A DNA stretch of 64,000 bases from the IMG/VR virus record IMGVR_UViG_3300010149_000001, positions 1 to 64,000 of that record; one strand, given 5' to 3'. How positions within the stretch are numbered: position 1 is the first letter of the stretch; each line of letters opens with the position of its first letter. Shown piece by piece: positions 1 to 64,000 of the stretch. Both the position numbers and the translations under genes were made by a program. The notes beneath the pieces were generated by a model, which saw only the letters and a list, made by a program, of their open reading frames with translations, had not been told where the DNA came from and did no database searches. Origin of the DNA: a virus.

Positions 1-141
1 GGATTTGCACATTGGCAACACCGCTTCAATTCCAAAGACGACGCTATCGCATTCCTTTGTCGTTGTCCTCATCAATTGATTCAAGTGAAAGAAGGCGACG
101 GACAATATGAAGTTCGCACCACATACATGGAGGGATATTGA
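1..141 (+). CDS. Partial hypothetical protein (3' end)
   Basis: Frame 1 is open from base 1 to TGA at 139-141, abutting the next ATG. Confidence 0.55.
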   Translation, partial: GFAHWQHRFNSKDDAIAFLCRCPHQLIQVKEGDGQYEVRTTYMEGY

Positions 142-387
142 ATGTCAAATGAAGCACGACAAACCGCTGGTGCAATCCACATTTATCTGATGGAACAGGA
201 TGAACTGCTCACAGCAATTGAATCCGTTGAAAGAGCGATGAACACATTCAGAACTCTCAATACACACACGAATGTTGAAGCAAATACATACGGCGACATT
301 CTGGATATGTTGAAGGCAAAGAAAGACCTCAACGAACAGCGACTTGTCAACCTTAGACAAAAATTAGCAACGGAGATGAAAATATGA
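142..387 (+). CDS. Hypothetical protein, coiled-coil
   Basis: 81-aa ORF with GGAGG upstream; packed with neighbours. Confidence 0.7.
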   Translation: MSNEARQTAGAIHIYLMEQDELLTAIESVERAMNTFRTLNTHTNVEANTYGDILDMLKAKKDLNEQRLVNLRQKLATEMKI

Positions 388-524
388 AATGGACAGTTAA
401 ACTGAATGGCAAGCCTGTATTCCAGAGCAAGTCGCTCAAGGAATGCTCACGATATGTGAACAAGAACATCAAGCGAACTGAGAACACTCGTGTGTCAATC
501 AGTCGCATCAATGGAGGCGTTTGA
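384..524 (+). CDS. Small hypothetical protein (46 aa, MKWTVKLNGKPVF...)
   Basis: ATGA overlap with the previous stop; below the ORF-track cutoff; translated by hand. Confidence 0.55.
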   Translation: MKWTVKLNGKPVFQSKSLKECSRYVNKNIKRTENTRVSISRINGGV

Positions 525-640
525 ATGATGTTCTCAAGCAATAATGGGAATCCCATTTACTACGATTCATCAATCAACATTTTCTTTTTCCTAAACGAAC
601 AGGGCGAAGAAGTTCTTTGTAGTGAGCAAGGTGAGCGTCT

Positions 641-1192
641 ATGAACATATTCGCATTCCACCAAGACCCACATACAGCGGCATCAATGCTGGATGACAGG
701 AGAGTCAACAAAATGATTCTGGAGTCGGTGCAAATCATCTCCACAGCCGTCTGGGAGGTTGGAATGCCAACACGACCATTGACGAAGGCTGGCACACCAT
801 ACAAGCCAACCCATCGCAACCATCCCGTTGTCAAGTGGGCTGGAGAATGTGCTGGGAATATGTTCTGGCTCATCCGATACACGAGGGCTTTGGGACATGA
901 GTTTGAAGCACGATTCGGTCATGTTCATTCCTCAATCCAATCTCTGGAGACATGGATGGACAATCACGCTATGTCTGGCAACGGATATGGCTCGGATGGA
1001 ATCTGGCAACATATCCCAGCGGGACATCGCACTCCATTCGCTCAATGTATGCCAGACAAATACAAATCACCATGCTCTGCTATCGCTTATCGCCAATACT
1101 TCTTGGCAGAAAAACTCGATGAGGCCACCAGATGGTTCAAGACTGTGGGAATGCCAGCACACATCGAATCTATGATGAGGGGATTTGCATGA
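641..1192 (+). CDS. Pyrimidine-dimer DNA glycosylase (T4 endonuclease V-like family)
   Basis: MNIF...KMILESVQ...YKPTHRNHP..WA and terminal AYRQY motifs typical of the phage family. Confidence 0.8.
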   Translation: MNIFAFHQDPHTAASMLDDRRVNKMILESVQIISTAVWEVGMPTRPLTKAGTPYKPTHRNHPVVKWAGECAGNMFWLIRYTRALGHEFEARFGHVHSSIQSLETWMDNHAMSGNGYGSDGIWQHIPAGHRTPFAQCMPDKYKSPCSAIAYRQYFLAEKLDEATRWFKTVGMPAHIESMMRGFA

Positions 1193-2316
1193 CCAACAAG
1201 GCCAATCCAATTCTGGTCAGACAGGCCAAGCGTTGGGCTATTGCTGAACGCCAAGACCGATTGCCAGACGAACTGTATGTTGCTCTGGCACAGGGTCGCT
1301 CATCAACCTATGAGCGCAAGGTCGTGAAGAACTTAGCCAAGCATTCCAGAATCATTGACATCGAGTCTGCGAGCATTCGCCCGTATGATGAGTTCAGCAA
1401 GGATTGGGTATATTCCAAGTCCGTGTTTGGACACACCAACAAATGCGAACTCTGTGGACACGCACCAATCAAAGAGAACTGCATTCTGACCAACCAAGAC
1501 AATGACAAAGAACTCATCATTGGGAATGTCTGTGTCCACCGCTACATCGAGATTAACGACCCAAAGACAGGGAAGCCAATGTCTGATGAAGAGAAGTCCA
1601 AGTTCCTCAAAAAGAACATGACAGAAGCGAAGTCTGAATACAAGCAACAGGAGTTCGCTCAGACCTATCCAGAGGCCATGAAACTGCTCAAGAAGTATGA
1701 ACGCATGATGAACTCACGAAAGCCCCTCAAGCGTCTGCATAAGACCGTAGTGAACCGTCTGGTGAAGTATGGCTATCTGGGAGGAAAAACACGCATGGCA
1801 TGGGACACCTTCATGGAGACCGCAGAGGCTGAACATGCCGCTTATCTGGACTACATCTCCAACAGAGAACTTGAGGCTAAGGCCAGAGCAGAACGCAACG
1901 CAGAAGCGAAAGTCGCCTTTGCTCAACAGATTGCTCAGAACAGGAATCTCTGGCAGAAAGAAGCAGATGAGTTCATCGCTGTGGGAACTGACCTTGAGGA
2001 ACAATTGAACTCTTGGGAGAAGGAGATGGTCGGCAGAGTCCAGACCAAAATACGCTTGACAGGAACAAAGTCTCTGCGTGGCGGTTATCTCAGATTCCAT
2101 GAAGAACTGATTGCCAGACACATGCTCGCCAATGGCGTTGAGATTCCAATGCCTGTGCTGGGAACTGAGGTCAAACTCTGGCTTCAATCAGCACCACTCA
2201 ACGATTGGGAGAGAGAGTTCTGCACATCAATTATGGGTCGCCTTGCATTAGGCCGTTCATTGTCAGAAGGACAAATCAAGGTCATTGACAAAATACGCAA
2301 GAAGGTGAGCAAGTGA
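1189..2316 (+). CDS. Hypothetical protein with Zn-binding motif
   Basis: CELCGH...C...GNVC; ATGA overlap at 1189. Confidence 0.7.
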   Translation: MTNKANPILVRQAKRWAIAERQDRLPDELYVALAQGRSSTYERKVVKNLAKHSRIIDIESASIRPYDEFSKDWVYSKSVFGHTNKCELCGHAPIKENCILTNQDNDKELIIGNVCVHRYIEINDPKTGKPMSDEEKSKFLKKNMTEAKSEYKQQEFAQTYPEAMKLLKKYERMMNSRKPLKRLHKTVVNRLVKYGYLGGKTRMAWDTFMETAEAEHAAYLDYISNRELEAKARAERNAEAKVAFAQQIAQNRNLWQKEADEFIAVGTDLEEQLNSWEKEMVGRVQTKIRLTGTKSLRGGYLRFHEELIARHMLANGVEIPMPVLGTEVKLWLQSAPLNDWEREFCTSIMGRLALGRSLSEGQIKVIDKIRKKVSK

Positions 2317-2522
2317 AACAGAATCTCCAATACTACATGATTGACTTCAACCAACCATCTCTGAGTCCAGAACTTTTCAGATGTCCTCAACATGGTCATG
2401 TGCTGAACATGATGGTTCAGTATGCTCATAATCAAGGCTGGCTGATTGTCCCTATGGGAGACTCAAGACCAAGTGGTCAGCAGATGAATGTTAAACTTCA
2501 ATATCCAATCCACTTTGAGTGA
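2313..2522 (+). CDS. Hypothetical protein
   Basis: GTGA overlaps on both sides. Confidence 0.55.
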   Translation: MKQNLQYYMIDFNQPSLSPELFRCPQHGHVLNMMVQYAHNQGWLIVPMGDSRPSGQQMNVKLQYPIHFE

Positions 2523-2791
2523 TTCAGATGGATGAGGTCGAACTCACCAGCGATATGATTCCAGATTCTCTGGTCTTTGACGATGATAAACGAGATGTCT
2601 ATGCCGCTAAGGTTCAGAACAAAAAATGTCCAAAATGCCAGCGACCAGATTCTGAGGTTTGGGAGTTCATATTGAAGCCGATACACCAGCATCCAAATCA
2701 TCTGCTGATTCATCGGGGCGAAAACTCCTGTGGCTGGAGGTCATCAACAATTGATTTGATGAAACCAGACGGCTGGACAATTAAGGAATGA
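2519..2791 (+). CDS. Small Zn-finger protein
   Basis: CPKC...H...C; overlapping start/stop. Confidence 0.6.
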   Translation: MIQMDEVELTSDMIPDSLVFDDDKRDVYAAKVQNKKCPKCQRPDSEVWEFILKPIHQHPNHLLIHRGENSCGWRSSTIDLMKPDGWTIKE

Positions 2792-3261
2792 AACCATTCA
2801 GATTCAGGAGTGTTTATATCCTGTGGCTTTCTGGAATGGTCATGCACGATTATCTGAATGGCATCAAATACAGCCTCAGAACCAAGAGGTTCACCACAGA
2901 CAACCCACGAGTTCTGTATATTGGCAACACCTCATCCACCGTCAAGAAGGCTCTTGATAGTGGAGTTATGCTGAACAAAGCAACCTCTCAAGCAACAATC
3001 CTATTCCCATCTGGACACCGACATGAATACATCTGCTATCAAAAAGGAGATGCGCTTCGCACTTTCAAGGCTGAATATGCGTGGCTCGTCATCGTCTTTG
3101 ACAAGAACAACGACATCGTTGCATTCGGTGATGAAGGCGATGGACATATTGACAACGATATATTCATTGGTCGCTCTGGTGCATGTGAATATGTCAAAGG
3201 TCATGTCGAGTATCATCTCAACGACACAGACATGCCTCTGCAACCATATCTGGATAATTGA
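2788..3261 (+). CDS. Hypothetical protein
   Basis: 157-aa ORF, ATGA overlap. Confidence 0.6.
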   Translation: MKPFRFRSVYILWLSGMVMHDYLNGIKYSLRTKRFTTDNPRVLYIGNTSSTVKKALDSGVMLNKATSQATILFPSGHRHEYICYQKGDALRTFKAEYAWLVIVFDKNNDIVAFGDEGDGHIDNDIFIGRSGACEYVKGHVEYHLNDTDMPLQPYLDN

Positions 3262-3318
3262 GGAACTTAACCATTGAGATTAAGCAACCTTCTTATACTG
3301 CCACGCCCAGCGTTGGGT

Positions 3319-3702
3319 ATGGGCGGCACAGTTTTCACCTTCGTTTCAGCGTCGGTTGACGATGTTGAGCCAGCCCATGCTGATGTCAAGAACCATCACA
3401 TAACACTCAAGTTCAGACCATCTGACGCTGATGTTGATGCAACCCCATTCGGTGCTTCTTGCTGGTGGGTTGCCACAGGCAGAGTCATCACAGACGATGT
3501 TGATGCGGTTCTGGTTGAGTTCGTTGGCGGCGACATTCACGCATGTGATGTTGCTTCTGGAGTTCCTCACATCACCATCTCAGTTCGTGATGGAGTTTCA
3601 CCAGCAAAATCCATTGACGCTATTCGCCACGCCATCGCTACTGACACCGTTCAGCCGTTCAAAGCATTTGGTCATGGAACTGTGGACAGACTTGCTTCTT
3701 GA
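3319..3702 (+). CDS. 2H phosphoesterase
   Basis: Two HxT motifs (HHITL, PHITI) about 55 aa apart; leaderless ATG after a class-E promoter. Confidence 0.75.
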   Translation: MGGTVFTFVSASVDDVEPAHADVKNHHITLKFRPSDADVDATPFGASCWWVATGRVITDDVDAVLVEFVGGDIHACDVASGVPHITISVRDGVSPAKSIDAIRHAIATDTVQPFKAFGHGTVDRLAS

Positions 3703-3729
3703 TAACGGTGGGCGGTGTGTCCCGTCAAC

Positions 3730-5724
3730 ATGACCGTTGAAGTTCGCCAATCTGCTCAATCAGCATCTCGCTATGAAGCAACGCTGGCGGGTATGGATAT
3801 TGCCTTCATATTCCTGTCATCTGCGAAGGGTCGGATGGACTTCACCGTCGAACACGATGGCAAGCCTCTGGGCAAATACAATGTCCTATCACAGCACTCT
3901 CTGGGTCGTCTGGCAAAGGCTCTCAAACTTGATGAGGACACGAAGGAGACATTCATCGCTGAATCTCTGACCGCTGGAATCCACTTGCGAGATGGCGAAT
4001 ATGTGCCAGCCCCAATTCCAGACAGGATTGAAATTGAAGTCAGCGAGTATGAGGGCAGAAGTTCATCATTCGGAGTTATTGACACCGATACAACCGCAGA
4101 GTTTCTGAGCCAGCCAGATTTGCTGGACAGAATCAACGACATTCTGCATAACAGTCGTGAAACTCCATTCGTCGGAGATGATGCGAATCTGCTTCTGACA
4201 TTCTTGGTTTTCTTGTCGTGCAAGACTGAGAAGCCACTCAATCTGGAGATGATTGGTGCTTCGTCGTCTGGTAAAACATATCTGACTCTGACCGCCAGAA
4301 ACGGATTCCCCAAGTCCATGTGTATGGTCTTGGCTGGTGCATCCAAAGAGGCTCTCAAGTATGACTATGACGAGGTGTCTGAGGATGGAGAGTTCATCGT
4401 CAATGTAGCCAATCGTTGCATCGTGATTCTGGAGAAGGATGAGTCGTTTGCATTCATCAGAAGGATGAAGCCGTTGATGTCTGGAGATGACACAGAACTT
4501 GTCTGGAAAACTCCAATCAAGAATGAGATGACAGGCGAGATTGAGACCAGAGACTTCATCATCAGAGGACAACCATCCTTCATCACATTGACCACTCGCA
4601 ACCCATCTGAGGCTGAACAAATCACCAGACAATTGCTGATGACACCAGAGACCACACCAGACAAAATTGAGAATGTTGTTGCCAACACTCTGCTGGCAAA
4701 GGCTCGCCCAGAGGACTTGTCCATTCACCCAGATTTGCATCTGCTTCAAGCGTCAATGCTCAAACTCAAACAACGCAGAACACGCAACATATTCGCACCA
4801 TTGATGGCTGAGTTTTTCCCAGCCACATCTGCGAGCCACCAAAGAGACATCAACAAAGTTCTGTCCATCATTGATACAATCACGCTTCTTCACCAGAAGC
4901 AAAGACCGACGCACAAGATTGGCGAGACAACCTATGTATTGAGTTCGATAGAGGATAATGTGCTGGGATTGATTCTGTGCGACTTGGTTCTGAGGGCATC
5001 TCTGTCTGGAGTTCCAGAGGATTCGTGGTTGATTATGAATGAGATGAAGAAAATGTCAGAATCGAATCGCACTTTGTCAGAGGATAACATACTCCAATGG
5101 TTGCACATTCACGCATTCCAATGCTCTAAGAACGCCCTCAAGGAGAAGCATTTGCCAACCCTTGCTGACTCTGGCTTGATTGAAGTCAAGCGTCGTGGAG
5201 GCGGCAGAGGGGGCGGCAGAAAGACATGGGGCATTGTCAAGACCAGAGCAGGTCTGATGGAGACCTATGCTCTTGCACCATTGTTCATTGAATCCGTCAG
5301 AAAGAATCTCCCATCTGTGATGTTGGAGTTCGATGACATTCTGTCCAAGTGCATCGCATCAGAATCTCTGGCGAAACTTCTGGACAACGATGCTGACTTA
5401 TTGAAGTCAATAGGTTGCTCAAGCAAATCCGATTCCAAAATCTGGCGAAGTTTGGTTCTGCCAAAGTATCTGACCAAGAAGGCCAGAGGTATTTTCTATG
5501 ACATCGTTGGAGACAATGCACACAGACCGACTTTGTTTGGTCAGCGATGTTCATGGCTTGACACCAGCATCAAATCCAAAGCAACAGATGAACTTGAGGC
5601 TCACAGAGAAGTCCGTGAGAAGGTTCAGAAGGTGGTTCAGTCAAGCGATACAGGTGGCGAGGATATGTGGGAACACATCGCAAATGCACACCTTGACGGT
5701 TTTGATTCTGAGTATTCTGCTTGA
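3730..5724 (+). CDS. AAA+ (MCM-like) putative replicative helicase with C-terminal winged helix
   Basis: Walker A GASSSGKT, Walker B-like VILEKDE, sensor-like ITLTT, TR finger; heads the replication module. Confidence 0.6.
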   Translation: MTVEVRQSAQSASRYEATLAGMDIAFIFLSSAKGRMDFTVEHDGKPLGKYNVLSQHSLGRLAKALKLDEDTKETFIAESLTAGIHLRDGEYVPAPIPDRIEIEVSEYEGRSSSFGVIDTDTTAEFLSQPDLLDRINDILHNSRETPFVGDDANLLLTFLVFLSCKTEKPLNLEMIGASSSGKTYLTLTARNGFPKSMCMVLAGASKEALKYDYDEVSEDGEFIVNVANRCIVILEKDESFAFIRRMKPLMSGDDTELVWKTPIKNEMTGEIETRDFIIRGQPSFITLTTRNPSEAEQITRQLLMTPETTPDKIENVVANTLLAKARPEDLSIHPDLHLLQASMLKLKQRRTRNIFAPLMAEFFPATSASHQRDINKVLSIIDTITLLHQKQRPTHKIGETTYVLSSIEDNVLGLILCDLVLRASLSGVPEDSWLIMNEMKKMSESNRTLSEDNILQWLHIHAFQCSKNALKEKHLPTLADSGLIEVKRRGGGRGGGRKTWGIVKTRAGLMETYALAPLFIESVRKNLPSVMLEFDDILSKCIASESLAKLLDNDADLLKSIGCSSKSDSKIWRSLVLPKYLTKKARGIFYDIVGDNAHRPTLFGQRCSWLDTSIKSKATDELEAHREVREKVQKVVQSSDTGGEDMWEHIANAHLDGFDSEYSA

Positions 5725-5751
5725 TAAGGGTGGGAGTGAACAGGGTGAATC
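5721..5751 (+). promoter_or_regulatory. Class-M promoter (representative): TTGATAAG-GGTGGG-N~17-ATG
   Basis: Copies at 3699, 5721, 7135, 8063, 10377, 16130, 21975, 26865, 29204, 33684, 36468, 38463. Confidence 0.8.
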
Positions 5752-7119
5752 ATGTCAGCAAAGAAACCTGCCAAATCAGCCCTGCCGCCAACCGCATCCA
5801 AGAGGCTTGCACCTTTCATTGAAAGAGGCATCGCCAACGGGATATTCAAGGATGAAACCCCTGTGGTTCAAATGTTCAAGAACAAGGCCAAAGACCCAAC
5901 ACTCAAGGAGACTGTTGATTCTCTTGGTGGACTCAGTTCTGAAATCGCTCAAGCATTCTTGACCGACATTGTTCTCACAGACCTCACTTCAATTCTGCGA
6001 CAGAAGCGATACATCGCCCATGTTCAAGTTTGGTCAGTCTCTCACAACACCGTTGGGGCGGCTTCTGGCAACCCACGACCTGTCTGCAACATCTTTGGAC
6101 AAGCACAGGTTGAGGATGGCGACGAACTCATGGAAGCGGCTATGTTCAGCATGTCTCTCTGGGATGAGGATGCGGCAATTGGCGACGATGTTGAGCGTGA
6201 TGGAGTCTATTCAGTCTCTGTGTCATGCAAGAACCTTGACCAACCGACTCTGGACTTTAGACCACTCTCTGGTCTGACCATGTTCCATGAAGAAGAGTTT
6301 GCTCACGATTCTGCAATTGACTTGCTCAAAGACACCTATGATGTCATGCCAATCTCTGAACTTGAGGATGATGTGTCTCGTGGTCGCAACGACTATCGCT
6401 TGATTGAAGCCACAGTTTCATACGCTGGAGTTCAGAACTCTCGTGCTGGAAACCAATTCGGCAAACTGCTTCTCAAGGATGAATCAACCATGACTCTGGA
6501 TGCAATCGAGTCTGGTGAATCTCTGATGCTCAACGCTCTTTGTTCCACCGACATCGCAACCCGATTCGGCAAATACTCCAAAATCCTCGCTCTCATCACC
6601 ACGAAGGTGCAAGGCGAATACGGACTGTCTGCCAACATCACTATGGCTCTGCCTGTGATTCTGGTTGCACCAATTGAAGCCAAGAAAGCAACCGCTGAAA
6701 CCAAAGAGGATGATGCGGCTGACTACTTCAAGGCTCAATCTGCACAGGTCATCAACCTTGACGACGACGACGATGATGAGGATGAAGCCCCAGAAGCGGC
6801 CTCAGAAGCCTCAGAACCTGTCGTGGCTACTCCAACCCCATCTGCACCAGAAGAAGCCCCAGAAGCGGCCTCTGACGACGAGGATGAGGATGATGAGGAC
6901 ATTGACCTCAACCTGCTTCCTGTCAAGGCTCTCAAGGCTATGGCAAAAGGCGCAGGTGTCGAAGGCTACTCCACCATGAAGAAGGCAGAACTCGTGTCTG
7001 CACTCTCTGACGATGACGATGACGAATCTGAATCAGCACCAGCAGAAGCAAAGCCAGCAGAAGCGGCTGACGACTTCATCTCTGGTGATGACGACGACGA
7101 GTGGGATGATTGGGACTGA
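5752..7119 (+). CDS. OB-fold ssDNA-binding protein (RPA-like) with Rho-N/HeH motif and acidic tail
   Basis: SLWDE and KLLLKDES OB-like strands; LKAMAKGAGVEGYSTMKKAELV; C-terminal DDEWDDWD. Confidence 0.65.
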   Translation: MSAKKPAKSALPPTASKRLAPFIERGIANGIFKDETPVVQMFKNKAKDPTLKETVDSLGGLSSEIAQAFLTDIVLTDLTSILRQKRYIAHVQVWSVSHNTVGAASGNPRPVCNIFGQAQVEDGDELMEAAMFSMSLWDEDAAIGDDVERDGVYSVSVSCKNLDQPTLDFRPLSGLTMFHEEEFAHDSAIDLLKDTYDVMPISELEDDVSRGRNDYRLIEATVSYAGVQNSRAGNQFGKLLLKDESTMTLDAIESGESLMLNALCSTDIATRFGKYSKILALITTKVQGEYGLSANITMALPVILVAPIEAKKATAETKEDDAADYFKAQSAQVINLDDDDDDEDEAPEAASEASEPVVATPTPSAPEEAPEAASDDEDEDDEDIDLNLLPVKALKAMAKGAGVEGYSTMKKAELVSALSDDDDDESESAPAEAKPAEAADDFISGDDDDEWDDWD

Positions 7120-7164
7120 GGTGTGCGTAAGCACTTCATATAGGTGGTAAAACGAGGGATTGTT

Positions 7165-8043
7165 ATGGCTAAGAAAAAAGACTACTCCGCTTTGATAGCG
7201 GCTTGCGATACAGGCGAATCTATGATTAAGACAAGAACCAAGCACATGAAACTGCAAGGGTTCTCTGGCTCTGGAAAAACGAACTTCTATCTGACCATGT
7301 TCAACGACATGGCGAAGGGCAAATCCCCAGAAGAAGTGCTTCTCTGCATCATTGATTGCGACCTTGAAGGACAGGCTGATTTGATTGCTCGTGAGTCAAT
7401 TCTTGACCCAGCACTTCGACCACGCATATTCAGAAAAATCTGCACCACGCCAGATGAAGTCAACGACATGACTCTGGCATTCATTGACCTCATGCGTCAA
7501 CACCAAGAGGAACACCCAGAGGGAGTTCGCTTGGTCGTGCTTGAGAATGAAGGGGCATATTATCTGGGTTGCCGCAACCACTACGCTCAATCTGTTCACG
7601 GCAAATCAGAGGCTGAACTGCTTCTGTCTCGTCAACAACAGGCTCTCAGAGAAGGCAAGAAAACCCTGCCGACTTTTGAAGAAGGCCAGATGCACTCATA
7701 CAAGGTCATCAACAAACTGTTTGTCCAGCCATTTGAACGCCTCAAGATGGGCGCAGAACTCTATGGCGCACACTTCTGCTCAACGACTCTGATGAAGAAT
7801 CGAACAGAAGGCTTTGGAACTCCAAACGCTGTCCAGATAACTGTCTCTGCTGGCCGACCAGACATCACCGACCCTCTCTTTGATTGGATTGTTGAGTTCA
7901 GTTCCCAGCAACGAGTCAAGGGCGGAGACCTCCAGACACGCTATCTGTGTCAAGTCAAGAAGTCTCGTGCTTGTCCTCCGTTTGTTCTGGAGAATCCGAC
8001 TCAAGACCGCTTCAACAAGGCTGTCGCCAAGTCAAGCAATTGA
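7165..8043 (+). CDS. RecA/Sak4-like P-loop ATPase (recombinase)
   Basis: GFSGSGKT, IIDCD, C-terminal KKSR; lies between SSB and exonuclease. Confidence 0.7.
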   Translation: MAKKKDYSALIAACDTGESMIKTRTKHMKLQGFSGSGKTNFYLTMFNDMAKGKSPEEVLLCIIDCDLEGQADLIARESILDPALRPRIFRKICTTPDEVNDMTLAFIDLMRQHQEEHPEGVRLVVLENEGAYYLGCRNHYAQSVHGKSEAELLLSRQQQALREGKKTLPTFEEGQMHSYKVINKLFVQPFERLKMGAELYGAHFCSTTLMKNRTEGFGTPNAVQITVSAGRPDITDPLFDWIVEFSSQQRVKGGDLQTRYLCQVKKSRACPPFVLENPTQDRFNKAVAKSSN

Positions 8044-8093
8044 GCATATTCCAACCGCCACCGTTAATATGGGTGGGCGGATAGGTGGTCATC

Positions 8094-9278
8094 ATGAAAG
8101 TTCCATACATCTCAGCGACACGACTCAAAATGGCAAAGGATTGCACTCTTGCGTATGAGTTTCAGTATGACCCAAGTGGCGAATCTGAACGCATTCTCAA
8201 GAAGAAATCCAACCACCCAGAGAACACTCAAGCGGCTCGCTTGGGGAACATTGTTCACGGTGCGCTTGAGGATTGGAGATTGCCAGATGCAAAGACAGGC
8301 AAACCAACCAAGCCAAAGTTTGGTGCATTGATGCGCCATTATGAACTCTGGGCGGCAAAGCCAGAGTTCGCTGTGGACTTTGAGTTCTATCAAGACGGCA
8401 AACAGATGCTCAAGCGATGGTTTGACCGCAGAGGCAAAAGCCCTGTCCGTGTCTATGCAACAGAGCAACCGATGGGTCAACATAACGCACCATTCATTCT
8501 GGACAATGGAGTCCCTATCTATGGATTCATTGACTTGATTCTTGAGCATAAGGATGGCACGATTGAACTCGTGGACTACAAGACCAACCGATTGCATAAG
8601 ACTCAGAATGAAGCAGACACCGATGTTCAAGCGGGGATATACCTCTCTTGGGCGAGGCAGATGTTCCCAGACAGACCACTCAGATTCACCTTCGATATGA
8701 TTCGCTGGAGTCCTGTATCAACCGTCTGGACTGACGAACAGATTGACTCATTCGGTGGTTGGCTCAAGGCTCAGTATGAATCCATCAAGGTTCTGGATAA
8801 GGGCAAAGCAACGCTCGGAGATTCGTGCAAATGGTGTGCGTATCAGAGCATCTGTCCAGAAGTTCAGACGCTGATATTCAAGGGCGCATTCGACCTCGTT
8901 GCATCTGACTTTGACAATGACGATGAACAATTGGATGCTCTGGCAACCATCAAGGCGGCTCAAGGAATCCTCAACAAGCGAAGGTCGGTCATTGAAAAAG
9001 AACTCAAGGGCAGACTGAATCCACTTGACCACACAGAGACTATCGAGACCGATACATGGTCTGTGGAATACATCAAGAAGGAACGCTCTGAGTTCATTCC
9101 ATCTGAGGTTCAACGAATTGTTCCACCAGCGGTGTTTGGACAAATCACATCTCTGAGCAAAGCGGCTGTCGAGCGTGTGTTGCCTATCCTCCCAGAAGAG
9201 ATGGCGAAGCGTGTCATGGACACTCAAATCAAGAAACCATACAACGCCATGACCATCAAGCGCAAGAAACAGGACTGA
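8094..9278 (+). CDS. PD-(D/E)XK Cas4/AddB-like exonuclease
   Basis: GNIVHGALE, GFID...DYKT, QxxxY, CKWC...CP (Fe-S ligands). Confidence 0.85.
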   Translation: MKVPYISATRLKMAKDCTLAYEFQYDPSGESERILKKKSNHPENTQAARLGNIVHGALEDWRLPDAKTGKPTKPKFGALMRHYELWAAKPEFAVDFEFYQDGKQMLKRWFDRRGKSPVRVYATEQPMGQHNAPFILDNGVPIYGFIDLILEHKDGTIELVDYKTNRLHKTQNEADTDVQAGIYLSWARQMFPDRPLRFTFDMIRWSPVSTVWTDEQIDSFGGWLKAQYESIKVLDKGKATLGDSCKWCAYQSICPEVQTLIFKGAFDLVASDFDNDDEQLDALATIKAAQGILNKRRSVIEKELKGRLNPLDHTETIETDTWSVEYIKKERSEFIPSEVQRIVPPAVFGQITSLSKAAVERVLPILPEEMAKRVMDTQIKKPYNAMTIKRKKQD

Positions 9279-9330
9279 AACAGTCCCAATCGGGGCGAAC
9301 TCTTTTGACCTTGACCGATGTGGTTGGCGT

Positions 9331-9678
9331 GTGGCAGAGGACAAACCAGACGACAACGAAGTCCCATCATCCAAGTATGGGACACGCAGGTTTGGTCGCT
9401 TAGGTCGTCATGATGGGCGCAACATCAAGCGGCTATGGAAGGCCATGATACAGGCTGGGGCTGTCCATCCAGACGGCAATCCGCTGTCATCCACAGAGGT
9501 TCTGAACCTGCCCAACCAACCATTCTCTATGAACGCCTTGACCAACCACTTGGCGAACAAACCCTATCTCTTCGTTGAGATGGGCAGAGTTCGTGTCGCT
9601 GGTCTGGATGGCAAAACGACTTATGACCAATCCACATGGGTTGCTCGCCCAGATGCTTTTGACCATTTGAAAAAGTGA
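9331..9678 (+). CDS. Hypothetical protein, possible winged-helix DNA binder
   Basis: 115 aa with helix-helix-beta-hairpin pattern ending ...STW. Confidence 0.55.
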   Translation: MAEDKPDDNEVPSSKYGTRRFGRLGRHDGRNIKRLWKAMIQAGAVHPDGNPLSSTEVLNLPNQPFSMNALTNHLANKPYLFVEMGRVRVAGLDGKTTYDQSTWVARPDAFDHLKK

Positions 9679-9837
9679 ATCTGTCAATTTTGACAGAAAA
9701 TCGTTTGCTCAAAAAATGGAACTCTGGAGGTTTGCACTATCCGCATATCGGTGTCAATATGCAAGACCCCCCAAAAGCAAGGAACAAAACCATTGAGATT
9801 GCGACATCTTCATATACCCCTAAGCCCACGCAAGGAT

Positions 9838-9966
9838 ATGAGCCGATACAGCGCACCACTTATCCGCATCCCAGCCAAACTCTGGGTTTGCATTTTGCCT
9901 GTGCTGTTCCCATTGACAATCGTTTGGTTGCCTTTGGTTTTGGCTGATGTTATTGAAATATATTGA
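9838..9966 (+). CDS. Small hydrophobic protein (42 aa)
   Basis: Leaderless ATG at the expected distance from class-E promoter; LWVCILPVLFPLTIVWLPLVLA. Confidence 0.55.
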   Translation: MSRYSAPLIRIPAKLWVCILPVLFPLTIVWLPLVLADVIEIY

Positions 9967-9973
9967 ATAGGAG

Positions 9974-10372
9974 ATGAATGAAATGAGCAAAGCAAGAATC
10001 GCAGAATTGATTGAAGAACTGACCAACAAGACCGACACCCCATTGTTTGAGGCTAACACCGAAGGCAGACTTGGTGGCGGTATGCCACAGACCATTGGCT
10101 ACAACAATGTGTTTGCTGGTGCAAAGGGAATCCGAATCCTCACAGGTGCTGGAATCCCTCGCAAGTTCATCAACACCAAAGAAACATGGGGCAACGGCAG
10201 ATTCCCAACACGCTCTGCTTATGCTAAAATCGAGTTCCCTCATCACACCTCTCGTGATGACCAGACCTGCCTCTGTGGTTGCATGGAGATTGGTTCAGAG
10301 ATTGTCAAGACACTCCAAGAGATGGGCATCAAATCCCAGATGGGTGGCCGCACTTCTTGGCTTGACCGCTGA
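9974..10372 (+). CDS. Hypothetical protein
   Basis: 132 aa, AGGAG SD upstream. Confidence 0.65.
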   Translation: MNEMSKARIAELIEELTNKTDTPLFEANTEGRLGGGMPQTIGYNNVFAGAKGIRILTGAGIPRKFINTKETWGNGRFPTRSAYAKIEFPHHTSRDDQTCLCGCMEIGSEIVKTLQEMGIKSQMGGRTSWLDR

Positions 10373-10407
10373 GTGCTTCATAAGGGTGGGAATCCCCCCT
10401 GTGGGAT

Positions 10408-11211
10408 ATGAGCATCACGCCAAACTCGTCTGAACTGAGCCGAACTGCTGACATCATGGTGTCGGCTGATGAATTAAGTGCATCCCTATCTGCCATCATC
10501 ACGGACAATCCACCAGCACCTGTGCGGCTGATGCTCACCCAATCCACAGGCTTGAGCGTCTGGACTTATGACAATGCCAAGACTCTCCAAGTTCTGGTTG
10601 ACAACAAGCGGCTCAAAGGACTCAAGGTCAAAGACGACTGTATTTTGTTGGTCGAACCCAAAGCATTCTCTGAACTGCTGTCGGCCAAGTTCTCTGGTCA
10701 GAATGTTCGCATCCAGACATCGGCAAACAAGCCCATCACAGTCAAAACAAAGGCTGGTGGACAGGCTGTGTATCATGCGGCTGATGAGGATGAATGCCAT
10801 ACCGTTCCAGACCATTGGAGGCTCAAGAAGGACTCCAGCGGCACATACACATATCCGATGTTTGAGGATGAGTCCAGCACCTTGATTGTCAAGGTATCTC
10901 GCTCTGAACTCCAGCGTGGATTGGTTGACATGCAAGTGGCGAAAGCACCGTATGTCGTGTTTAGTTTTGGCAAGAAGTCAACCTGCTCATCTGGGCATTG
11001 GGGGGCAAAGTCAAATCAATCCACTTCACCGATTGAAGCAGACATCATACAAGGCTCTGGAGAGGTCTGTTTCACCTCCAACCTCACTACTATCCTCAAG
11101 GCTCTTGACGGCGATTCTATCACCATTCAGAAGCATGATAAAGGGACATTCCTTGTCCTTGATGCTGACACCACATCTATCGTGGCGACAGAGGCAATCC
11201 GTGAGGTGTGA
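10408..11211 (+). CDS. PCNA-like sliding clamp (divergent)
   Basis: 267 aa with two-domain alpha/beta pattern; RFC subunits and a PIP-bearing PolB are in the same module. Confidence 0.6.
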   Translation: MSITPNSSELSRTADIMVSADELSASLSAIITDNPPAPVRLMLTQSTGLSVWTYDNAKTLQVLVDNKRLKGLKVKDDCILLVEPKAFSELLSAKFSGQNVRIQTSANKPITVKTKAGGQAVYHAADEDECHTVPDHWRLKKDSSGTYTYPMFEDESSTLIVKVSRSELQRGLVDMQVAKAPYVVFSFGKKSTCSSGHWGAKSNQSTSPIEADIIQGSGEVCFTSNLTTILKALDGDSITIQKHDKGTFLVLDADTTSIVATEAIREV

Positions 11212-11214
11212 AAC

Positions 11215-11460
11215 ATGAGTGGACTATACGACCCAAACAAGAACAAGTTTGACCTCAATGCGGCTGAAATGATGCTTGGCATTGATGATAATGAACGCAA
11301 CAGAATCCGCATGGCGGTTGCCATTGACTTGCTTCTGGCTCACGCTGGAATCACGGATGAGCAAATCAAGAAAGCGTATGAAGAACGCATCAAGAATGAT
11401 GTGTCAGACACAGCGGCCACTCTGTCATCCCTCGTCGGTTCATTTGAGAAGGATGATTGA
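11215..11460 (+). CDS. Hypothetical protein
   Basis: 81 aa, GAGGTG SD. Confidence 0.65.
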   Translation: MSGLYDPNKNKFDLNAAEMMLGIDDNERNRIRMAVAIDLLLAHAGITDEQIKKAYEERIKNDVSDTAATLSSLVGSFEKDD

Positions 11461-11472
11461 GAGTGATAATCA

Positions 11473-12651
11473 ATGATGCCCAGATTCAAGGACTTCGACA
11501 GGCTCTGTCATCATCTGGGATTCTCAACATTCCCTCGCTCAATCGGCAATCCTCGTCAGAACTTCACATACACGACTGAGGACATCTGGAGTCAGATGCG
11601 AAAGTGGAATGGCGAATCCTCGTGCTTCATCTCGACTCAAGGATATGAGAACCTAATCTATGAGCAGGGCGGCAGACAAGTGCCTCGCTCAATCATCTAT
11701 GGTCTGACATTCTTTGACTTCGACCACGAGACAAAAGCAGAGAACGCCTTTGCTGATGCCCAGAGATTGAGTCAGTTCCTTCGCCAGCATAATGTCGCAC
11801 ATTGGGTGCAATACAGCGGCTCTAAGGGGTATCATTTGCAGATAGTCCACGAGCCAACCAGATTCAAGTTTGACCCTAAAGACGGGTCAGCAGAGAACCT
11901 CAGAGAGATTATTCACCAAGTCCAAGCACATCTGAAAACCACACTTGGTCTGAACACATTGGATGCTCAAACAATGGGCGACCCAAAGCGACTTTGCAGA
12001 ATGCCGTTCACAGCCCATGTTGACAGACACGGCAAAACCTCTGGGCGTTATGCGACACCTATTGAACTCGATACGCTGGATGAAGTCAGCCATGATGAAA
12101 TCGTGAAATCAGCAACCACTCCAAACTTCTTTTTCCCAACAATCTCTGGAGACAAACTGAATCTCAAGGACTTCATTGATTTGATTGGGGTCAATCTGTC
12201 AGCACCAGAGACCAGAATCAAACCGATGATTGAGTATGACTTTGGATTCAACGATGTCAAATCAGAGACAGCCAGATTCCTCGCCAGCATGGACAACAAG
12301 TGCATGGGCGTGGTCAATGAACTCAAGAGAAGGAATCCCAATCATAAGGCCAGAGTTCACTCAGCGATGTTTGCCAAGAGCATTGGCATCACTCCAGAAG
12401 CCTTTGAACGCATCTGGGTATCAATCGGTCAGAAGGTTGGATATGTGGACTTGCATAACGCTGAGTATCGTGCGTTTCAGATGGCATCCATCTTTGACAA
12501 CGAGCGTATGACAACGCCAGCATCATGCTCAACACTCAAGCGAGATGGTTGCTGTGTCGGTGCTATCTGTCCCAAGTTCAAGGACACAGAAGAGTTCTAT
12601 GCAGACCAAGAATCAAGCAGAAAAATCAAACGAAGGTGGCGAAAAAAATGA
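11473..12651 (+). CDS. Archaeo-eukaryotic primase, PriS fused to a PriL-like Fe-S domain
   Basis: FFDFD, YSGSKGYH, DPKRLCRMP; C-terminal C...SCSTL...CC...CP. Confidence 0.85.
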   Translation: MMPRFKDFDRLCHHLGFSTFPRSIGNPRQNFTYTTEDIWSQMRKWNGESSCFISTQGYENLIYEQGGRQVPRSIIYGLTFFDFDHETKAENAFADAQRLSQFLRQHNVAHWVQYSGSKGYHLQIVHEPTRFKFDPKDGSAENLREIIHQVQAHLKTTLGLNTLDAQTMGDPKRLCRMPFTAHVDRHGKTSGRYATPIELDTLDEVSHDEIVKSATTPNFFFPTISGDKLNLKDFIDLIGVNLSAPETRIKPMIEYDFGFNDVKSETARFLASMDNKCMGVVNELKRRNPNHKARVHSAMFAKSIGITPEAFERIWVSIGQKVGYVDLHNAEYRAFQMASIFDNERMTTPASCSTLKRDGCCVGAICPKFKDTEEFYADQESSRKIKRRWRKK

Positions 12652-13508
12652 GCAGAAAGACAAAGAAAAAGACGGACTTCTTGAAGTCAGATGACGAGAT
12701 TAACGACAGACTTGATGGCAATCTGAGTCAGCGACTTGGATTGTTGCGAGCAATCATGTCAGAACTGAATATCGAATGGGCGGATATTGGACTCAATACT
12801 CTGTCTGGCAAGAATCTGGTCAGCAGGGCTGGCGCAGAACAAATCGGCACAGCAATTGTTGGTGAACTTCTGGGTCGCCAGCGAAAGGTTGACCATCGTG
12901 AACATTGGCTCATCAAGTCATATCTGGCTGGACTTGGATTTGAAATCAGCCACCTTCACACAGGACAGGGCGATGTTGCATCCAGCAAGGTCAGCATCGA
13001 GCGAAAGGAGGATGACCTTCTGCCATCACTCTTTGACGACAGGAGGCTCAGACAATTGGGGGCTATGCGTGAAGAAGCAGAACACTCATTCATCGTCATC
13101 ACCAAGTCATGGGAGGACATCAAACGAGATGCGGCTGAGAAGAATATGTCAACCAGAACTCTGCTTGGCTACATCGCCAGCCTTTGCTCAATCGGCTATC
13201 CTCCGATATTCATGCCAGACCATTATGATGCGGCGAATCTGATGCACAGAATCGTTGAAAAAATCGAGGATGACAAGACCAGAATGTATGTTCCCAGACC
13301 CAAAGCACCCAAGCCCAAAGAGTATCGAGATGCGATGGTTGAGGCTCTGCCAAAGGTCGGCTATCAGACCAGAAAGAAACTGATTGAGAAGTTTGGTTCT
13401 CTGGCTGGGATTGCCAACGCAACCGTTGAGCAGTTCAAGGAGATTGAAGGAATCGGTTCTGCCACAGCAGAGAAGGTTTATGCTGTATTCCACGAGGGAG
13501 ACCTATGA
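12648..13508 (+). CDS. ERCC4/XPF-family nuclease with HhH2
   Basis: GD...IERKEDDL..S..D.R..Q; PKVG and EGIG HhH motifs. Confidence 0.85.
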   Translation: MSRKTKKKTDFLKSDDEINDRLDGNLSQRLGLLRAIMSELNIEWADIGLNTLSGKNLVSRAGAEQIGTAIVGELLGRQRKVDHREHWLIKSYLAGLGFEISHLHTGQGDVASSKVSIERKEDDLLPSLFDDRRLRQLGAMREEAEHSFIVITKSWEDIKRDAAEKNMSTRTLLGYIASLCSIGYPPIFMPDHYDAANLMHRIVEKIEDDKTRMYVPRPKAPKPKEYRDAMVEALPKVGYQTRKKLIEKFGSLAGIANATVEQFKEIEGIGSATAEKVYAVFHEGDL

Positions 13509-14335
13509 GCAAGAAGTTCATCATCCACAGGCGAGACAAGTTCAACGCTGGAGACATGGCATCATGTCCCAAGCAGTATTTTGAATGGCTTGACGATTGG
13601 CAGGTCATTGACATCACAGGAATCCAATGGTTCAATCTCAACGATTCTCATGTGATTCTGGGAGGTGGAGGACTTCTCTATGACGACTTTGAGCCGTTCA
13701 TGATGAAAATACTTGGGTCAAGATTGAGGTCGCTCACACTCTGGGGAATCGGCAGAAACCGACACGGCAGAGATGACACAGACCTGCCCAGATTTGGTCA
13801 GATGTTGCTGGACAAAGCAGACTTGGTTGGACTCAGAGATTGCATGATTCACGATGATTGGATTCCCTGCCCATCTGTGATGCACCATCTGTTTGATGAA
13901 CCGATGAAAAAGAATGGCAAAATGGCTGTCCAGCACAGAGAGGACAGGTTCAGATGGAAACCACCAACCGACTTCATGGAGGTCAAAATGCAAGGCAACA
14001 TTGATGCTCTGATTGAAGAGATTGCCAGCGCAGAGGTTGTCATGTCATCGTCATATCACGGTGCGCTCTGGGGGCTATGTGCGGGTGCAAGGACATGCTC
14101 TGTCAATGGATTCAGTCAGAAGTTCAAACATGGATTGCCTCACACAGTTTTCCACACAGAAGTTCATGACACAGCAAACAAGAATTGGATGACTCCATCC
14201 TTCTTTGATTCGATTCCAGAAAACAAAACTTGGCTGGCAGAAGCCAGAAAGCGCAGTATCGAGTTCAATACGCAAGTGCAAGAACTCGTTTCCAGAACCG
14301 ACTTCTCGATTTATGACCACACTCTGAACAAATGA
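13505..14335 (+). CDS. Polysaccharide pyruvyl-transferase-like (GT-B fold) protein
   Basis: NAGD, GGGGLL, WGIG, GLRD, PCPS, SSYHG. Confidence 0.7.
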   Translation: MSKKFIIHRRDKFNAGDMASCPKQYFEWLDDWQVIDITGIQWFNLNDSHVILGGGGLLYDDFEPFMMKILGSRLRSLTLWGIGRNRHGRDDTDLPRFGQMLLDKADLVGLRDCMIHDDWIPCPSVMHHLFDEPMKKNGKMAVQHREDRFRWKPPTDFMEVKMQGNIDALIEEIASAEVVMSSSYHGALWGLCAGARTCSVNGFSQKFKHGLPHTVFHTEVHDTANKNWMTPSFFDSIPENKTWLAEARKRSIEFNTQVQELVSRTDFSIYDHTLNK

Positions 14336-14370
14336 AAACGGGGTCGGCGTTGTCTTTTTTGCTCAAAATA

Positions 14371-14428
14371 GGGAACAAAAGCGTTGATATTCAGAACTCT
14401 TTATAGGGGGGAACTGCCAGCATCAAAC
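14371..14428 (+). promoter_or_regulatory. Class-E promoter (representative): RGAACAAAAnCATTGA(G/T)AT-N~10-TATA-like-N~22-ATG
   Basis: Copies at + 3261, 9780, 14371, 15027, 28755, 34980, 37630, 39948 and - 30408, 43059, 45770, 49665, 57036, 58074. Confidence 0.8.
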
Positions 14429-15013
14429 ATGGCGCAAGCGGCGACAATCAACATGAGCGCAAACAAGCGCACTCTATGGGAAAACACGCAAGTGTCCATT
14501 CCTGTTGTTGGTGAAATGTCGGCACTTGAAGCAATTGAGTTCCTCGCTGAATCATGCACCACCATGATTGCTCAATCATACGGGGTCAAACTGCCTAAAG
14601 TTCGATTCACTTTCAGACAAAAGCAATCCGCCAAGACTCAGACCGCTGAGAACATTGACTTTGAATACGGTGCATTGTTTCACTTTCCAGACTCATCCAC
14701 TCGACGAACTGTTGACATCTCAATGAACTACAAGTTCAGCGACTTGACAGAACTGTCCAACAACGACTTGACAACCGATGAAGGACAAATGCTTATCCAC
14801 AGCATCATCCGAATGATGTGCCACGAACTCATCCACGCCAAGCAATACGCCTCTGGAGAATTGAACACCAACATGGATGGCGACTATATCTGGAACGGAG
14901 AAGTCGTTTCAATCAACACTCCATACATGGAACAACCTCACGAGATTGAAGCACATGACGGCGACGGATTCTATGCTGAACACATGATGGCCTTCATCAT
15001 GGCACACCAATGA
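14429..15013 (+). CDS. Zn metallopeptidase (HEXXH)
   Basis: CHELIHAKQY...PYMEQPHEIEA. Confidence 0.75.
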   Translation: MAQAATINMSANKRTLWENTQVSIPVVGEMSALEAIEFLAESCTTMIAQSYGVKLPKVRFTFRQKQSAKTQTAENIDFEYGALFHFPDSSTRRTVDISMNYKFSDLTELSNNDLTTDEGQMLIHSIIRMMCHELIHAKQYASGELNTNMDGDYIWNGEVVSINTPYMEQPHEIEAHDGDGFYAEHMMAFIMAHQ

Positions 15014-15084
15014 TTGAGCCGAATATAGGAACAATAGCATTGATATTGCGAAGTCCTTAATAGGGGGAACTCCCAGCACTAATC

Positions 15085-15453
15085 ATGGCGCAAGCGACCA
15101 CCCACTCCCTTCAACGAGCCGACGAGAGACTTGTTGGTGCAGAAGCACAGAAGGTCAACCAAGCAATCGCATCTGCTTGCGCTAAATACGGTAACAAGTC
15201 CATTGGCATCATCGCTCACCGCTTAGACTCCCAGAGAGGACAAGCATGGGGCAACAAGTCCAACGGCGACTGTGTTGTAGCAATTGTTCGCAACGGACAG
15301 GTCAAGACTGTCTATCTCCGCAGAGCAACCCAGACCTTCGACCTTTCAGTCAGCCGCACCGATGTATTGGTTGACATGACAGGAACTGTCTTGAAAGCAC
15401 CAATCATGGGTCGCCAGAACCGTGATGTCCCATTCAACCCATTCAACATGTGA
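15085..15453 (+). CDS. Hypothetical protein
   Basis: Leaderless ATG after class-E promoter. Confidence 0.75.
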   Translation: MAQATTHSLQRADERLVGAEAQKVNQAIASACAKYGNKSIGIIAHRLDSQRGQAWGNKSNGDCVVAIVRNGQVKTVYLRRATQTFDLSVSRTDVLVDMTGTVLKAPIMGRQNRDVPFNPFNM

Positions 15454-15462
15454 GATGATACA

Positions 15463-15714
15463 ATGAGCCTTGACAACCCAAACCAAATTGACCTAAACGA
15501 CTATGACATTCCAGAGACCTATGAGTTCAGAGGCTATGAGTATGACCTATGGAGAGCGACCACAGAAGAGTGGTATGCTCGCACAGAAGCACACGGAGTC
15601 CGTGATGGCTACGCAGAGCGCATGTATGGCGTGAACCGAGCATGTGTCAAGAAGTGGGTCATTGACGGCGTTGAAATCTGGTGCGTCTATGCTCGCTATG
15701 TCAGCGGCTACTGA
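15463..15714 (+). CDS. Hypothetical protein
   Basis: 83-aa ORF in operon. Confidence 0.65.
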   Translation: MSLDNPNQIDLNDYDIPETYEFRGYEYDLWRATTEEWYARTEAHGVRDGYAERMYGVNRACVKKWVIDGVEIWCVYARYVSGY

Positions 15715-15725
15715 GAGGGATTACA

Positions 15726-16130
15726 ATGATAACTAAGACAATGAAGGGCGAATGGTCTCAAGCAACATGGGATTCATATCCTCTGAATACATTGGTTCGC
15801 TTTGATAGTGAGAAGTATTTCAAAATGCCAAACGGTCATGTCGCACATATCTCTGACAACACCGCTGACATATATCACGATTGGAACAACGCTGTTGGAT
15901 GCGATGAACAAATTATTTTCCATACGGTGAAAATTGTTCCAGAAGCGATGGAGTTTCAAGGCGAAACAAAAGACAAAATGTTCACGCCAACGACTCGCCA
16001 TGACGAGCGAGGATTCACCAGCAAAAGCACTCTGACAGACATCATCACATACCTAAGCAACGACTATGCTGGTGAAGTGGCGAGTGAGGTTCAGAACCAT
16101 CAGACTCACATCACACTATACAAGGATTGA
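15726..16130 (+). CDS. Hypothetical protein
   Basis: GAGGG SD before ATG 15726. Confidence 0.65.
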   Translation: MITKTMKGEWSQATWDSYPLNTLVRFDSEKYFKMPNGHVAHISDNTADIYHDWNNAVGCDEQIIFHTVKIVPEAMEFQGETKDKMFTPTTRHDERGFTSKSTLTDIITYLSNDYAGEVASEVQNHQTHITLYKD

Positions 16131-16159
16131 TTATAACGGTGGGACAATCCCCTCAGAGT

Positions 16160-17182
16160 ATGCTCTGGGCAGAATCATACCGACCACAGACTCTGGATGA
16201 TGTCATAGGCCAAGACCATATCATCAAACGATTGAAGTTCATGATTGAGCAATTGCACTCATCTGGAGGCGATGGAGGATTCCCTCATCTGATGTTCGCT
16301 GGCAACGCTGGGACAGGCAAAACCTCAGCGGCTATGGCTCTGATGAGGTCAGCATTCGGTGATGATTGGAGGTCGAACTTCATGGAACTCAACGCATCTG
16401 ACGAGAGGTCAATCCAAGTCATCAGAACCAAAGTCAAGGACTTCGCCAGACGAGGTGTGATTGGTCAGTATCTGGTGAATGGCAAAGTTCGTCAGATTCC
16501 ATTCAATGTGATATTCTTGGATGAGTGCGATAACCTCACTCCAGATGCTCAAGCATCGCTCAGACGAATTATGGAACTCCACTCAAAGACGACGAGGTTC
16601 ATCCTGTCGTGCAATTATCCGCATAAACTGATTGACCCTGTGAAGGACAGATGTGCATTCTCTGACACTCGATTCAGACCAATTGCCAAGAAAGACATCT
16701 CAGAGGCTCTCAGAGGCGTTGCAGAGCGTGAGGGTCTGGATATACGCCCAGATGCAATTGAACGCATTGGAGAGGTCTCCAGAGGCTCTATGCGTAAAGC
16801 ATTGAACACATTGTTCGCAACGACCAGAGTGCCGATGACAGCGACGATTGATGATGTTGATGAGGTCGTGGCTGAACTCAGCCCACAGGCCAGAACCAGA
16901 CTACTCCAGACGGCATTCAAAGCGGCGAGTGAAACAGACCCAGCCAAGTATCGAGAACTCGCCAGACGAATGGACAAGCAGGTCGAAGGTCTGGCTGAGT
17001 CTGGATTCTCTGGCTCAGACATTCTGGATTCAGTTTTCAGAGCATGTGCGGCAGACAACAAAATGCCTGTGGCAATTCAACGCACGATATTCAGTTCAAT
17101 TGGCGATGCCTTGCATCATGCCAGCATATCCCAAGACGACATTCTGACCGTGAAAGCGTGGTTAAGGAGATTGAAAATATGA
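16160..17182 (+). CDS. rfcS: Replication factor C small subunit (clamp loader)
   Basis: WAESYRP, GNAGTGKT, ELNASDER, LDECD, AQASLRR, RFILSCNY, DRC. Confidence 0.93.
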   Translation: MLWAESYRPQTLDDVIGQDHIIKRLKFMIEQLHSSGGDGGFPHLMFAGNAGTGKTSAAMALMRSAFGDDWRSNFMELNASDERSIQVIRTKVKDFARRGVIGQYLVNGKVRQIPFNVIFLDECDNLTPDAQASLRRIMELHSKTTRFILSCNYPHKLIDPVKDRCAFSDTRFRPIAKKDISEALRGVAEREGLDIRPDAIERIGEVSRGSMRKALNTLFATTRVPMTATIDDVDEVVAELSPQARTRLLQTAFKAASETDPAKYRELARRMDKQVEGLAESGFSGSDILDSVFRACAADNKMPVAIQRTIFSSIGDALHHASISQDDILTVKAWLRRLKI

Positions 17183-17475
17183 GTGATGATAACAGCGAGA
17201 TAATGTTCCTATTGAAAGAGCGATTGCAGATTGGCAGAGACCGATATGGTCATGGCATCAGAGTGATGGATGACACACGCTCATGGGGAACTCCAGCAGA
17301 TTCTTGGGCAGAGATGGGACTTGAAGAAGCCCTTGACCTGTGCTTGTATCTGAGTGCGGCGTTGGTTCGCATTCGTCATGCTGATGAAATCAAACACGAT
17401 GCACCTCCAGCCCCATCTGATAAGAAGGTGGGACTCATAGGGAGGGCGATAGCATGGATAAAGAGCCACTTCTGA
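17179..17475 (+). CDS. MazG-like nucleotide pyrophosphohydrolase
   Basis: G..RYG...W....EEALD...Y pattern. Confidence 0.55.
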   Translation: MSDDNSEIMFLLKERLQIGRDRYGHGIRVMDDTRSWGTPADSWAEMGLEEALDLCLYLSAALVRIRHADEIKHDAPPAPSDKKVGLIGRAIAWIKSHF

Positions 17476-20153
17476 TTATCGCCATTGACTATGAGGAACA
17501 ACCAGAGTTCATCACCAAAATCCGATGCAAGGGTCTGGATGGTCGCTCTCATGTTCTCAGAGTGAAAGCACCACAGCCCAGATTCTGGACAGCCAAGAAT
17601 CCAAACGGGATGGTCATTCCAAAGCAAATCAAATCAATCAAACCGTCTGTCAAGACTTCTGTTCAAGGTGAACCACTCTGGGAGATTCGTGTTGACCTGC
17701 CATCTCAGATTCGTGAGGTTCGTGAGTTCTTCTATCCACATTATTGTTCAGATGTTTCATGGCCGAATCTGGTCAGATGGATTGCTGGTTGGGGTGCGGT
17801 TATCGAGGTCAATACGGACAAACTGAAATCCACAGCAGAAATCCTCCGCCCCGTTCACATCAAAAAATCAAATCACGATTTGTCAGAGTTCAAACTGAAC
17901 GCTCTGTATTATGACATTGAAACAGCAGATTCTCTGGACATGGAGGGAACTCCAGAACCGATTGTCTCCATAGCCATCTATGACGAGGCCACAGACACTC
18001 ACGAATGTGCAACAATACGCCACACCAGCGAGCGTCAAGTCAGACGATTCATGTCCAGCCAGAAGGCTCTGGAGTCCGTTGTTGAGCATAAGAATCCAAT
18101 CCCACCGCTGGTGGCTGAAAGAGTCCATGTGCATAACATGGAGGGCGAGGATGATATTGAGCGAGAGGCGGCACTTCTTCATTGGTTCAAGCGAATGCTG
18201 GACAAGTATGACCCAGATGTCATCGCTGGTCAAAACATTCTGGGCTATGACAACCCGTATGTCAAGAACCGATGTCGCAACCAACGCAGAGCGATGGAGA
18301 GGGAACACAGAGGTGCAGTTCCTGTCTGGGCAACCTATCCCAAACTGTTCACCAAACACAAAGGGCTGATGCCCTCGTTTGATACCAAGAAGGTCTATGC
18401 AGAGCAGGTTCAAGGTGCGGCGGCTACAACAGGGTCAGCCAGCCTTGCATGGATGGGAGAGTCCACTCTGGGCTATGGCAAAGTGCCACGCACATCAATC
18501 AAAGAGATGATGAAAAACGACCCGATGATGTTGGCTGTGTATAACATCTGGGACAATGTGGTGGCGGCTCGCTGTATGCAGAAACTTGACCTGCTGGCGT
18601 TTTATCAGATGAAGGTCGGATTCCATAACTCAACAATCCATGCGGCTCACAGCAACATGATGCTGGTCGAGGACATGATGGGACACTTGCTCTGGGACAG
18701 GGATTCTGTCATGCCATCGCTTGATGTTGCTCGCTCTCAATTGAAGTCTGGAGGAATCAGTCAAGGTGGATTCGTCATGGGCGCACCATCTGGCATCTGG
18801 AGGAACGCATTTGAATTGGATAACTCAATGGAATACCCATCTGTGATTATCACATGCAACGCTGACATCAGCACCAAAGTCAACCCAGAGGATTATCCAG
18901 ACGGTTATCCATTCCCTGTGGCAACAACACCGCTGGGAACGGTCTATCGCCAAGACATTGAGGGATTGATGCCCAATATCCTCAGAGGTCTGGCTGGCGA
19001 GCGTGAGCGTGTCAGAGGCGAGATGCGGGTTGCATTTGAATCTGGGAATGATGAACTTGGCAAGCGACTCGACCAACGACAGCGGGTCATGAAAGAGAAC
19101 ATGAACTCGTGGTATGGAGTTCTTGGTTCTGGTGCGACAGAAAAAACTGCGGGCAGACCGTTCAGAATGGTTGATGGAGATATTGGCTCTGATATAACAG
19201 ACATCGCCAGACGACACAACGATTGGAACAAGCACCTCATCAATCGCATCACACTTCTATTCAGCAAGGATGGCATCTATCCAGACCCAGAAGCATTGAG
19301 ACATCAAAACATTGATAGACTCCCATCTCATGGCGAAGGTGATGCGGAGGTCGTGCGACTCCGTTTTGAGACCATCTATCAAGACACAGATTCATGCAAG
19401 ACAGCCATCGTCAATCACGATGAGGCTGAGGCCAAAATCAGACCGTTCACTCCAGAGGACATCATGTCATGTGCAAACATCATGACCAAAATCCTCAACG
19501 ATTCCTATGATGAGTTTGTTCAGACAACGATTGGAGTTCCTAAGAATGAGTTTTTCAAAGTGAAGCCAGATGCCTATTATGCCAGATACTTTCAATGGGG
19601 AGTGAAGAAGCGATACGCCTATGTTGACTTCGATGGCAAACATGGTTATCGTGGTGTTGAGATGCGACGGTCATCCTCACCGCAGGTTGTCAAGTCATGT
19701 CAAGAGCGATTGTTCAATGCAATTTTGAATGGCGATTCCAGAACTGAACTCAACGGACTCATCAGAGATATTGAATCCGATATGTTGGATGAGACCTTGA
19801 CTTCTGCTGGAGACTTTGGACAACCGATGGGAATGAAGAAAGAAGGAACTCAAGCATACAAGGCGGCGATGTGGTCAAACAAAAATCTGGGAACTCAGTT
19901 TAATCTGGGAGACAAACCCGTCATGTATCTGTCATCTAAGACCAAGAACGGACTCCCAGCCAACAGGCTGGTGGCAATCGAATGGGGCGACTCTCCAGAG
20001 GACTACGGCATAGTCGTGGACAGAGCCAAAGCGATTGAGAAGTTCTTTGTTGACTCCAATTCATTCACTCAGATTCTGGGTGCTGTGGGAACATCATGGA
20101 AATCCGCCAGAGCAGGGATGAGTCAGTCCAGCATGAGCGAGTGGTTTCGATGA
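17454..20153 (+). CDS. polB: Family B DNA polymerase
   Basis: Exo DIET, N...YD, YN..D; pol DNSMEYPS, KENMNSWYG, YQDTDS, KKRY; C-terminal PIP box QSSMSEWF. Confidence 0.95.
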   Translation: MDKEPLLIIAIDYEEQPEFITKIRCKGLDGRSHVLRVKAPQPRFWTAKNPNGMVIPKQIKSIKPSVKTSVQGEPLWEIRVDLPSQIREVREFFYPHYCSDVSWPNLVRWIAGWGAVIEVNTDKLKSTAEILRPVHIKKSNHDLSEFKLNALYYDIETADSLDMEGTPEPIVSIAIYDEATDTHECATIRHTSERQVRRFMSSQKALESVVEHKNPIPPLVAERVHVHNMEGEDDIEREAALLHWFKRMLDKYDPDVIAGQNILGYDNPYVKNRCRNQRRAMEREHRGAVPVWATYPKLFTKHKGLMPSFDTKKVYAEQVQGAAATTGSASLAWMGESTLGYGKVPRTSIKEMMKNDPMMLAVYNIWDNVVAARCMQKLDLLAFYQMKVGFHNSTIHAAHSNMMLVEDMMGHLLWDRDSVMPSLDVARSQLKSGGISQGGFVMGAPSGIWRNAFELDNSMEYPSVIITCNADISTKVNPEDYPDGYPFPVATTPLGTVYRQDIEGLMPNILRGLAGERERVRGEMRVAFESGNDELGKRLDQRQRVMKENMNSWYGVLGSGATEKTAGRPFRMVDGDIGSDITDIARRHNDWNKHLINRITLLFSKDGIYPDPEALRHQNIDRLPSHGEGDAEVVRLRFETIYQDTDSCKTAIVNHDEAEAKIRPFTPEDIMSCANIMTKILNDSYDEFVQTTIGVPKNEFFKVKPDAYYARYFQWGVKKRYAYVDFDGKHGYRGVEMRRSSSPQVVKSCQERLFNAILNGDSRTELNGLIRDIESDMLDETLTSAGDFGQPMGMKKEGTQAYKAAMWSNKNLGTQFNLGDKPVMYLSSKTKNGLPANRLVAIEWGDSPEDYGIVVDRAKAIEKFFVDSNSFTQILGAVGTSWKSARAGMSQSSMSEWFR

Positions 20154-20608
20154 CCGCTAAGAGCCAATGGCGTGAAGCCTATGGCCTTCTTCACACTAAA
20201 TGCCACTTGACCCACCACGAGATTCGTGCGATATTCCAAGAGCATCTGGGAGGGCTGTCATATCACAGGAACATGCTACATTCAGAATACAAGAAGGACA
20301 AAGACCGCTGGCAGAGCGAGGCCAATACAATGGCGTTGCTGGTGAACAATCCAGATGTGGATGCGTTTCTGTCTGCGATGAACTCAGTCATTTATGATGG
20401 TGGGCAAGCGACTGTTCCTTATACACTTGTCAAGGAGGTCAGCAAACTCGTGAGGTCATGGAATGAATGGGGTGAATCTGAACGGCAGAGAATCAACATT
20501 CAGACCAAGAGAGTCCTCGCTCGTGAGCGAACTTCTGGATTGAAAGCGTGGACTGAACGGCACTTGCTGACATATTTGCGTATCAACGGGATAAGGATAG
20601 AAGTCTGA
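20150..20608 (+). CDS. Hypothetical protein
   Basis: ATGA overlap with polB stop. Confidence 0.65.
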   Translation: MTAKSQWREAYGLLHTKCHLTHHEIRAIFQEHLGGLSYHRNMLHSEYKKDKDRWQSEANTMALLVNNPDVDAFLSAMNSVIYDGGQATVPYTLVKEVSKLVRSWNEWGESERQRINIQTKRVLARERTSGLKAWTERHLLTYLRINGIRIEV

Positions 20609-20720
20609 CTTCTTTAGTTCCCTAAGTGGATATGCTTATATGGGAGGCTGTCGTGGGACAGGATAAGTCGGCCACGAGACAAACGCCGATGACAACCAAA
20701 AACAAGGAGACACAGATAAT

Positions 20721-21890
20721 ATGGGACTAATTGAAAACATGAGAGATGCCGTTGAGTTCAACGGTGGCAAACTGACAGAAGAACAATACTTGGAAAAAGT
20801 GCTGGAGATAATCGAAAGCGAAGGTGGCTCAACCTCCATCGCTTCTCTGAAATCCAACGCATTCAATTCTGCTCGTATGGAGAAGGCTGGAATCACCAGA
20901 CTGACCATCGGCAAAGACAAGTTCGTTTGGACAACCGCTATGGTTGAAGGAATGCTTTCTGGCAACGCTACACCAATGCCAACAACAACAATGGTCAACA
21001 ATGTCAATGCACCAGAAGCAACAGACGATGGCTACTTCTATGGAATCCGCCGACGCTCTCCAGATGAATACCCAGAACACATGCAAGCATACATCATCCC
21101 TCGTGGTTCACTCAAGTTTGTTGAATCAGAAAAGGGCGAGATGCGCTTGCTTGCTGTCGCATTCAAGAACGGCTGGTATGTTTCCAGCAACGGACCCAAA
21201 GGCTGTGGCAAGACAATGGCTATGATGATGTTCGCTTCTGAGGTCGGTATTCCATTCATGCGAATTAACTGCTCAGAAGGTTTCACAGAAGAGTCCTTCA
21301 TTGGCTACAACACACTCATTGACGGTGAAATCACTTGGATTGACGGAGTTCTCCCAGAGAGCCTCCGATACGGTGCTTTCCTTTGCTTCGATGAGTTCCG
21401 CCACGCTCGCCCAGAGATTATGACCGCATGGAATCCTGTTGGCGACTCTGGCACTCTTGTATTGCCTCAGAACAACAACGAGGTCATCAAGGCTCACGCT
21501 GACTTCCGCACCTTCGCAACCATGAACCCAATCGAAGGCTACTCTGGTGGACAAGATGTCAACCAAGCAACATCTGACCGATTCGCTATGTCTCTTGAGG
21601 CTACATACCTCCCAGCAGACTCTGAAATCCGTGTCATCTGTGAACAGTCTGGTGTTTCAAACCCAGCCATCGCTCGTCAATTCGTGCAATTGGCAAACGA
21701 CCTTCGCAACCTCAAGGCTCAACATGACCTTGAGTCTGACACATCAACCCGTATGCTCATCAGCATGATGCAAGCAACAACAGATTTGTCTGTTGCTGAA
21801 ATCGTTGAGTATATCATGATTGGTCGCTATCAACCACACGAAGCCGAACTCATCAAGACAACGGCTCGTGCAAGGTTGTCTGACTACTGA
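20721..21890 (+). CDS. MoxR/CobS-like AAA+ ATPase
   Basis: GPKGCGKT, FDE, ATMNP..Y.G, DRF. Confidence 0.9.
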   Translation: MGLIENMRDAVEFNGGKLTEEQYLEKVLEIIESEGGSTSIASLKSNAFNSARMEKAGITRLTIGKDKFVWTTAMVEGMLSGNATPMPTTTMVNNVNAPEATDDGYFYGIRRRSPDEYPEHMQAYIIPRGSLKFVESEKGEMRLLAVAFKNGWYVSSNGPKGCGKTMAMMMFASEVGIPFMRINCSEGFTEESFIGYNTLIDGEITWIDGVLPESLRYGAFLCFDEFRHARPEIMTAWNPVGDSGTLVLPQNNNEVIKAHADFRTFATMNPIEGYSGGQDVNQATSDRFAMSLEATYLPADSEIRVICEQSGVSNPAIARQFVQLANDLRNLKAQHDLESDTSTRMLISMMQATTDLSVAEIVEYIMIGRYQPHEAELIKTTARARLSDY

Positions 21891-21903
21891 ATACAATTCT
21901 CTG

Positions 21904-21965
21904 GTCTCGTGCAAACGGGCTGGGGGGTATTGCACGAGGCTATCTGTGTCTCAAACCCCCAGCCC
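21904..21965 (+). other. Predicted H-type pseudoknot in the 3' UTR of the AAA+ gene
   Basis: 21904-14 pairs with 21930-40; 21917-26 pairs with 21956-65 (crossing helices). Confidence 0.65.
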
Positions 21966-22004
21966 ACCTTGCATTTGATAAGGGTGGGTTCAGAACCCCA
22001 GAGC

Positions 22005-22160
22005 ATGACCAAAGAACTTGAACTCAGAGTCGCAGAACTTGAACAACGAATCGCCACGCTTGAAAGAATGATTGATGGGATGGCAGATTCAATTCGACCA
22101 CGCTCAATGCCACACGGCCAAGTCCGTCTGGACAGATTCGATGGCGAGCGTCATGGATGA
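22005..22160 (+). CDS. Small coiled-coil protein with PIP-like motif
   Basis: Leaderless after class-M promoter; LELRVAELEQRIATLE; QVRLDRF. Confidence 0.6.
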   Translation: MTKELELRVAELEQRIATLERMIDGMADSIRPRSMPHGQVRLDRFDGERHG

Positions 22161-23034
22161 ACTCTCAGTCTCTGAACTGATTGGTGCGAAGCGACACTTT
22201 GCCCCTGTGCAATCATGGTTTGATTCTTGGGGCTATGGAACGCCCTCTGTCTATCCTTTGATTCTGGTGGGTGATTCTGGCGTTGGCAAGTCAACAGTCG
22301 CCAGAGCCTATGCTCAGAAGGCTGGATATGACATTCTTGAATCCCACGCTGATTCCAAGCGTGATGCAAAGACATTCAACAAGACATTCAGCGAGGCCAG
22401 AAACAGAACCTTCTTTGGTCAGAATCGTTGTTTGATTATCGAGGATGCTGGTGCAATCTCAACCTCAGCATGGAAAACATTTGATGATGTCATCAAGGCG
22501 AAAGCATTCCCAATGATAATCATCGCTCAACATGAATCAGAAGTCGGATGGCGTTATCGCAAATCTGGATTGGTTCACGAGATTCCAGAACCAACCGCAT
22601 CTGACAAGACTCAGTTATTGAACTCAATATGCCCAGACCACACTCCAGAACAAATCTCGTGGATTGCAGAAAACTCATCCTCATGGCGAAGTGCCAAACA
22701 TCTGGCGATGACTACTCCATCGAACTTCATTGACACACAGATTGAACCTCCAGAGCGAACTCGATTTGGACAGGATGAAGTCTCTGGGATTCTGTCTGGT
22801 CAGTATCAGAGCAAGGAACTTTCATCCCATCCTCTGGCATTCATCCAGACCGCAGAATGGAACGCTGGCAATCCAGAACATATCTGCGAGGCCATGAGAC
22901 TTCACTCTCTGGCATGGGTCGTGGAGGGGTTGTCAAAGGTCTCTATGGCATACACGGCAACGCTCAGAACCGACACTCAACACAAGCCACCATTCAGAAA
23001 ACGGACATTGAAAGGCTCTGCGAGGGTCTGGTGA
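22153..23034 (+). CDS. RFC large-subunit-like AAA+ protein (short)
   Basis: GDSGVGKS, ESHADSKR (cf. ELNASD.R), IIED. Confidence 0.7.
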   Translation: MDELSVSELIGAKRHFAPVQSWFDSWGYGTPSVYPLILVGDSGVGKSTVARAYAQKAGYDILESHADSKRDAKTFNKTFSEARNRTFFGQNRCLIIEDAGAISTSAWKTFDDVIKAKAFPMIIIAQHESEVGWRYRKSGLVHEIPEPTASDKTQLLNSICPDHTPEQISWIAENSSSWRSAKHLAMTTPSNFIDTQIEPPERTRFGQDEVSGILSGQYQSKELSSHPLAFIQTAEWNAGNPEHICEAMRLHSLAWVVEGLSKVSMAYTATLRTDTQHKPPFRKRTLKGSARVW

Positions 23035-23211
23035 AAAACGATAGACTGAGTTCCATTTCTAAGCAAATCAATTTTAGGTATCAACATACCACCCCACCTC
23101 TTCAAACAGAGATAGGGCATGTTTTGGGGGTATTTCTCAATGGATTGAGAATCATACTTGTTCAAGCCGATAAGTGGGAACGCTTATATGGGTGGCTGTG
23201 CTGGGAAGGGT

Positions 23212-25470
23212 ATGAGCCACTCACCGAATGCGGGAATTGAAGTCAAGAACCCACAGCGAAAGTTCCAGATGAAAAGCCGTGTGCGAACCCTAAACCGTGT
23301 CGCAACCGTCATGTCTGGTGAACTTATCAATGTTGGAACACCTGTCAAGAAAGTCGTCGTTGACCCAAGAGGTCGTGCGGCTACTGACGGCGAGACTGTC
23401 TGGATTCCTCTGAAAGTTCACGAGGATGAGCGTGTCAACCGTATGGCTCAAGAAGCAATCCTCGCTCACGAAGTCGCTGGTCATCTCCGATACACAGACT
23501 TTGGTGCTTGGAAAAAGATTGGCGATGAAATCAAGCGTGGCAACGCTGACCGTATGCTTCACGACTTCACCAACATTCTTGAGGATGCTCGTGTCAACCA
23601 CCTGCTCTCCCAAGACTTTGGTGGCTCTGGCAAGCGTCTGCTTGCTACTCAGCGCATCTTCATGCAACGCCACCGTGATTCATGGGCTGGCAAGACTGTT
23701 GATGAAATCAACCCACGCCAAGCGGCAATCATCGCTATGATGACAGAAGCAATCGCTCACGAACCACACTTCTTTGAACATGTCCCAGAAGTCGTTGCAT
23801 ACATGGATGAAGTTCGCACTATCTGTGCAACAGCAATCAGCCAACCAAACACGGCTCAAGTCATCAAGCAAGCAAAGAGAATGCTCAAAGTCTATCGCAC
23901 CCACTTCCCAGAGGATGCTTCTGACGACCAAGACACATTCGGTATGCCAAACGGTGCAGATGCAGAAGGCATCATGACCGACGACATGTCTCCAGAAGAG
24001 ATTGAGAAGATGGCTCAGAAGCAAGCAAGCAAGAATGCAAAGCCAGAAGAAGTCAGCCGTCAGAGATTCCAAGACCTCAAGAAGAAAATCGAGGAACTCA
24101 AAGAAGCCGCTGAGAAGGCCGCTAAAGCGCAAGAAGAGTCTGATGCTACTCCAGAGGCTGGAGATGCAAACGAAGGCTCTGAGGGCGAAGGAGAGGGCGA
24201 CTCTGAGGAATCTGGTGCTGGTGCTGGCGAGTCTGATGAAGAAGCAGACGGCGAAGGTGCTGGCGAGGGCGATTCTGGCGAAGGTGCTGGAGATGGCTCT
24301 GAGGGCGATTCTGAGGGCGAAGGCGACTCTGGTGCATCTGGCGAAGGCGAGGGCGAAGGAGAGGCTGACAGCGCATCAGAAACAGGCGAATCCACAGAAG
24401 GAACAACCTCTGACGACTTGGGCGACATTGACTCTGGCTCAGACGAGATGAACGCTGGTGGTGCAAAGGGCGCAGACCTATCCGACATTGACATGGATGA
24501 GATGTGGGCTGAACTCCAAGCAGAGATGGATGCAGAACGCCAAGACGCTTTCGACATGCAGAAGGACTTCTCTGATGAAGTGGATGCAAGCCAAGACTCC
24601 AACGACAACATTGACGCTGAGTTCGACACTTCTCTTGAAGGCGATGAAAGCGGCCACCAATGCCACATCACTCACACCACTCAAGAGTTCATTGACAGAG
24701 GCGACATTGATACAGACTCTCTGGCTCAAGGCTTCTTGGACATCGTTGCTGAGAACAAGTCCTCAATCACCACTATGGTCAACGAGATGAAGAGACTCTT
24801 GAAGGGCAACAACAACAAGCATGTGCGTGGTCTAAAGCGTGGAATGCTTGACTCCAAGCGCATCGCTTTTCACAAGACCAATGACCGCTTGTTCATGCGA
24901 AAGAATGAGCCAAAGCGAGCAGAAGCAAATGTCATGATTCTCATTGACTCCAGCGGCTCAATGGGCGGCTCTCGTGCAGAATCAGCGGCTCGTGCGGCGG
25001 TTGTATTCGCAGAAGTCATGGACAAACTTGGCTGGGGCTGTGAGGTCGTTGACTTCTCATCCAGCCGACACACAGCAATCAGAGTTCGCAAGCAAATGCA
25101 AGCACCTTTGAACAACATCACTCGTGCGGCTATCCGCCAACCAACCGCTGGTGGATGCAACGGTGATGGCTATGCTGTCGAGTGGTGCTTAGACCGCTTG
25201 TCCAAGTTCTCTGGCAACCGCATGTTGTTCGTCTTGTCTGACGGTCAACCATCCGGACCCGCACCTTCTCACATGGACAACGACACCCACTTGAAGTTCG
25301 TTGTTGACAACGCACCAAAGGACATTGGATTGTTCTCAGTCGGCATTGACGGCATGGACACAGGCGCATACTACTCCAACGCTGTCATCAACCGCAACAA
25401 CGCTGACTTGGTGAAGGACTGTATGCCTGTTATCCGCAAGATGGTTCGCACAGTCAAGAACAAAGCATGA
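23212..25470 (+). CDS. CobT-like protein: metallopeptidase-like N-terminus, acidic linker, vWA domain
   Basis: HEVAGH...LEDARV; G/E/D/S-rich linker; MIDAS DSSGS...LSDG. Confidence 0.88.
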   Translation: MSHSPNAGIEVKNPQRKFQMKSRVRTLNRVATVMSGELINVGTPVKKVVVDPRGRAATDGETVWIPLKVHEDERVNRMAQEAILAHEVAGHLRYTDFGAWKKIGDEIKRGNADRMLHDFTNILEDARVNHLLSQDFGGSGKRLLATQRIFMQRHRDSWAGKTVDEINPRQAAIIAMMTEAIAHEPHFFEHVPEVVAYMDEVRTICATAISQPNTAQVIKQAKRMLKVYRTHFPEDASDDQDTFGMPNGADAEGIMTDDMSPEEIEKMAQKQASKNAKPEEVSRQRFQDLKKKIEELKEAAEKAAKAQEESDATPEAGDANEGSEGEGEGDSEESGAGAGESDEEADGEGAGEGDSGEGAGDGSEGDSEGEGDSGASGEGEGEGEADSASETGESTEGTTSDDLGDIDSGSDEMNAGGAKGADLSDIDMDEMWAELQAEMDAERQDAFDMQKDFSDEVDASQDSNDNIDAEFDTSLEGDESGHQCHITHTTQEFIDRGDIDTDSLAQGFLDIVAENKSSITTMVNEMKRLLKGNNNKHVRGLKRGMLDSKRIAFHKTNDRLFMRKNEPKRAEANVMILIDSSGSMGGSRAESAARAAVVFAEVMDKLGWGCEVVDFSSSRHTAIRVRKQMQAPLNNITRAAIRQPTAGGCNGDGYAVEWCLDRLSKFSGNRMLFVLSDGQPSGPAPSHMDNDTHLKFVVDNAPKDIGLFSVGIDGMDTGAYYSNAVINRNNADLVKDCMPVIRKMVRTVKNKA

Positions 25471-25589
25471 GGAATTGACATGACAAAGAAGCCCAATTAT
25501 CCCAGAGGAATCTGGCCGAATATCAAGCAAAACAAACGCAACCCACGAAGGAGTCCCAAGACGACTTTGACATTCAAGAAGGTGGTCAA

Positions 25590-26891
25590 GTGAACGAGAT
25601 TGCAGAACAGACTTCACCATCATACACGATGGTTGGTGAGCATATACCAGAGGTTCAAGCGTTATTCCTCACGCCGATGACAGGCAGAGGCGAGATGCCC
25701 AAAGGTCAGCATCCAGAGGTCAGAGCAAAGGCGAATCAATTCATTTACAACATGGATGCCTTCACCTATGATGGCGACAGAATCTGGGTTGACCAATGTG
25801 CAAATCCAGCGACTCCAGAATGGTTGCAGGGATTTGATTGGGAACATCATGCTTCCACTCCAAACGGCATCTCGTTTGAACAAGAGTTTGAAATCAATAG
25901 CCACATTGAATATCAATCATCAAATCACGAATATCTGTCATCTGCCAACAGTTTGGCTCTGCTCATGCTGGGCTGTTCTGAGATGGCTCTGAGGCAACAA
26001 CACATGGACAATGGCTATGACCCAGCCAGACATTGGTATTCGCTCTTAAACCCTGTTTGGCAGACCATATTCGACAAGGCTGAGTATGATGCCAGAGAAT
26101 GGACTTTTGGAACGGAGAGGACACTCAAACTGACGGTTGTTCAAGTGATGGGTTTTGATGATGACACCAACACCGTTTATGCTCGGATATTCCAGCCAGA
26201 TGGTGCATCTGACCAAGACGGTCTTTGTCGTGAAGGAATCGCTCAGAAAGCACTCCTATCATTCCCATTCAACAATGTGGATGGCGTTGAAAGAGGCGAC
26301 ATCATGATTGTCTGGACAGACCGATGGATAAGTGCAGACTCACGAGTCTTTGATGCTGTGAATCTCACCGACCATCCATCACCATCTCACATCTCTGCCA
26401 GAGCAAGAGATTGGTTGACTCACGATACTGACACCCCGATTGTCAACCTCTCCAATCCAGATGCAATCAAACCTCCACGATACTATGGAACAGGCATGGC
26501 TTTGGAGGTTGGAGACATCACGCCGACTCACATGATTCATACATCTCGCAACAACGCATTCGGATTCTGGATGGCGAGCAAATTGTATTCTGAACTCTGC
26601 CAATCTGGAGACATCACATCTGGCGATGTATCGGACTCGATACCCGATTTGTTCATCCCAGCATTCAGAGACAAACGAGGCCAGAAAGTCATTGACTTGG
26701 CGAGTCCATTCTTCCCACATTATCATGATGAAATCAGATGTTCAACATGCAACGGCAGAGTTCTAATCAAGGCCAGACCAGACAACAAACAGACCAAAGC
26801 AACCTGTCCACATTGTTCAACAAAGGACACGATTCTATTCCCACACCTTACACCAACCAACACGGTTAAAGCGGTGGGACACGACGAATGA
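25590..26891 (+). CDS. Hypothetical protein with C-terminal Zn ribbon
   Basis: CSTC...CPHC. Confidence 0.7.
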   Translation: MNEIAEQTSPSYTMVGEHIPEVQALFLTPMTGRGEMPKGQHPEVRAKANQFIYNMDAFTYDGDRIWVDQCANPATPEWLQGFDWEHHASTPNGISFEQEFEINSHIEYQSSNHEYLSSANSLALLMLGCSEMALRQQHMDNGYDPARHWYSLLNPVWQTIFDKAEYDAREWTFGTERTLKLTVVQVMGFDDDTNTVYARIFQPDGASDQDGLCREGIAQKALLSFPFNNVDGVERGDIMIVWTDRWISADSRVFDAVNLTDHPSPSHISARARDWLTHDTDTPIVNLSNPDAIKPPRYYGTGMALEVGDITPTHMIHTSRNNAFGFWMASKLYSELCQSGDITSGDVSDSIPDLFIPAFRDKRGQKVIDLASPFFPHYHDEIRCSTCNGRVLIKARPDNKQTKATCPHCSTKDTILFPHLTPTNTVKAVGHDE

Positions 26892-26904
26892 GATGTGATG
26901 AGAC

Positions 26905-27378
26905 ATGGCAAAAAGGATTCCAAAACAATTGAAGCGAGCAATACTGACCAATCTGGCGAAAGCCAACGGGGAGACCCTCAATTCTGCTCAATTAGCAGAG
27001 CGTGTCAATGCTGACCCAGAACTCCCAGAGAACTATCGAAAGACGGCCAAACAATTGAACTTCGTGATGAAGCAGATTGGTCAAGAGTTCGATGATGTGA
27101 ACCAAGTGATTCTGAGTCGCAACGGTGTCAGCCATCATGGAACTGCCAGATTCAGAATGGGCTTTCAAACCAACATGACATTGGCTGAGGCTGAGAACGC
27201 TGTGGGAGTCGTCAAGAAGCCCAAGAGCAACCTCAAGCAAATCACCGTCAATCTGCCAGAGGACTGTGTTGAATACATCAAAGCATGGCGAGCAAACGGC
27301 GTTGCCGCTGGTCGTGCTGTTGAAGCACTCATCAGAGCAGACATTGAAATCAATGGGTTGCCAGATAATGACGAATAG
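26905..27378 (+). CDS. Putative DNA-binding regulator (winged-helix plus ribbon-helix-helix)
   Basis: N-terminal LNSAQLAERV..TAKQL; C-terminal QITVNLPEDCVEYI...AVEALI. Confidence 0.6.
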   Translation: MAKRIPKQLKRAILTNLAKANGETLNSAQLAERVNADPELPENYRKTAKQLNFVMKQIGQEFDDVNQVILSRNGVSHHGTARFRMGFQTNMTLAEAENAVGVVKKPKSNLKQITVNLPEDCVEYIKAWRANGVAAGRAVEALIRADIEINGLPDNDE

Positions 27379-28456
27379 AATCAGCGTCAATAAAGGCTCT
27401 TGGCTGGGCTTCTTTGACCCAGATGGTCTTGAGACCCACCAGAAGCGTTTGTTCGTCAATAAGAAGGTCTGGAGAGCGTTTAACGAGCAACAGATGATTC
27501 AGTATGAACAGGACTTGTTCAATCATTTCAGAAAGTATGGATTCCCACATTGGGACATGACCAAAGTTCAGAGGCAACGAGTCATCAAGAACATGCTCAA
27601 GTTCGACACTACTGAACTGCTGGTTGAGGACTCAATACTCAGACAGTTCATGCTTGGGTTGGATTATGCCAATTCATTCATGCCTCACATCTGGGACACC
27701 AAATGCAAGAACTACAAGACTCCAATGGAGTGCTTCAATGACGATGAAATGCTCAAGAAGGCCATCAAGAAGCGGCTCAAGTATGGAGACAACATGAGCG
27801 AGGCTGGGATGCGTAAAGCACTCTCTTGGACATCTGGAACTCATCGAGTATCGAACTTCAAACCGACGATTGCCAAATACATCTATGACAATTATTCTGG
27901 CGATGGCAAAGTTCTGGATTCTTCATCTGGATATGGAGGCAGATTGTTTGGGGCGGTTGCATCCAAGTCGGTCAAGTCCTATGTTGGAACTGACCCATGC
28001 GAAAAAACATTCAACGCTCTGGAGGACATGAAAGCCCACTTATTGAAGTCAATATCGAAAGACATCACTCTCCACCAGAAGCCGTTTGAGATTCTGGAAC
28101 TTGAAGAGAACTCATTCGACTTGTCATTCACCTCGCCACCATATTTTGACACAGAGGAATATGCCTATGATGAGAATCAATCGTTTGTCAAGTTCAACAC
28201 CAAAGCCAAGTGGCGGGATGGATTCTTGAAGCCGATGATTCAGAGGAACTATCGCTGGGTCAAAGAGGGTGGATATTTCATCATCAATGTAGCCAATGTC
28301 AAGACCTATCCAGACCTTGAGAATGATGTCGTTGCCCTATGCAAAGAGGCTGGGTTTGAGTATGTCAAGACCTATCAGATGACGCTCTCTGGATTGCTCA
28401 CAGGCAAGAAAAAGTTTGAACCGATATTCGTGTTTCAGAAGCCTCAATCCCATTGA
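27368..28456 (+). CDS. Amino (N4C/N6A) DNA methyltransferase
   Basis: SAM motif LDSSSGYGGRL; catalytic FTSPPY. Confidence 0.85.
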   Translation: MTNRISVNKGSWLGFFDPDGLETHQKRLFVNKKVWRAFNEQQMIQYEQDLFNHFRKYGFPHWDMTKVQRQRVIKNMLKFDTTELLVEDSILRQFMLGLDYANSFMPHIWDTKCKNYKTPMECFNDDEMLKKAIKKRLKYGDNMSEAGMRKALSWTSGTHRVSNFKPTIAKYIYDNYSGDGKVLDSSSGYGGRLFGAVASKSVKSYVGTDPCEKTFNALEDMKAHLLKSISKDITLHQKPFEILELEENSFDLSFTSPPYFDTEEYAYDENQSFVKFNTKAKWRDGFLKPMIQRNYRWVKEGGYFIINVANVKTYPDLENDVVALCKEAGFEYVKTYQMTLSGLLTGKKKFEPIFVFQKPQSH

Positions 28457-28813
28457 TGTGGATTCCACTTGGGCTTTGGTTGGTTGCGCTTTCGCCACCA
28501 TCTTATGACATATTTGCCGACCAGAAGCCACCAGAGAATCTCAGCGATGACCAATAAGGTCAATGAGAATCCCGTCAATCCAAACATATTATTCTCATCT
28601 GAAAAGGCGGGTATTCAATCTGGTGAACAAGTGGGTATTGAAGCATCTGGTGAAACGCATCTGGTTCAATCCAGAGTTCAAGACCGTCGCAGTATGCGTA
28701 TTGAGACCAATACCGAATCCGAATGACATGTCTCAAAATCCCACATCTGGAAACAAGAACAAAACGAGTCAGATTGCAGAAGCATTGATATACCCCCACC
28801 ACTACGGCAAGAC

Positions 28814-29176
28814 ATGGACAACCGAACCCCATCCCAGAAAAAGACCGCCGCACGAAAGCACCACCTCGCAGGTTTGTATCACAACGCATTCTTGACGACC
28901 AGCCAACCCGTATTGGGCGTTGACATTGACGCTCATGATGCAAACAAACTTGTTCGCAACGGCTGGGCTATGATTCATGTGTTTGGAACAAAAGTCGTGC
29001 TTGGACAAACCAAGACAGGCTCAAAGAACTACGACAGCAATTGCACTCTCAGAGTCAACGGCTACATCTCACAGATTGCTCGCTACTCCAAAGACCCAAG
29101 CACTCGTGTTGACATGTCCTCTCTGATGAACATGGCTTCACTACTCTCCAGCCACTACTTGACTCGCTGGTATTGA
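28814..29176 (+). CDS. Hypothetical protein
   Basis: Leaderless after class-E promoter. Confidence 0.7.
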   Translation: MDNRTPSQKKTAARKHHLAGLYHNAFLTTSQPVLGVDIDAHDANKLVRNGWAMIHVFGTKVVLGQTKTGSKNYDSNCTLRVNGYISQIARYSKDPSTRVDMSSLMNMASLLSSHYLTRWY

Positions 29177-29234
29177 AGCCCACCATCTGGCAATCCCCGC
29201 CCTTTGATAAGGGTGGGATGCCCCCTCTGGGGCT

Positions 29235-29432
29235 ATGACAAGAATGTTCAGAGTCCGTGTGGACATGGGTGCAGACGGCTGTATAGATTTGACGAGCGAA
29301 GGCAACATTGGCGAGGCTCTCAGAGCCGCTTATGATGAATGCAAGAAGCGCAAGGCCAACCCGATTGCTATCAATGTTCAACAGGTGGTTGAGCAGGGAA
29401 AATGGACAGCCGTGATTCCCTCACGCTCGTGA
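29235..29432 (+). CDS. Hypothetical protein
   Basis: Leaderless after class-M promoter. Confidence 0.65.
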   Translation: MTRMFRVRVDMGADGCIDLTSEGNIGEALRAAYDECKKRKANPIAINVQQVVEQGKWTAVIPSRS

Positions 29433-29662
29433 GTGTGGGTCAAAGCGGCAATACAGGCAGAATGCACATCATGGCTGGTGTCAGCCCTAAGACGCTCTGT
29501 GGGCGTTCCACAGACAATGCAATCGTGCATGACGGCGAGTGGGTTGATGAAGTCCTATCTCTGATTCAGAACCAGACCAACGGAGGCGTTGGAACATCGG
29601 TCTGCGCCAGATGCAGAGCCAAACTCAATCCATCAGAAACTGTGAATACCCCCAACGCATAG
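29402..29662 (+). CDS. Small Zn-binding protein
   Basis: H...LCG...CARC. Confidence 0.55.
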   Translation: MDSRDSLTLVSVGQSGNTGRMHIMAGVSPKTLCGRSTDNAIVHDGEWVDEVLSLIQNQTNGGVGTSVCARCRAKLNPSETVNTPNA

Positions 29663-29672
29663 TGGGATTATC

Positions 29673-30053
29673 ATGGGGGATGAAATCGAGATTCAAGTGC
29701 CTGTTCTTTATTGGATAGTCGCTGGCAAAAAAGGGATGGAATTATGGGGCTATGAAAGGGAGAGCGACCAGAAGGATTGGTCTCCAAGCAAGAAGCCAGA
29801 TGTGAAGGTGAAAATCCATCCACTCCATTGGGACTTTGAGATTAACCAACACGATGGCTCTGGCAGGGTCAGAATCGGTGCTGGATGCCAATACAATCCA
29901 CTCCAGATGATTGAGGCCATGTGGATTCATCTGGCTGAAAAAGACCCAGCAGATGTCGTCGTTGAGATTGATATTGACTTTGCCAATGCAGAGATTGAAT
30001 GGAACAAAAGCGACACTCCATTTGGAGAGAACTTCTCATCAGATTGGGAGTGA
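29673..30053 (+). CDS. Hypothetical protein
   Basis: Leaderless after class-L-like promoter. Confidence 0.65.
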   Translation: MGDEIEIQVPVLYWIVAGKKGMELWGYERESDQKDWSPSKKPDVKVKIHPLHWDFEINQHDGSGRVRIGAGCQYNPLQMIEAMWIHLAEKDPADVVVEIDIDFANAEIEWNKSDTPFGENFSSDWE

Positions 30054-30058
30054 TTGAG

Positions 30059-30346
30059 ATGATTGTCTGGGTCAACAAAACCGAATCTGGTCAAACAGAA
30101 TTGAAGGGCTACAACAAGTCAATGCAGGTGATAACCAGCATGGTTGAGTCTGGCGATGATTGGACAATCACCAGCAGGTCTGGTGAGCAATATCAGATGA
30201 AAGGCGCAGGTTGTCCAGACCCAATCGAGTTCATATTCAAACTAATATCTCCACGCAAGAAAATGGAGATTGACGATTCAGTTCCTTATCTCCGATTCCA
30301 GAGCAACACCACAGGTGAACTCTGGGAGGTCTGGGGAGTCCGATGA
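30059..30346 (+). CDS. Hypothetical protein, possibly paralogous to the upstream gene
   Basis: Shared E(L)xGY...GAGC..P pattern with 29673..30053. Confidence 0.6.
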   Translation: MIVWVNKTESGQTELKGYNKSMQVITSMVESGDDWTITSRSGEQYQMKGAGCPDPIEFIFKLISPRKKMEIDDSVPYLRFQSNTTGELWEVWGVR

Positions 30347-30442
30347 CCCAGCGCAGACAGCATTGAAGTATATCAATGTATATGTTCCATCAATGTTTAT
30401 GTTCCTTAATTGACTTAAACCTCAAAGCACCCCATAATCGGC

Positions 30443-33184
30443 ATGGGCAAGCGTGAGGATGACATCAAAGCATACATCAAAACCAATTTTCCAGAGTCTG
30501 CCAACAAGATTCGCCAGAGCATGAACTTTGCTCAATTGACCAGATTGGTGCAAGACTTGTCTGGCGGTATTCCAAAAGTTCTGGGCGATGTTCCAGATGA
30601 ATTGAAGGACACTCGGATATTCGGCTCAATACAACCAACAACGATAACGACGACAACCACGACTTCTTCTGATTCTGGTTCTGGTTCTGATTTGACAATC
30701 GGGACAGTTTCAACAACAGCGGCTGGTGGACAAGCGGCGGCATCAATCACAGACAACAAACTGAATCTGGTTCTGCCCAGAGGTTCAGCGGGTTCAACAG
30801 GTTCAGCAGGTGCTGATGGAACATCGGCCACAGTCGCTATTGGGACAACCTCGACGCTGGCGGCGGGTGCATCTGCGACGGTTGCCAACACAGGGTCAGC
30901 ATCAGCGTCTGTGCTTGACTTTGGCATTCCACAGGGCGCACAGGGCATTCAAGGGATTCAAGGAATACAGGGCATTCAAGGAACGGCAGGGACAGATGGA
31001 ACTGATGGAACTGATGGGACAGACGGCACAGATGGGACAGACGGTTCAGCGGCAACAATCGCTGTCGGCTCAGTCTCCACAGGGGCGGCAGGGACACCAG
31101 CGACGGTGGCAAATGTTGGAACATCATCAGCGGCAGTTCTGAACTTTGGAATCCCTCAAGGGGCGCAGGGGATTCAAGGCATTCAAGGGATTCAAGGCAA
31201 CGATGGTGCTGACGGCACAGACGGCACAGACGGGACTGATGGGACAAACGGGACTAATGGTCAAGGAGTGCCAACAGGCGGGTCAGCAGGGCAGGTTCTG
31301 AGCAAAATAGATGGGACAGACTACAACACTCAATGGTCAGCGGCAGGTGCTGGCTACACAGATGCAGAAGCGGTTGCGGCGGTTGAAGCAGAACCGACTC
31401 TGGTTCTGACAGGTGAGACATCACTTGGTCAAGTTCCAGAGGACTTGGTGGCAGTTCCAACGACATTCACCAGCGGGTCGAATCAAGTTTCAGTTCCAGA
31501 CGGTTCATTCTTCAATCTGGGCGATAAAATCTCCACGACTGTTGACCCGATTGTTGATTCTGGCGGGTCAGCGGCACAGCCAAACAAGGGCATTATCATA
31601 ACAGCAATCAGCGGCAACACTCTGACAATCAGCAAGACAATCGGGACATCAATAACCACCAACACAGTATTCAAGCGGCCAAGAGGTGTGCCATCAATTC
31701 TGCCAGAAGCACCGTATCTGTATTCAAATCCAACGAACTCAGCAGAGGTGCAATTGAGTGCTGACAGGGCTGGTGGGAATGATGCAATTCTGAGAATAAA
31801 CACGGAGTCTGGTTATCTGAGACTTGGCGCACAGAACGGTTCATTCTGCCACTTCTATACAGACAGGGCATACTTCTATTTCAACAGGCCAATACAAATG
31901 GATGGTGGGGCGTTTTACGCATACAACGATGACCTTGAAATCAAGACTGATGACTCTGGTGCTGACCAGCCCACGAGGATATTCATTGACGCACAGGTTG
32001 ACCCTTGCAGGGTCGGCATTGGGAATGGATTCACAGCATCATCGTTGCCAACAAACACACTCCATGTCAAGACAAGTCAATACCAAGCGGGTGGGGGTTC
32101 TTCTGGAACTTATGACAACATTGGAGATGGTGCTTATGCGGCCAGATTCCAGACAAACAATGGGAATGTTGGAATCTCAAAGTATGGTGGAATCCATCTG
32201 GACAATGACAACACAGCCCCTCTTGATGGCGCAGATTGGTCAACCCAGAGATGGCAGATTGGTCAGCGAGATGGAGAACAATTGGACATCTCGTTTGGAA
32301 CTCCACTCGACACGAATGTTGCGGCTTCTGACACCAAACTGAGACTCAAAACAGACGGCAAGGTTGGGATTCTGAAAGGGGCGACTGACCCAGCCCAAGC
32401 ACTTGATGTGAATGGGACAATCCGTCAGTCAAATGCCACCAATGCCATCATCCATGCAAATGCGAATGGCGACTTGGGCGCATTGACTGTTGGGTCTGGA
32501 TTGTCATTATCTGGTTCAACCCTCACAGCCACAGGTGGTGGAGGTGGCGGTGGCTCTGGAGACTTCATTGGCTTGACAGACACTCCAGCATCATATTCTG
32601 GAATGGCTGGCAGAGTTCCAGCCGTGAACTTCACGGAGGATGCTTTGCAGTTTGTTGACATTTATGGTGCGCTGGGAATGTTCATCGGTGATGCCAACGG
32701 ACAGGTCGGCAACAGCAACAAAACAAAACTGATATTCGATGCCTCTTTTTCTGTTGCAGATGTATCATCCAACACAGCGGTTGTCAGCGTTGCTGGAGGC
32801 GGTGGCGGAGGCGGTGGAGGCGGTCAATTGAAACCCCCAACATCTGGGACAATCATAGGTGGCGGGACAATTCCAGCAGGGATGAATCGTGCCATTCTGA
32901 TTGACGGTGGCGACTTTGAAAATCCAATCACTTTGACTCCACCAACCACGACAACCCACGACTTGACAATCACCATGTATTCAAATGACAGGGCGATTAT
33001 AGACGCTGGGAATGATATGTTCTCCTATATGGATGAAGAGACAGGAGAATCAGAGACTCAAGCAATTCAGATATTCAGCGGAAAGTCAGTTCAATGCACA
33101 TACATGACTGACCCATTGGGTGATGGTGTAAATCGCTGGTTCATCATTGGCAACATTAACAGGGCTTTCAGATTCTTGCTCTGA
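30443..33184 (+). CDS. Collagen-repeat tail fibre / spike protein
   Basis: GIQ/GTD triplets, repeated ATVxxG...LxFGIPQG units, GGSAGQVLSK..DYNTQW, VGI...P...LDVNG fibre motifs. Confidence 0.85.
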   Translation: MGKREDDIKAYIKTNFPESANKIRQSMNFAQLTRLVQDLSGGIPKVLGDVPDELKDTRIFGSIQPTTITTTTTTSSDSGSGSDLTIGTVSTTAAGGQAAASITDNKLNLVLPRGSAGSTGSAGADGTSATVAIGTTSTLAAGASATVANTGSASASVLDFGIPQGAQGIQGIQGIQGIQGTAGTDGTDGTDGTDGTDGTDGSAATIAVGSVSTGAAGTPATVANVGTSSAAVLNFGIPQGAQGIQGIQGIQGNDGADGTDGTDGTDGTNGTNGQGVPTGGSAGQVLSKIDGTDYNTQWSAAGAGYTDAEAVAAVEAEPTLVLTGETSLGQVPEDLVAVPTTFTSGSNQVSVPDGSFFNLGDKISTTVDPIVDSGGSAAQPNKGIIITAISGNTLTISKTIGTSITTNTVFKRPRGVPSILPEAPYLYSNPTNSAEVQLSADRAGGNDAILRINTESGYLRLGAQNGSFCHFYTDRAYFYFNRPIQMDGGAFYAYNDDLEIKTDDSGADQPTRIFIDAQVDPCRVGIGNGFTASSLPTNTLHVKTSQYQAGGGSSGTYDNIGDGAYAARFQTNNGNVGISKYGGIHLDNDNTAPLDGADWSTQRWQIGQRDGEQLDISFGTPLDTNVAASDTKLRLKTDGKVGILKGATDPAQALDVNGTIRQSNATNAIIHANANGDLGALTVGSGLSLSGSTLTATGGGGGGGSGDFIGLTDTPASYSGMAGRVPAVNFTEDALQFVDIYGALGMFIGDANGQVGNSNKTKLIFDASFSVADVSSNTAVVSVAGGGGGGGGGGQLKPPTSGTIIGGGTIPAGMNRAILIDGGDFENPITLTPPTTTTHDLTITMYSNDRAIIDAGNDMFSYMDEETGESETQAIQIFSGKSVQCTYMTDPLGDGVNRWFIIGNINRAFRFLL
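30685..31275 (+). repeat. Tandem collagen-like coding repeats with a duplicated block
   Basis: 9-bp units (gg.attcaa; gg.ac.ga.) and two near-identical blocks. Confidence 0.85.
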
Positions 33185-33234
33185 TATTGAGTTCAATAAA
33201 GGTTCAAATAAGTGTGGCTGTGGTTTCAAAATCC

Positions 33235-33417
33235 ATGACGACTCACGACCCTCCAGATGAGAATACCGAATATCATCCAGATACAGGAATCCGTCTGTGT
33301 AAGGTGTGCAGGTTGGAGATAACTCTGATGAACTCCAGAATGCTTTATGCCAAAGTCTGCGGCAATTGCTATCTGAAACATAAGGCAGATGAAAGAAAGC
33401 GAAAAGGACTCAAATAG
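33235..33417 (+). CDS. Small Zn-finger protein
   Basis: CKVC...CGNC. Confidence 0.6.
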   Translation: MTTHDPPDENTEYHPDTGIRLCKVCRLEITLMNSRMLYAKVCGNCYLKHKADERKRKGLK

Positions 33418-33439
33418 GTGGAACTGTCGCAGAGCAAAT

Positions 33440-33682
33440 ATGGCAGAGATGCACGAATCAGAGACCTTCGCATACAATCGCTCATGGGATGAGATTGAAC
33501 AGATGCTGGACAAGGCAGAAGCCAAACTACACATTCACGAGATGGGAGTCCAGAAGCATAAGCATCGAATGAAGTCGAGAGAGTTCATGTATCACGCAAG
33601 GAACTTCAAGGCGTTGCAGGGCGTTGTCAAGACTCTCCGCTGGACTCTGGGTGCAAGAGGCGTGGACAATCCACTTTCATGA
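33440..33682 (+). CDS. Hypothetical protein
   Basis: 80-aa helical ORF. Confidence 0.65.
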   Translation: MAEMHESETFAYNRSWDEIEQMLDKAEAKLHIHEMGVQKHKHRMKSREFMYHARNFKALQGVVKTLRWTLGARGVDNPLS

Positions 33683-33713
33683 CTTCAAATAGGTGGGCGT
33701 TGACTGTCCTTCT

Positions 33714-34067
33714 ATGATAACCGACGACCCAGCAGAGTATGAACTCTGGCAACAGGAACAAGCCCACATGGAACATCTCGTTGAGGAATATCATCAAGAG
33801 CAATTGGACAAGGCTGAGATGGAGATGGTTGAGATTCTTGGCTGTCTGGCATCATCGCCAGAGTATGGAGATAACCTTCACGCCAACGCTCAGACTGAGA
33901 TGGATATTGCTGGGAGTTATCTGGCTCAAATCAAAACGATTCTGGATGGTGCATCCAAGCCAATCATCGCTTCAATTCTTCAACCTCTGAGGTCTGCTTT
34001 GATTGATTCAGAGTTCATGATTGAAGGAGGGTATCGAGTGCTTGATTCAAGAGATGACAATGTATGA
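33714..34067 (+). CDS. Hypothetical protein
   Basis: Leaderless after class-M promoter. Confidence 0.65.
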   Translation: MITDDPAEYELWQQEQAHMEHLVEEYHQEQLDKAEMEMVEILGCLASSPEYGDNLHANAQTEMDIAGSYLAQIKTILDGASKPIIASILQPLRSALIDSEFMIEGGYRVLDSRDDNV

Positions 34068-34321
34068 CTCGCAACCTTGAATGCCGACGACAGATTCACG
34101 AGGTTCTCTGTGGATATGAGGTTGGGCATCAGTTCATTCTGGAGAAGTTTCTGACCGATATGCAAGAGCGACATTGGCCTAAGAGGAACAGAACAAAGCG
34201 TCAGCCAATTGGTCGTGTCTCCAACATTCTGGGCGAGTATGTGAGGGCTAAATCTCTGAGCAGAACCACTCATTCATCCACAGGATTAAGCACATTCAAA
34301 GTGGTCAAACAGGTCGTCTGA
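34064..34321 (+). CDS. Hypothetical basic protein
   Basis: ATGA overlap. Confidence 0.55.
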   Translation: MTRNLECRRQIHEVLCGYEVGHQFILEKFLTDMQERHWPKRNRTKRQPIGRVSNILGEYVRAKSLSRTTHSSTGLSTFKVVKQVV

Positions 34322-34376
34322 TTCGGCATCTCAATACTCCGAAAGTGTGAATAACCACATAGAGAAAGAACCAGAT

Positions 34377-34979
34377 ATGTCCGACGATGAGATTGAGAGT
34401 GTTGACGATATTGACAAACTGTTGCCAAGCAAGTATGATGAGGCTCTGGTCAGATTCGTTGCAGGTCTGTTGACTCGTGGATATTCAGAGAAAGAAGTCC
34501 AGATGAAATTGGTTGAGAATAGCCTGTTTAACTCTCGTGCCTCGCCCTCTGAGTGGCGGTCTCTTATTCGACAGGCCAGCATCGTTGCTGAGGACATTCG
34601 ATACATGGTTGTCGCTAAGGCTGAGATGGATGACATTGAACATCAGAGATTGGATTCATACTCCAGAAGGCGGCGAGCGATGAGCAGGTTGGAGGCCGTG
34701 ATTGAATCGGCACATCAACAGGCTGACTCTGTGAGCAAACTCAATTCAGTCTCATTCATGGTTGGTGGACTAATCAAAGCACAGGAATCGCTGGATAAGT
34801 TCACAGGGGCGCAAGAAGCCGCACCTCAAGTCGTGGTCAATGTCGGCTATGACCCGATGGAACAATTCAGAAGTGTGATTCAAGACGAGATGAGGACTCT
34901 GGATATTGAAGCCGATACCCAACCTTCTGCTCAGTCAGACGATTCTGAACCAGATGAAGAACAAAAAGAATCAGATTGA
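34377..34979 (+). CDS. Putative terminase small subunit
   Basis: N-terminal HTH-like helices, central coiled-coil, C-terminal beta strand (PQVVVNV); class-L-like promoter. Confidence 0.5.
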   Translation: MSDDEIESVDDIDKLLPSKYDEALVRFVAGLLTRGYSEKEVQMKLVENSLFNSRASPSEWRSLIRQASIVAEDIRYMVVAKAEMDDIEHQRLDSYSRRRRAMSRLEAVIESAHQQADSVSKLNSVSFMVGGLIKAQESLDKFTGAQEAAPQVVVNVGYDPMEQFRSVIQDEMRTLDIEADTQPSAQSDDSEPDEEQKESD

Positions 34980-35031
34980 AAGGTATTGATAGAACCGACG
35001 CATTGATATAGGACACCACTAATGGAGAGGC

Positions 35032-35616
35032 ATGACCCAAGATACAGTCAGCCCAGAAGCCCGCACCGTGAACACCCTTGTCCTTGACACAGAGACAGGA
35101 ACTCTTAACCCAGCCGCTGGGTTTGAGGGAGTCCCATTGGCGAACATCGTCAACAGCCTTGTCAAAGGAAACAAGACAACCAAGACACCTGCTCTTATCC
35201 CAGAAGCAGACCCAAGTGTAGTTCGCAAGACCAACGGAGAGAACTCAGTCAACGGCTGGGACATCACCATCACCAACAACCTCACAGGTGCTACTGTTGA
35301 CTCAACAGGAATCACAGAGATTGGTGAAACAACCATGCAACCTCAACACTCTGGTGTCTCATGGACAAACCTTGTCAAGCAAATTGGTGCTATGCGTGGA
35401 TGCCCTCAGAACGGTGCTTTCATTGAAACCTTCATTCAAGGACTTCAAATGACAGCCGCTGGTGCTGACGCAGAAGCAATCGCTGACCACTACACCAACA
35501 ACGGTGTCAAGTGGAGTCCTCAGTCTGGTGCTAATGCAAAGGCATTCATGGATGAGATTCGCCACACCACCACCAAAGCAACCGCTGGCAAAATCATCAT
35601 CACTCGTGATGTTTGA
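35032..35616 (+). CDS. Hypothetical protein
   Basis: Leaderless after class-E promoter. Confidence 0.75.
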   Translation: MTQDTVSPEARTVNTLVLDTETGTLNPAAGFEGVPLANIVNSLVKGNKTTKTPALIPEADPSVVRKTNGENSVNGWDITITNNLTGATVDSTGITEIGETTMQPQHSGVSWTNLVKQIGAMRGCPQNGAFIETFIQGLQMTAAGADAEAIADHYTNNGVKWSPQSGANAKAFMDEIRHTTTKATAGKIIITRDV

Positions 35617-35642
35617 GTCTGACCAGACAGGTCGGAGTTCCA

Positions 35643-35675
35643 GAGGCTCTGCCCCCCATGCGGGGGTGGAGTCTC
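35643..35675 (+). terminator. GC-rich hairpin after the 35032..35616 gene
   Basis: gaggctctgccccc pairs with gggggtggagtctc (G-U allowed). Confidence 0.5.
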
Positions 35676-36497
35676 GATGTTGATGAGGCGGGATGACCGC
35701 CCACCAGATGCCCAGCCCAGATGCTGGAGATGCTGATGATTGATGCTCGGCTTAGGCTGGGTATGGATTGCTCGCTCAGAGTTCTGGGCAGGTCTCGATG
35801 CAAGTGTCTGAGAGTCATCCAGAATTGATGGCCGACATGACGGGCGGGGGTCAAGCCTTGCTTCTCTCAGATGACGGCGTGGGTGTGTCCAGAGCCAGAG
35901 AATTATTCCAGACGATAGTGAACAGGGCAGGGGGGATGAACATCTCATTCCAGCACCCAGAGCAAAGGAACTGCCCAGAGCAGACCAGACCCCTCCCCCT
36001 ATTCAGCCCAATACCATCTATTTTCTGAATCTCGTTGCACTATGGCCTCAAAAATTATGGTGGAAAATCACTATGTTTTTCTGAATATCAATAGTCCCGT
36101 TCCATCTCTCCACGAAGTTCACACACTTAAACCCTTTCAATATCATACTACTTATGTTCTTAACAAATAATTAAACAAACAAAGGAGGGGTATGGGACAC
36201 ACACATGTTAGAATACAGAAAAGACATACTGCGTATATTGGGGTATGTGTCCTCTGGATAGGGGGTTCGTTTGATTCATTTCACTATCCCCCTTTAGGGG
36301 GATAACTCCAGCAACCCGTTTCTGAGCGTCTAAACACCCCCAGAATCAATTCGTTTCTTTTCTGGGTGCAATTCCAGCACCTCTCAATTCCCTGCTCAAT
36401 TCTTTGATACATCAATACTGTCTGCCCCATCGAAAAACCCATTGAAATCCACAGGTGGGAGATTAGGTTCTTAACTGTGGGAACATCGCCAGAACTC

Positions 36498-36668
36498 ATG
36501 GACAATCCACCGACAACCCGTCAGAATCTGGTCAGAGGCAACGACGACCTCTGGGACATTGTTATGCGACATGTGAAAGCAAACCGCAGATTGAGGACAA
36601 TTCTGTATTGCTCATTCGCATTCAATCTCTGGATGGCGAGCCACATATTCTTGGGCTGGACACCATAA
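36498..36668 (+). CDS. Small membrane protein
   Basis: Class-M promoter; hydrophobic C-terminus. Confidence 0.6.
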   Translation: MDNPPTTRQNLVRGNDDLWDIVMRHVKANRRLRTILYCSFAFNLWMASHIFLGWTP

Positions 36669-36701
36669 CTTTCTTGTATTCGACATTCTTGAGTCGAGGA
36701 T

Positions 36702-36887
36702 ATGCGCTCAGATTGCCAACACCCAGATTGCCTCAAGCAAGACCTCAAAGACGGATTCAGATACTGTGATGGTGAGCATCGAATGTGGGCTGAGAAGCGC
36801 ACTCTGGATGGTCTCGCTCAGTCTAAAACACAGCAAGAGGCTGTCGCTGTTTTGACCAAGTTTGCATTGAAGTGGCAACGCATCTGA
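36702..36887 (+). CDS. Small Zn-binding protein
   Basis: CQHPDC...C..H. Confidence 0.6.
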   Translation: MRSDCQHPDCLKQDLKDGFRYCDGEHRMWAEKRTLDGLAQSKTQQEAVAVLTKFALKWQRI

Positions 36888-36929
36888 GCAACCAACACCG
36901 ATATAACCCCCGAATCGCAACGATGTTGT

Positions 36930-37223
36930 ATGAGTCAGATAACTCACGCCTCTGGAACAGGAACAACAAGTCTGGTGATAGCACCGACACTTGCTATGCT
37001 CAACGGATTCATCATCGCTGGTGGATTGACACAGGTTGAGATTCATGACTGTGCTGAGGTTGCTGACATCGCATCATCGAATCTCGTGTATAAATTGGTG
37101 GCCGCATTTGGTCAACCAATCCAGCAAACATTTGAAGGAGTCATGTTCATGAAAGGACTGACAATTGTTTTCACCGCCGCTGATGGAACTGAAACATTCA
37201 CCGCCAACATCGAGTGGGAGTGA
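36930..37223 (+). CDS. Small beta-rich protein, probably virion-associated
   Basis: Class-L promoter; beta-strand composition. Confidence 0.6.
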   Translation: MSQITHASGTGTTSLVIAPTLAMLNGFIIAGGLTQVEIHDCAEVADIASSNLVYKLVAAFGQPIQQTFEGVMFMKGLTIVFTAADGTETFTANIEWE

Positions 37224-37231
37224 TTTGGAGA

Positions 37232-37630
37232 ATGACATTCAAGACTGACCAGATATTGGACTCGATAATTGTCATCTGCCAATCTGGAGACAAAATCGTT
37301 TCTGTCAATTATCAATCTGGAACACTTCTGGCTGAGATGGATGGAGATTTGACTCAAGCCCAAGTCGCTGTTGTTGAAGCGATTCTGGATTTGCATCGTG
37401 GGAACTGCAACATTGAAACTCAAGGAGTTCTGGTTCTGAATCCAGACGAACCGATTGACAAGTGGATTTATGACCACGACCCAGATGAACCTGTCAATGC
37501 AATATCTCTGACGGTGATGTCCTATGAGGGCAAGCGATTCAAGTGCAAGACACCACTCAAGTGCCGACCAGCGATGGAGGGTGTGTTATTCTGCAAGCGA
37601 TGTCATGCGCTATCTCAAGAAGAAGAATGA
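37232..37630 (+). CDS. Hypothetical protein with C-terminal Cys cluster
   Basis: C....C...FCKRC. Confidence 0.6.
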   Translation: MTFKTDQILDSIIVICQSGDKIVSVNYQSGTLLAEMDGDLTQAQVAVVEAILDLHRGNCNIETQGVLVLNPDEPIDKWIYDHDPDEPVNAISLTVMSYEGKRFKCKTPLKCRPAMEGVLFCKRCHALSQEEE

Positions 37631-37678
37631 CATTGAGAGAACCTATCCATTGATATACTTGCACATCGTGGCAAGAAC

Positions 37679-38461
37679 ATGACCGACATTGAATATATCC
37701 GAATGCCCCATCTCGACCAGCGGATTGAGGTCGTCATGAATGCGGCTCGTCTGATTCAACAATCCATATTCCCAGACTGTTGTTATCAGATGTCAGAGGC
37801 GATGGCTGGTGCGCTTGAGATTCTGGGAGTTCCAGCATACGCTCAAGCATGTGATGTGTATGGATGGAATCACGACTTCTTGAGATACAAGAAAGGCGAC
37901 CACATCAGAATCGAAAATCATAACGACAACCTCAAGAAAAAGAAGAAAAACACACGCCATCCACAGCGAAAGTCCAGCAAAGGCAAACCAATCAAGCAGA
38001 TTGACCCATACACTCTGGCAATATACCACGAGCAAGAGGTTCAAGGCACAGGTTATGACGGCCATGTCATCTGTATCGCAGACGGATGGATTCTGGATGC
38101 AACCGCTGGGCAATTCCACAGGCCACATAAGAGCCTCAATTCACACGCTCTCAACGCCATCCCACTCATGGCATTCCAAGAATATCCAGAAGAGTTCAAG
38201 CAAGCGTGGTGCGAAACCAAGTTCATGGTCGAGACAAGTTTCAATCAAGGGTTGATGGCAATCAGCAAAGAATCCAAAACCGATGGACAATTTGCATATT
38301 GCCTCAGACCAGATATTGAACCCGATAATTGGTTGGACTTCACTCCGACAGCACGAACAAACATTCCCATCTGTCAGAATTGGATTCTGGAGATTGCTCA
38401 GAGAACTCTGGATGGAGATGTGTCCTTTGACATTAACGAACTCCACGAAAAGTTTGGTTGA
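37679..38461 (+). CDS. Possible transglutaminase/papain-like protein
   Basis: DCC...GHV...LD.T.GQF (putative C-H-D triad); class-E promoter. Confidence 0.5.
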   Translation: MTDIEYIRMPHLDQRIEVVMNAARLIQQSIFPDCCYQMSEAMAGALEILGVPAYAQACDVYGWNHDFLRYKKGDHIRIENHNDNLKKKKKNTRHPQRKSSKGKPIKQIDPYTLAIYHEQEVQGTGYDGHVICIADGWILDATAGQFHRPHKSLNSHALNAIPLMAFQEYPEEFKQAWCETKFMVETSFNQGLMAISKESKTDGQFAYCLRPDIEPDNWLDFTPTARTNIPICQNWILEIAQRTLDGDVSFDINELHEKFG

Positions 38462-38492
38462 TTTGATAACGGTGGGACTGATAGGGCAAACC

Positions 38493-38717
38493 ATGTCAGA
38501 AGATGAAACTCCTGTGGATGAAACAGAAAAAGTCATGCAAATCAATGGTCGAAACCAGAAAATGTGGGAACTCCCAGCGAGTTCATCACCATCTGCGGTT
38601 GGAGACAAACTCATGATTCTCATGATGGCAAATCCCCAACAGATATTCAGAGTTTTCAGAGCAGACGAGATGATATTCATCGCCGCCATCGAGGGTGAGG
38701 AATGGTCAAAAGTCTGA
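38493..38717 (+). CDS. Hypothetical protein
   Basis: Leaderless after class-M promoter. Confidence 0.65.
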   Translation: MSEDETPVDETEKVMQINGRNQKMWELPASSSPSAVGDKLMILMMANPQQIFRVFRADEMIFIAAIEGEEWSKV

Positions 38718-39271
38718 CCAATCCATTGAGCGTTGAGCATTTACTTCTTGCCAGACAGTTCTATCGTGAACTCAGAGCAGAGCGACCAGATACTCTGGGA
38801 GGATTGCCCTCTGGAACTTCTTGGCTTCGCTGGAGGTATCTCAGAGATGGCACAGTCAGAACTCTGGCACAGGTCAGATTCACAGACGATGACTTCACCA
38901 TCAGCATCAACCGTTATGCCTTCGACTACTATGACGAGGGCTATGCCATTCTGCTCAAGGGACTCATCCATCACGAACTCTTGCACATCGTCTTGGGTTC
39001 AGAAGAAGGTCATGGGCAGATGTTCACATCTCTGGAGGAATCGTGGGAGGAATATCCAGAATACAAGTATCACAGAGCCAAGTTCGTGCGGCAGATTGAA
39101 CGCATCGAGCGTGGCAAAGGTCGGCTCTGGCAGTATGAATGCCCCAATTGTAGCAAGGTCATATTCAGAACCAGAAAAATCGCCCCAGAGTCGTCATGTA
39201 TGGTGTGCTGTAAAGCATTGAACAACGGAGTTTGGTCAGAATCCTATGTATTGAGGGAACGCAAAGAGTGA
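38702..39271 (+). CDS. SprT-like metalloprotease with Zn ribbon
   Basis: HELLH...HG..F; YECPNC...C..C. Confidence 0.8.
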   Translation: MVKSLTNPLSVEHLLLARQFYRELRAERPDTLGGLPSGTSWLRWRYLRDGTVRTLAQVRFTDDDFTISINRYAFDYYDEGYAILLKGLIHHELLHIVLGSEEGHGQMFTSLEESWEEYPEYKYHRAKFVRQIERIERGKGRLWQYECPNCSKVIFRTRKIAPESSCMVCCKALNNGVWSESYVLRERKE

Positions 39272-39298
39272 TATATGAGATTGATACTCGCTTGACAC

Positions 39299-39793
39299 AT
39301 GCCCAGAAAGCGACCTGCCATTGGCAAAAGAGAATTGAAGAGAATGACCAGAGACCGAATCCAGAAGGAATTGGAGGCTCATGGTCTTGAATGCGAAGAT
39401 ATGACAGCGGGGTCAATCAAATACACCGTTGCCAGATTCATGAATGAACCAAACCAGATTGTAGCCGCTATCTATGGCTCAATCAAAGACTGTGCATCCA
39501 TTTGGGTGAAAGAGTCTGCATTCCAAGAACTGAAACCAGAACTGATGGCTTCTCATCCAGATGCAACCGTCGAAGATGTCTCCCTGTTTCGCAGAGGATT
39601 CCAATGGTCAGTTCACATCAAGTCTCCAGATGACCCTCTGATTCTGAAAGTCGTTGACAAAGCAGTTCTTCATGGACAAGCACGACTCAACAAGACCGTC
39701 AAGCGTCGAGCAGAGGACATACGCAGAGAACAAGCACGAGCAGAGCGTGAAGCGGCTATGGCTGAACGCAAGCGTGATTGGAAATCTGAGTGA
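39299..39793 (+). CDS. Hypothetical protein
   Basis: 164-aa ORF with a TATA-like element upstream. Confidence 0.65.
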   Translation: MPRKRPAIGKRELKRMTRDRIQKELEAHGLECEDMTAGSIKYTVARFMNEPNQIVAAIYGSIKDCASIWVKESAFQELKPELMASHPDATVEDVSLFRRGFQWSVHIKSPDDPLILKVVDKAVLHGQARLNKTVKRRAEDIRREQARAEREAAMAERKRDWKSE

Positions 39794-39998
39794 TTCTTCA
39801 TATACTGTCGGCCAATCAATCTCTTGGAGGTTGGTGTCTGGTAAAGAGATGCGTTGTTGCTACTCTTTTGCCCTATCACTTCCATTCGGCTCAACATCGA
39901 ATCGGGTATTTTCAGCCAGACACCGCCTTCATCCTAATCAGATTCTGCAACATTGATACACCGATGTATTGATATATGGAGACTTGCTGGCAGATAAC

Positions 39999-41153
39999 AT
40001 GGCGAGAGATACAGACCAGACAGAATTGATAGAAAAACTGACCGAAGTGAAGGACACAGCGTCTGCACGAGACAAAAAGTTCGTGGGCGACCTATGTTCA
40101 AAAGGTGCAAAGTGGGATTTATCCACACCCCAGATGAAGTGGGTTCGCATCTTTGTTGACCGATATTGCACAGACACCAGCACCACAGGTGTCAAAGCAG
40201 AAGGCAAATCATTCACCACAGTTTCAGACACCAGCACTTCATCCTCATCTGTGAGTGAAGCAGAAGTCGTTGAGATGAATAACCTTCGCAAATACCTGCC
40301 AGCACGAGACCAGAACTTTGTTCAGTCCCTGTGCCGATTCCACCAGAAGCGTGGATTCTTGACAGGTGGTCAGATGCCTCACTTCAAGCGACTTCTTGCT
40401 GAGGCTCGTGATTTGAAGTCCACTCACGCTGACCGCATGGCGGCTCGTGATGCGGCTCGTGTTGCTCGTGAAGCAGAAGCAGAACGCCTTCGCATCCTCC
40501 ACACTCCTGTTGACGATGCTGATGCAATCACAGGCTTTGAGGCTGTCATTGAAATGTTCGATGCGGCTGGCGAGACTCTGACCCAGACCAAAGTTCACCT
40601 TCTGGCTGACGATGGCACAGAAGTCGTTGTCCGTTCCAACCGTCGCAAGGCTGAGACCAACGATGTTCTCTATGTCCACGATGCTGACATGACAGGACTG
40701 TCCAAGAGCGACCTTCGCCGTGTTGGTCGTCAATACTCCTTTGGACACATCACCAAAGCCACAAACGCTTGGAATCACACTCCAGCGGTATCTGCTGAGG
40801 TCAAGACCATGATGGATGAGTTCAAGGCTAATCCAATCAAGGTTGTCTCAGAGATGGGTGCTAAACTTGGCCGATGTTGCTACTGCCGCAAGGAACTCTC
40901 AACCTATGAGTCCACCGCACACGGCTACGGCAAAATCTGTGCTGGACACTACAAACTCCCATACAGCACAGCAACCGCTGACATCATCAACGATAAAATC
41001 TCAGCCAAGACTCTTGAGGTTCTTATCGCTATGGATGACGAAGGAAACTATGCTGTCAAGGACAGAGCGTCTGGAGAGGTCATCTGCACCTTCAAGAGCC
41101 GTCAAGCGGCAAACGACTACGCTGACCAATTCAGCATCGTCGAGGCTATCTGA
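39999..41153 (+). CDS. Protein with DUF6011-like Zn finger
   Basis: G.CCYCRKELS..ES...GYG.IC; two repeated RD..FV..LC......LS/T..Q units; class-E promoter. Confidence 0.7.
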   Translation: MARDTDQTELIEKLTEVKDTASARDKKFVGDLCSKGAKWDLSTPQMKWVRIFVDRYCTDTSTTGVKAEGKSFTTVSDTSTSSSSVSEAEVVEMNNLRKYLPARDQNFVQSLCRFHQKRGFLTGGQMPHFKRLLAEARDLKSTHADRMAARDAARVAREAEAERLRILHTPVDDADAITGFEAVIEMFDAAGETLTQTKVHLLADDGTEVVVRSNRRKAETNDVLYVHDADMTGLSKSDLRRVGRQYSFGHITKATNAWNHTPAVSAEVKTMMDEFKANPIKVVSEMGAKLGRCCYCRKELSTYESTAHGYGKICAGHYKLPYSTATADIINDKISAKTLEVLIAMDDEGNYAVKDRASGEVICTFKSRQAANDYADQFSIVEAI

Positions 41154-41193
41154 GACCGCCAGATTCAAGCATTAGGGGCGACTCCCTCTGTCC

Positions 41194-42735
41194 ATGTCGG
41201 ATGGAGGGGGTCAAGCACTCACCAGAGAACAGGCCAGAGAGATTGCTCTCTATCCAGACCGCTGGGCGCAGTATTTCAGAACCATCGAAGGCAAGCCATT
41301 CTTGCTTCACCAGAGGCCATATCTGACTGAGGTTTATCGGCACTTTGGGGCTTTACAGAAAAACGATACAACCAAAATTATCGTGCTGAAATGCTCACGC
41401 AAGGTCGAAAAGACTGAGACCATCTGCAACCTCCTTCTGTATGGCTTGCTGAACATTCCATACTTCAATGCCGTCTATACCGCCCCCAGACAGCCACAGG
41501 TGTCCAGATTCGTTGAGGAACGGTTCAATGGGGCGATGATGTCATCCGTCAACAATGGATGCCTTCTAAAGCAACGAATCAAGACATCTGTGAGTCATCA
41601 GACATTCGATGTCGGTGCTAAATCTCTGAACCACTTCTATGCTTACTCAAATTGGGGAGATGCACATGGATTGCTGGGTATTGCCGCCGATATGTGTTGC
41701 ATTGATGAATATCAAGACTCAGACCCAGATGTTCTGCCGATGTTGATTGAGATGCTCACTCAATCTGACTACAAGGTCGTGCTGGTTTCTGGAACTGCTC
41801 GTGAGCAAGGTTCTGAGTTCTGGAGGCTCTGGGAGTCCAGCACCAAAGGCGAGTGGGACATGGAGGGTGAACAATGGATTCATCAGTCTGGACACGCTAC
41901 ACAGGTTCAGAACATCATTGGGTATCACATCACCCAAGTCATGCACCCAGATGTCTCAGCAGACGACATAATCCAGAAGCGAGGAACATACACTCCACGC
42001 AGATTCCAGAATGAAGTGATGGGCGAGTTCTTTGCTGGTTCAGCGAAACCACTCACACTCGATGTTGCTCTGGCCTGTATTGATGCCGATATGTCTCCAA
42101 CCACATCTCTGGCGATTCCAGAATCCTCCGTCATGGGAATTGATTGGGGAATGACAACGACAATCGTGATTCTCAGTTCTGATGGCAAGACGATATTGAA
42201 TGCGATACGGGTTGAGTCCAGAGGCGACGATGACATGGATGAAGTCGGCATCATCAAGGATTTGATTCTGAGATACAATTCAACAAAGGTCGTCTGTGAT
42301 ATTGGATATGGTGCGAGACAGGTCAAGGAACTGATGCGTGAGTTTGGCGACAGGATTGCTTCTTGCTACTATTCCAGCCGCCCTATGACACCGTATGAGT
42401 TCAAGCGCAGGGACAACAACAGGAACATCATCAACATGGCTGTGGTGGACAGGACAACCTATGTCGAAAAGACTCTGGAGGCCATCAAGAACAAAGAGTT
42501 CAAACTGCCGTTCAAGGGCAGGGAATTGGAGTGGGTTTTGCACGAGTGGTGCGCTCTGAACAGTTCTGTCGAGGATGACATGAAGTCTGGCCGTCAACGA
42601 CGCTCACAGGCTCTGACCAAGTATGGCAGAGATGGTGATGACCACGCATTCCACGCCTTGCTATACGCTACGCTCGCACTCGACATGCACGACGAGGGTG
42701 GCGGTCTGCCAACCATGCGAACCTTTGGTGCTTGA
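41194..42735 (+). CDS. terL: Terminase large subunit
   Basis: RPYL Q-like motif, Walker A variant SRKVEKTE, IDE, SGT coupling motif, GIDWG, DDH..HA. Confidence 0.88.
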   Translation: MSDGGGQALTREQAREIALYPDRWAQYFRTIEGKPFLLHQRPYLTEVYRHFGALQKNDTTKIIVLKCSRKVEKTETICNLLLYGLLNIPYFNAVYTAPRQPQVSRFVEERFNGAMMSSVNNGCLLKQRIKTSVSHQTFDVGAKSLNHFYAYSNWGDAHGLLGIAADMCCIDEYQDSDPDVLPMLIEMLTQSDYKVVLVSGTAREQGSEFWRLWESSTKGEWDMEGEQWIHQSGHATQVQNIIGYHITQVMHPDVSADDIIQKRGTYTPRRFQNEVMGEFFAGSAKPLTLDVALACIDADMSPTTSLAIPESSVMGIDWGMTTTIVILSSDGKTILNAIRVESRGDDDMDEVGIIKDLILRYNSTKVVCDIGYGARQVKELMREFGDRIASCYYSSRPMTPYEFKRRDNNRNIINMAVVDRTTYVEKTLEAIKNKEFKLPFKGRELEWVLHEWCALNSSVEDDMKSGRQRRSQALTKYGRDGDDHAFHALLYATLALDMHDEGGGLPTMRTFGA

Positions 42736-42736
42736 A

Positions 42737-43000
42737 TCAGAACTCGTGTGAGAAGTCATCAGATGCGCCAACAGATGCGGCCATTGAGTATGTTCCAAAG
42801 GGCATGAAGTATTCCTCTGTGGTGTGTCCACAGGTGAATGACTTAACGCTTCTGCGAACTTCAACACCGTCAATAACTGTCCAGATGCTGGAGGCAGTTC
42901 TGCGTGTGATAGTGAAATACCAATGGCATTCTGAATCACAGATGGAGGTCGCTTTGTATGTGCATCCTTCGTTGAAGGTGAATGTTCCGTGTCGGCTCAT
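42737..43000 (-). CDS. Hypothetical protein (antisense cassette)
   Basis: Own class-E promoter at 43001-43059; leaderless ATGAGCC. Confidence 0.75.
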   Translation of the reverse strand: MSRHGTFTFNEGCTYKATSICDSECHWYFTITRRTASSIWTVIDGVEVRRSVKSFTCGHTTEEYFMPFGTYSMAASVGASDDFSHEF

Positions 43001-43102
43001 ATCCTTCCGTGTGCATCCACCCTTATCAATGTATCTCAATCTCAATGCTTTTGTTCCCAATTCCAACACCGATTTAACCCGCCGACATATTGAAGTCAAT
43101 AC

Positions 43103-44047
43103 ATGGGCGACAGCGATGTGGATTTAGCAGAACTCAGCGAGAAGGCAGAACTTCTGGCAGAAGCGACGGGGCGAGATAAATCAGATGTGATGGCAGACCT
43201 TCTGGATGATGGAATGTTGAATGAATCGAACAAACAAACGATGGGCATTCTGGACAAGGCCAATGAACAGGCTGTGAAGGCCAAAGCACTCTTGATGACA
43301 GTCTTGCCCATCATAGCCATTCTCTTGGGCGGAGGGGGTGCTGAGATGCTTGGAATCACCGACTTCATGGGCGACGACTCTGACGAGGATGATGACGACT
43401 ATTATGACCCATCGTGGGATATTGTTTGGGGATGCACCGCTTCTGATGCTGACAATTATGACCCATACGCCACAGATGATGATGACTCGTGCTATTGGTC
43501 TCCAGAACCAATCTATGGTTGCACCAATCCAGCGGCCATGAACTATGATTCAGAGGCCACAGATGACGATGGTTCTTGCGAGCCTCGACACGAAGGTTGC
43601 ACAGACCCAGATGCTGAGAACTATGACGACGAGGCCAACGAGGATGACGGTTCGTGTGAATATCCACCAGAAGAACCAGAAGAACCAGAGTGCAACGGGA
43701 CAGCGACATTCTATGATGTTCAGACTGAATGGATTCTGGAGAACAACAACACCACCGCCAAATTGGAGATGAAGTGGGATGCAGATTGGTCGTGTGATGA
43801 AATCAAATATATCGAGGTGGATATGGTCATCACAAACGAATCTGGAAACATCTCTTGGTCGAAAATCGCCGCATATAATATCACATTCAATGAAGGCGCA
43901 TACATCACCATCTATTGGGACACAGATGTGAGCATGACTGATAACTACACTCTAAGGCTCTCTCTGTGGCATGAAACTGAGTCTGATGGGTGGCAGAACC
44001 CAGATAACAAAACAATCGCTCTGGGGCGACCAGAGGATGAAATCTGA
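43103..44047 (+). CDS. Membrane-anchored acidic protein with 3 GCTxxxAxNYD...DDxSC repeats
   Basis: TM segment, three Cys-bounded Asp-rich repeats, Ig-like C-terminus. Confidence 0.8.
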   Translation: MGDSDVDLAELSEKAELLAEATGRDKSDVMADLLDDGMLNESNKQTMGILDKANEQAVKAKALLMTVLPIIAILLGGGGAEMLGITDFMGDDSDEDDDDYYDPSWDIVWGCTASDADNYDPYATDDDDSCYWSPEPIYGCTNPAAMNYDSEATDDDGSCEPRHEGCTDPDAENYDDEANEDDGSCEYPPEEPEEPECNGTATFYDVQTEWILENNNTTAKLEMKWDADWSCDEIKYIEVDMVITNESGNISWSKIAAYNITFNEGAYITIYWDTDVSMTDNYTLRLSLWHETESDGWQNPDNKTIALGRPEDEI

Positions 44048-44055
44048 GCGATTCT

Positions 44056-44086
44056 GTGATAAACCCCCAAGTTCACCAGCAGGGTT
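44056..44086 (+). promoter_or_regulatory. Class-L promoter (representative): GATAAA/TTAAAA-CCCC-N~19-ATG
   Basis: Copies at 29642, 30413, 34347, 36900, 43071, 44056, 45942, 49677, 50596, 52436, 55131, 57215, 59877. Confidence 0.75.
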
Positions 44087-44281
44087 ATGGAGACAGAAAC
44101 GCTGATTGCAGTTTTGACACTTGTTGCTATTCCCACCGCACTTTGGCTCAGAGAGCGATACGCCAGAATCATGGCTGACGGCAAGATAACCTTTGAAGAA
44201 GTCGTTGATGAAATCAAAGGAATCGCTGACAAAGCAGAAGAAGTCAAAGCAGATGTTGAACAAATCCTTGAAGAAGAGTGA
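44087..44281 (+). CDS. Small membrane protein (holin-like candidate)
   Basis: N-terminal TM, DGKITFEE EF-hand-like motif; class-L promoter. Confidence 0.65.
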   Translation: METETLIAVLTLVAIPTALWLRERYARIMADGKITFEEVVDEIKGIADKAEEVKADVEQILEEE

Positions 44282-44286
44282 TTGAG

Positions 44287-44688
44287 ATGGGAAAGAATGA
44301 CAAGTCTGTCAATGACAGAATGATGATGCTGGTCGGAGTGCCTGTTGTTCTTGCATGGATGGCATTTGCTTGTCTGGTCATCTGGTCTGGTCTCCAAGAC
44401 GATAAGGTCATGAACAACATTGACGGCTATACAACGCTCATCGCTATCATCGGCGGACCCGCCCTTCTGATTCTGACATCTATTCTGGAACTCTGGAAGT
44501 CTGAGCAGAATCAAGAGATAACTTCGATGCCAGAACATTGGGCTGGTCAAGCGACGGCGGCTGAAAATGAAGCAGTTCATCTCAGAAGTCTGGCTGACCG
44601 CCAAGCAATTCACATTCAGAAACTTGAGGCAGAAGCCCAGAAGGTTGCACTTGGTCTTATTGAGACCGATACACATTCAGAAGAGTGA
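44287..44688 (+). CDS. Two-TM membrane protein (holin-like candidate)
   Basis: Two hydrophobic helices followed by a coiled-coil. Confidence 0.65.
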   Translation: MGKNDKSVNDRMMMLVGVPVVLAWMAFACLVIWSGLQDDKVMNNIDGYTTLIAIIGGPALLILTSILELWKSEQNQEITSMPEHWAGQATAAENEAVHLRSLADRQAIHIQKLEAEAQKVALGLIETDTHSEE

Positions 44689-44693
44689 TTCAA

Positions 44694-44966
44694 ATGGCAA
44701 ATCAAGACGATGTTCACTTTCAATGGACTCAAGCAATTCATCGGGATTTAGCAAATCTCAGAGACAACCACCTCGCTCACATCGCTGATGACTTGACCAA
44801 TCTCAAACGAGATGTGGATGCACTCAAGTCAGATGTTGATGAACTCAAAGGCATCAAGGATGAAGCCCTTAGCATCCTTCGCAGATACTCTGGCAGAATA
44901 GTCGTGGGCATCCTCGTCGGTATCGGTGCGGCCACAGGCACACCCGTATTGATGGAGATGGTGTGA
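44694..44966 (+). CDS. Coiled-coil protein with C-terminal TM
   Basis: RDNHLAHI..heptads..IVVGILVGIGA. Confidence 0.65.
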   Translation: MANQDDVHFQWTQAIHRDLANLRDNHLAHIADDLTNLKRDVDALKSDVDELKGIKDEALSILRRYSGRIVVGILVGIGAATGTPVLMEMV

Positions 44967-45270
44967 GTGGCGACTCATGTTGACACCAGCAAAGACATCA
45001 GACAACCAAAGTGTGATATTGAACAAATCGGATATGCTTGTTTGAGAAATCCAGACATAAGACTGTCTCAGTCCTGTTGGGTTTGCCTCGTGTATCAAGC
45101 GAAACAATGGGGGAGGCCATACTAATGCCACTCATGCTGGTCGCCTGTCAAGAGTGCAATCGCACCAAATGGTCAAGGTCTCCCAGACCCAAGTGCAACG
45201 CTGTGGATTGCTCAAGACGCTATGGCAACATGAAGGCAGTTCAGCCCCAGCCAGAGCCACCAGAATGGGC

Positions 45271-45714
45271 TTAAGCCCACTCTTGCATCATGACCTTAAC
45301 GAATCGGTTGAATCGCTTGCGGCCTGTCTCGTTTTTCTTGTCTGCTGGTTTCCAATTGAATCCCAGACTGAACTGAGCAGATGTGCCACGAGTGCCATCA
45401 GAACTGACCCATTGGCCTTCTGAGATTCGGACAAACTTTGGGAACTGTGCAACAAACGCTTTGGTGTCAGCATCGTTATCAAAGTGAAAACTCAAGTTCA
45501 TGCTGAAACTTGGGGGAACTTGCCAATTGTCCCAATCTCCTTCTTCTGCTTGGACAAAGGTTTCTGCTTCTAATTCAGCGGCGTTGAATCTTGCTTCTGC
45601 ATCATCAAGGCATTCTGCGATAGTCTTGAACTGTGCGGCTTCGTGTTTGATTCCACAGCCTCCATAATAAGTTCCTTTCGATAGTGTGTTCCAATGCTCT
45701 CCTGTTGTCTGCAT
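45271..45714 (-). CDS. Hypothetical protein (antisense cassette)
   Basis: Class-E-like promoter at 45715-45770. Confidence 0.7.
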   Translation of the reverse strand: MQTTGEHWNTLSKGTYYGGCGIKHEAAQFKTIAECLDDAEARFNAAELEAETFVQAEEGDWDNWQVPPSFSMNLSFHFDNDADTKAFVAQFPKFVRISEGQWVSSDGTRGTSAQFSLGFNWKPADKKNETGRKRFNRFVKVMMQEWA

Positions 45715-45819
45715 GTGTTGAACCAATGGGTCTCCCCTTATCAATGCTTCGATATTCCAATACTTTGATGTCTGAATAGGAATGTTCTTATACTACTACA
45801 CCCACCCATCAAATACCCC

Positions 45820-45932
45820 GCCAGACGGGTGATACCCCAAGACAAGCCCCCAGAAGTGCGATTGACGAATCCTGTCTCCGCTTCTGGACACGGCCTCTGG
45901 AATACGAGGGGAATGTCTGGCACTCATATTCC
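45820..45932 (+). ncRNA. Candidate structured ncRNA A
   Basis: TATA-like at 45787; terminal helix gccagac/gtctggc; internal ccagaag/cttctgg; 3' tail shared with ncRNA B. Confidence 0.45.
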
Positions 45933-45971
45933 TCCCAAAGCAATTAAACCACAGATGCCCGTCATCACGCT

Positions 45972-48900
45972 ATGGCAGAGCGTAAGCGCACCTTCGCAGA
46001 CCGATTGCTGGGGCGCAACAGGTCAGCATCCCCAGCCGATGTGCAACGCTTAACCAAACTCATCAACGACCAACACCAACCAGAGATGGATTGGGATGGC
46101 AAGGCTCTGGCTTCAATGTCCAAAATCGGACAGGCCACCTCCGCATCGAAGGGCAAAACAGGTTCTGGCGGAACTCAAACTCAAGTATCATACAATCTGC
46201 TCAGAGACATCTCGCTCAAGTCTGAGGTTGTCAACGCTATCCTCAGACGATGTGTTGACGACATTCTGGGCAACGGATATTCATTCATTCTGGCAGAAGG
46301 CAAAGAGAGTGGAGACACGGCTCAATTGCAGAAACTCAAGGACTTCTTCAAGAATCCAAATCCAGATGACAACGGCAACGAGTGGATGGAATCACTCATC
46401 TATGACCTGTGCCTGTTTGGAGATGCGTATCTGGAACTCGATGGTTCAGATGACACCAACACAGATGGCAAAGGACAGTCGTGGACATACGGCGGCGAAC
46501 TCGCAAGTGTCTGGCCTATCCCAGCAGAGCAGATGACTTTGCTCGCTGGCAACCGCAGACCAGAGCCACCAGAGATGGCATACATGCAGAAACTCAACGG
46601 CGAGACCAGAAAGTTCAGCAAGGACAAGGTGATTCATATCTCCAAGTTCAAGCATGGTCGTGCATACGGGACTTCACCTCTGATTCCTCTGCTCAATGTG
46701 ATTGCTGGACACCTCAACCTGTCGAACTATCTGAATGAACTCTATACAGGAACTCTGCCCAAGACCATTCTCAATGTGGGCGACATCAGCAACGCTGAGA
46801 TGAAAGCCATGCTCGCACTTCTGGAACAGCAATTGACAGGTGGCAAATCGCCATTCGGTCTGGTCGCTGTGAACGGTGGAACAGGATTCAATATGCACAG
46901 GATTCTGGACTCGACCAGAGAAGGCGCACAGTTAGACCTGCTATACTACTATCGTGAAGAGATATGCGCTGTCTTTGGCATCCCACCGATGAAACTTGGC
47001 TGGGTTCAGACAGGCAAAATGTCCAACCCAGAATCTCAATTAGAGGCTTGGTATGATGTCATTGAATCATATCATAAGCGTGTTGAGGCAGTTCTCAACA
47101 ACCGACTTCTGCCACTCTTTGAAATCACCGATTGGGAGTTCAAGTTCACCACCATCCGACCCAGCAGGGACAAGGAGATTGCAGAGACTCGCAAGGCAGA
47201 AGCCAACGCTATCTCCAACCTCCGTCAAGAAGGTGTCATATCAATCAACGAGGCCAGAAGTATGCTTGGCTTTGAGCGTCTGTCTGAGCCAGAGGCAGAT
47301 GACCCGATGTTCCTATCACCCAAACTCGCCATCAACAAGGGCAAAGTGGAATCTGGTGTTGAGACTGAAATGTCAATTCCATCTCTTGCAGATTTGTTCC
47401 CATCTCCAGAATCACCATCTGATGAAGGCAAAGGTGCTGGTGAGCATCCAGATTGGCTCGATGAAATCCCGTTGGTTGAACTATCTGATGATATTCGCAC
47501 CGATATGCTTCAAACCAGAATGAAGAACTCAGACGAGTTTGAAGAAATTATCGCAGAATCAGAGGCAGTTCTGAAAGCAGTTTTTGAAGAAGGACAGGAA
47601 TCATTCGCATCTGCTGTCATCAAGGAACTCAACGAGATGTTCTCTGCTGGAGATGAAGCGGTTGAGATTCCAGATATTGACCTTGATATTCCTGTCAAGT
47701 CCTATGTCAGAAAGGCAACAATCAGTCTGGATGATATTGAATTGGCCGTTGGTGCTGTTGATGCAAACATCGGTCTGGCGATTGAATCTCAAGTGGCATC
47801 TGCTGAACTCACATTGGTCGGTGCGTATGAAGCATCACTCGCAACCACACTTGCACCCACAGGAATCTCTGCGGCTCTGATGTCTGACGATATTGCCGCC
47901 ATAGCCTTCTGGCGAAGTCGCTGGGTTCTGCCAGCCCTCAGAAGGACTCTTGGCTCTCACAGAGCGAACATCATTGACACCTTTGAGCGAATGGTGTCTG
48001 ATGGCGAATCGTGGCGATGGGCGAGAGCAGAGATGCGTTCTCTGATTGACCCAAGTGGCAAGCGTTATCCAGCATACTACTATGACCGAATCGCACGAAC
48101 TGAAACCAGACGAGTCGTTGAAAACTCTCACATCTCTGGAATGAGAAGGGCTGGATTCCAACATGTTCAGAGGCTGGTCGTTGTTGACGACACGACTGAC
48201 AGAGACTTATGCGCCCCGTATGAGGATGCAGTTTATCCGATTGCAGAATCCAAATCTGTGATTCCAGCACACCCGAATTGCCGATGCACATTTGTTGCGT
48301 ATGAGGGAACTCCAGAAACCGTTGTTCCATCTGACCAGATTCTGACACCCGTTATTGAGTTCAATATGAATGTAGTGAACAAGGCTGTGAGTTCTGCGGT
48401 GCGAGATGGGCTGGCAACCAAAGCCAAAGAGCATAATGAAAAAGTCAAAAATGCCAAGACCAAAAAGACCAGCACCAGAACTCTGATTGCTGTGTTTGAA
48501 AGAGGCGTTGGTGCATACAATACAAATCCATCATCGGTCAGACCAAGCGTCAGTTCACCAGAACAATGGGCGTATGCTCGTGTCAATTCATTCCTCTATT
48601 GTCTAAGAAACGGCAGGTATCGAAGCGGCAAGCACGATACTGATTTACTGCCCAAAGGACACCCACAGTCAACCAAGTCAGTCTCTAAGCGAGCATTGAC
48701 CAGAAAGGATTTGACTCCACCAGCAGGGGTCAAGAAAGCATGTGCAACAGGAATCAAACTCTTTGAGGATGGATATGGAGGCTCTGGACTTGAGGCCACG
48801 ACCATCCGTGAGGCCAGAAGCATTGTCAGAGGAACTCCAATCACAGTCGCCAAAGCCAGAAAAATGATTCGCTGGTGGGGTCGCAACGAGAGATTCCTCA

Positions 48901-49007
48901 CCTTCGACAAGGACACACCAGCATGGACAGCCGCCATGCTCTGGGGAGGTCGTGCTGGACTATCGTGGTCAAACAAACTCCAGAGAGCGTTGGAGGCAGA
49001 CGAATGA
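45972..49007 (+). CDS. Portal protein fused to MuF/SPP1-gp7-like minor head domain and extra C-terminal domains
   Basis: GDAYLE, YGTSPL, FGIPP.KLG, SINEAR; RIARTETRR...PAHPNCRC. Confidence 0.9.
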   Translation: MAERKRTFADRLLGRNRSASPADVQRLTKLINDQHQPEMDWDGKALASMSKIGQATSASKGKTGSGGTQTQVSYNLLRDISLKSEVVNAILRRCVDDILGNGYSFILAEGKESGDTAQLQKLKDFFKNPNPDDNGNEWMESLIYDLCLFGDAYLELDGSDDTNTDGKGQSWTYGGELASVWPIPAEQMTLLAGNRRPEPPEMAYMQKLNGETRKFSKDKVIHISKFKHGRAYGTSPLIPLLNVIAGHLNLSNYLNELYTGTLPKTILNVGDISNAEMKAMLALLEQQLTGGKSPFGLVAVNGGTGFNMHRILDSTREGAQLDLLYYYREEICAVFGIPPMKLGWVQTGKMSNPESQLEAWYDVIESYHKRVEAVLNNRLLPLFEITDWEFKFTTIRPSRDKEIAETRKAEANAISNLRQEGVISINEARSMLGFERLSEPEADDPMFLSPKLAINKGKVESGVETEMSIPSLADLFPSPESPSDEGKGAGEHPDWLDEIPLVELSDDIRTDMLQTRMKNSDEFEEIIAESEAVLKAVFEEGQESFASAVIKELNEMFSAGDEAVEIPDIDLDIPVKSYVRKATISLDDIELAVGAVDANIGLAIESQVASAELTLVGAYEASLATTLAPTGISAALMSDDIAAIAFWRSRWVLPALRRTLGSHRANIIDTFERMVSDGESWRWARAEMRSLIDPSGKRYPAYYYDRIARTETRRVVENSHISGMRRAGFQHVQRLVVVDDTTDRDLCAPYEDAVYPIAESKSVIPAHPNCRCTFVAYEGTPETVVPSDQILTPVIEFNMNVVNKAVSSAVRDGLATKAKEHNEKVKNAKTKKTSTRTLIAVFERGVGAYNTNPSSVRPSVSSPEQWAYARVNSFLYCLRNGRYRSGKHDTDLLPKGHPQSTKSVSKRALTRKDLTPPAGVKKACATGIKLFEDGYGGSGLEATTIREARSIVRGTPITVAKARKMIRWWGRNERFLTFDKDTPAWTAAMLWGGRAGLSWSNKLQRALEADE

Positions 49008-49414
49008 GCATGACCAACAACAACGCTCAGACTCGTGCCAATCTCATCAAGGCCAGAGCCGCATTCACACTCATGAAGAATGAAATGGTGCATACAACGA
49101 CACCAAAGAACTTGGACACCATCGCTCAGAGAATCCTCACAGATGCCAAGAGGAATGCACCCGTCAGAACAGGTGCGCTCAGAGCGTCTGGCCGTGTGAA
49201 GCGAGTTAATCAGTTCAGACGCAGAGTTCAATTCGGCGGTGCTGGAACAGGTGTTGACTATGCACAGGCTGTTGAGTTTGGAACAATCAACACCAGACCC
49301 AGACCATACCTTGAACCAGCGGTGATTAAGAATATCAAAAAGACTCCAGCAATTGTCAGACCATCCATTAGAAAGTGGTTGACTAAACTTGTTCTGCTGG
49401 GTTCATCGGATTGA
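49004..49414 (+). CDS. HK97 gp10-like neck/tail-completion protein
   Basis: APVRTGALRAS, YAQAVEFGT, PRPYLEPA. Confidence 0.88.
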   Translation: MSMTNNNAQTRANLIKARAAFTLMKNEMVHTTTPKNLDTIAQRILTDAKRNAPVRTGALRASGRVKRVNQFRRRVQFGGAGTGVDYAQAVEFGTINTRPRPYLEPAVIKNIKKTPAIVRPSIRKWLTKLVLLGSSD

Positions 49415-49419
49415 TGAAT

Positions 49420-49605
49420 GGAATATGAGTGCCGACTATGGGATTGACCCTCGCCACCGACCTCTCGATGGTGAGTCATTAACTGTCTGGGGGCAAGAAC
49501 CCCATAGTCGGACAGGTTGCACAGTTTTCTCCTTCTGCTCGATTGCCCGACCCGCCCTTTTGGGGCGAAGGGTTCTTCCAGAGTATGCTCGACTGTGCGG
49601 CGGGC
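49420..49605 (-). ncRNA. Candidate multi-pseudoknot ncRNA B
   Basis: Full class-E promoter at 49606-49665 with no ATG at +1; five predicted helices. Confidence 0.6.
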
Positions 49606-49708
49606 AAACCAGACGAGTCGCTACCCATATATCAATGTATCGTCAATATCAATGCTTTTTGCCCTCATATCACCAATGTTAAAACCCGCCAAAGTCAACC
49701 AGATGGAT

Positions 49709-51241
49709 ATGCGAGCCGTATTGGTTGATGGAGATGACTACACTCAACGCTCTGGTGAGAGCAAAGAAGTCCAAATCAAACTTGAGGCTCAGATGCCATT
49801 CATCTTGGACAAATCATTCCAGAAGGATGCAGAGTCAGACTATGAATATGAGATTGGCGACGATGATGTTGTCATTCGTGGACCCGTCTATGTTGGGAAC
49901 TCAGATATGCTTGACCGACATAACGAACTCGTTGCGCCAGATGCGCTCATCAAATCATGGGGAGACTATCAGAAGAATCCCGTCATCCTATACAACCACT
50001 CTAAGACATACGGTGTCATCGGCAGAATGCTCGATGTCGAGATGGGAACTTGGGATGGCATCAAAGGTGAAGTTCCAATCGGCAGAGCCGTGATTGACGG
50101 TGGCGAAAAGGATATTGTCAGAAAAATACGCAAGGGATTCCTCAGAGCATTCAGTATTGGTTTCATCGCTAAGGCGGCAATCAAGGAATGCAAAGACGAT
50201 GAGACATGCTACATGACCTTCACAGAGGTTGATTGGCTTGAGACCAGCGTGGTTGATGTGCCAGCATCGCCCAACGCACTATTCAATGTTCAGAAGCATG
50301 TGCTTGGATATGAGGACATGGGTGAATCAATCGCTATCCTCTTTGAGAAGATGCCAATGGAATCACCATCAGAAGAACCCCCTGCTGGTGGAGATATGGA
50401 ATCGCCTGTTGAAGAATCGGCGGATTCTGGCTGTGGATGCAAATCACATATCGAGTCCGATACTCCAGAAACTGTTAGCGGCTTCGATTCTGAAATTGAC
50501 TCGTTGAAGGCTCAAATTGCTGAGATGAAAGAACTACTGCTCGCAAGTCTGACACCTTCTGAGTCCCAAAAGTCCGAATCTGAAAATACCGATTCACTTA
50601 ATACCCCCATTGACAAAGGCATTGGACAACAGGTGAACCAAATGACAGACGATACACTCATTGACACTCCAGAAGAAGAGGTCATCGTTGCCTCAGAGGA
50701 ACTTGAAGTTCCCACAGAAGAACTATCCATTAAGACAGAGGCTGTTGAAGAAGCAGAAGAAGTCGTTGAAGAAGCCGCAGAAGAAGTGGCAGAAGAAGAA
50801 CTCCCAGAAGAAGTCGTTGAAGAAGTCGCAGAAGCAACAGAAGAAGAATCTGCTGGCGAACCAACAACCACAGAAGTCATGATTGAAGTCGTTAAGGCAT
50901 TAGCAAATGTCGAAGCACGACTTTCAACCATTGAAGGACACATTAAATCAAGTGAGGACATTGACACACTCAAGTCTGAACTTGCATCCATGAAGGCTGA
51001 GAAGGAAGCCGCAGAAGCAGAAGCAAGCATTGAGGCAGAAGTCGCCAAGCGTGTTGCAGACCTTGTTGGGACAACCCCAGAGGTCAAGACTGTTGAAGCA
51101 TCTCCAAAGAGCCTCGCATCCACAGGAACAGAAGTTAAGAAAGCAAACCACACCCGCCACGACCCAACACCAACGGTCAGCAACGGTATGAATGGTCTGG
51201 CTGGATGGCTTGAAGTTCAAATCGCCAAGCGAGGTGCTTGA
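49709..51241 (+). CDS. HK97-type prohead protease fused to acidic scaffold
   Basis: LYNH..., FSIGF, ETSVVDVPA; E-rich C-terminal half. Confidence 0.92.
   Translation: MRAVLVDGDDYTQRSGESKEVQIKLEAQMPFILDKSFQKDAESDYEYEIGDDDVVIRGPVYVGNSDMLDRHNELVAPDALIKSWGDYQKNPVILYNHSKTYGVIGRMLDVEMGTWDGIKGEVPIGRAVIDGGEKDIVRKIRKGFLRAFSIGFIAKAAIKECKDDETCYMTFTEVDWLETSVVDVPASPNALFNVQKHVLGYEDMGESIAILFEKMPMESPSEEPPAGGDMESPVEESADSGCGCKSHIESDTPETVSGFDSEIDSLKAQIAEMKELLLASLTPSESQKSESENTDSLNTPIDKGIGQQVNQMTDDTLIDTPEEEVIVASEELEVPTEELSIKTEAVEEAEEVVEEAAEEVAEEELPEEVVEEVAEATEEESAGEPTTTEVMIEVVKALANVEARLSTIEGHIKSSEDIDTLKSELASMKAEKEAAEAEASIEAEVAKRVADLVGTTPEVKTVEASPKSLASTGTEVKKANHTRHDPTPTVSNGMNGLAGWLEVQIAKRGA
50642..51241 (+). CDS. 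Nested in-frame scaffold protein (199 aa)
   Basis: Internal class-L promoter at 50596 and AGGTGA SD at 50631 before an in-frame ATG. Confidence 0.65.
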   Translation: MTDDTLIDTPEEEVIVASEELEVPTEELSIKTEAVEEAEEVVEEAAEEVAEEELPEEVVEEVAEATEEESAGEPTTTEVMIEVVKALANVEARLSTIEGHIKSSEDIDTLKSELASMKAEKEAAEAEASIEAEVAKRVADLVGTTPEVKTVEASPKSLASTGTEVKKANHTRHDPTPTVSNGMNGLAGWLEVQIAKRGA

Positions 51242-51294
51242 GCGAATCTATCAGATTCCCAAAAGGAAAAAACAAAAAAACAAAGGTGAGATAA

Positions 51295-52371
51295 ATGAGT
51301 GAAGAAATCCAATTTAACGACATGGTTCAACGAGTGAAAGACGCATTAGCAGGGCAAACCGATGGTGGCTCTCAAATGTTCCCAACAGAGACTTCTGATG
51401 AAATTATTCAGATTGTCTATGAGAGGAACTTCATGCGTTCTTTGTTCTCTGCTTTGCCAATGGCGACCAGAACTATCAAAGTGCCAAAACTTTCAACATC
51501 TGTCGGATTCCACCGTCAGACTCTTGCTTCAACACAGGCTGGAACTGCGGCTGATGAATCCACTCAAGGAACAGCAGAGATTGACTTGACCTTGACCACC
51601 ATGATTGCCAACATTCCAATCGGAAACTATCTGATTGCATACGGTGTCGAAGGATTGCTGACTGTGCTTCGTGATGACATCGCTTCTCGCTTGGCCTTCA
51701 ATGAAGAATCACTCTTCATCAACGGAGACAAGCAAGCCACTCTTGCTGACAACATCAACGGTGCGTATGCAAACCCAGCAAACTTGTCTGGAATCAACGC
51801 AACCGCAGGTGCATCTCAGAACGACTACTTGCTATCTCAGAACGGACTTCGCAAACTTGCTGGAACATCTGTCTCTGTCTCTGGAACTTTTGCTCTGAGC
51901 CACCTTCGCTCGGCAATCAACCAATTGGGAGTTCACGCTGACAACCGTGATGAACTATCATTGATTGTTCCTCGCAACCTTGAAGTTCAATTGATGGGCT
52001 TCACAGAACTTCAAACTGTTGACAAATACGGTGCTGGTGCAACCATCCTCTCTGGAGAACTTGGTCGTATCTATGGAATCCGTGTCTTTGCCACAGGAAC
52101 AATCCCAACCAACCTAAATTGGACAGGACTTTACGAACTTGGCAAGACTGTCAACGGCTCTGCGGCAATCGCTGACAAGACCGTTGCTCTTTTGGTCAAC
52201 AACCGTTCACCTCTGATTGGCAACCCAACAGATGCTGACCGCAGATTCAACATGGGCTTCCTTGATGAGCCAACCAAAGACCGTTTCGTCTTAATCCCTC
52301 GTCAAGACATCGCTTTCAATGTGCGATACACAGAGGCTGTTTGTCTGCTTCACGGTATCGCAACCGTCTGA
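51295..52371 (+). CDS. Major capsid protein (HK97 fold)
   Basis: P.E.S.EII, EE.LFING, G.I.GI.V; follows the protease; AGGTGA SD. Confidence 0.9.
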   Translation: MSEEIQFNDMVQRVKDALAGQTDGGSQMFPTETSDEIIQIVYERNFMRSLFSALPMATRTIKVPKLSTSVGFHRQTLASTQAGTAADESTQGTAEIDLTLTTMIANIPIGNYLIAYGVEGLLTVLRDDIASRLAFNEESLFINGDKQATLADNINGAYANPANLSGINATAGASQNDYLLSQNGLRKLAGTSVSVSGTFALSHLRSAINQLGVHADNRDELSLIVPRNLEVQLMGFTELQTVDKYGAGATILSGELGRIYGIRVFATGTIPTNLNWTGLYELGKTVNGSAAIADKTVALLVNNRSPLIGNPTDADRRFNMGFLDEPTKDRFVLIPRQDIAFNVRYTEAVCLLHGIATV

Positions 52372-52381
52372 GACTGATTGA

Positions 52382-52433
52382 AGTCGCCTTGACCGATACG
52401 GCATAGCGTGAGCCATCCCTAATCGGGGCGACT
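52382..52433 (+). terminator. Stem-loop after the capsid gene
   Basis: agtcgccttga pairs with tcggggcgact. Confidence 0.5.
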
Positions 52434-52465
52434 CCGTGATAAACCGTCGAGGATAAGGTGAATGT

Positions 52466-53119
52466 ATGACAGCAACAGACTATTGCACTCTGGCTGAGGT
52501 TGAGGCTTATGCTGGCGTTGACTTTTCTGATGGAATGGGTCCGACGGACACTCAAATCGGGACAATGATAACGACAGCATCCAGACTCATGGATGCTTAT
52601 GCTGGAGTTCAATTCGCTGGGACTGAGAGTCATACAGAATACTTTGACACAGCATTCGGTCTGGCTTTCCTCACCCTTAGTCGGCGGCCTGTCGTGTCAA
52701 TCTCAAGTGTTCATTCAGTCTCGCCCAGCGGGGTTGAAACCCTCTTGTCTGATGGCCGTGTCGCCAACGATGACGACTATTATCTCCACGACCCAGATGC
52801 AGGGATTATTCGATTCCACTATGCCTTTCAAGAGGCACAGGGGTCAAGACTCAAGGTTGTCTATTCCTATGGGGCATCTGAGCCTCCAGCAGATGTGAAG
52901 ATGGCTACAATCCTCCATGTCGTGAGGTCAGCCGCACGAGCCGCCATGAATGATGAGAATTGCATGGATAGGGTCAAAGAGTTCTGGAAAAGTCTCATGT
53001 CTGATTCCAAACAAGAATATGAGGACTTGCTTGTTCAAGTCAAGTCCCATAAACTCGTGGCTGTTGCTTCTTGGGGTCAATACAAAATGCCATCCTCATT
53101 CTATTATCGGGGGTATTGA
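52466..53119 (+). CDS. Head-tail adaptor (gp6/gp15-like)
   Basis: YCTLAEVEAY, AS..MDAY, V.Y.YG...PADVK.A. Confidence 0.85.
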   Translation: MTATDYCTLAEVEAYAGVDFSDGMGPTDTQIGTMITTASRLMDAYAGVQFAGTESHTEYFDTAFGLAFLTLSRRPVVSISSVHSVSPSGVETLLSDGRVANDDDYYLHDPDAGIIRFHYAFQEAQGSRLKVVYSYGASEPPADVKMATILHVVRSAARAAMNDENCMDRVKEFWKSLMSDSKQEYEDLLVQVKSHKLVAVASWGQYKMPSSFYYRGY

Positions 53120-53121
53120 AC

Positions 53122-53634
53122 TTGGCAATCTCTGACAGGGGAACTCCAACAATTGACCCTCACACCACAATCAAGAACTTTATCGAGACCAATATGGATT
53201 CACCAGATGGAATCTGGAATCCTGTCGTCAACGCAGAATGGCTTGAGTTCAAGAAACAAAAGACATATCAGATTTGCATCACGCCCGTCTATGGCGAATC
53301 AGACGAAGCAGAACTGAATGGAATCTCTGGTCAAACTCAAATCAAGAGAATCAACACCCTGTATTTGAAAATCACACTTTTCGCCCCAACACGGTTAAAA
53401 CTGTGGGGTATGGTGCAGAAGTTCATGCTTGTTATGAACAACGGGACTCTATGCTATCCCTCAGCGGGTTTGGAGGCATCCACAGGCAACGGCTATCAAT
53501 ATGTCAGACTCGCAAGGTCTGATGAGACCAAAGAGGTCAAGGGCTATGAGCCAGAATGCGGACCCGAAGGTTCTGCTGACAAATGCGTTGGATTCAGAAA
53601 CGACTATACAATTGAAGTGAGGTTTGACGAATGA
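53122..53634 (+). CDS. Putative tail terminator / neck protein
   Basis: Position and alpha/beta pattern; TTG start after GGGG SD. Confidence 0.55.
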   Translation: MAISDRGTPTIDPHTTIKNFIETNMDSPDGIWNPVVNAEWLEFKKQKTYQICITPVYGESDEAELNGISGQTQIKRINTLYLKITLFAPTRLKLWGMVQKFMLVMNNGTLCYPSAGLEASTGNGYQYVRLARSDETKEVKGYEPECGPEGSADKCVGFRNDYTIEVRFDE

Positions 53635-53819
53635 CATCGGTATGTGGCAGAGATGCTGGAGTGAAGAAAAGAAAGACCTGCGAGTTTGATGGATGCAAGG
53701 CTCAATTGACAGACCCAACCAAACACCTCTGCTCGATTCATGCCAGACCAGAATCCACATCTCGTCAATTCAACGAGTGGTTGGACATGCTCTCAAAAGA
53801 GAACAAAGAAACATTGTGA
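53631..53819 (+). CDS. Small Zn-finger protein
   Basis: CEFDGC...CSIH. Confidence 0.55.
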   Translation: MTSVCGRDAGVKKRKTCEFDGCKAQLTDPTKHLCSIHARPESTSRQFNEWLDMLSKENKETL

Positions 53820-54100
53820 TTGTGAAAACATTGATAAGGGCAAACCTCTTGGCTCTGGATATGCGACCAGAAACAGCACAACGCCGACTGACGAAAAGAG
53901 CCAACGACTTCTTGGGAATATCCTTTGAAGCATATCTCGCTGACTTCACCCATCTGAAAGAATTGCCAAATGGCGAACAATACCTCTGGTTGAATGACAA
54001 CGCTACTATGCAAAAGACATTCGCTGTCTGGCTCGCCCAGAAAAACAACGAAGCATCATTGACCGCTTGGCATATTGGGTTTGCGCCCTTGAAAAAGTGA
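53816..54100 (+). CDS. Hypothetical protein
   Basis: GTGA overlap; start uncertain. Confidence 0.5.
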   Translation: MIVKTLIRANLLALDMRPETAQRRLTKRANDFLGISFEAYLADFTHLKELPNGEQYLWLNDNATMQKTFAVWLAQKNNEASLTAWHIGFAPLKK

Positions 54101-54176
54101 TTCAAATGGATTGGAATGTGGATTGGGATTCATCCCAAACTCAACCAGATTGGGTTGATGAAGTGGAGTGGTCAGA

Positions 54177-54428
54177 ATGAACATGGCATCTGTGAAGAAA
54201 GGGCTTGAAGCGAAGGGAATCAGAGATGAAGTTTTCACGCTGGAATCTGGCGGCACAGCCATCGTTTATTCGGTGTATGGATTGCTTGAAAAACTCCATG
54301 CTGAGTCAGATGCAGAGCATTTTTCTGTTCTGGGCGAGACCATATCTCATCCAGACATCGAACCCAAGCATGTCCGAGCGATATTCATTGACATAGCCAA
54401 AGCATTGGCAGACTTCGACCAGAACTGA
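54177..54428 (+). CDS. Hypothetical protein
   Basis: ORF with GGAG SD. Confidence 0.55.
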   Translation: MNMASVKKGLEAKGIRDEVFTLESGGTAIVYSVYGLLEKLHAESDAEHFSVLGETISHPDIEPKHVRAIFIDIAKALADFDQN

Positions 54429-54458
54429 CATAAAGCGGCTGGGCGTTGATTCTGTTCA

Positions 54459-55157
54459 ATGCCTTACAAAGACCCTGTAAAGCGCAAGCAATACAACAGC
54501 GACTATCATAAGAAGTGGTATCACAGGAACAAGTCTCAGAGGGTCGCACAGGTCAAGCAACGCAAGAAGCAGATTCGTGAGTGGATGCGCCAGATGAAAG
54601 AAGGCATGGCATGTTCCAAGTGTGGCTTGTCTGGCATGGAGAATGCTTGGGCTTTAGAGTTCCATCATAAGAACCACGAGGACAAGGACACCATCGTGTC
54701 GAGTCTGGTCTCTGCTGGCTCAAGCAAGAAGCGCATCCTTGAAGAGATTGCCAAGTGCGAAGTCATCTGCTCAAACTGCCATCGCAAGGAACATTATCTG
54801 GAACATCGCAAGGCACTTGAGACAGGCCAAGATTCCATCTGGATTGCCGCTGGCAAGGCTGGTGCAGACAACCAGATGTTTGCCAATGACTTGATGACAT
54901 CATCCAAGCGAAGGCGGCGCAAGAGGCGCAAGCAACGAAGCCAGAATCAGAAGTCGGGTCCAGATATGCAGGTTCATGATGACCTCGACACATTCACCAG
55001 AAAATTGGAACAAGGCGCAACGCTGACCAGCAAAGAAGTCAAGAGAATGAAAGGTTTGATTCTGAGGCTCAGAAAAGGTGAGCAGATGGAGGGTGAGATT
55101 GAAGAGTTCATGGATATTGAACCCGATACCGACATAAACCCAGAATCAGAATCGTGA
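54459..55157 (+). CDS. HNH endonuclease
   Basis: CSKCG...LEFHH...EIAKC.VICSNCHR.EH. Confidence 0.88.
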   Translation: MPYKDPVKRKQYNSDYHKKWYHRNKSQRVAQVKQRKKQIREWMRQMKEGMACSKCGLSGMENAWALEFHHKNHEDKDTIVSSLVSAGSSKKRILEEIAKCEVICSNCHRKEHYLEHRKALETGQDSIWIAAGKAGADNQMFANDLMTSSKRRRRKRRKQRSQNQKSGPDMQVHDDLDTFTRKLEQGATLTSKEVKRMKGLILRLRKGEQMEGEIEEFMDIEPDTDINPESES

Positions 55158-55160
55158 GAC

Positions 55161-56357
55161 ATGGGCAGAATATCTGGTGCGAACTCTCTGATGAGATTTG
55201 CCAGAACCATTCCCCAATGGCAGAATGCAACCAGACGAGTCTGGAATCCAGCATCAATATCGTGGAAACCACTCGCAACCACAGGTTCTGATTCGTTTCT
55301 AATGGGTCAAAGCGGCGTTGATGTAGTATTCCCAAATGTGTCATCTGGCATCGAATACACCATCTCATTCTGGATTAAGCCCAGAGCAATCACAGGTGCA
55401 AAAGGACTGATGCAATTAGAAAATGCCGCTGGAGTTCCTCAAGTATCTCTGACCATGAACGGTTCTGGAATTGACATGATGTGGGACAACGACCCAGCGA
55501 CAGTCGTGAGTTCAACGGGTCTTATTAGCCTCAATACATGGAATCACATTCTGTTCCAGAACTATGACAACGGATGGAACATCATGGTCAACGGCACAGA
55601 CCAATCTGGGTTTCTGACCGCTGGCTGTCCAGACTTCTCTCTGATAACTCAATGGAGAGTCGGCAGAGGAACTGATGGAACTCTCGCAACCGAATCCTTT
55701 GATGGATTGATGTCAGACATCATGGTTGCTCAAGCATATCCAAATTATACCCATAGAACGGTGCTATACAACGACGGTGCGGCCTTCAACATGGCTCAGA
55801 CGGCCACAGCCCCTGTCAACCCTCTAAACGGCTCTATGACCTTCTTATGCGATGGAACAGACACAGGAACTCCATCATATCTGGGAATGTCCAGAATGGC
55901 ATCTGTCAACCTCAGTCCACAGATTCAGACAGCGGCGTTTTTCGCTTGGACAGGAAACCTTCTCAACACTCCAGATTTAGATACAGCGAGCAGACCAGCG
56001 GCATCTGGAACAACATACAGTCGTCTGGCACAGATGGCTCAAGGATGGTGCAATAACCTGCCCAGAGACACCATACAAGGCACGACATTCGCCCCAATGC
56101 CCACAGGTGAGACAATCCCAAGAGATGCCCCTGCGCTTGGCGCATGGCCGTTTTCTGGATATGGAGTCAAGACGGGTGCTTCATCATTCGTGGGTCTGGT
56201 GGATGCACCAGACGCAACACCCGAATTAACGGTGCAGGGAGACCTCTCAGAGCCAGCAACGGTATTGAACCCTGTGGTGGGTGCTGGAACTCTCCAACAC
56301 GCTCTGGACACACGCAGAGTGCGATTCCTCAGACCGACCTTTGCCAAGAAGGTCTGA
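55161..56357 (+). CDS. LamG/concanavalin-domain virion protein
   Basis: TISFWIKP, WNHI, VNG, F.G.MSD; class-L promoter. Confidence 0.8.
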   Translation: MGRISGANSLMRFARTIPQWQNATRRVWNPASISWKPLATTGSDSFLMGQSGVDVVFPNVSSGIEYTISFWIKPRAITGAKGLMQLENAAGVPQVSLTMNGSGIDMMWDNDPATVVSSTGLISLNTWNHILFQNYDNGWNIMVNGTDQSGFLTAGCPDFSLITQWRVGRGTDGTLATESFDGLMSDIMVAQAYPNYTHRTVLYNDGAAFNMAQTATAPVNPLNGSMTFLCDGTDTGTPSYLGMSRMASVNLSPQIQTAAFFAWTGNLLNTPDLDTASRPAASGTTYSRLAQMAQGWCNNLPRDTIQGTTFAPMPTGETIPRDAPALGAWPFSGYGVKTGASSFVGLVDAPDATPELTVQGDLSEPATVLNPVVGAGTLQHALDTRRVRFLRPTFAKKV

Positions 56358-56359
56358 AC

Positions 56360-56620
56360 TCACTCTTGATGCCAAGAAGTCTCTTCGCCTTCATACTCAA
56401 GGCCGAATCCATATCCAGCCCATGTTGCGACTTCTGAGTGTCCAGACAGATAACTCCAATGAGTGTAAATGTCAGACTCGCTGTGCATAGTCATTGTTGC
56501 TCGCTCATAGATGCGGTTGTCGTTTTCATCTCTGTCTCCATAGTATCTATGATAGACAAATGTGATGTCCTCGCCTTCTGTGTAGTTCCATTCTGCTGGT
56601 ATAAATGTCATTCTTTTCAT
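56360..56620 (-). CDS. Hypothetical protein (antisense cassette, gene 2)
   Basis: AAGGAG SD; stop abuts the LamG stop. Confidence 0.7.
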   Translation of the reverse strand: MKRMTFIPAEWNYTEGEDITFVYHRYYGDRDENDNRIYERATMTMHSESDIYTHWSYLSGHSEVATWAGYGFGLEYEGEETSWHQE

Positions 56621-56650
56621 CTCCTTATTCGTTTGTTTTTCCTGTTGGAA

Positions 56651-56977
56651 TCAGTTAATTTTGTTGCCATCCATGTCAAAGACATCACGGCCACCTTCGC
56701 CACCACGCATTCGGATAACGGTGAATCGGTCATCGCCAGAGATTGAAACCCAAGCGAATGTGCGAGGTTCTGTGATTAAGTATTCTGAACCTGTGCATCC
56801 TGTGATAACTTCTTTGACTTGAGTTTCAACGACTGTCATCTCCATGCTGATTGCTTTGGATTCCTCGATGCAGATAAACATCTCAGCGGTGCTTGCATCC
56901 GTAGCGGTGTTGTGAAAATACACTTCATGGATTTTGTCAGTCTCAGTCTCTTTGACTTGGTATGGGTATTGGCTCAT
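56651..56977 (-). CDS. Hypothetical protein (antisense cassette, gene 1)
   Basis: Class-E promoter at 56978-57036. Confidence 0.75.
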   Translation of the reverse strand: MSQYPYQVKETETDKIHEVYFHNTATDASTAEMFICIEESKAISMEMTVVETQVKEVITGCTGSEYLITEPRTFAWVSISGDDRFTVIRMRGGEGGRDVFDMDGNKIN

Positions 56978-57065
56978 ATCCCTGCGTGTGCATACCACTA
57001 TATCAATGCGTCGGCCATATCAATGGTTTTGTTCTTAAAATGAGCAAGTTTTGGTTCGCCAGAAA

Positions 57066-57166
57066 GGGTGGGACATGGTGGTTATGGCGGCATATACAAA
57101 CCGACTGACAGCCCACCATGCCCCGATGTTGGATGCCCAATCCAACAAGGAGGTTTAGCCGTCAGC
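57066..57166 (-). ncRNA. Candidate pseudoknotted ncRNA C
   Basis: Class-L promoter at 57196-57187; 9-bp and 12-bp crossing helices; 8-bp hairpin; G-U pairs favour the minus strand. Confidence 0.6.
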
Positions 57167-57244
57167 AATTATCAGACTCCAGAGTCGGTTTATCAGCGTA
57201 TTCACGCCAATACCGTTAAAACCCCTCACGGATGACCAAGACCC

Positions 57245-57625
57245 ATGAGCGACCTCTTGAAACTCACCAAAACCAAACTGCTGAAACTTGTTGAAGAAGC
57301 AGGTCTGACCGCAGATGCAGAAGCAACCAAAGCAGATTTGGTCGCACTCCTTGAAGCAGTTCCAGAAGAAGCACCAGCAGAAGTGGTTGAAGAAGTGGTT
57401 GCAGAGACTCCAAAAAAAGCAAAGAAGCCTTCTGGTTCTAAGGTCGCACTCGACATGGAACTTCAAGGTGGCGAGTTCGTTAAGGCGGCTTATCTGGCTA
57501 TTCTAAAGCGTGAAGCAGACCCAATGGGTCTTGCGAACTACACAGGCGCATTGGCTATGGGTGGCATGACCAAAGAAGGTCTTGTCGAGGACTTGAAAGC
57601 CTCTGGCGAATACGCCGCACTTTGA
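57245..57625 (+). CDS. HeH/Rho-N-like domain plus DUF4214-like domain protein
   Basis: LTKTKL...TKADLVALL; FV.AAY.AIL.RE.D..G...Y. Confidence 0.7.
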   Translation: MSDLLKLTKTKLLKLVEEAGLTADAEATKADLVALLEAVPEEAPAEVVEEVVAETPKKAKKPSGSKVALDMELQGGEFVKAAYLAILKREADPMGLANYTGALAMGGMTKEGLVEDLKASGEYAAL

Positions 57626-57627
57626 GT

Positions 57628-58017
57628 TCACTCAAACTTGCACATGAATGAACTGCCACAGTCGGTTTGATTCCAATCCCAGCGGTATGCTGACATGATT
57701 ATTGCCATAGCCTCAAAGACTCTTTCACGGTCAGACTGAGTTCCTTCTCCACTCCACATGACGAATCCTTCATATTTCCAAGCATCTTCTGTGAACCAAT
57801 CTTCTCCACGATTTGCTTGACGGATTTTGAAAGTGCAAGGTGAATCACCGTTGGTGAATATAATTTCACAGTCCTCACGGATAGCAATCTGTTGTTCTGT
57901 TATGTCCATCTTGACCCATTCACCAGATGTGAATGTGTTTTCTGGTCGGTTTGGAATAGTGAAAACTCCAATCGCTTCTGTGGTTGTCATTGTCTGTTGC
58001 ATGTTGGTTCTGCTCAT
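57628..58017 (-). CDS. Hypothetical protein (antisense cassette)
   Basis: Class-E promoter at 58018-58074. Confidence 0.75.
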   Translation of the reverse strand: MSRTNMQQTMTTTEAIGVFTIPNRPENTFTSGEWVKMDITEQQIAIREDCEIIFTNGDSPCTFKIRQANRGEDWFTEDAWKYEGFVMWSGEGTQSDRERVFEAMAIIMSAYRWDWNQTDCGSSFMCKFE

Positions 58018-58171
58018 ACCCCTGCGTGGGAGTTCCCCCTTATAATATCTTCTCAATCTCAATGGTTTTGTTCCTAATTCCCACCTTATTGAAGTCAATA
58101 CACACCATATTGGTCAGAATAATTGAGATTCCTCCGAAGCCTTGAAGTCCTATCGTGGTTCACACCCCAAC

Positions 58172-59488
58172 ATGGCAAAGATACTATGGGCGAGCGAACA
58201 ACCAACCAGACCGACAGGATATGCAATTGTCAGTCGTGAAATAATCAAGCGTCTGGTCAAAATGGGACACGAAGTTAAAGTCATGGGCTGGGACTACAAT
58301 GGAGAGAACATCAACCACGAAGAGGGTTGGACAATGGTTCACACAGGTCTGGGCAAGTTTGGTGCAGACAAAATGTCAGAGGGCGACCCAAACTCTCCAT
58401 CAGTTCTTGACCTCCATCTGGACAGTTTTCAGCCAGATGTTTTCATCTCTTTGATTGACACTTGGTTCACAGGCCACATGGTTCTGTCATGCAACAACAG
58501 AGGCATTCCTCACATCGCATACACTCCAATTGATGGAGTTCCAATCTCACACCAATGGAGTCGCATTCTTGGACACACTCACACCAATCTCTGGATGAGC
58601 CACTTTGGAAAGCAGACATGGCTCGACTTCGTTGATGAGTTCAAGAGCGACGGCTCTGGACACCCAGAGATGAAGTTCCCAGACCTTGACCGATACGGAT
58701 TGAACCCAGAACTTGAGAATCCTGTCATCTGGCATGGAGTGGACACGAAGGTATTCAAGCCAATGTCTCTGTCAGACAAAGACATACTCAAAAAGAATCT
58801 GGGATTGAACTTCAAGACAATGTTCTCATCGGTTGGTCGCAACACCAATCGCAAGCAGATTCCTCGCTTGCTGGAGGCTCTCAAACTCGCTCTGGACAAG
58901 TGCGGAGACCCACAGGCTCTGGGCTTGGTTTTGCATTGTGGAGACCCAACAGACATGGCAAATATGGGTGGCTGGAAACTGCCAGACCTCATCAAGCAAA
59001 TGGGACTCCATGACAATGTTGTATTCTCAGATATGGCATCCAATCCACTACACGGAGTCAGCCGTGAGGACATGGCAAACATCTTTGGATGCACAGACGC
59101 TCATGTTCTGGCGACAGGCGGTGAAGGATTTGGAATCCCATCAGCAGAAGCGATGTCGTGTGGAGTTCCAATCATTCTGCCAGATAACTCGACAGGTCGT
59201 GAACTCGTTGGAGATGACAGAGGCTGGCTTGTTCCATGCTCAGACAGCATCATCGGACCCCGATGGGGTGTCAGAATGGGACTTGTTGACATTGAAGAAC
59301 TCTCAGAGGCTATGTTGCAGGTTCATAACAATCCAAAAGAAGCCAAGAAGCGTGGCAAAGCCGCCAGACAATTTGCTCTTGAGCATCTGGATTGGGACAA
59401 CATCACCAAGCAATTTGACGAATTGATTGAATCCAGAATCGGCATGGCTCATCCAATGCAAGCACTATTCCAAGACGGTGGCGAATAA
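58172..59488 (+). CDS. GT4-family glycosyltransferase
   Basis: TGY, HGVD...F.P, RN..RK, EGFGIP..EAMSCGVP. Confidence 0.9.
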   Translation: MAKILWASEQPTRPTGYAIVSREIIKRLVKMGHEVKVMGWDYNGENINHEEGWTMVHTGLGKFGADKMSEGDPNSPSVLDLHLDSFQPDVFISLIDTWFTGHMVLSCNNRGIPHIAYTPIDGVPISHQWSRILGHTHTNLWMSHFGKQTWLDFVDEFKSDGSGHPEMKFPDLDRYGLNPELENPVIWHGVDTKVFKPMSLSDKDILKKNLGLNFKTMFSSVGRNTNRKQIPRLLEALKLALDKCGDPQALGLVLHCGDPTDMANMGGWKLPDLIKQMGLHDNVVFSDMASNPLHGVSREDMANIFGCTDAHVLATGGEGFGIPSAEAMSCGVPIILPDNSTGRELVGDDRGWLVPCSDSIIGPRWGVRMGLVDIEELSEAMLQVHNNPKEAKKRGKAARQFALEHLDWDNITKQFDELIESRIGMAHPMQALFQDGGE

Positions 59489-59904
59489 TGAGCAATAGAC
59501 ACCCCCAGAGGAAGCGAAAACCATCCAAGAGGGATAAGACCCCCAAGACCAAGAAAGAACGCCCTGTGAAGCCTCTCAAGAAGCCTCTGACCTGTGGCAA
59601 GAAACACAGGACAGTCTGTGAGAAGCATGGTCGCCCATGTGTCATCGAAGTCGAGTGGCCTAAAGGCGACTCTCGCAACCGATACAAGAAGGAATTGATG
59701 AAACTTGGCGCACCAGAACACACGAAGGATTCTGAACACCGATGTGAACTCTGTTTCAAAGAGCGATTTGAAAACAGCCCGTATCAAGACTTGACTGTCG
59801 AGGGTCTGGAGGAACTCACAGTCGCACGAATGAGGCGAGGGCAGAACCAGATAACAAACTCTGGCGAGCCAACACCGTTAAAACCCCCAAACGACACCGA
59901 ATGA
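59488..59904 (+). CDS. Basic Cys/His-rich hypothetical protein
   Basis: 138 aa with K/R-rich N-terminus. Confidence 0.6.
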   Translation: MSNRHPQRKRKPSKRDKTPKTKKERPVKPLKKPLTCGKKHRTVCEKHGRPCVIEVEWPKGDSRNRYKKELMKLGAPEHTKDSEHRCELCFKERFENSPYQDLTVEGLEELTVARMRRGQNQITNSGEPTPLKPPNDTE

Positions 59905-59918
59905 GTTAAGGGATTCTC

Positions 59919-60317
59919 ATGGCTATACACTCATTCACAGGTCTTTCTGGAAAAATAACCGCTGGTGGAACTATCGTTGGATTCGTTTCTGGCGATTTCA
60001 CTATGGCTCAAGCGACAGGCAAATACATCGAACTTGGTTCAACAACAGGATTCAATCTCAGCCACACTCGTGGTGTCAAGACTGTCTCTGGAACTTTGAA
60101 GAAGGCTTGGGGTATCTCCGACTCCGACCTCTGGACTTGGTTCAGCACCAACGCTGAAAAGACAATCGAGTTTGACGCTGATGAACTTGGAACTAATACA
60201 TACATTATCTCTGGCTGTGTCTTGACTGACCTTGCTATCGAAGGACTTGAGGCTGGTGCTGAGGGTGCTTTGATGGTGAATGCTTCGTTTGAAGGATTGT
60301 CCTTTAACAGAGATTGA
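59919..60317 (+). CDS. Major tail tube protein
   Basis: 132-aa beta-rich protein upstream of chaperone and TMP; G.K.VSGT pattern. Confidence 0.75.
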   Translation: MAIHSFTGLSGKITAGGTIVGFVSGDFTMAQATGKYIELGSTTGFNLSHTRGVKTVSGTLKKAWGISDSDLWTWFSTNAEKTIEFDADELGTNTYIISGCVLTDLAIEGLEAGAEGALMVNASFEGLSFNRD

Positions 60318-60328
60318 GGTGATTTAGA

Positions 60329-60694
60329 TTGGCATCGTGGTTGGACTCAACATTGGAAGCGGCTTCTGCCGACATAGAAGTGGACATGACAGGCGTGGGA
60401 TTGATGGGCGCAGATGGCAAAGAAGTGCCGTCAATCATGTGCCGACCAATCTCAGCGGCAGAGTATCAGATTCTCAAATCAGACCCAGAACTCAAAGGTC
60501 TGACAGACTCAGACAAGCAAGAACTTCTTGGTCTCAAAATGACATACGAGATGCTCAAGAAGTGCGACGATTCTCTGACTTGGGGCAAGTTCAAGACTCT
60601 GCCTCTCATTCTCATAGGCGAGATTGCTCAACGAGTAGTCAAAGCGGCTGGTTCACCTTCACCAGACGGTGGTGGTGTTTTGGGGGAATTGTAA
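60329..60694 (+). CDS. Tail assembly chaperone (G-like)
   Basis: GAGGTGA SD with TTG start; slippery G GGG GAA before the stop. Confidence 0.8.
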   Translation: MASWLDSTLEAASADIEVDMTGVGLMGADGKEVPSIMCRPISAAEYQILKSDPELKGLTDSDKQELLGLKMTYEMLKKCDDSLTWGKFKTLPLILIGEIAQRVVKAAGSPSPDGGGVLGEL

Positions 60695-60876
60695 GGTATT
60701 CCCACACCTTAGAAGGCCAATTCTATTTTCAATTATTGAAAGAGTTCAGCATGACTCCACAGGAGTGGCGTGAACTCGACCCTCGTGATGCGGCATTCTT
60801 AGCCAATGCCTTTGGTTATTCCAACAAGGTTCAGCGTCAGCATTATCAACAAGCAAAGAGGAAAATGAAGAGGTGA
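60682..60876 (+). CDS. -1 frameshift extension of the tail chaperone (T-like)
   Basis: -1 frame is open from GGGGGAA to 60876; MTPQEWRELDPRD typical of T domains. Confidence 0.75.
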   Translation, partial: GGIVRYSHTLEGQFYFQLLKEFSMTPQEWRELDPRDAAFLANAFGYSNKVQRQHYQQAKRKMKR

Positions 60877-60880
60877 ACTC

Positions 60881-63178
60881 ATGGCTATCAAAGAAGAGTT
60901 CAAACTGTCAATGTTGGTCGAGGCCAATACTGACAGATTCAAGAAAGGAATGTCAGAAGTCAATCAAGGTCTGGCGGCTTCTGGTGGCAAAATGGGCAAG
61001 ATGGCTCGCATGGGCAAATTGGGTTTTGCCGCTATCGCCACAGCCGCTGTTGCCGCAGGTGCGGCCATTGGAATTGCTTTCATAATGAAGTCAATACAGA
61101 AGTTCGTTGAGTTTGAGGAAACTCTGTTCAGAATCGCCGCCATCTCTGGTGAAACAGGTCTGGCTGGAATTGACCCACTCAAGAACAAAATCATGGAACT
61201 TGGTGCGGCCACCAAGTCAACCACGACTCAAGTGGCTGAGGCGGCAGAGATTCTGACTCTTGCTGGCTTCTCAATGGAGGAAATGATTGGAGATGAGTCA
61301 TCTGGAACGCAAGGTGCGCTTGAGGCTCTGAACAATTTTGCGATAGCGGCTGGAACAGATTTGCCAAACGCCGCTGGAATCGCCATCGCCACGATGAAAG
61401 GTATGGGCAAAGAAGCATCTGAACTCAGAAACATCACAGATATTCTGCTCAATACGCAAGCAAAGACATTCACCACAGTCAACGACTTGGGCGAATCCAT
61501 GAAGTTCCTCGCACCAACGGCGAGAGCATCTGGAATTGCACTTGAAGAAGCGGCGGCGGCGGCAGGTATTCTGGGAGATGCAGGTCTGAAAGGTTCAATG
61601 GCTGGAACAGCCTTGCGTATGGCAATCACGAAACTGCTCAAGCCTTCTGACGATGCCAGAAAATTGATGGAGGATTTGGGACTTGACTTCTTCACATTGA
61701 CTCCAGCAGGTCAAGCGGCAAAGAGCGCACTCAGAGAAGTCAGTCGTGGCTTAGAAGCCAGCAAACTTGCGGCTGAATCCACCAATGCTCAATTGAAAAT
61801 ACTGAACTCAGAACTCAACGAGATGAGCATTGAGCAACAGACAAACAGTCTGGCGATAATGAAAATCAAGCGCAGAGCAGAGAAGGAGGGCAGGGAACTC
61901 AACAAGAGAGAACTTGACCAAATAAGCCGTCTGGAGGGTGCTAATGCAGACCTCAACATCACGATGGCTGAGAAGCGCATAACACAGCAACAAGTCAACA
62001 CAGAGGCTTCTAAGAACAACGAACTCGTGTCTGAACAATCAGCACTATTCTCAGACCTCAACAAACAGGTTGCTGGTCAGACAACAGGTATCACTTCTCT
62101 ATCCGATGTATTCCAACAATTGGGTGCGGCTGGTGCAACGACCAACCAGATGCTGGAGATATTCGGCATTCGTGGTGGAACAGCGGCGATGGCTATGTTG
62201 GCAAATGCCGATGCTCTGGATGAATTAACGGCTTCAAACTTTGCCGCACAGGATGGAATGGGGCGAACCTCAGAACAAATTGCTGTGATGGAACAATCTG
62301 GTGCATTCGCTCTGGCATCTCTGAACTCAAAGTTTGAATCATTCATGCTCATGGTCGGTGAGGTATTCACCCCGATATTGGTTGACAAGGTTATCCCAGC
62401 ACTCATCAAGTTCATTGACGAGGCTCTGATTCCAATGTTGCCAGCATTCCAAGCACTTGCTGAACAGATGGGAGATGTGTTGCCAGATTTGCTGGAGGCT
62501 CTTGTTCCATTATTCCTTGTTCTGGCTGAGGTGATTATCGCTCTCGCACCAATTCTGAAACTCACAGCGATGACAGTTCAATTGCTGATGTTTGTTCTCA
62601 AACCGTTCCTTGATTTGCTGGGCGGTATTGCAGAGATGCTGACCGCCATATTTGACCAAGATGCAGAGGCATTCGGTGAAGGTATGAAGCGAGCATTCGG
62701 TGGCCTTCTCAGAATCCTGTTCCCTGTCCTTCACGCTCTGGAGGGCATATTCGGATTCCTTGACAGCACAGGCAACAGCGTTGACGAAGCAACAGGCATG
62801 AACATCAGCGGTGCGGCCAAAGGTGCGGCTGTGGGTGCTGTGGTCGGCGGACCCGTTGGTGCGCTGGTTGGTGCTGGAATTGGAATGGCCTTCTTTGCAG
62901 AGGGTGGAATCGTCAACAGCCCAACATTGGGAATGGTCGGAGAAGCAGGTTCAGAAGCAATCATGCCGATTGACAAAATTGACGGCATCATGGCATCTGC
63001 TCTCCAACGAGCAGAAACGGGTGGAACAGGTGGCAACAAGACGACTCTCAACATATCGGGTGGAATATCCATTGGTGAGGGCAATAACCTCAATAAGCGA
63101 GATGTCCGTGATGCAGTTAGACAAGCGTTGTCAGATGTGGCTGGCATGAAGTCGAGTGGTGCGAGAGGCGTGATTTGA
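60881..63178 (+). CDS. Tape measure protein
   Basis: TP901-like TMP core (DLGESMKF.AP.A...LEE.AAA.GIL..AG.KGS.AGT.LR); FAEGGIV..PT..MVGEAG.EA.MP. Confidence 0.93.
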   Translation: MAIKEEFKLSMLVEANTDRFKKGMSEVNQGLAASGGKMGKMARMGKLGFAAIATAAVAAGAAIGIAFIMKSIQKFVEFEETLFRIAAISGETGLAGIDPLKNKIMELGAATKSTTTQVAEAAEILTLAGFSMEEMIGDESSGTQGALEALNNFAIAAGTDLPNAAGIAIATMKGMGKEASELRNITDILLNTQAKTFTTVNDLGESMKFLAPTARASGIALEEAAAAAGILGDAGLKGSMAGTALRMAITKLLKPSDDARKLMEDLGLDFFTLTPAGQAAKSALREVSRGLEASKLAAESTNAQLKILNSELNEMSIEQQTNSLAIMKIKRRAEKEGRELNKRELDQISRLEGANADLNITMAEKRITQQQVNTEASKNNELVSEQSALFSDLNKQVAGQTTGITSLSDVFQQLGAAGATTNQMLEIFGIRGGTAAMAMLANADALDELTASNFAAQDGMGRTSEQIAVMEQSGAFALASLNSKFESFMLMVGEVFTPILVDKVIPALIKFIDEALIPMLPAFQALAEQMGDVLPDLLEALVPLFLVLAEVIIALAPILKLTAMTVQLLMFVLKPFLDLLGGIAEMLTAIFDQDAEAFGEGMKRAFGGLLRILFPVLHALEGIFGFLDSTGNSVDEATGMNISGAAKGAAVGAVVGGPVGALVGAGIGMAFFAEGGIVNSPTLGMVGEAGSEAIMPIDKIDGIMASALQRAETGGTGGNKTTLNISGGISIGEGNNLNKRDVRDAVRQALSDVAGMKSSGARGVI

Positions 63179-63179
63179 T

Positions 63180-64000
63180 ATGGCAACATTCAAGCAAGAC
63201 ATCATCGCACCATTCTCACGCAGATTGAATGGTCTGTGCGAGATTCAGAAGTGGTTTCCAGCGTATATCAAGAATGATGGTGTCTATGGAATATCGGTTG
63301 ACCCTGTTCTATTCTCAACCACTTTCAATCCAAACCTCAAGGCTCTGACAGGCGACGGTCTTGATGACGAATCCAGAACTGCTGGAATCAGAGTCGAGAT
63401 GATAAATCACGATGGCTCAACACCATCTGGGACTCCAACCATCCAGATTCTTGGCTCTGGAACTCTCGACGCTCGATGTGTCATCACTTGGGAGGACAAC
63501 AGCAAGACTGAGTTCAGATTCGTCGCACCCAGCGGAGATGTCAAATTGGCAAATGTGTATGGGATGCAGAACCACGCTGGGGCTGGCGGTATGGAACAAG
63601 GGATTGACACCAGCCCAGACACTCCAACGATGAACTATTCAGCGGGCCCATATCCCGTTTTCATCACACTCCAAGAGTTCGCTTCGTGGCTCGATGGCAA
63701 CATCAACAGATTCGACAAAGCGTTTGTTGATGCGGCTGGACTTATTTTTTCTGACCAATCAACAAAGGATGCTTGGTTGCCATTTGGTTTAATCACACCA
63801 ACCACATCGTCAAATCCAGAGGCTCACCTCGACCCCCGTATTGACTCCAATAACAACGACCCAATTCCTTACCAGAGCAAAATGTGTGCCACACTCTGGA
63901 TGCCGATGTTGTATGACAACAATCAGATGGAAAAAACGCAAGGCTCTGGGACAAGCAACGACATCGTGCAAGGTGCTTGGGATGGTTCTGCGGCTGAGGA
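63180..64000 (+). CDS. Partial tail-tip/baseplate protein
   Basis: ATG 63180 immediately after the TMP stop; frame appears open to the window end (absent from ORF track because truncated). Confidence 0.65.
   Translation, partial: MATFKQDIIAPFSRRLNGLCEIQKWFPAYIKNDGVYGISVDPVLFSTTFNPNLKALTGDGLDDESRTAGIRVEMINHDGSTPSGTPTIQILGSGTLDARCVITWEDNSKTEFRFVAPSGDVKLANVYGMQNHAGAGGMEQGIDTSPDTPTMNYSAGPYPVFITLQEFASWLDGNINRFDKAFVDAAGLIFSDQSTKDAWLPFGLITPTTSSNPEAHLDPRIDSNNNDPIPYQSKMCATLWMPMLYDNNQMEKTQGSGTSNDIVQGAWDGSAAE

Follow-up and report, generated by a model that had tools for sequence, protein, structure and literature searches.

The genome of this marine archaeal tailed virus carries the 14-bp palindrome TATYGR-NN-YCRATA about once every 2 kb along its whole length, the majority of the sites lying within genes. 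The palindrome is very probably the docking site of a dimeric protein, and the protein that reads it is likely to be encoded by the virus itself; whether that reader is the 157-aa product of the gene at 26905..27378 we regard as evenly balanced. On balance, the best explanation of the whole is a lattice of docking sites for a two-fold-symmetric protein that the virus makes, with this protein as the most likely reader.

A genome-wide lattice of palindromic sites

The window, by which we mean the whole 64,000-nt stretch of DNA that was analysed, contains exact matches at all 28 starts listed in the original prediction, and every one of these starts was correct (Table 1). In 100 dinucleotide shuffles of the window the mean was 0.03 matches and the largest count was 1; the uniform-base estimate of 0.06 given earlier was of the right order. 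In the complete virus (G000; 81,676 bp with a 123-bp terminal repeat) we counted 36 exact sites, compared with none for the reversed control pattern. Only with a 2-bp spacer is the motif enriched: spacers of 0, 1 and 3-8 bp gave 0 sites each in the whole virus. Synonymous-codon shuffling (1000 replicates) gave a mean of 2.9 and a maximum of 8 sites, counts that contain about 3 intergenic sites left unshuffled. The window also holds 14 one-mismatch copies, so that sites with 0-1 mismatch total 42 versus 0.90 expected. The eight such copies named originally are all real, but that list was incomplete, and the six that it lacked are marked in Table 1. About 20 weaker sites in the complete genome have only the outer TAT-N8-ATA frame in common. 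The observation of a genome-wide palindrome lattice is thus confirmed.

Table 1. Exact and one-mismatch sites and candidate reader genes in the window. "Kept" refers to the orthologous place in the genome or locus named; "new" marks copies absent from the original prediction.
Feature	Positions	Strand	Remarks
Exact site	2670..2683		TATTGAAGCCGATA
Exact site	4077..4090		Kept in G001 and G002
Exact site	4937..4950		Kept in G001
Exact site	5399..5412		
Exact site	9041..9054		
Exact site	9746..9759		Within unconserved ORF, possibly intergenic
Exact site	12060..12073		PrimPol-like gene; kept in G001 and G002
Exact site	12785..12798		ERCC4/HhH nuclease gene 12525..13508; kept in G001
Exact site	14257..14270		
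Exact site	17801..17814		PolB, peptide VIEVNT; kept in G001, G002, L010, L012, L015
Exact site	19769..19782		PolB; kept in G001 and G002
Exact site	22616..22629		Kept in G001
Exact site	26629..26642		276 bp upstream of candidate reader gene
Exact site	28041..28054		
Exact site	28699..28712		
Exact site	33185..33198		Intergenic, adjoins stop of collagen-repeat gene on its 3' side
Exact site	34904..34917		Kept in G002
Exact site	37254..37267		
Exact site	38314..38327		
Exact site	42078..42091		Large terminase gene; kept in G001 and G002
Exact site	43088..43101		Shortly upstream of ATG 43103; ORF without homologue in four relatives
Exact site	44658..44671		
Exact site	48353..48366		Portal-fusion gene
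Exact site	50449..50462		
Exact site	53181..53194		Kept in G001 and G002
Exact site	55115..55128		
Exact site	58087..58100		Intergenic, divergent genes on either side
Exact site	63839..63852		
One-mismatch copy	3147..3160		
One-mismatch copy	19181..19194		
One-mismatch copy	30618..30631		TATTC half-site
One-mismatch copy	36000..36013		TATTC half-site; new
One-mismatch copy	41679..41692		New
One-mismatch copy	42194..42207		New
One-mismatch copy	43810..43823		New
One-mismatch copy	47492..47505		TATTC half-site
One-mismatch copy	47675..47688		
One-mismatch copy	53069..53082		Outer-triplet mismatch; weakest candidate; new
One-mismatch copy	55523..55536		
One-mismatch copy	57199..57212		TATTC half-site
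One-mismatch copy	61083..61096		Outer-triplet mismatch; weak candidate; new
One-mismatch copy	62364..62377		TATTC half-site
Best candidate reader, 157 aa	26905..27378	+	Probable N-terminal winged helix; C-terminal ribbon-helix-helix (RHH)-like part
Second candidate, 115-aa core protein	9331..9678	+	Disfavoured

In G000, 32 of the 36 sites lie within plus-strand genes and occur in three phases (20, 11 and 1). The codons TTA, GTA and ATA, described earlier as uncommon, are rare indeed: ATA makes up 14% of Ile codons, TTA and CTA 3% and 4% of Leu codons, and GTA 4% of Val codons. Four exact sites had been placed outside ORFs; those at 33185 and 58087 are intergenic, but those at 9746 and 43088 lie inside ORFs. 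Because these two ORFs have no homologue in four relatives, their sites may be intergenic too. The sites showed no association with gene ends (P 0.18 and 0.50, G000) or with promoters.

The sites are spaced more evenly than by random placement (P≤0.0013), with coefficients of variation of the gaps of 0.54, 0.60, 0.55 and 0.60 in G000 and the relatives G001, G002 and G052, versus 0.96 for random placement, and maximal gaps of only 5.5-6.9 kb. Such spacing would bound the distance between sites if the dyads loaded or stopped viral replication or recombination machinery as origins, priming sites or end-resection barriers, a role that would also agree with palindromes reading identically from either direction and with the candidate reader gene closing the replication module. 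However, homology breakpoints between relatives show no excess of sites (P 0.30-0.97, four comparisons), a single-strand signal does not require a dyad, and nothing links the replication and repair set of the virus (PrimPol-like protein, XPD-like helicase, ERCC4 and PD-(D/E)XK nucleases, FtsK/HerA-like ATPase) to the motif. We consider this role very unlikely.

With its strict spacing, its dyad symmetry and no hairpin covariation, the site has the anatomy expected if a symmetric dimer binds it on double-stranded DNA. The original prediction likewise preferred a dimer's operator to a hairpin. Only 9/36 sites are perfect inverted repeats, and the letters at positions 4 and 11 change independently of each other (Fisher P 0.71, 0.26 and 0.14 for three genomes), both of which argue against a hairpin. 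The independence claimed for the half-sites does not extend to positions 6 and 9, where the G..C combination is missing in G000 (0/7) and G002 (0/10). The spacer, described as free, is so only roughly, since AC, AG, GT and GA account for 28/36 sites, a bias that probably stems from coding constraints.

Conservation and re-spelling among related viruses

At alignable orthologous places the motif was kept in 11/18 cases in G001, 7/10 in G002 and 8/11 between G001 and G002 (61-73%), versus 143/2180, 37/1115 and 40/1244 for same-phase control 14-mers (3-7%). The Y, R and spacer letters drift between relatives while the fixed letters persist. Clades differ in whether the codons for the PolB peptide VIEVD/N spell out the motif; at site 17801, loci L016-L021 encode the identical peptide with no motif. 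The earlier view that the motif is not a protein artefact therefore holds: judged by orthologous conservation and these motif-less codings, it is selected at the DNA level.

Relatives of class A, defined by TATYGR-NN-YCRATA, contain 33 and 35 sites. In class C the 14-bp dyad is re-spelled as TGTYGRNNYCRACA, which occurs 34 times in G052 but is absent from G000 and G053. In class B it takes the form TAMG-N6-CKTA, found 39 and 42 times with the 6-bp spacer versus 0-9 times with other spacers. These re-spelled dyads have a density similar to that of class A. The inner YGR-NN-YCR is common to classes A and C, and class B has no inner constraint. Further relatives show the relaxed TAT-N8-ATA at 80, 25 and 20 sites versus 24, 2 and 2 for the controls. 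Clade 3 (L010/G006) is lattice-poor, with one class-A and one class-C site in 33 kb and five TAT-N8-ATA sites versus one for the control. Since relatives keep the palindrome, identical or re-spelled, it is most likely the docking code of a two-part viral DNA-binding protein.

We took as the putative host family that of a MAG holding a related terminase. Its 41 genomes (1.3-2.2 Mb) contain 0-13 strict sites each, with 0-4 for the controls, a slight excess over the reversed pattern (mostly 1-6 versus 0-2). The even decoration of the viral genome regardless of gene boundaries and the near-absence of the motif from these host-like genomes point to a virus-specific mark rather than promoter operators, and by these counts the motif marks viral rather than host-like DNA. 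A host-encoded reader is disfavoured.

Candidate readers of the motif

Both proteins named as possible binders in the original prediction were compared with the motif classes. The 26905..27378 protein is a conserved core protein; each of the four complete relatives has a homologue (72, 64, 35 and 35% identity), and its gene always lies downstream of MoxR/RFC-like/VWA genes. In clades with strict dyads (A, B and C) it has the C-terminal extension, whose strand reads QITV in classes A and C and TISV in class B. In clades with TAT-N8-ATA only, the protein comprises just the winged-helix part; a search of 17 loci of these clades gave no RHH-like sequence at E≤5. The domain make-up of the protein thus follows the motif class except in clade 3, which retains the protein, an identical KQITVNL strand and full synteny despite the near-missing lattice. 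The match of protein variant to motif class amounts to about four evolutionary events, with kin sharing labels on the tree, and does not amount to a statistical test; the class A-B divergence of the protein (35%) is unexceptional among core proteins of these genomes.

The homodimer model of this protein scored 0.48 versus 0.00 for the best control, past a mark reached by 20/30 proteins solved as same-chain pairs and 1/23 solved as single chains. The runs agreed in at least 91% of contacts, with pLDDT of at least 74. The modelled interface involves only residues 108-154, approximately the RHH-like part, and residue 114 meets residue 114 across the dyad. The pass may reflect mere likeness, because RHH dimers are abundant among solved structures. 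No Pfam family exceeded its threshold for this protein: winged-helix matches were all sub-threshold (best WH_MCM3_C, 2e-4, in 1/12 members), and RHH_1 had no match in 5/5 genomes at E≤1. No PDB sequence match was found. An Atlas lead to HARE-HTH (0.84) fell within the range reached by shuffled proteins.

The second protein, 9331..9678, is disfavoured as reader. Between classes B and C its putative recognition helix hardly differs, and class A shares an identical helix with lattice-poor clade 3, so the helix does not track the motif. That the same docking is performed by another reader, be it this protein, the large unannotated core protein at 3715..5724 or an exploited host protein, seems rather unlikely, although several observations lend it weight. 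Clade 3 has the candidate protein and almost no lattice, and in the RHH-less clades, where a dyad of fixed spacing persists, dimerisation must be explained in some other way. Many core proteins lack annotation, and the Pfam or PHROGs scan covered 44 of the proteins of the window and genome, so other DNA-binding proteins may exist. The small motif excess in host-family genomes, and motif classes that could mirror different hosts, would suit a host protein, but a host chromosome-organising factor should have produced a host lattice, which the counts above do not show, and ParB_N domains were absent from the 5/5 viral genomes searched.

The lattice could also be the target of an enzyme, a dimeric methylase, glycosylase-type base modifier or nickase that leaves a chemical mark at each site. 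The outer A's of the half-sites are 11 bp apart on opposite strands, a geometry known from bipartite methylase sites. A GT4 glycosyltransferase is among the core genes, and the G000 ORF 27266..28456 has a weak N6_N4_Mtase match (E 9.6e-5, below cut-off). However, this ORF has no credible homologue in G001-G004 (a single 45-residue G004 match, E 0.007), while G001 and G002 have the same lattice; no conserved methylase was found, and neither enrichment nor even spacing is normal for modification targets. The material analysed consisted of assembled contigs. This explanation is extremely improbable.

Proposed function and relation to known systems

We infer that the motif is bound by a protein, and the identity of the reader and its domain division of labour are proposed in the same spirit. 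The virus would make a two-fold-symmetric, sequence-specific DNA-binding protein that docks at TATYGR-NN-YCRATA, the strong (~36) and weaker (~20) sites being distributed fairly evenly along the viral chromosome. The 157-aa protein would dimerise through its RHH-like part and lay a beta-ribbon over the dyad centre (YGR-NN-YCR), and the two winged-helix domains of the dimer would read the outer TAT/ATA triplets. Reader and motif would have been re-spelled jointly across related lineages (TAT, TGT, TAMG-N6-CKTA). The purpose may be a whole-genome mark by which the virus could organise its DNA, protect it or silence it as a unit.

Among these purposes, silencing has a published precedent. According to the account of stoperators in PMC9283540, which describes L5, repressors of Cluster A mycobacteriophages act as polymerase roadblocks at more than 20 13-bp sites, which are asymmetric and functional in a single orientation. 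Dimers on the viral lattice might likewise block host RNA polymerase genome-wide and so keep the virus silent, whether during latency, as a carrier state or for one stage of infection. The density of sites is comparable, they occur in all modules, their even spacing would limit read-through, and the joint re-spelling of motif and candidate protein resembles immunity groups. Yet the viral sites are dyad-symmetric, unlike stoperators as that account describes them, and lie mostly in genes with no link to gene ends or promoters. Nor does the candidate gene's own promoter have a conserved site, and tyrosine integrases are absent from 5/5 genomes. We therefore hold stoperator-like silencing to be improbable and retain the docking lattice as the preferred reading.

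In agreement with the original prediction, we found no description of such a lattice for archaeal viruses in the literature. Its novelty is less than was assumed there, because bacteriophage analogues have been published. The chromosome-marking sites of MatP, SlmA, Noc, ParB and KorB are related to the viral lattice by analogy only; the dyad repeats found in Cluster O mycobacteriophages come closer, as do the Cluster A stoperators.

Number, geometry and placement of the sites

All 28 coordinates listed in the original prediction for the 14-bp dyad TATYGR-NN-YCRATA (class A) proved to be exact matches to TATYGRNNYCRATA in the window, compared with a mean of 0.03 and a maximum of 1 match in dinucleotide-preserving shuffles of the same DNA. 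The complete genome (G000), a record of 81,676 bp with a 123-bp terminal repeat whose first 64 kb make up the window, contains 36 sites and no copy of the reversed control pattern. The spacing between the half-sites is strict: in G000 the inverted repeat occurs 36 times at spacer 2 and not once at spacers 0, 1 and 3-8, and direct or everted arrangements occur 0-1 times, while the half-site patterns alone are found 101 and 109 times. The flanks of the sites have no information content. With up to one mismatch permitted, the window gave 42 sites versus 0.90 expected. The eight one-mismatch copies reported earlier are present, but that list was short of the window total of 14, in 12 of which the outer TAT...ATA is retained. 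The relaxed form, TAT-N8-ATA, was found 69 times in G000 versus 6-18 times at spacers 3-13, an excess that points to about 20 weaker sites, many with a TATTC half-site, besides the 36 strong ones.

The two half-sites had been described as varying independently. This holds at the paired positions 4/11 (P 0.71, 0.26 and 0.14) but not at positions 6/9, where the G..C combination is missing in G000 and in the related class-A genome G002. Perfect inverted repeats account for 9/36, 4/33 and 8/35 sites in the three class-A genomes. The missing combination is a base-pairing one. Together these findings are the reverse of what a hairpin would require, and they suit a symmetric dimer whose subunits each read one half-site.

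The sites are also evenly spaced. In the four genomes with strict YGR-type sites the gap CV was 0.54, 0.60, 0.55 and 0.60, where random placement gives 0.96 (P <= 0.0013); minimum gaps range from 126 to 601 bp and maximum gaps from 4.8 to 6.9 kb. In G003 and G004, the genomes of class B, spacing was no more even than random (CV 0.87 and 0.95; P 0.26 and 0.48); their motif is less informative, and 0-9 chance matches per spacer dilute it.

The + strand of G000 carries nearly all genes, and 32 of the 36 sites fall within them, distributed 20/11/1 over the codon phases. The motif is not an artefact of protein sequence, as had been proposed: 1000 synonymous-codon shuffles per gene gave a mean of 2.9 and a maximum of 8 sites against the 36 observed, and these shuffle counts contain about 3 intergenic sites left unshuffled. 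One phase does impose avoided codons (in G000, ATA is 14% of Ile codons, TTA 3% and CTA 4% of Leu codons, and GTA 4% of Val codons). The PolB peptide VIEV(D/N) is encoded by the motif in G000, G001 and G002 and at the relatives' loci L010, L012 and L015, and is motif-free in L016-L021. At column 297 of the PolB alignment a conserved Y-D-I-P-Y-type peptide gives TAYGAYATHCCNTAY, a class B or TAT-N8-ATA match that arises through coding alone in many clades, so single conserved-peptide sites can mimic the motif.

An association with gene ends or starts was tried and rejected, the counts of 6 versus 3.8 expected (P 0.18) and 4 versus 3.6 expected (P 0.50) not being significant; the last quartile of genes contains 12 sites versus 8.0 expected, also without significance (P 0.08). 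Roadblock silencing by bound dimers, a reading to be set beside the intragenic position of most sites and these gene-end, gene-start and last-quartile counts, we regard as improbable. The sites were likewise rejected as recombination boundaries. In four comparisons between relatives the median distance to homology breakpoints gave P values of 0.30, 0.47, 0.35 and 0.27, and the boundaries lying within 150 bp of a site numbered 6, 5, 2 and 3, with 4.6-5.9 expected. Among 40 of 161 variant places, from four assembled-contig runs compared with positions 2001-20000, none was inside a site. One X11 contig begins at 4937, a single case to which we give no weight.

Conservation and re-spelling among relatives

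The class-A relatives G001 and G002 (PolB identity 80% and 66%) carry 33 and 35 sites, respectively. At alignable orthologous places the motif was kept in 11/18 cases in G001, 7/10 in G002 and 8/11 between G001 and G002; for control 14-mers from the same alignments and codon phase, the letter pattern was kept in 143/2180, 37/1115 and 40/1244. Within kept sites the Y, R and spacer letters drift and the fixed letters are constant. Sites are lost in places and gained in others, so that the number per genome remains constant.

Beyond this group the dyad is spelled differently. G003 and G004 (PolB identity about 53%) have 1 and 0 class-A sites. Their motif, class B (TAMG-N6-CKTA), is present in 39 and 42 copies at spacer 6 versus 0-9 at the other spacers from 0 to 12, and occurs 0, 0 and 1 times in G000, G001 and G002. 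Class C, TGTYGRNNYCRACA, is the TGT-spelled form, that is, class A with the second letter altered on both arms; this group was located by way of the candidate reader described below. It has 34 copies in G052 (64.9 kb), 5-10 copies per 13-18 kb at five further loci, and none in G000 and G053. Some clades keep only the frame, with TAT-N8-ATA counts versus control of 80/24, 25/2, 20/2 and 10/4 in G007, G008, G010 and G009, respectively. Clade 3 (L010-L012 and G006) is nearly lattice-free, with TAT-N8-ATA at 5 versus 1 and one class-A and one class-C site per 33 kb. No substitute motif was found in this clade, its TACAGAC-like palindromes (3-4 per 22 kb) being too few to judge.

GGWCC-N4-GGWCC, the strongest palindrome signal of G003 and G004, was rejected as a coding artefact: its copies cluster in collagen-repeat genes, one every 9 bp, and this periodicity imitates a dispersed palindrome in naive motif scans. 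Other palindromes are TATA-rich and intergenic: ACCTTNATATAGGT at the loci L017 and L018 (e.g. L018 6266, 7219, 13092 and 15416), TATATAAC...GTTATATA, and in G003 a TATA-N12-TATA signal and 12 copies of TATAA-N8-TTATA. Those of L017/L018 and G003 look like clade-specific promoter elements, separate from the lattice. The lattice itself is real, strongly selected and a property of the whole virus family.

The virus encodes a polymerase of family B, two clamp-loader proteins of RFC-like type, a PrimPol-like protein, an XPD-like helicase, ERCC4/HhH and PD-(D/E)XK nucleases, MoxR AAA, CobT-like VWA and a GT4 glycosyltransferase, together with the virion genes for portal, protease, capsid and terminase. 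That the sites serve replication or repair, a reading to be weighed with this gene set and with the breakpoint distances, seems to us very unlikely. Among cultured viruses, the haloarchaeal tailed viruses have the polymerases nearest to this one (22-23% identity). The gene content fits that of the Poseidoniales viruses as described in the main text of PMC11706807.

A 35.9-kb contig (L051, G011:C10) in a 1.4-Mb 'Methanobacteriota archaeon' MAG encodes a terminase 67% identical to that of the virus, and TAT-N8-ATA occurs in it several times; the contig probably belongs to a related virus and was either binned with a host genome or is integrated in one. The MAG as a whole has 208 TAT-N8-ATA sites versus 169 for the control. 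Across 41 genomes of the family of this MAG, the putative host family, strict sites numbered 0-13 each and controls 0-4. The density in putative hosts is thus 2-3 orders of magnitude under that of the virus, which makes the lattice a property of the viral chromosome.

Candidate readers of the lattice

Two proteins had been named as candidate binders. The 9331..9678 protein is disfavoured, its putative recognition helix being nearly the same in classes B and C and the same in class A and clade 3. The other, a 157-aa protein, is our candidate reader. It has a homologue in 4/4 complete relatives (72, 64, 35 and 35% identity), located downstream of the MoxR, RFC-like and VWA genes in every locus that extends far enough.

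Coordinates of features discussed, in the window and in related genomes
Feature	Window	Related genomes	Remarks
Five-gene block: 669-aa unannotated protein, Rho_N/HeH-domain protein, FtsK/HerA-like ATPase, PD-(D/E)XK nuclease, 115-aa protein	3715-9678	Gene order shared by G001-G004 and clade 3	Possible module for end processing or recombination
ERCC4 (XPF/Mus81-type) nuclease with tandem helix-hairpin-helix tail	12525-13508	Conserved in 4/4 relatives	
MoxR-type AAA (CbbQ_C), RFC-like ATPase and CobT-like VWA block	20721-25470	Gene order shared by all relatives examined	The winged-helix gene always comes next
Candidate reader	26905..27378		
ORF with a weak, truncated N6_N4 DNA-methylase match	27266-28456	No credible homologue in four related genomes	Residues 285-393 match only positions 2-107 of the 221 in the profile; overlap with the end of the gene for the candidate reader; possibly a broken gene or an insertion peculiar to the lineage
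Large collagen-triple-helix-repeat proteins	30443-33184	G003 3.9-10.2 kb; G004 0.2-2.3 and 78.6-80.7 kb	

The family of the candidate reader comprises 27 relatives among 5.8 billion proteins, all annotated 'hypothetical protein' and with no Pfam domain. Winged-helix matches were sub-threshold only (WH_MCM3_C at 2e-4 in 1/12 members, HTH_20 in 2, Put_DNA-bind_N in 3), and the Atlas lead, HARE-HTH at 0.84, is a score that shuffled proteins also reach. No RHH profile match was obtained for the protein and 11 relatives (Pfam, E <= 1), RHH_1 (PF01402) was found in 0/5 viral genomes, and a comparison with PDB sequences gave no match. The C-terminal 50 residues have the pattern strand-helix-G-x-helix, and the winged-helix proteins end in acidic tails.

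Modelled as two copies, the protein gave a homodimer score of 0.48 versus 0.00 for the best control; the mark for this score is reached by 20/30 solved same-chain pairs and by 1/23 solved single-chain proteins. Contact agreement between runs was at least 91% and pLDDT at least 74. The modelled interface consists of residues 108-154 only, with residue 114 pairing with 114 in the strand KQITVNL (111-117). This interface may be a ribbon-helix-helix arrangement, and the score may be no more than an effect of resemblance to RHH dimers of known structure.

The predicted architecture of the candidate reader follows the motif class. The C-terminal part is present in classes A, B and C. In the clades with TAT-N8-ATA the protein consists of the winged-helix part only (89-103 aa), and 17 loci of these clades gave no RHH-like sequence in any other place. 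Classes A and C have in common the inner YGR-NN-YCR and the strand QITV, and differ in the helix region (RKT..F versus RGKT..Y) and in the outer triplet; in class B the strand is TISV and the centre of the motif is unconstrained. A tree built from the winged-helix part places the RHH-less clades in one group, class B in another and class C in a third, with long branches leading to B and C, so the match between protein and motif amounts to about four events and not to a statistical sample. Three observations count against the candidate: clade 3 keeps the ribbon unchanged yet is without the lattice, the RHH-less clades still have the dyad, and there is no profile match at all.

The methylase-like ORF was rejected as the cause of the motif. 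It is unique to G000, with no homologue in G001 and G002, and therefore cannot explain a motif common to all three genomes. That the sites are the target of an enzyme is, in our estimation, scarcely credible. ParB_N (PF02195) was found in 0/5 viral genomes (six frames, E <= 0.1; the positive control matched 11/14), as was tyrosine integrase (PF00589; 0/5, E <= 0.1; positive control 14/14).

Possible function and comparison with known systems

Four features argue for a whole-chromosome rather than a promoter role: the sites are placed without regard to genes, evenly spaced, specific to the virus and re-spelled in concert among relatives. The reading that we favour is that the lattice would be a self-mark by which viral DNA is organised, protected or selectively handled. 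In a more specific form, which is possible if doubtful, it would be a co-evolving 'genome barcode' of a marine archaeal tailed virus family, with a matching reader separating the virus's own chromosome from the DNA of the host or of co-infecting relatives. Each lineage would mark genes and spacers alike, at intervals of about 2 kb, with a 14-bp dyad in a spelling of its own (TAT-, TGT- or TAMG-), and would encode a matching modular reader, whose winged helix would recognise the outer triplets and whose RHH ribbon, where present, the centre. Specificity groups akin to those of plasmid incompatibility or phage immunity could then arise, but in a lytic archaeal virus. The constantly adjoining MoxR-AAA/VWA pair might load or strip the reader; such a loader or remover is a speculation prompted by the acidic tail and the constant MoxR/VWA neighbours.

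For comparative work there are three mutually exclusive spellings at equal density, a relaxed form, one nearly lattice-free clade, and a small candidate reader whose domain make-up parallels these lattice states. A bench contrast of the class-A protein on TAT sites with the class-C protein on TGT sites is feasible (duplexes TATTGAAGTCAATA and TGTTGAAGTCAACA). If the sites do form a self-mark, they bear on how viruses discriminate their own DNA, how cross-talk among relatives is avoided and how imposed codons are tolerated in essential genes. The motif is, moreover, a strong sequence signature by which these viruses can be recognised and classified in metagenomes.

Dispersed 12-16-bp palindromes bound by a dimeric protein with a global role are known from KorB-OB, ParB-parS, Noc-NBS, SlmA-SBS and MatP-matS. 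The present motif, a palindrome of that size in many dispersed copies, resembles the ParB/KorB/Noc type, but it is far denser than in any of these five systems (1 per 2.3 kb), it lies inside coding sequence, and ParB_N is absent from the five genomes searched. Operators of phage 434-type HTH repressors are 14-bp dyads (ACAA-N6-TTGT), and RHH repressors (Arc, Mnt, CopG and the RHH regulators of archaeal viruses) lay a beta-ribbon over a dyad; both control few promoters. Like the 434 operator, our sites have half-sites one helical turn apart and a variable centre, class B having the exact 4-N6-4 layout. Unlike the targets of HTH and RHH repressors, they number tens per genome and show no promoter association that we could find.

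The stoperators of Cluster A mycobacteriophages, bound by the immunity repressor (gp71 in L5), are more than 20 asymmetric 13-mers, monomer-bound and orientation-dependent, according to the main account in PMC9283540. They resemble the present sites in number and size (at least 20 copies of 13-14 bp), and, as described there, one phage protein with two DNA-binding domains reads them; motif and repressor also diversify together among relatives, a further likeness. That account has them following the direction of transcription in short intergenic spaces of temperate phages (PMC9283540). The present site, unlike these as there described, is a 14-bp dyad of strict 2-bp spacing, without orientation and mostly intragenic, in genomes where no tyrosine integrase was found. 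The main texts of PMC5434244, PMC11706807, PMC8651126, PMC10160649 and PMC9516812, supplementary motif tables aside, do not mention such a motif, and our literature search, supplements again aside, found no lattice of this kind described for archaeal viruses.

The Cluster O mycobacteriophages, Corndog and its relatives, carry more than 30 copies of a 17-bp dyad, TGTTCGG-NNN-CCGAACA, in a genome of about 70 kb; in the main account its authors predict a dimeric DNA-binding protein and give the function as unknown (PMC4351075). The likeness, as far as that account goes, extends to a single short dyad repeated over 30 times across the genome, phages not obviously temperate, some intragenic copies and no tie to promoters (PMC4351075); here too we found more than 30 dyad copies, no tyrosine integrase and no promoter tie. 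The same account places about two-thirds of the Cluster O repeats in intergenic DNA or near gene starts, denser at one genome end, whereas here 32/36 are intragenic and evenly spread (PMC4351075). Unlike those bacterial phages as described, the present viruses have re-spelled versions in relatives and a candidate reader of a different kind. Genome-wide dyad lattices are thereby extended from a few bacteriophages to abundant uncultured viruses of marine archaea. The present lattice is a variant of a known but unexplained phenomenon, for which both a candidate reader open to testing and naturally occurring variants of specificity are at hand.

Follow-up and report, generated by a model that had tools for sequence, protein, structure and literature searches.

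A promoter-headed candidate structured RNA with an exchangeable domain in the head-gene module of a putative archaeal tailed virus

The window analysed here is the first 64 kb of a record of 81,676 bp with direct terminal repeats, from an uncultivated marine virus. Nearly all long frames of the window lie on its plus strand, among them a head module with portal, HK97-gp10-like, prohead protease and HK97-type capsid genes (Table 1). The virus also encodes PolB, PrimPol, an RFC-like clamp loader, an XPF/ERCC4-HhH nuclease and a CobS/CobT-like pair. Among the PolB matches listed, every one that covers at least 85% of the protein belongs to a haloarchaeal tailed virus; a search with the capsid protein returned two weak matches only, and a nucleotide search of the phage collection gave no match. 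Genes heading a unit have a TATA-like box that ends about 22 nt before the ATG and no ribosome-binding site, and genes inside operons have GGTGA-type sites. Transcripts beginning at the start codon are an archaeal pattern. Gene content and promoter layout together suggest an archaeal tailed virus.

The HK97-gp10-like gene stops at 49414, and the gap considered below therefore extends from 49415 to the start of the protease gene. Since the protease alignment of twelve relatives begins at the methionine of 49709, a start at 49703 or 49709 is likelier than the ATG of 49676. A preliminary description of the window had placed in this gap a structured RNA of about 185 nt, read from the minus strand and headed by its own promoter; the element does occupy the whole space between the two genes. 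The TATA-like box in front of the protease gene has counterparts some 21 nt ahead of the ATG in the portal and other late genes. It belongs to a second TATA-like class (TTAAAMCC or ATAAACC type), present on the plus strand at 30415, 43070, 45944, 49679, 52440, 54430, 55130, 57216 and 59878, about 21 nt ahead of ATGs that have no ribosome-binding site. Many relatives have a comparable box before the protease gene. Such boxes are probably late promoters whose transcripts begin at the ATG.

Table 1. Features of the locus, in window coordinates; helices of minus-strand features are written 5' to 3' on that strand
Feature	Position	Strand	Remarks
RNA A	45817-45932 (stretch from 45796)	+	gene-free, structured; flanked by a TATA-like box and by the box of the portal gene
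Portal fused to Mu-F-like domain and DUF5824 region, 1011 aa	45972-49007	+	
HK97-gp10-like head-tail gene	48875-49414	+	PF04883, phrog_5
Pyrimidine-rich 12-nt tail after P1	49420-49431	-	sequence conserved behind every M1 copy
Domain 2 (module M1)	49432-49511	-	P1 49511-498/49445-432; P2 49494-491/49450-447; P3 hairpin 49474-465/49460-451
Internal loop of M1, 16 nt	49490-49475	-	invariant except two positions
Domain 1, long irregular hairpin	49519-49598	-	helices 49598-92/49525-19, 49583-80/49532-29, 49575-74/49542-41, 49572-63/49557-46
Inferred transcription start	49605	-	slot of the A of ATG in sister promoters; fixed 22-23 nt spacing
Early-type promoter	49628-49666	-	CATTGAKAT element 49654-49646 and TATA-like box CATTGATATA 49637-49628
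TATA-like 'late' box of the protease gene	49679-49690	+	back to back with the minus-strand promoter
Prohead protease (S78), Glu-rich C-terminal half	49703-51241; longest ATG frame from 49676	+	
HK97-type capsid gene	51295-52371	+	

The promoter motif of the gap, for which 'early' is a label only, lies at 49663-49628 on the minus strand, as first described. Its 27-nt core occurs once in the window, where 100 shuffles gave an expectation of 0. A strict version of the pattern, a double CATTGA motif whose second half-site ends in a TATA-like box, has nine sites in the 81,676-bp genome and none in each of 30 shuffles. By inspection, six of the nine have an ATG 22-23 nt past the end of the TATA-like box, and one has it at 11 nt. 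The two strict sites without an ATG are the one studied here, for which the absence of an ATG at the 22-nt position was confirmed, and one at 70865(+), heading a large gene-free stretch beyond the window. The spacing of the motif halves is by inspection too short for sigma-70, and a sigma-70-style spacing pattern gave 0 matches. Because the TATA-box and leaderless-ATG layout is the archaeal pattern, we infer an archaeal host and an RNA start near G49605; transcription, the RNA ends and early timing of a ~185-nt RNA are all predictions from the letters of the genome. The RNA-read check (one RNA run, 4% of sampled words) yielded a single contig of 157 nt; it maps to 50001-50157, within the protease gene, and no sequence falls on the gap.

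Relatives were collected by protease-based searches, which gave 4, then 5, then 69 loci, numbered here with the prefix L. The inverted orientation of the promoter is kept in three lineages, represented by the window, L001 and L013. The promoter itself is 38/39 identical in L001 and 34/39 in L013, as against 78/109 and 80/109 (72-73%) for the neighbouring RNA. This higher conservation of the promoter, together with G-U and U-G pairs that favour the minus strand, bears out that strand as the one from which the RNA would be read.

Six-frame translations of the gap in the window, L001 and L013 contain no shared frame with a start codon. The overlapping plus-strand frame, singled out beforehand as the test that could overturn an RNA, is not conserved: it has an in-frame stop in L013. 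One may nevertheless consider a small protein gene on either strand, for example from the plus-strand ATG, 49425-49682. This frame starts 11 nt past the stop of the gp10-like gene, its own stop overlaps the ATG of the longest protease frame, and in L001 the protease frame is open through the whole gap. Against it, besides the stop in L013, the lineages share no start codon, changes in the stems are compensatory, and the substitutions have no codon periodicity (8/11/9, 10/10/9 and 9/7/6 over the three codon phases of the alignable 109 nt). We regard this hypothesis as largely refuted and very improbable. By inspection, the frame that runs backwards through domain 2 (module M1, below) has 85 codons in the window, and 17 codons with a different start in L020 and L024. 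The missing conserved frame and the compensatory changes in both domains point, as had been proposed, to a non-coding structured RNA with its own promoter.

This RNA resembles no known family in our searches. The recommended comparison with Rfam 15, which includes known ribozymes and the phage pRNA, produced 0 matches at the gathering score in the window; at E values up to 5 it produced three weak matches, none of them inside the gap. ARAGORN predicted 0 tRNA or tmRNA genes, in keeping with the earlier remark that the element does not look like a tRNA. The folding energy of the region is weakly unusual, with z = -2.2 to -2.4 for the minus strand and -2.6 for the plus strand.

The RNA had been described as multiply pseudoknotted, on the basis of four perfect helices and a hairpin. 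A script recovered exactly these four helices (49607-01/49549-43, 49598-92/49525-19, 49577-70/49502-495 and 49511-01/49442-32). Four helices of at least 7 bp compare with a mean of 0.98 in 500 dinucleotide shuffles, of which 1.8% reached four, and the 11-bp helix 49511-01/49442-32 was reached in 0/500. The hairpin at 49553-67 is present, and the first three helices listed do cross one another. In the relatives, helix 49598-92/49525-19, the hairpin and the 11-bp stem are kept, and the two crossing helices are not. Both of the latter use bases of nested pairs that are supported by covariation, including the compensatory pair 49570/49548, from which each takes a base, and both fail or cannot exist in relatives. 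Helix 49607-01/49549-43, which begins two bases ahead of the inferred start, has 3/7 positions unpaired and one more gapped in L001; overall it is 80% paired with 0 compensatory changes. Helix 49577-70/49502-495 competes with P1 of M1 and is impossible in L001 and L013, because these do not contain M1. The minimum-energy fold of 49606-49418 consists of two nested domains. Given that the crossing helices fail the comparison, that the nested pairs covary and that the minimum-energy fold is itself nested, the multiple pseudoknot is not supported; the relatives support a nested two-domain fold instead.

Domain 1 was folded by RNAalifold on an unfitted MAFFT alignment of three lineages; the structure derives from that alignment itself and hence leans towards it. 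With this reservation, 95.6% of cells are paired and 6/23 pairs are changed on both sides, a number that 0/500 shuffles reach, compared with 21-52% paired and no pairs changed on both sides in slid controls. Helix 49583-80/49532-29 has compensatory changes in 3/4 pairs, one of which differs between L001 and L013. Several U-G pairs of the domain are valid on the minus strand only. The fold takes in helix 49598-92/49525-19 and, within 49572-63/49557-46, the hairpin of the preliminary description, and has two further inner helices; in the small hairpin of L001 no compensatory flips were found in the MAFFT register.

Among 77 sources, domain 1 was found in four (the window, L001, L007 and L013, that is, three lineages) and nowhere else. 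L001 and L007, near-identical to each other, have proteases 94% identical to that of the window, and that of L013 is 65% identical; all three loci keep the inverted promoter, which stands back to back with the protease gene's TATA-like box. Past about 49519, the window, L001 and L013 have unrelated sequences, yet each of them folds there into a domain closed by a long stem. The distal domains other than that of the window, and the leaders, have no relatives among the loci. We note that the distal domain of L001 contains, at 1519-1545(+), a tandem direct repeat of 12-13 nt in its 13-bp closing stem.

In the window the distal domain is a module, M1, of roughly 100 nt with its tail. A covariance model of M1 detects four copies, in three lineages, among 76 sources totalling 723 kb (L003, L005, L006 and L012 being excluded as duplicates of included regions). 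Searches with nhmmer and the M1 model found no further copy in the 76 sources, in three bacterial pattern matches, in the rest of the genome or in L197, a chance match to the promoter string in a coding region; nor is there one among the loci listed for a 14-base pattern that at least 78 loci share. The copies, compared over the distal 95 nt of the gap, are 84% (L014), 82% (L020) and 72% (L024) identical to that of the window, and the proteases beside them 46-66% identical to the window's (46-49% for L020 and L024). As only 4/76 sources contain it, M1 must be dispensable for most relatives.

The copy in the window has the best model score, 118.5 bits, and forms 27/27 pairs. Compensatory changes affect 5/27 pairs of M1 (1/500 shuffles reach this number), and 90.2% of cells are paired as against 33-50% in slid controls, on an alignment that was fitted to its model and therefore leans towards structure. 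When each lineage is folded singly, the same shape is obtained every time. The closing stem varies freely while staying paired, and in L024 the tip of the hairpin is replaced and its base kept. On the sense strand 27 pairs form compared with 24 on the antisense strand in the window, and 26 compared with 21 in L014. Several finer readings of the module were rejected: a bulge-helix-bulge splice site or a sarcin-ricin motif, for which the geometry is unfit; a pseudoknot between tail and loop, which is inconsistent across lineages; and pairing of the tail with gene starts, which amounts to about 5 nt at most, given transcripts starting at the ATG.

The settings of the copies differ. That of L014 lies 4.9 kb from the protease gene, directly upstream of the portal gene, and those of L020 and L024 lie directly upstream of protease genes; all three are on the late-gene strand, the opposite orientation to that of the window. 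By inspection, the RNA of L014, given the position of its TATA-like box, would begin with the first base of P1. The M1 copies of L020 and L024 come after some 170 nt of other structured sequence, headed by an early-type promoter that overlaps the upstream gene at its end. Between the tail and the TATA-like box that serves the portal or protease gene there are 9-12 nt in L014, L020, L024 and RNA A (below). In other relatives the same slot holds a small promoter-headed reading frame. Separately, three loci (L014 5700-6025, L015 80-366, L020 320-640) have an early-type promoter on the late-gene strand followed by an ORF-less leader of 240-290 nt before the protease gene; the middles of these leaders differ between close relatives, and most end in a tail-like motif.

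The element might also be a by-product of recombination: a cassette, inverted or transplanted, that now does nothing and whose helices go back to a functional copy at another place. In favour of this, viruses with 94% identical proteases have no homology in the distal half of the gap, and M1 is sporadic (4/76 sources). Conservation of the promoter and of domain 1 with compensatory changes in three lineages speaks the other way, as does the intact M1 of the window, with its full set of pairs and top score. We therefore consider a by-product quite improbable.

The window contains a second candidate of the same kind, RNA A, upstream of the portal gene. It has the position of the M1 copy of L014 and flanks in common with it, and its fold has z = -2.3. 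Its 3' end (45919-45932(+)) is identical over 14 nt to the tail plus the last two P1 bases of the window's M1, a match that alone has E ~0.05. In a scored pairwise alignment with the window's M1, RNA A reaches z = 4.8 (0/300 shuffles attain it), and with that of L014 z = 2.6; the M1 covariance model does not detect it (E = 6.8). RNA A is taken here as a putative diverged paralogue of M1. Beyond the window, at 70829-71700(+), a promoter of the same type heads more than 800 nt without a credible frame and with many G+C-rich stems. No tRNA was found in this stretch, and Rfam gave one weak, unrelated match in the rest of the genome. The stretch resembles the RNA of the gap in its promoter type, its lack of genes, its G+C-rich character, its many stems and its lack of an Rfam match; it differs in being about four times longer, and the M1 model finds nothing there.

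What has to be explained is thus a promoter motif family, a region without coding potential, covarying helices, their strand and modular exchange. We tentatively favour, at somewhat less than even confidence, a self-contained cassette in which a virus-type promoter heads a non-coding RNA, most likely a stand-alone small RNA bound by protein. An RNA of about 185 nt, probably starting near 49605(-), would fold into two nested domains. Domain 1 accompanies the promoter in every lineage that has the inverted arrangement, and domain 2 is exchangeable; in this virus it is M1, with its long closing stem, near-invariant loop, hairpin and tail. The loop of M1 may be the protein-binding platform of the RNA, which would act in trans. 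The promoter-plus-RNA unit occurs in both orientations relative to the adjoining head genes, and M1 in three slots, from which it would follow that the RNA is not tied as a leader to any given gene; a unit that works either way round, with a module that works in three slots, favours an RNA acting by itself. Against this reading, each domain is documented by three independent lineages only, both alignments lean towards structure, M1 is rare, and the gap contains no terminator.

The bases of the M1 loop may hint at the kind of protein. Archaeal kink-turn RNAs bound by L7Ae, such as box C/D sRNAs, consist of a canonical stem, a 3-nt bulge and tandem G-A pairs. As we read it, the loop fits this signature, with a 4-bp G-C stem, a 3-nt bulge and two facing GA dinucleotides; the bases concerned are invariant in M1, so that the reading has no covariation behind it, and the signature is also readable in RNA A. 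A difference from the canonical motif is an insertion of 13 nt in M1 where the regular non-canonical stem would be. A loose kink-turn pattern has two sites in the genome and 0-4 in shuffles, that is, no enrichment. Box C/D sRNAs proper carry their C box close to the 5' end and their D box close to the 3' end, joined by a terminal stem; a box C/D sRNA was rejected here, since by inspection neither box is found at the ends and there is no guide region.

The main rival to a stand-alone RNA, and one compatible with it, is antisense timing. The promoter at the end of the portal-gp10 operon would fire back into it, and the 185 nt would be no more than the stable 5' segment of an antisense RNA which continues further and damps or times head-gene expression by pairing or by polymerase collision. 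The geometry fits, read-through being antisense to the 3' end of the gp10-like gene. A consensus scan of the gap found neither terminator-like nor sigma-70-type sites, and the first minus-strand T5 run, by inspection, lies about 75 nt inside the gp10-like gene; with no terminator in the gap, the RNA may run on as antisense. The persistence of the promoter orientation in three lineages agrees with this too. In the haloarchaeal tailed virus HFTV1, the part of the report drawn on here describes 23 antisense start sites, 12 of them inside capsid and packaging operons or at their ends, which its authors link to late-gene timing (PMC12542753). The likeness is one between tailed viruses of archaea with starts pointing backwards at the ends of capsid and packaging operons. 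The antisense RNAs of HFTV1 come from RNA-seq, and conserved folds go unmentioned in that part of the report, whereas the RNA of the window is known from sequence and has a conserved intergenic fold. This fold argues against plain antisense action: selection bears on helices within the intergenic part, and antisense action does not need helices. M1 moreover lies on the sense strand in L014, L020 and L024. We hold antisense timing for a possible explanation, of distinctly lower probability than a stand-alone RNA.

Alternatively, M1 and its tail may form a boundary element, a stop signal or 3'-end stabiliser that shields the next unit from transcription started at early-type promoters; in the tail, transcripts would stop or be processed. 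No structured domain follows M1 in any copy, and the tail always comes next; within 6-12 nt of the tail there is a TATA-like box (L014, L020, RNA A) or the end of a gene (the window). A stop signal would, however, leave unexplained why the 16-nt loop is near-invariant, with two positions that vary, while the closing stem varies freely, and domain 1 would be left unexplained as well. The tail has no T run, and the consensus scan gave nothing there or elsewhere in the gap. A boundary element therefore appears rather unlikely. M1 and its tail could also be a portable RNA switch operated by a protein, by which early-promoter transcripts would either stop at the border of the cassette or run into the head genes. 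This too we think unlikely, by a shade more so. If it were true, run-on would yield sense transcripts of portal or protease genes in the relatives and for RNA A, and antisense transcripts of the gp10-like and portal genes here, and M1 would be an archaeal-virus counterpart of the lambda nut or HK022 put timing RNAs.

The stand-alone RNA that we prefer may be compared with the prohead RNA (pRNA) of phi29, a two-domain RNA of ~170-190 nt from a tailed virus, with its own early promoter and no reading frame, tied to head genes. The predicted RNA of the window is similar in size, in having two domains and its own promoter, in lacking an ORF and in standing beside head genes; it differs in having no Rfam match, and the virus has an ordinary large terminase.

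As a genomic unit, the element recalls the PeSL (promoter-early stem-loop) cassettes of T4-type phages, described in the consulted part of the source as small units tagged by strong early promoters, which occupy variable intergenic slots and are breakpoints of modular shuffling between close relatives, with sigma-70 promoters and a simple terminator hairpin bracketing protein genes (PMC2839356). Here also a repeated promoter motif, predicted from sequence, heads the unit, and the slot is a breakpoint of module exchange, the distal domain being swapped between the window, L001 and L013 and M1 occurring in three slots. In contrast with the PeSLs, to the extent that this part of the source describes them, the promoter is of the TATA type, there is neither a sigma-70 site nor a terminator, and the cargo is a covarying RNA of 185 nt. 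Since relatives carry a small promoter-headed frame at the same place, the slot behaves like a PeSL cassette with an RNA as cargo. The promoter-tagged 'extra gene' slots of these viruses can thus carry folded RNAs in place of proteins.

Almost nothing, to our knowledge, is known of gene control in the abundant uncultivated tailed viruses of marine archaea. A module that moves between slots and viruses with an almost invariant core is the pattern expected of a specific binding site, which is what we predict M1 to be. The analysis leaves two covariance models and exact coordinates with which to seek the RNA in metatranscriptomes. A literature search, whose reach stopped short of the alignments of the IMG/VR RNA catalogue, found no published description of this RNA; that catalogue, which in the part of its description drawn on here comprises ~8,500 candidate structured RNAs (PMC10690425), might contain M1.

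A few other features of the window deserve mention. Within the plus-strand virion module, four small genes lie on the minus strand (42737-43067, 45271-45766, 56651-57037 and 57628-58084); each has an early-type promoter, and the sequence they have in common extends through the start codon. A protein of 913 aa (30443-33184(+)) contains two blocks of 9-nt repeats, of the collagen-like Gly-X-Y type, at 30922-31278. Finally, an early-type promoter motif is located inside the PolB gene, at 19252-19318(+), and about 30 nt upstream of it stands a 12-mer identical to the tail of the M1 copy of L014.

Follow-up and report, generated by a model that had tools for sequence, protein, structure and literature searches.

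A predicted small RNA with a conserved H-type pseudoknot in a probably archaeal virus

The locus and its viral setting

The DNA analysed here, referred to below as the window, comprises bases 1-64,000 of a record in IMG/VR for an uncultured marine virus; the record has 81,676 bp and carries direct terminal repeats. Among the products encoded by the window are a portal with a fused MuF-like domain, a large terminase and a family-B DNA polymerase, together with an RFC-like clamp loader and a primase-polymerase-like protein. The top full-length phage-genome matches of the polymerase are haloarchaeal tailed viruses, at 22-23% identity, and the contigs of one MAG include a terminase with 67% identity; the title of that MAG, 'Methanobacteriota archaeon', gives the name of a phylum (taxid 28890) earlier known as Euryarchaeota. 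An A/T-rich box is common before the genes of the window, its hexamer starting 28-29 nt upstream of the ATG. Taken together, the polymerase matches, the terminase on an archaeal MAG, the gene content and this box-to-ATG geometry suggest, albeit indirectly, that the host of the virus is probably an archaeon.

The element described here is placed in a 245-bp spacer, with a minus-strand gene (ATG at 56977) on one side and a divergent plus-strand gene encoding a DUF4214 protein on the other (Table 1). The DUF4214 gene has a leaderless-type start, with a TTAAAA box at -29 to -24. The minus-strand gene has its own TTGATATA box, which recurs on the plus strand at 28785, 35003 and 70859.

Read on the minus strand, the spacer contains two crossing helices, H1 and H2, and all the helices, their topology and an ACCUCCU motif were found where the initial annotation had placed them. 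H1 consists of 9 bp, of which two are G.U, and H2 of 12 bp including one G.U; H2 crosses H1 and there is no gap between its 5' arm and the 3' arm of H1. The claim that the G.U pairs exist only on the minus strand also held, in that the plus strand gives C.A at these positions and a pseudoknot finder finds nothing there. The stated distance of 22 nt between promoter and first helix is correct when counted from the end of GATAAA (57194-57189), but from the end of the promoter 11-mer it is 19 nt. In the predicted fold CCAUAA, the last part of loop 3, would pass across H1 on its shallow-groove side. A triple-helix reading of loop 1 was rejected by geometry, loop 1 being expected to run antiparallel to the purine-rich strand of H2.

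Table 1. Features of the spacer and its flanks, in window coordinates.
Feature	Position	Strand	Basis or remark
Promoter 11-mer CTGATAAACCG	57196-57186	-	Sequence reading
TATA-like hexamer GATAAA, inside the 11-mer	57189..57194	-	Fixed distance to H1 across lineages
Predicted transcription start, G, first base of H1	57166	-	Inferred from promoter-box distance
H1 5' arm, 9 nt	57158..57166	-	Pairs with 57112-57104
ACCUCCU in loop 1 (J1, 57125-57157)	57148..57154	-	Conserved core CCUCC
Hairpin A, 8 bp, loop UGGGC, optional insert in loop 1	57127..57147	-	57147-57140 with 57134-57127
H2 5' arm, 12 nt, G-rich	57113..57124	-	Pairs with 57081-57070
H1 3' arm, 9 nt	57104..57112	-	Abuts the H2 5' arm directly
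Hairpin B, 4 bp, 8-nt loop, optional insert in loop 3	57088..57103	-	3 of 4 pairs change on both sides
CCAUAA, end of loop 3	57082..57087	-	C-A/U-U-A-like run before the H2 3' arm in most lineages
H2 3' arm, 12 nt, C-rich	57070..57081	-	Pairs with 57124-57113
3' tail, ACC then C/U-rich run, probable RNA end	57061..57069	-	Conservation in relatives
TTGATATA box of the next minus-strand gene (ATG 56977), separate unit	56999..57006	-	Repeated element
Divergent neighbour gene, SAP-like N-terminus and DUF4214	57245..57625	+	Pfam DUF4214, E = 1.5e-7

On the plus strand, 57148-57155 reads AAGGAGGT, a textbook Shine-Dalgarno (SD) site. No ATG, GTG or TTG lies within the next 12 nt, and the sole ORF that runs across it is broken in the close relative L005 (see below).

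Taken as a single sequence, the element is unremarkable. The 21 contiguous pairs were reached by 0 of 1000 and by 1 of 500 dinucleotide shuffles in two runs on the 111-nt RNA. For the nested minimum-energy fold z is -0.93, with 38 of 200 shuffles at least as stable, which is unexceptional. About six places score equally in a scan of both strands of the 81.7-kb genome. Neither sequence motif is enriched: the promoter 11-mer, allowing up to two mismatches, was seen 10 times with 11.7 expected, and ACCTCCT occurs 4 times on both strands, where simple arithmetic predicts about 10. The pattern in the single sequence is therefore not beyond chance genome-wide, whereas its conservation with covariation in relatives is, and it is on conservation that the case for the element rests.

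Relatives and covariation of the two helices

Relatives were sought through the neighbouring DUF4214 protein. We collected 22 homologues, aligned 17 of them and scanned the alignment against viral and metagenome collections, which gave 17 distinct loci. Upstream regions were read and three covariance models (R1, R2 and R3) were then applied; MAFFT alone misaligned the diverged copies, and the covariance models were used instead. The RNA is present in 8 of the 17 loci (L005, L018, L019, L021, L008, L023, L009 and L013), the L018 copy being incomplete because it is cut by a contig end. Nine loci were without the element, some of them truncated or only distantly related. A ninth copy, outside those loci, was found on contig C42 of the archaeal MAG G005. 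With the window, L005 and L018 taken as one group, the same H-type pseudoknot is thus found in eight lineages among related marine viral contigs. Its copy number is 1 in each of the complete genomes G000 and G001, and in G002, which is 80% complete.

Contig C42 carries two matches, at loci L123 and L122 (2750-2862 and 5345-5467, minus strand), namely a full pseudoknot, with CAUCC for CCUCC, and a partial look-alike. The latter, 2.5 kb from the full copy, consists of an H2 hairpin, immediately preceded by ACCUC and ending in an ACC tail, and lacks a clear H1. Homologues of the window genes at 34-39 kb surround both matches.

L005, a close viral contig with about 92% DNA identity that had been found via the neighbour protein, was the only contig returned by an exact 30-mer scan of IMG/VR, and a sequence from run X2 proved to be a variant of the L005 type that adds no lineage. 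A 15-mer from the tail matched 43 loci in IMG/VR, 42 of them by chance, and 32 of these loci were used as controls. A 16-letter tail pattern matched 24 IMG/VR loci without finding a member, the one weak match being a plain hairpin. When the second neighbour, a Laminin_G_3 protein, was used as the search handle, the sole new locus was a duplicate of the L009 version.

The flanks of the element differ between relatives. Downstream of the RNA lies an HNH endonuclease, by motif reading, in L009 and an unrelated small protein in the window. The L009 gene (1573-2307, minus strand), directly downstream of the RNA, encodes a 244-aa protein assigned from its Cys/His motifs; judged from its first codons, the downstream gene of L008 is of the same type. 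Beyond the DUF4214 gene, the window region 57631-58029, with a minus-strand ORF of 156 aa, has no counterpart in L005, and a contig of run X2 has 341 different letters in its place. This region is a swappable cassette beside the DUF4214 gene.

The initial annotation had proposed looking for covariation among homologues. Indeed, H1 and H2 both covary, and none of 500 shuffles was as good, a comparison made for H1 on the structure as a whole. All 12 pairs of H2 are kept (100% of cells paired in 9 sequences) and 10 of the 12 have changed on both sides, as have 6 of the 9 pairs of H1 and 5 of the 8 pairs of hairpin A. In alignment A8, built with model R2 and covering H2 and the hairpins, 94.9% of cells are paired and 18 of 24 pairs changed on both sides (0/500 shuffles), compared with 42-56% paired in slid controls. 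The corresponding values for A9, built with model R3 and covering H1 and the hairpins, are 89.4% and 14 of 21 (0/500 shuffles), with slid controls at 32-48%; the unpaired cells of A9 mostly represent differences in arm length, beyond what one column scheme can hold. Both alignments were fitted to covariance models and so favour the modelled structure.

Support that does not depend on model-fitted alignments comes from three sources. An alignment-free finder that looks for contiguous helices in an H-type arrangement gave a single solution in all seven complete sequences; the score of each was reached by 0-4 of 500 shuffles, and in six of the seven the opposite strand was without a pseudoknot. 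Model R2 detected L009 (E = 6e-4) and L013 (E = 7e-5), both absent from its training set. On 32 unrelated control loci, the same model was nearly silent, with one match at E = 3.5.

The geometry is also kept. H1 ranges from 7 to 10 bp and H2 from 11 to 14 bp (12-13 in the seven complete sequences). The gap between the H2 5' arm and the H1 3' arm is 0 nt, also in L013 and the G005 copy, except for 2 nt in L008; since one arm runs straight into the other, the two helices can stack. The first pair of H1 is G.U in six of eight lineages and G-C in L009 and L013, and the second is C-G in all eight rows. Overall, G.U pairs make up 21 of the 146 pairs across the tabulated sequences. Over the element, L005 has 10 differences from the window, comprising 8 substitutions and 2 indels. 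Three of the substitutions lie upstream of the predicted start and five lie in helices, where pairing is kept on the minus strand, including changes from G-C to A-U in H1, from G-C to U.G at the end of H2 and from G-C to G.U in hairpin A. L018 has two pair-breaking substitutions, one in H1 and one in hairpin A. Hairpin A is clear in four of seven tabulated lineages (the window group, L019, L008 and L023), vestigial in L021 and absent from L009 and L013, and hairpin B is missing from L021, L023 and L009; judged by this distribution, both hairpins are dispensable.

A weak R2 match (E = 0.029) was seen elsewhere in the window, at 21879-21979 on the plus strand, just after the stop of gene 20721-21890. 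By eye this is a pseudoknot of the same topology, with helices of 9 and 10 bp and ACC after the second helix. It differs in having a loop 1 of only 2 nt without CCUCC, and is followed by the TATA+GGGTGGG box of the next gene.

No Rfam 15 family reached its gathering score anywhere in the 64-kb window, and at E values up to 10 the sole match within 56950-57300 was a chance CRISPR-repeat hit (E = 6.5). A small protein-coding gene was considered and rejected: the -1 and +2 indels in L005 break a 55-aa plus-strand ORF as well as both minus-strand ORFs. In the database protein P0006 (197 aa), the DUF4214 gene call is extended upstream through the RNA region; the extension switches frame twice, between two frames relative to the window, and is probably a mis-called start. 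The conserved, covarying structure thus supports the earlier proposal of a non-coding minus-strand unit with a pseudoknot. Comparison between relatives shows that 57166 to about 57061 on the minus strand has the properties of a small non-coding RNA gene, predicted to yield a classical H-type pseudoknot, and the element is a well-supported candidate for a new structured-RNA family.

Promoter, transcript ends and exposed strands

The position of the promoter box is more constant than its sequence. Counted from the base that opens H1, the window, L005, L019, L021, L008, L023 and L009 have an A/T-rich hexamer at -28 to -23, and the two most distant copies, L013 and G005, have one at -29 to -24. 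The 22-nt spacer between box and H1 is unrelated between lineages. This box-to-start spacing equals the box-to-ATG spacing of leaderless genes; at gene 52466, for example, the distance from GATAAA to the A of the ATG is the same as that from GATAAA to the start of H1. The fixed distance, matching that of leaderless genes, points to G 57166 as the start, and we infer that the RNA is transcribed on its own from the TATA-like box, with no need for 5' processing. The initial annotation had assigned the promoter to a late class. A promoter-like box is present, but its class is not general: the GATAAACC type occurs in the window, L019 and L009, and L008, L021 and the G005 copy have TATA+GGGTGGG. Since the box type differs between lineages, 'late' is not a trait of the family.

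This second promoter type, a TATA-like box followed by GGGTGGG, was also seen upstream of 3715, 5752, 8085, 10408 and 17454, where it precedes genes of the replication module, and upstream of many G001 genes; it is unlike the GATAAACC and TTGATATA types. CCCACC, formed by the end of H2 and the tail, looks complementary to the promoter spacer motif GGTGGG, possibly by coincidence.

After H2, a tail of ACC plus 8-14 C/U-rich bases is found in seven of eight lineages, the G005 copy being different, and the next gene's own box comes after it. The RNA would therefore appear to end in this C/U-rich tail, just before the promoter of the next gene. From an oligo-dT marine RNA run, X1, only two contigs were obtained, each of 151 nt at depth 2; they span 56991-57139 and 57181-57307. 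Since these cover promoter DNA as well, they may be DNA carry-over.

The ACCUCCU motif is identical to the anti-SD sequence at the 16S rRNA 3' end, as the initial annotation pointed out. Comparison upholds an unpaired C-rich motif under selection, but the full 7-mer is kept only in the window's own group, and there only in the window and L005, L018 having G in the last place. The core CCUCC is exact in six of eight lineages, with CCUCU in L019 and CAUCC in the G005 copy, and begins 0-4 nt past the H1 5' arm. Its flanks vary (CACCUCC in L008 and L013, GCCUCC in L009, ACCUCU in L019), such that ACCUCC or CACCUCC is found in five lineages. Identity with the 16S 3' tail beyond the CCUCC core is not kept across the relatives. 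As had been claimed, the motif is unpaired: CCUCC has no partner once H1 and H2 have both formed, and in the nested ensemble ACCUCCU has a probability of 0.64-0.88 of being unpaired. When H2 is left out of the fold, CCUCC pairs with the G-run of the H2 5' arm, which could represent a folding intermediate or an alternative state.

Candidate functions and comparison with known RNAs

The reading that we favour, with a probability of roughly 0.35, is that of a trans-acting RNA which, by means of its knot, presents two unpaired pyrimidine-rich strands to G-rich partners; these would probably be SD-like sites in particular mRNAs. It is preferred because the conserved unpaired bases are exactly of the kind that such pairing would need. 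The knot would provide a compact, nuclease-resistant scaffold that leaves two stretches exposed, namely CCUCC, in the first part of loop 1, and the tail of ACC plus C/U-rich bases. Both would pair in trans, most likely with such SD-like segments. The mode of pairing would be that of the C-rich-loop regulators RsaE and RoxS, whose C-rich motifs pair with G-rich ribosome-binding sites. A seed of this type is present in the conserved unpaired CCUCC, exact in six lineages of eight. Duplex scans of loop 1 against the gene-start regions of G000, G001 and G002 found no shared orthologous site; the best duplexes fall on different genes, often on untranscribed promoter spacers. Against a role as seed, the C-rich motif could instead serve folding, by pairing with the G-run of the H2 5' arm.

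Knot and single strands might instead form a recognition surface for a viral or host protein, the RNA acting as scaffold or decoy with no mRNA pairing. Candidate partners include the product of the neighbouring SAP/DUF4214 gene and a factor to which the 16S 3' end is normally bound; we regard this reading as a tentative possibility. The conserved unpaired positions are few and short (CCUCC, a C before H2 and ACC after it), as is typical of protein sites, and the 5' end is conserved too, with G.U or G-C followed by C-G. In addition, no more than 0.6 kb separates the RNA from the DUF4214 gene wherever that gene served to fetch the locus; this linkage is partly an artefact of retrieval, and the G005 copy instead sits among homologues of the window genes at 34-39 kb. 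To our knowledge, bS21 is a bacterial protein that archaea do not have, which counts against the precedent for protein binding. In that precedent, helix P6 of OLE RNA carries CCUCCU, a copy of the 16S 3' tail with its anti-SD, and mutation of it is reported to abolish binding of the ribosome component bS21 (PMC12054373). The proposal that prompted this study, in which the RNA imitates the 3' end of 16S rRNA, sequesters SD sequences generally and so shifts translation towards leaderless viral mRNAs, now seems unlikely. In its favour, most lineages keep CCUCC, which the knot leaves unpaired, and a crude call places a TATA-like box at leaderless distance before 21 of 94 ORFs. However, 34 of the 94 crude ORF calls have an SD-like tetramer (GGTG or GGAG) at -15 to -7, including the late genes at 51295 and 60881, and general blocking of SD sites is weakened because the virus's own internal genes carry them. 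Moreover, relatives do not keep the longer match to the anti-SD, the G005 copy has a change in the middle of the motif, and three lineages have a promoter of non-late type.

A role in cis, through transcription or 3' structure, would have the element act as a terminator, as an insulator between divergent promoters or as a block to the next promoter. In L008, L009, L013, L021 and L023 its tail reaches or just precedes the next gene's TATA box, and in the window it lies 55 nt upstream of the TTGATATA box, but transcription alone would not select two covarying helices with fixed loop motifs and the downstream gene differs between lineages, making such a role improbable. Two further readings are more remote still. 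A self-cleaving ribozyme related to the HDV-like class would account for the two crossing helices, the G.U first pair of H1 in six of eight lineages and the C-A-rich joiner ahead of the H2 3' arm. The partial likeness to HDV seen in the initial annotation fails, however, because there is no P3/L3, nor room for one, in the 0-2 nt between the H2 5' arm and the H1 3' arm. In addition, the first pair is G-C in L009 and L013, no Rfam ribozyme model matches at E values up to 10, and the predicted transcript begins at G1 already, so that cleavage there would remove nothing; we consider membership of that class very improbable. The same holds for a tRNA-like minihelix, in which the approximately 12 bp of H2 plus A-C-C would mimic an acceptor/T arm as a substrate for RNase P, RNase Z or the CCA-adding enzyme. 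H2 starts with G-G-G and ends with C-C-C, ACC follows in seven of eight lineages and the base at -1 is C in six of seven tabulated lineages, but the length of H2 varies between 11 and 14 bp, the stacking of H1 on H2 leaves no T-loop, ARAGORN reports 0 tRNA genes in the window, and rnaC and rnaD of the T4 tRNA cluster do not match the model. Kinship with these T4 RNAs was rejected separately: on the T4 tRNA region the best R2 match (E = 0.19) lies elsewhere, that over rnaC has E = 0.86, and the folds differ.

With a 5' end predicted to the base, helices that covary strongly and few invariant positions, the element is well suited to probing, structure work and target hunting, and it provides a defined object with which to test viral tampering with the choice between SD-led and leaderless translation. 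The most far-reaching version, in which an archaeal virus encodes a miniature stand-in for the 16S 3' end whose CCUCC and C/U tail capture SD sites or a factor that reads the anti-SD, is a long shot. If true, such a stand-in would re-weight SD-led against leaderless translation during infection, and an RNA decoy at the anti-SD interaction would be a takeover mechanism that we have not found described for any virus. We know of few non-coding RNAs from archaeal viruses. Our search of the literature on archaeal-virus non-coding RNA pseudoknots, anti-SD decoys, leaderless translation and magroviruses found no such RNA described. Word searches of two papers on viruses of marine group II archaea (PMC5434244, PMC11706807) found none of the terms promoter, TATA, intergenic, non-coding and ncRNA.

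Three known systems invite comparison. As in HDV-like ribozymes, the helices cross in the manner of P1 and P2, a hairpin lies between the 3' arms, and the first 5' pair is often G.U; unlike them, the viral RNA is without P3/L3 and P1.1, and one uninterrupted strand passes from its H2 into its H1, which allows end-to-end stacking in place of a side-by-side arrangement. With OLE RNA it has in common that a non-coding RNA carries a copy of 16S 3'-tail sequence, although the OLE motif is paired with an SD-like strand inside a bacterial RNA of about 600 nt (PMC12054373). The viral motif, by comparison, has no partner when the knot is formed, a G-run becoming its partner only in the alternative fold, and its 7-mer is not conserved. 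A functional parallel to the favoured trans-acting reading is with RsaE/RoxS of Firmicutes, which are reported to be base-pairing small RNAs with C-rich loops (PMC6158497, PMC8216469). Those are bacterial hairpin RNAs with known targets, whereas the viral RNA is a pseudoknot without sequence or Rfam relation to them. Nevertheless, both are small, separately transcribed (as predicted for the viral RNA) and present a short, unpaired C-rich motif.
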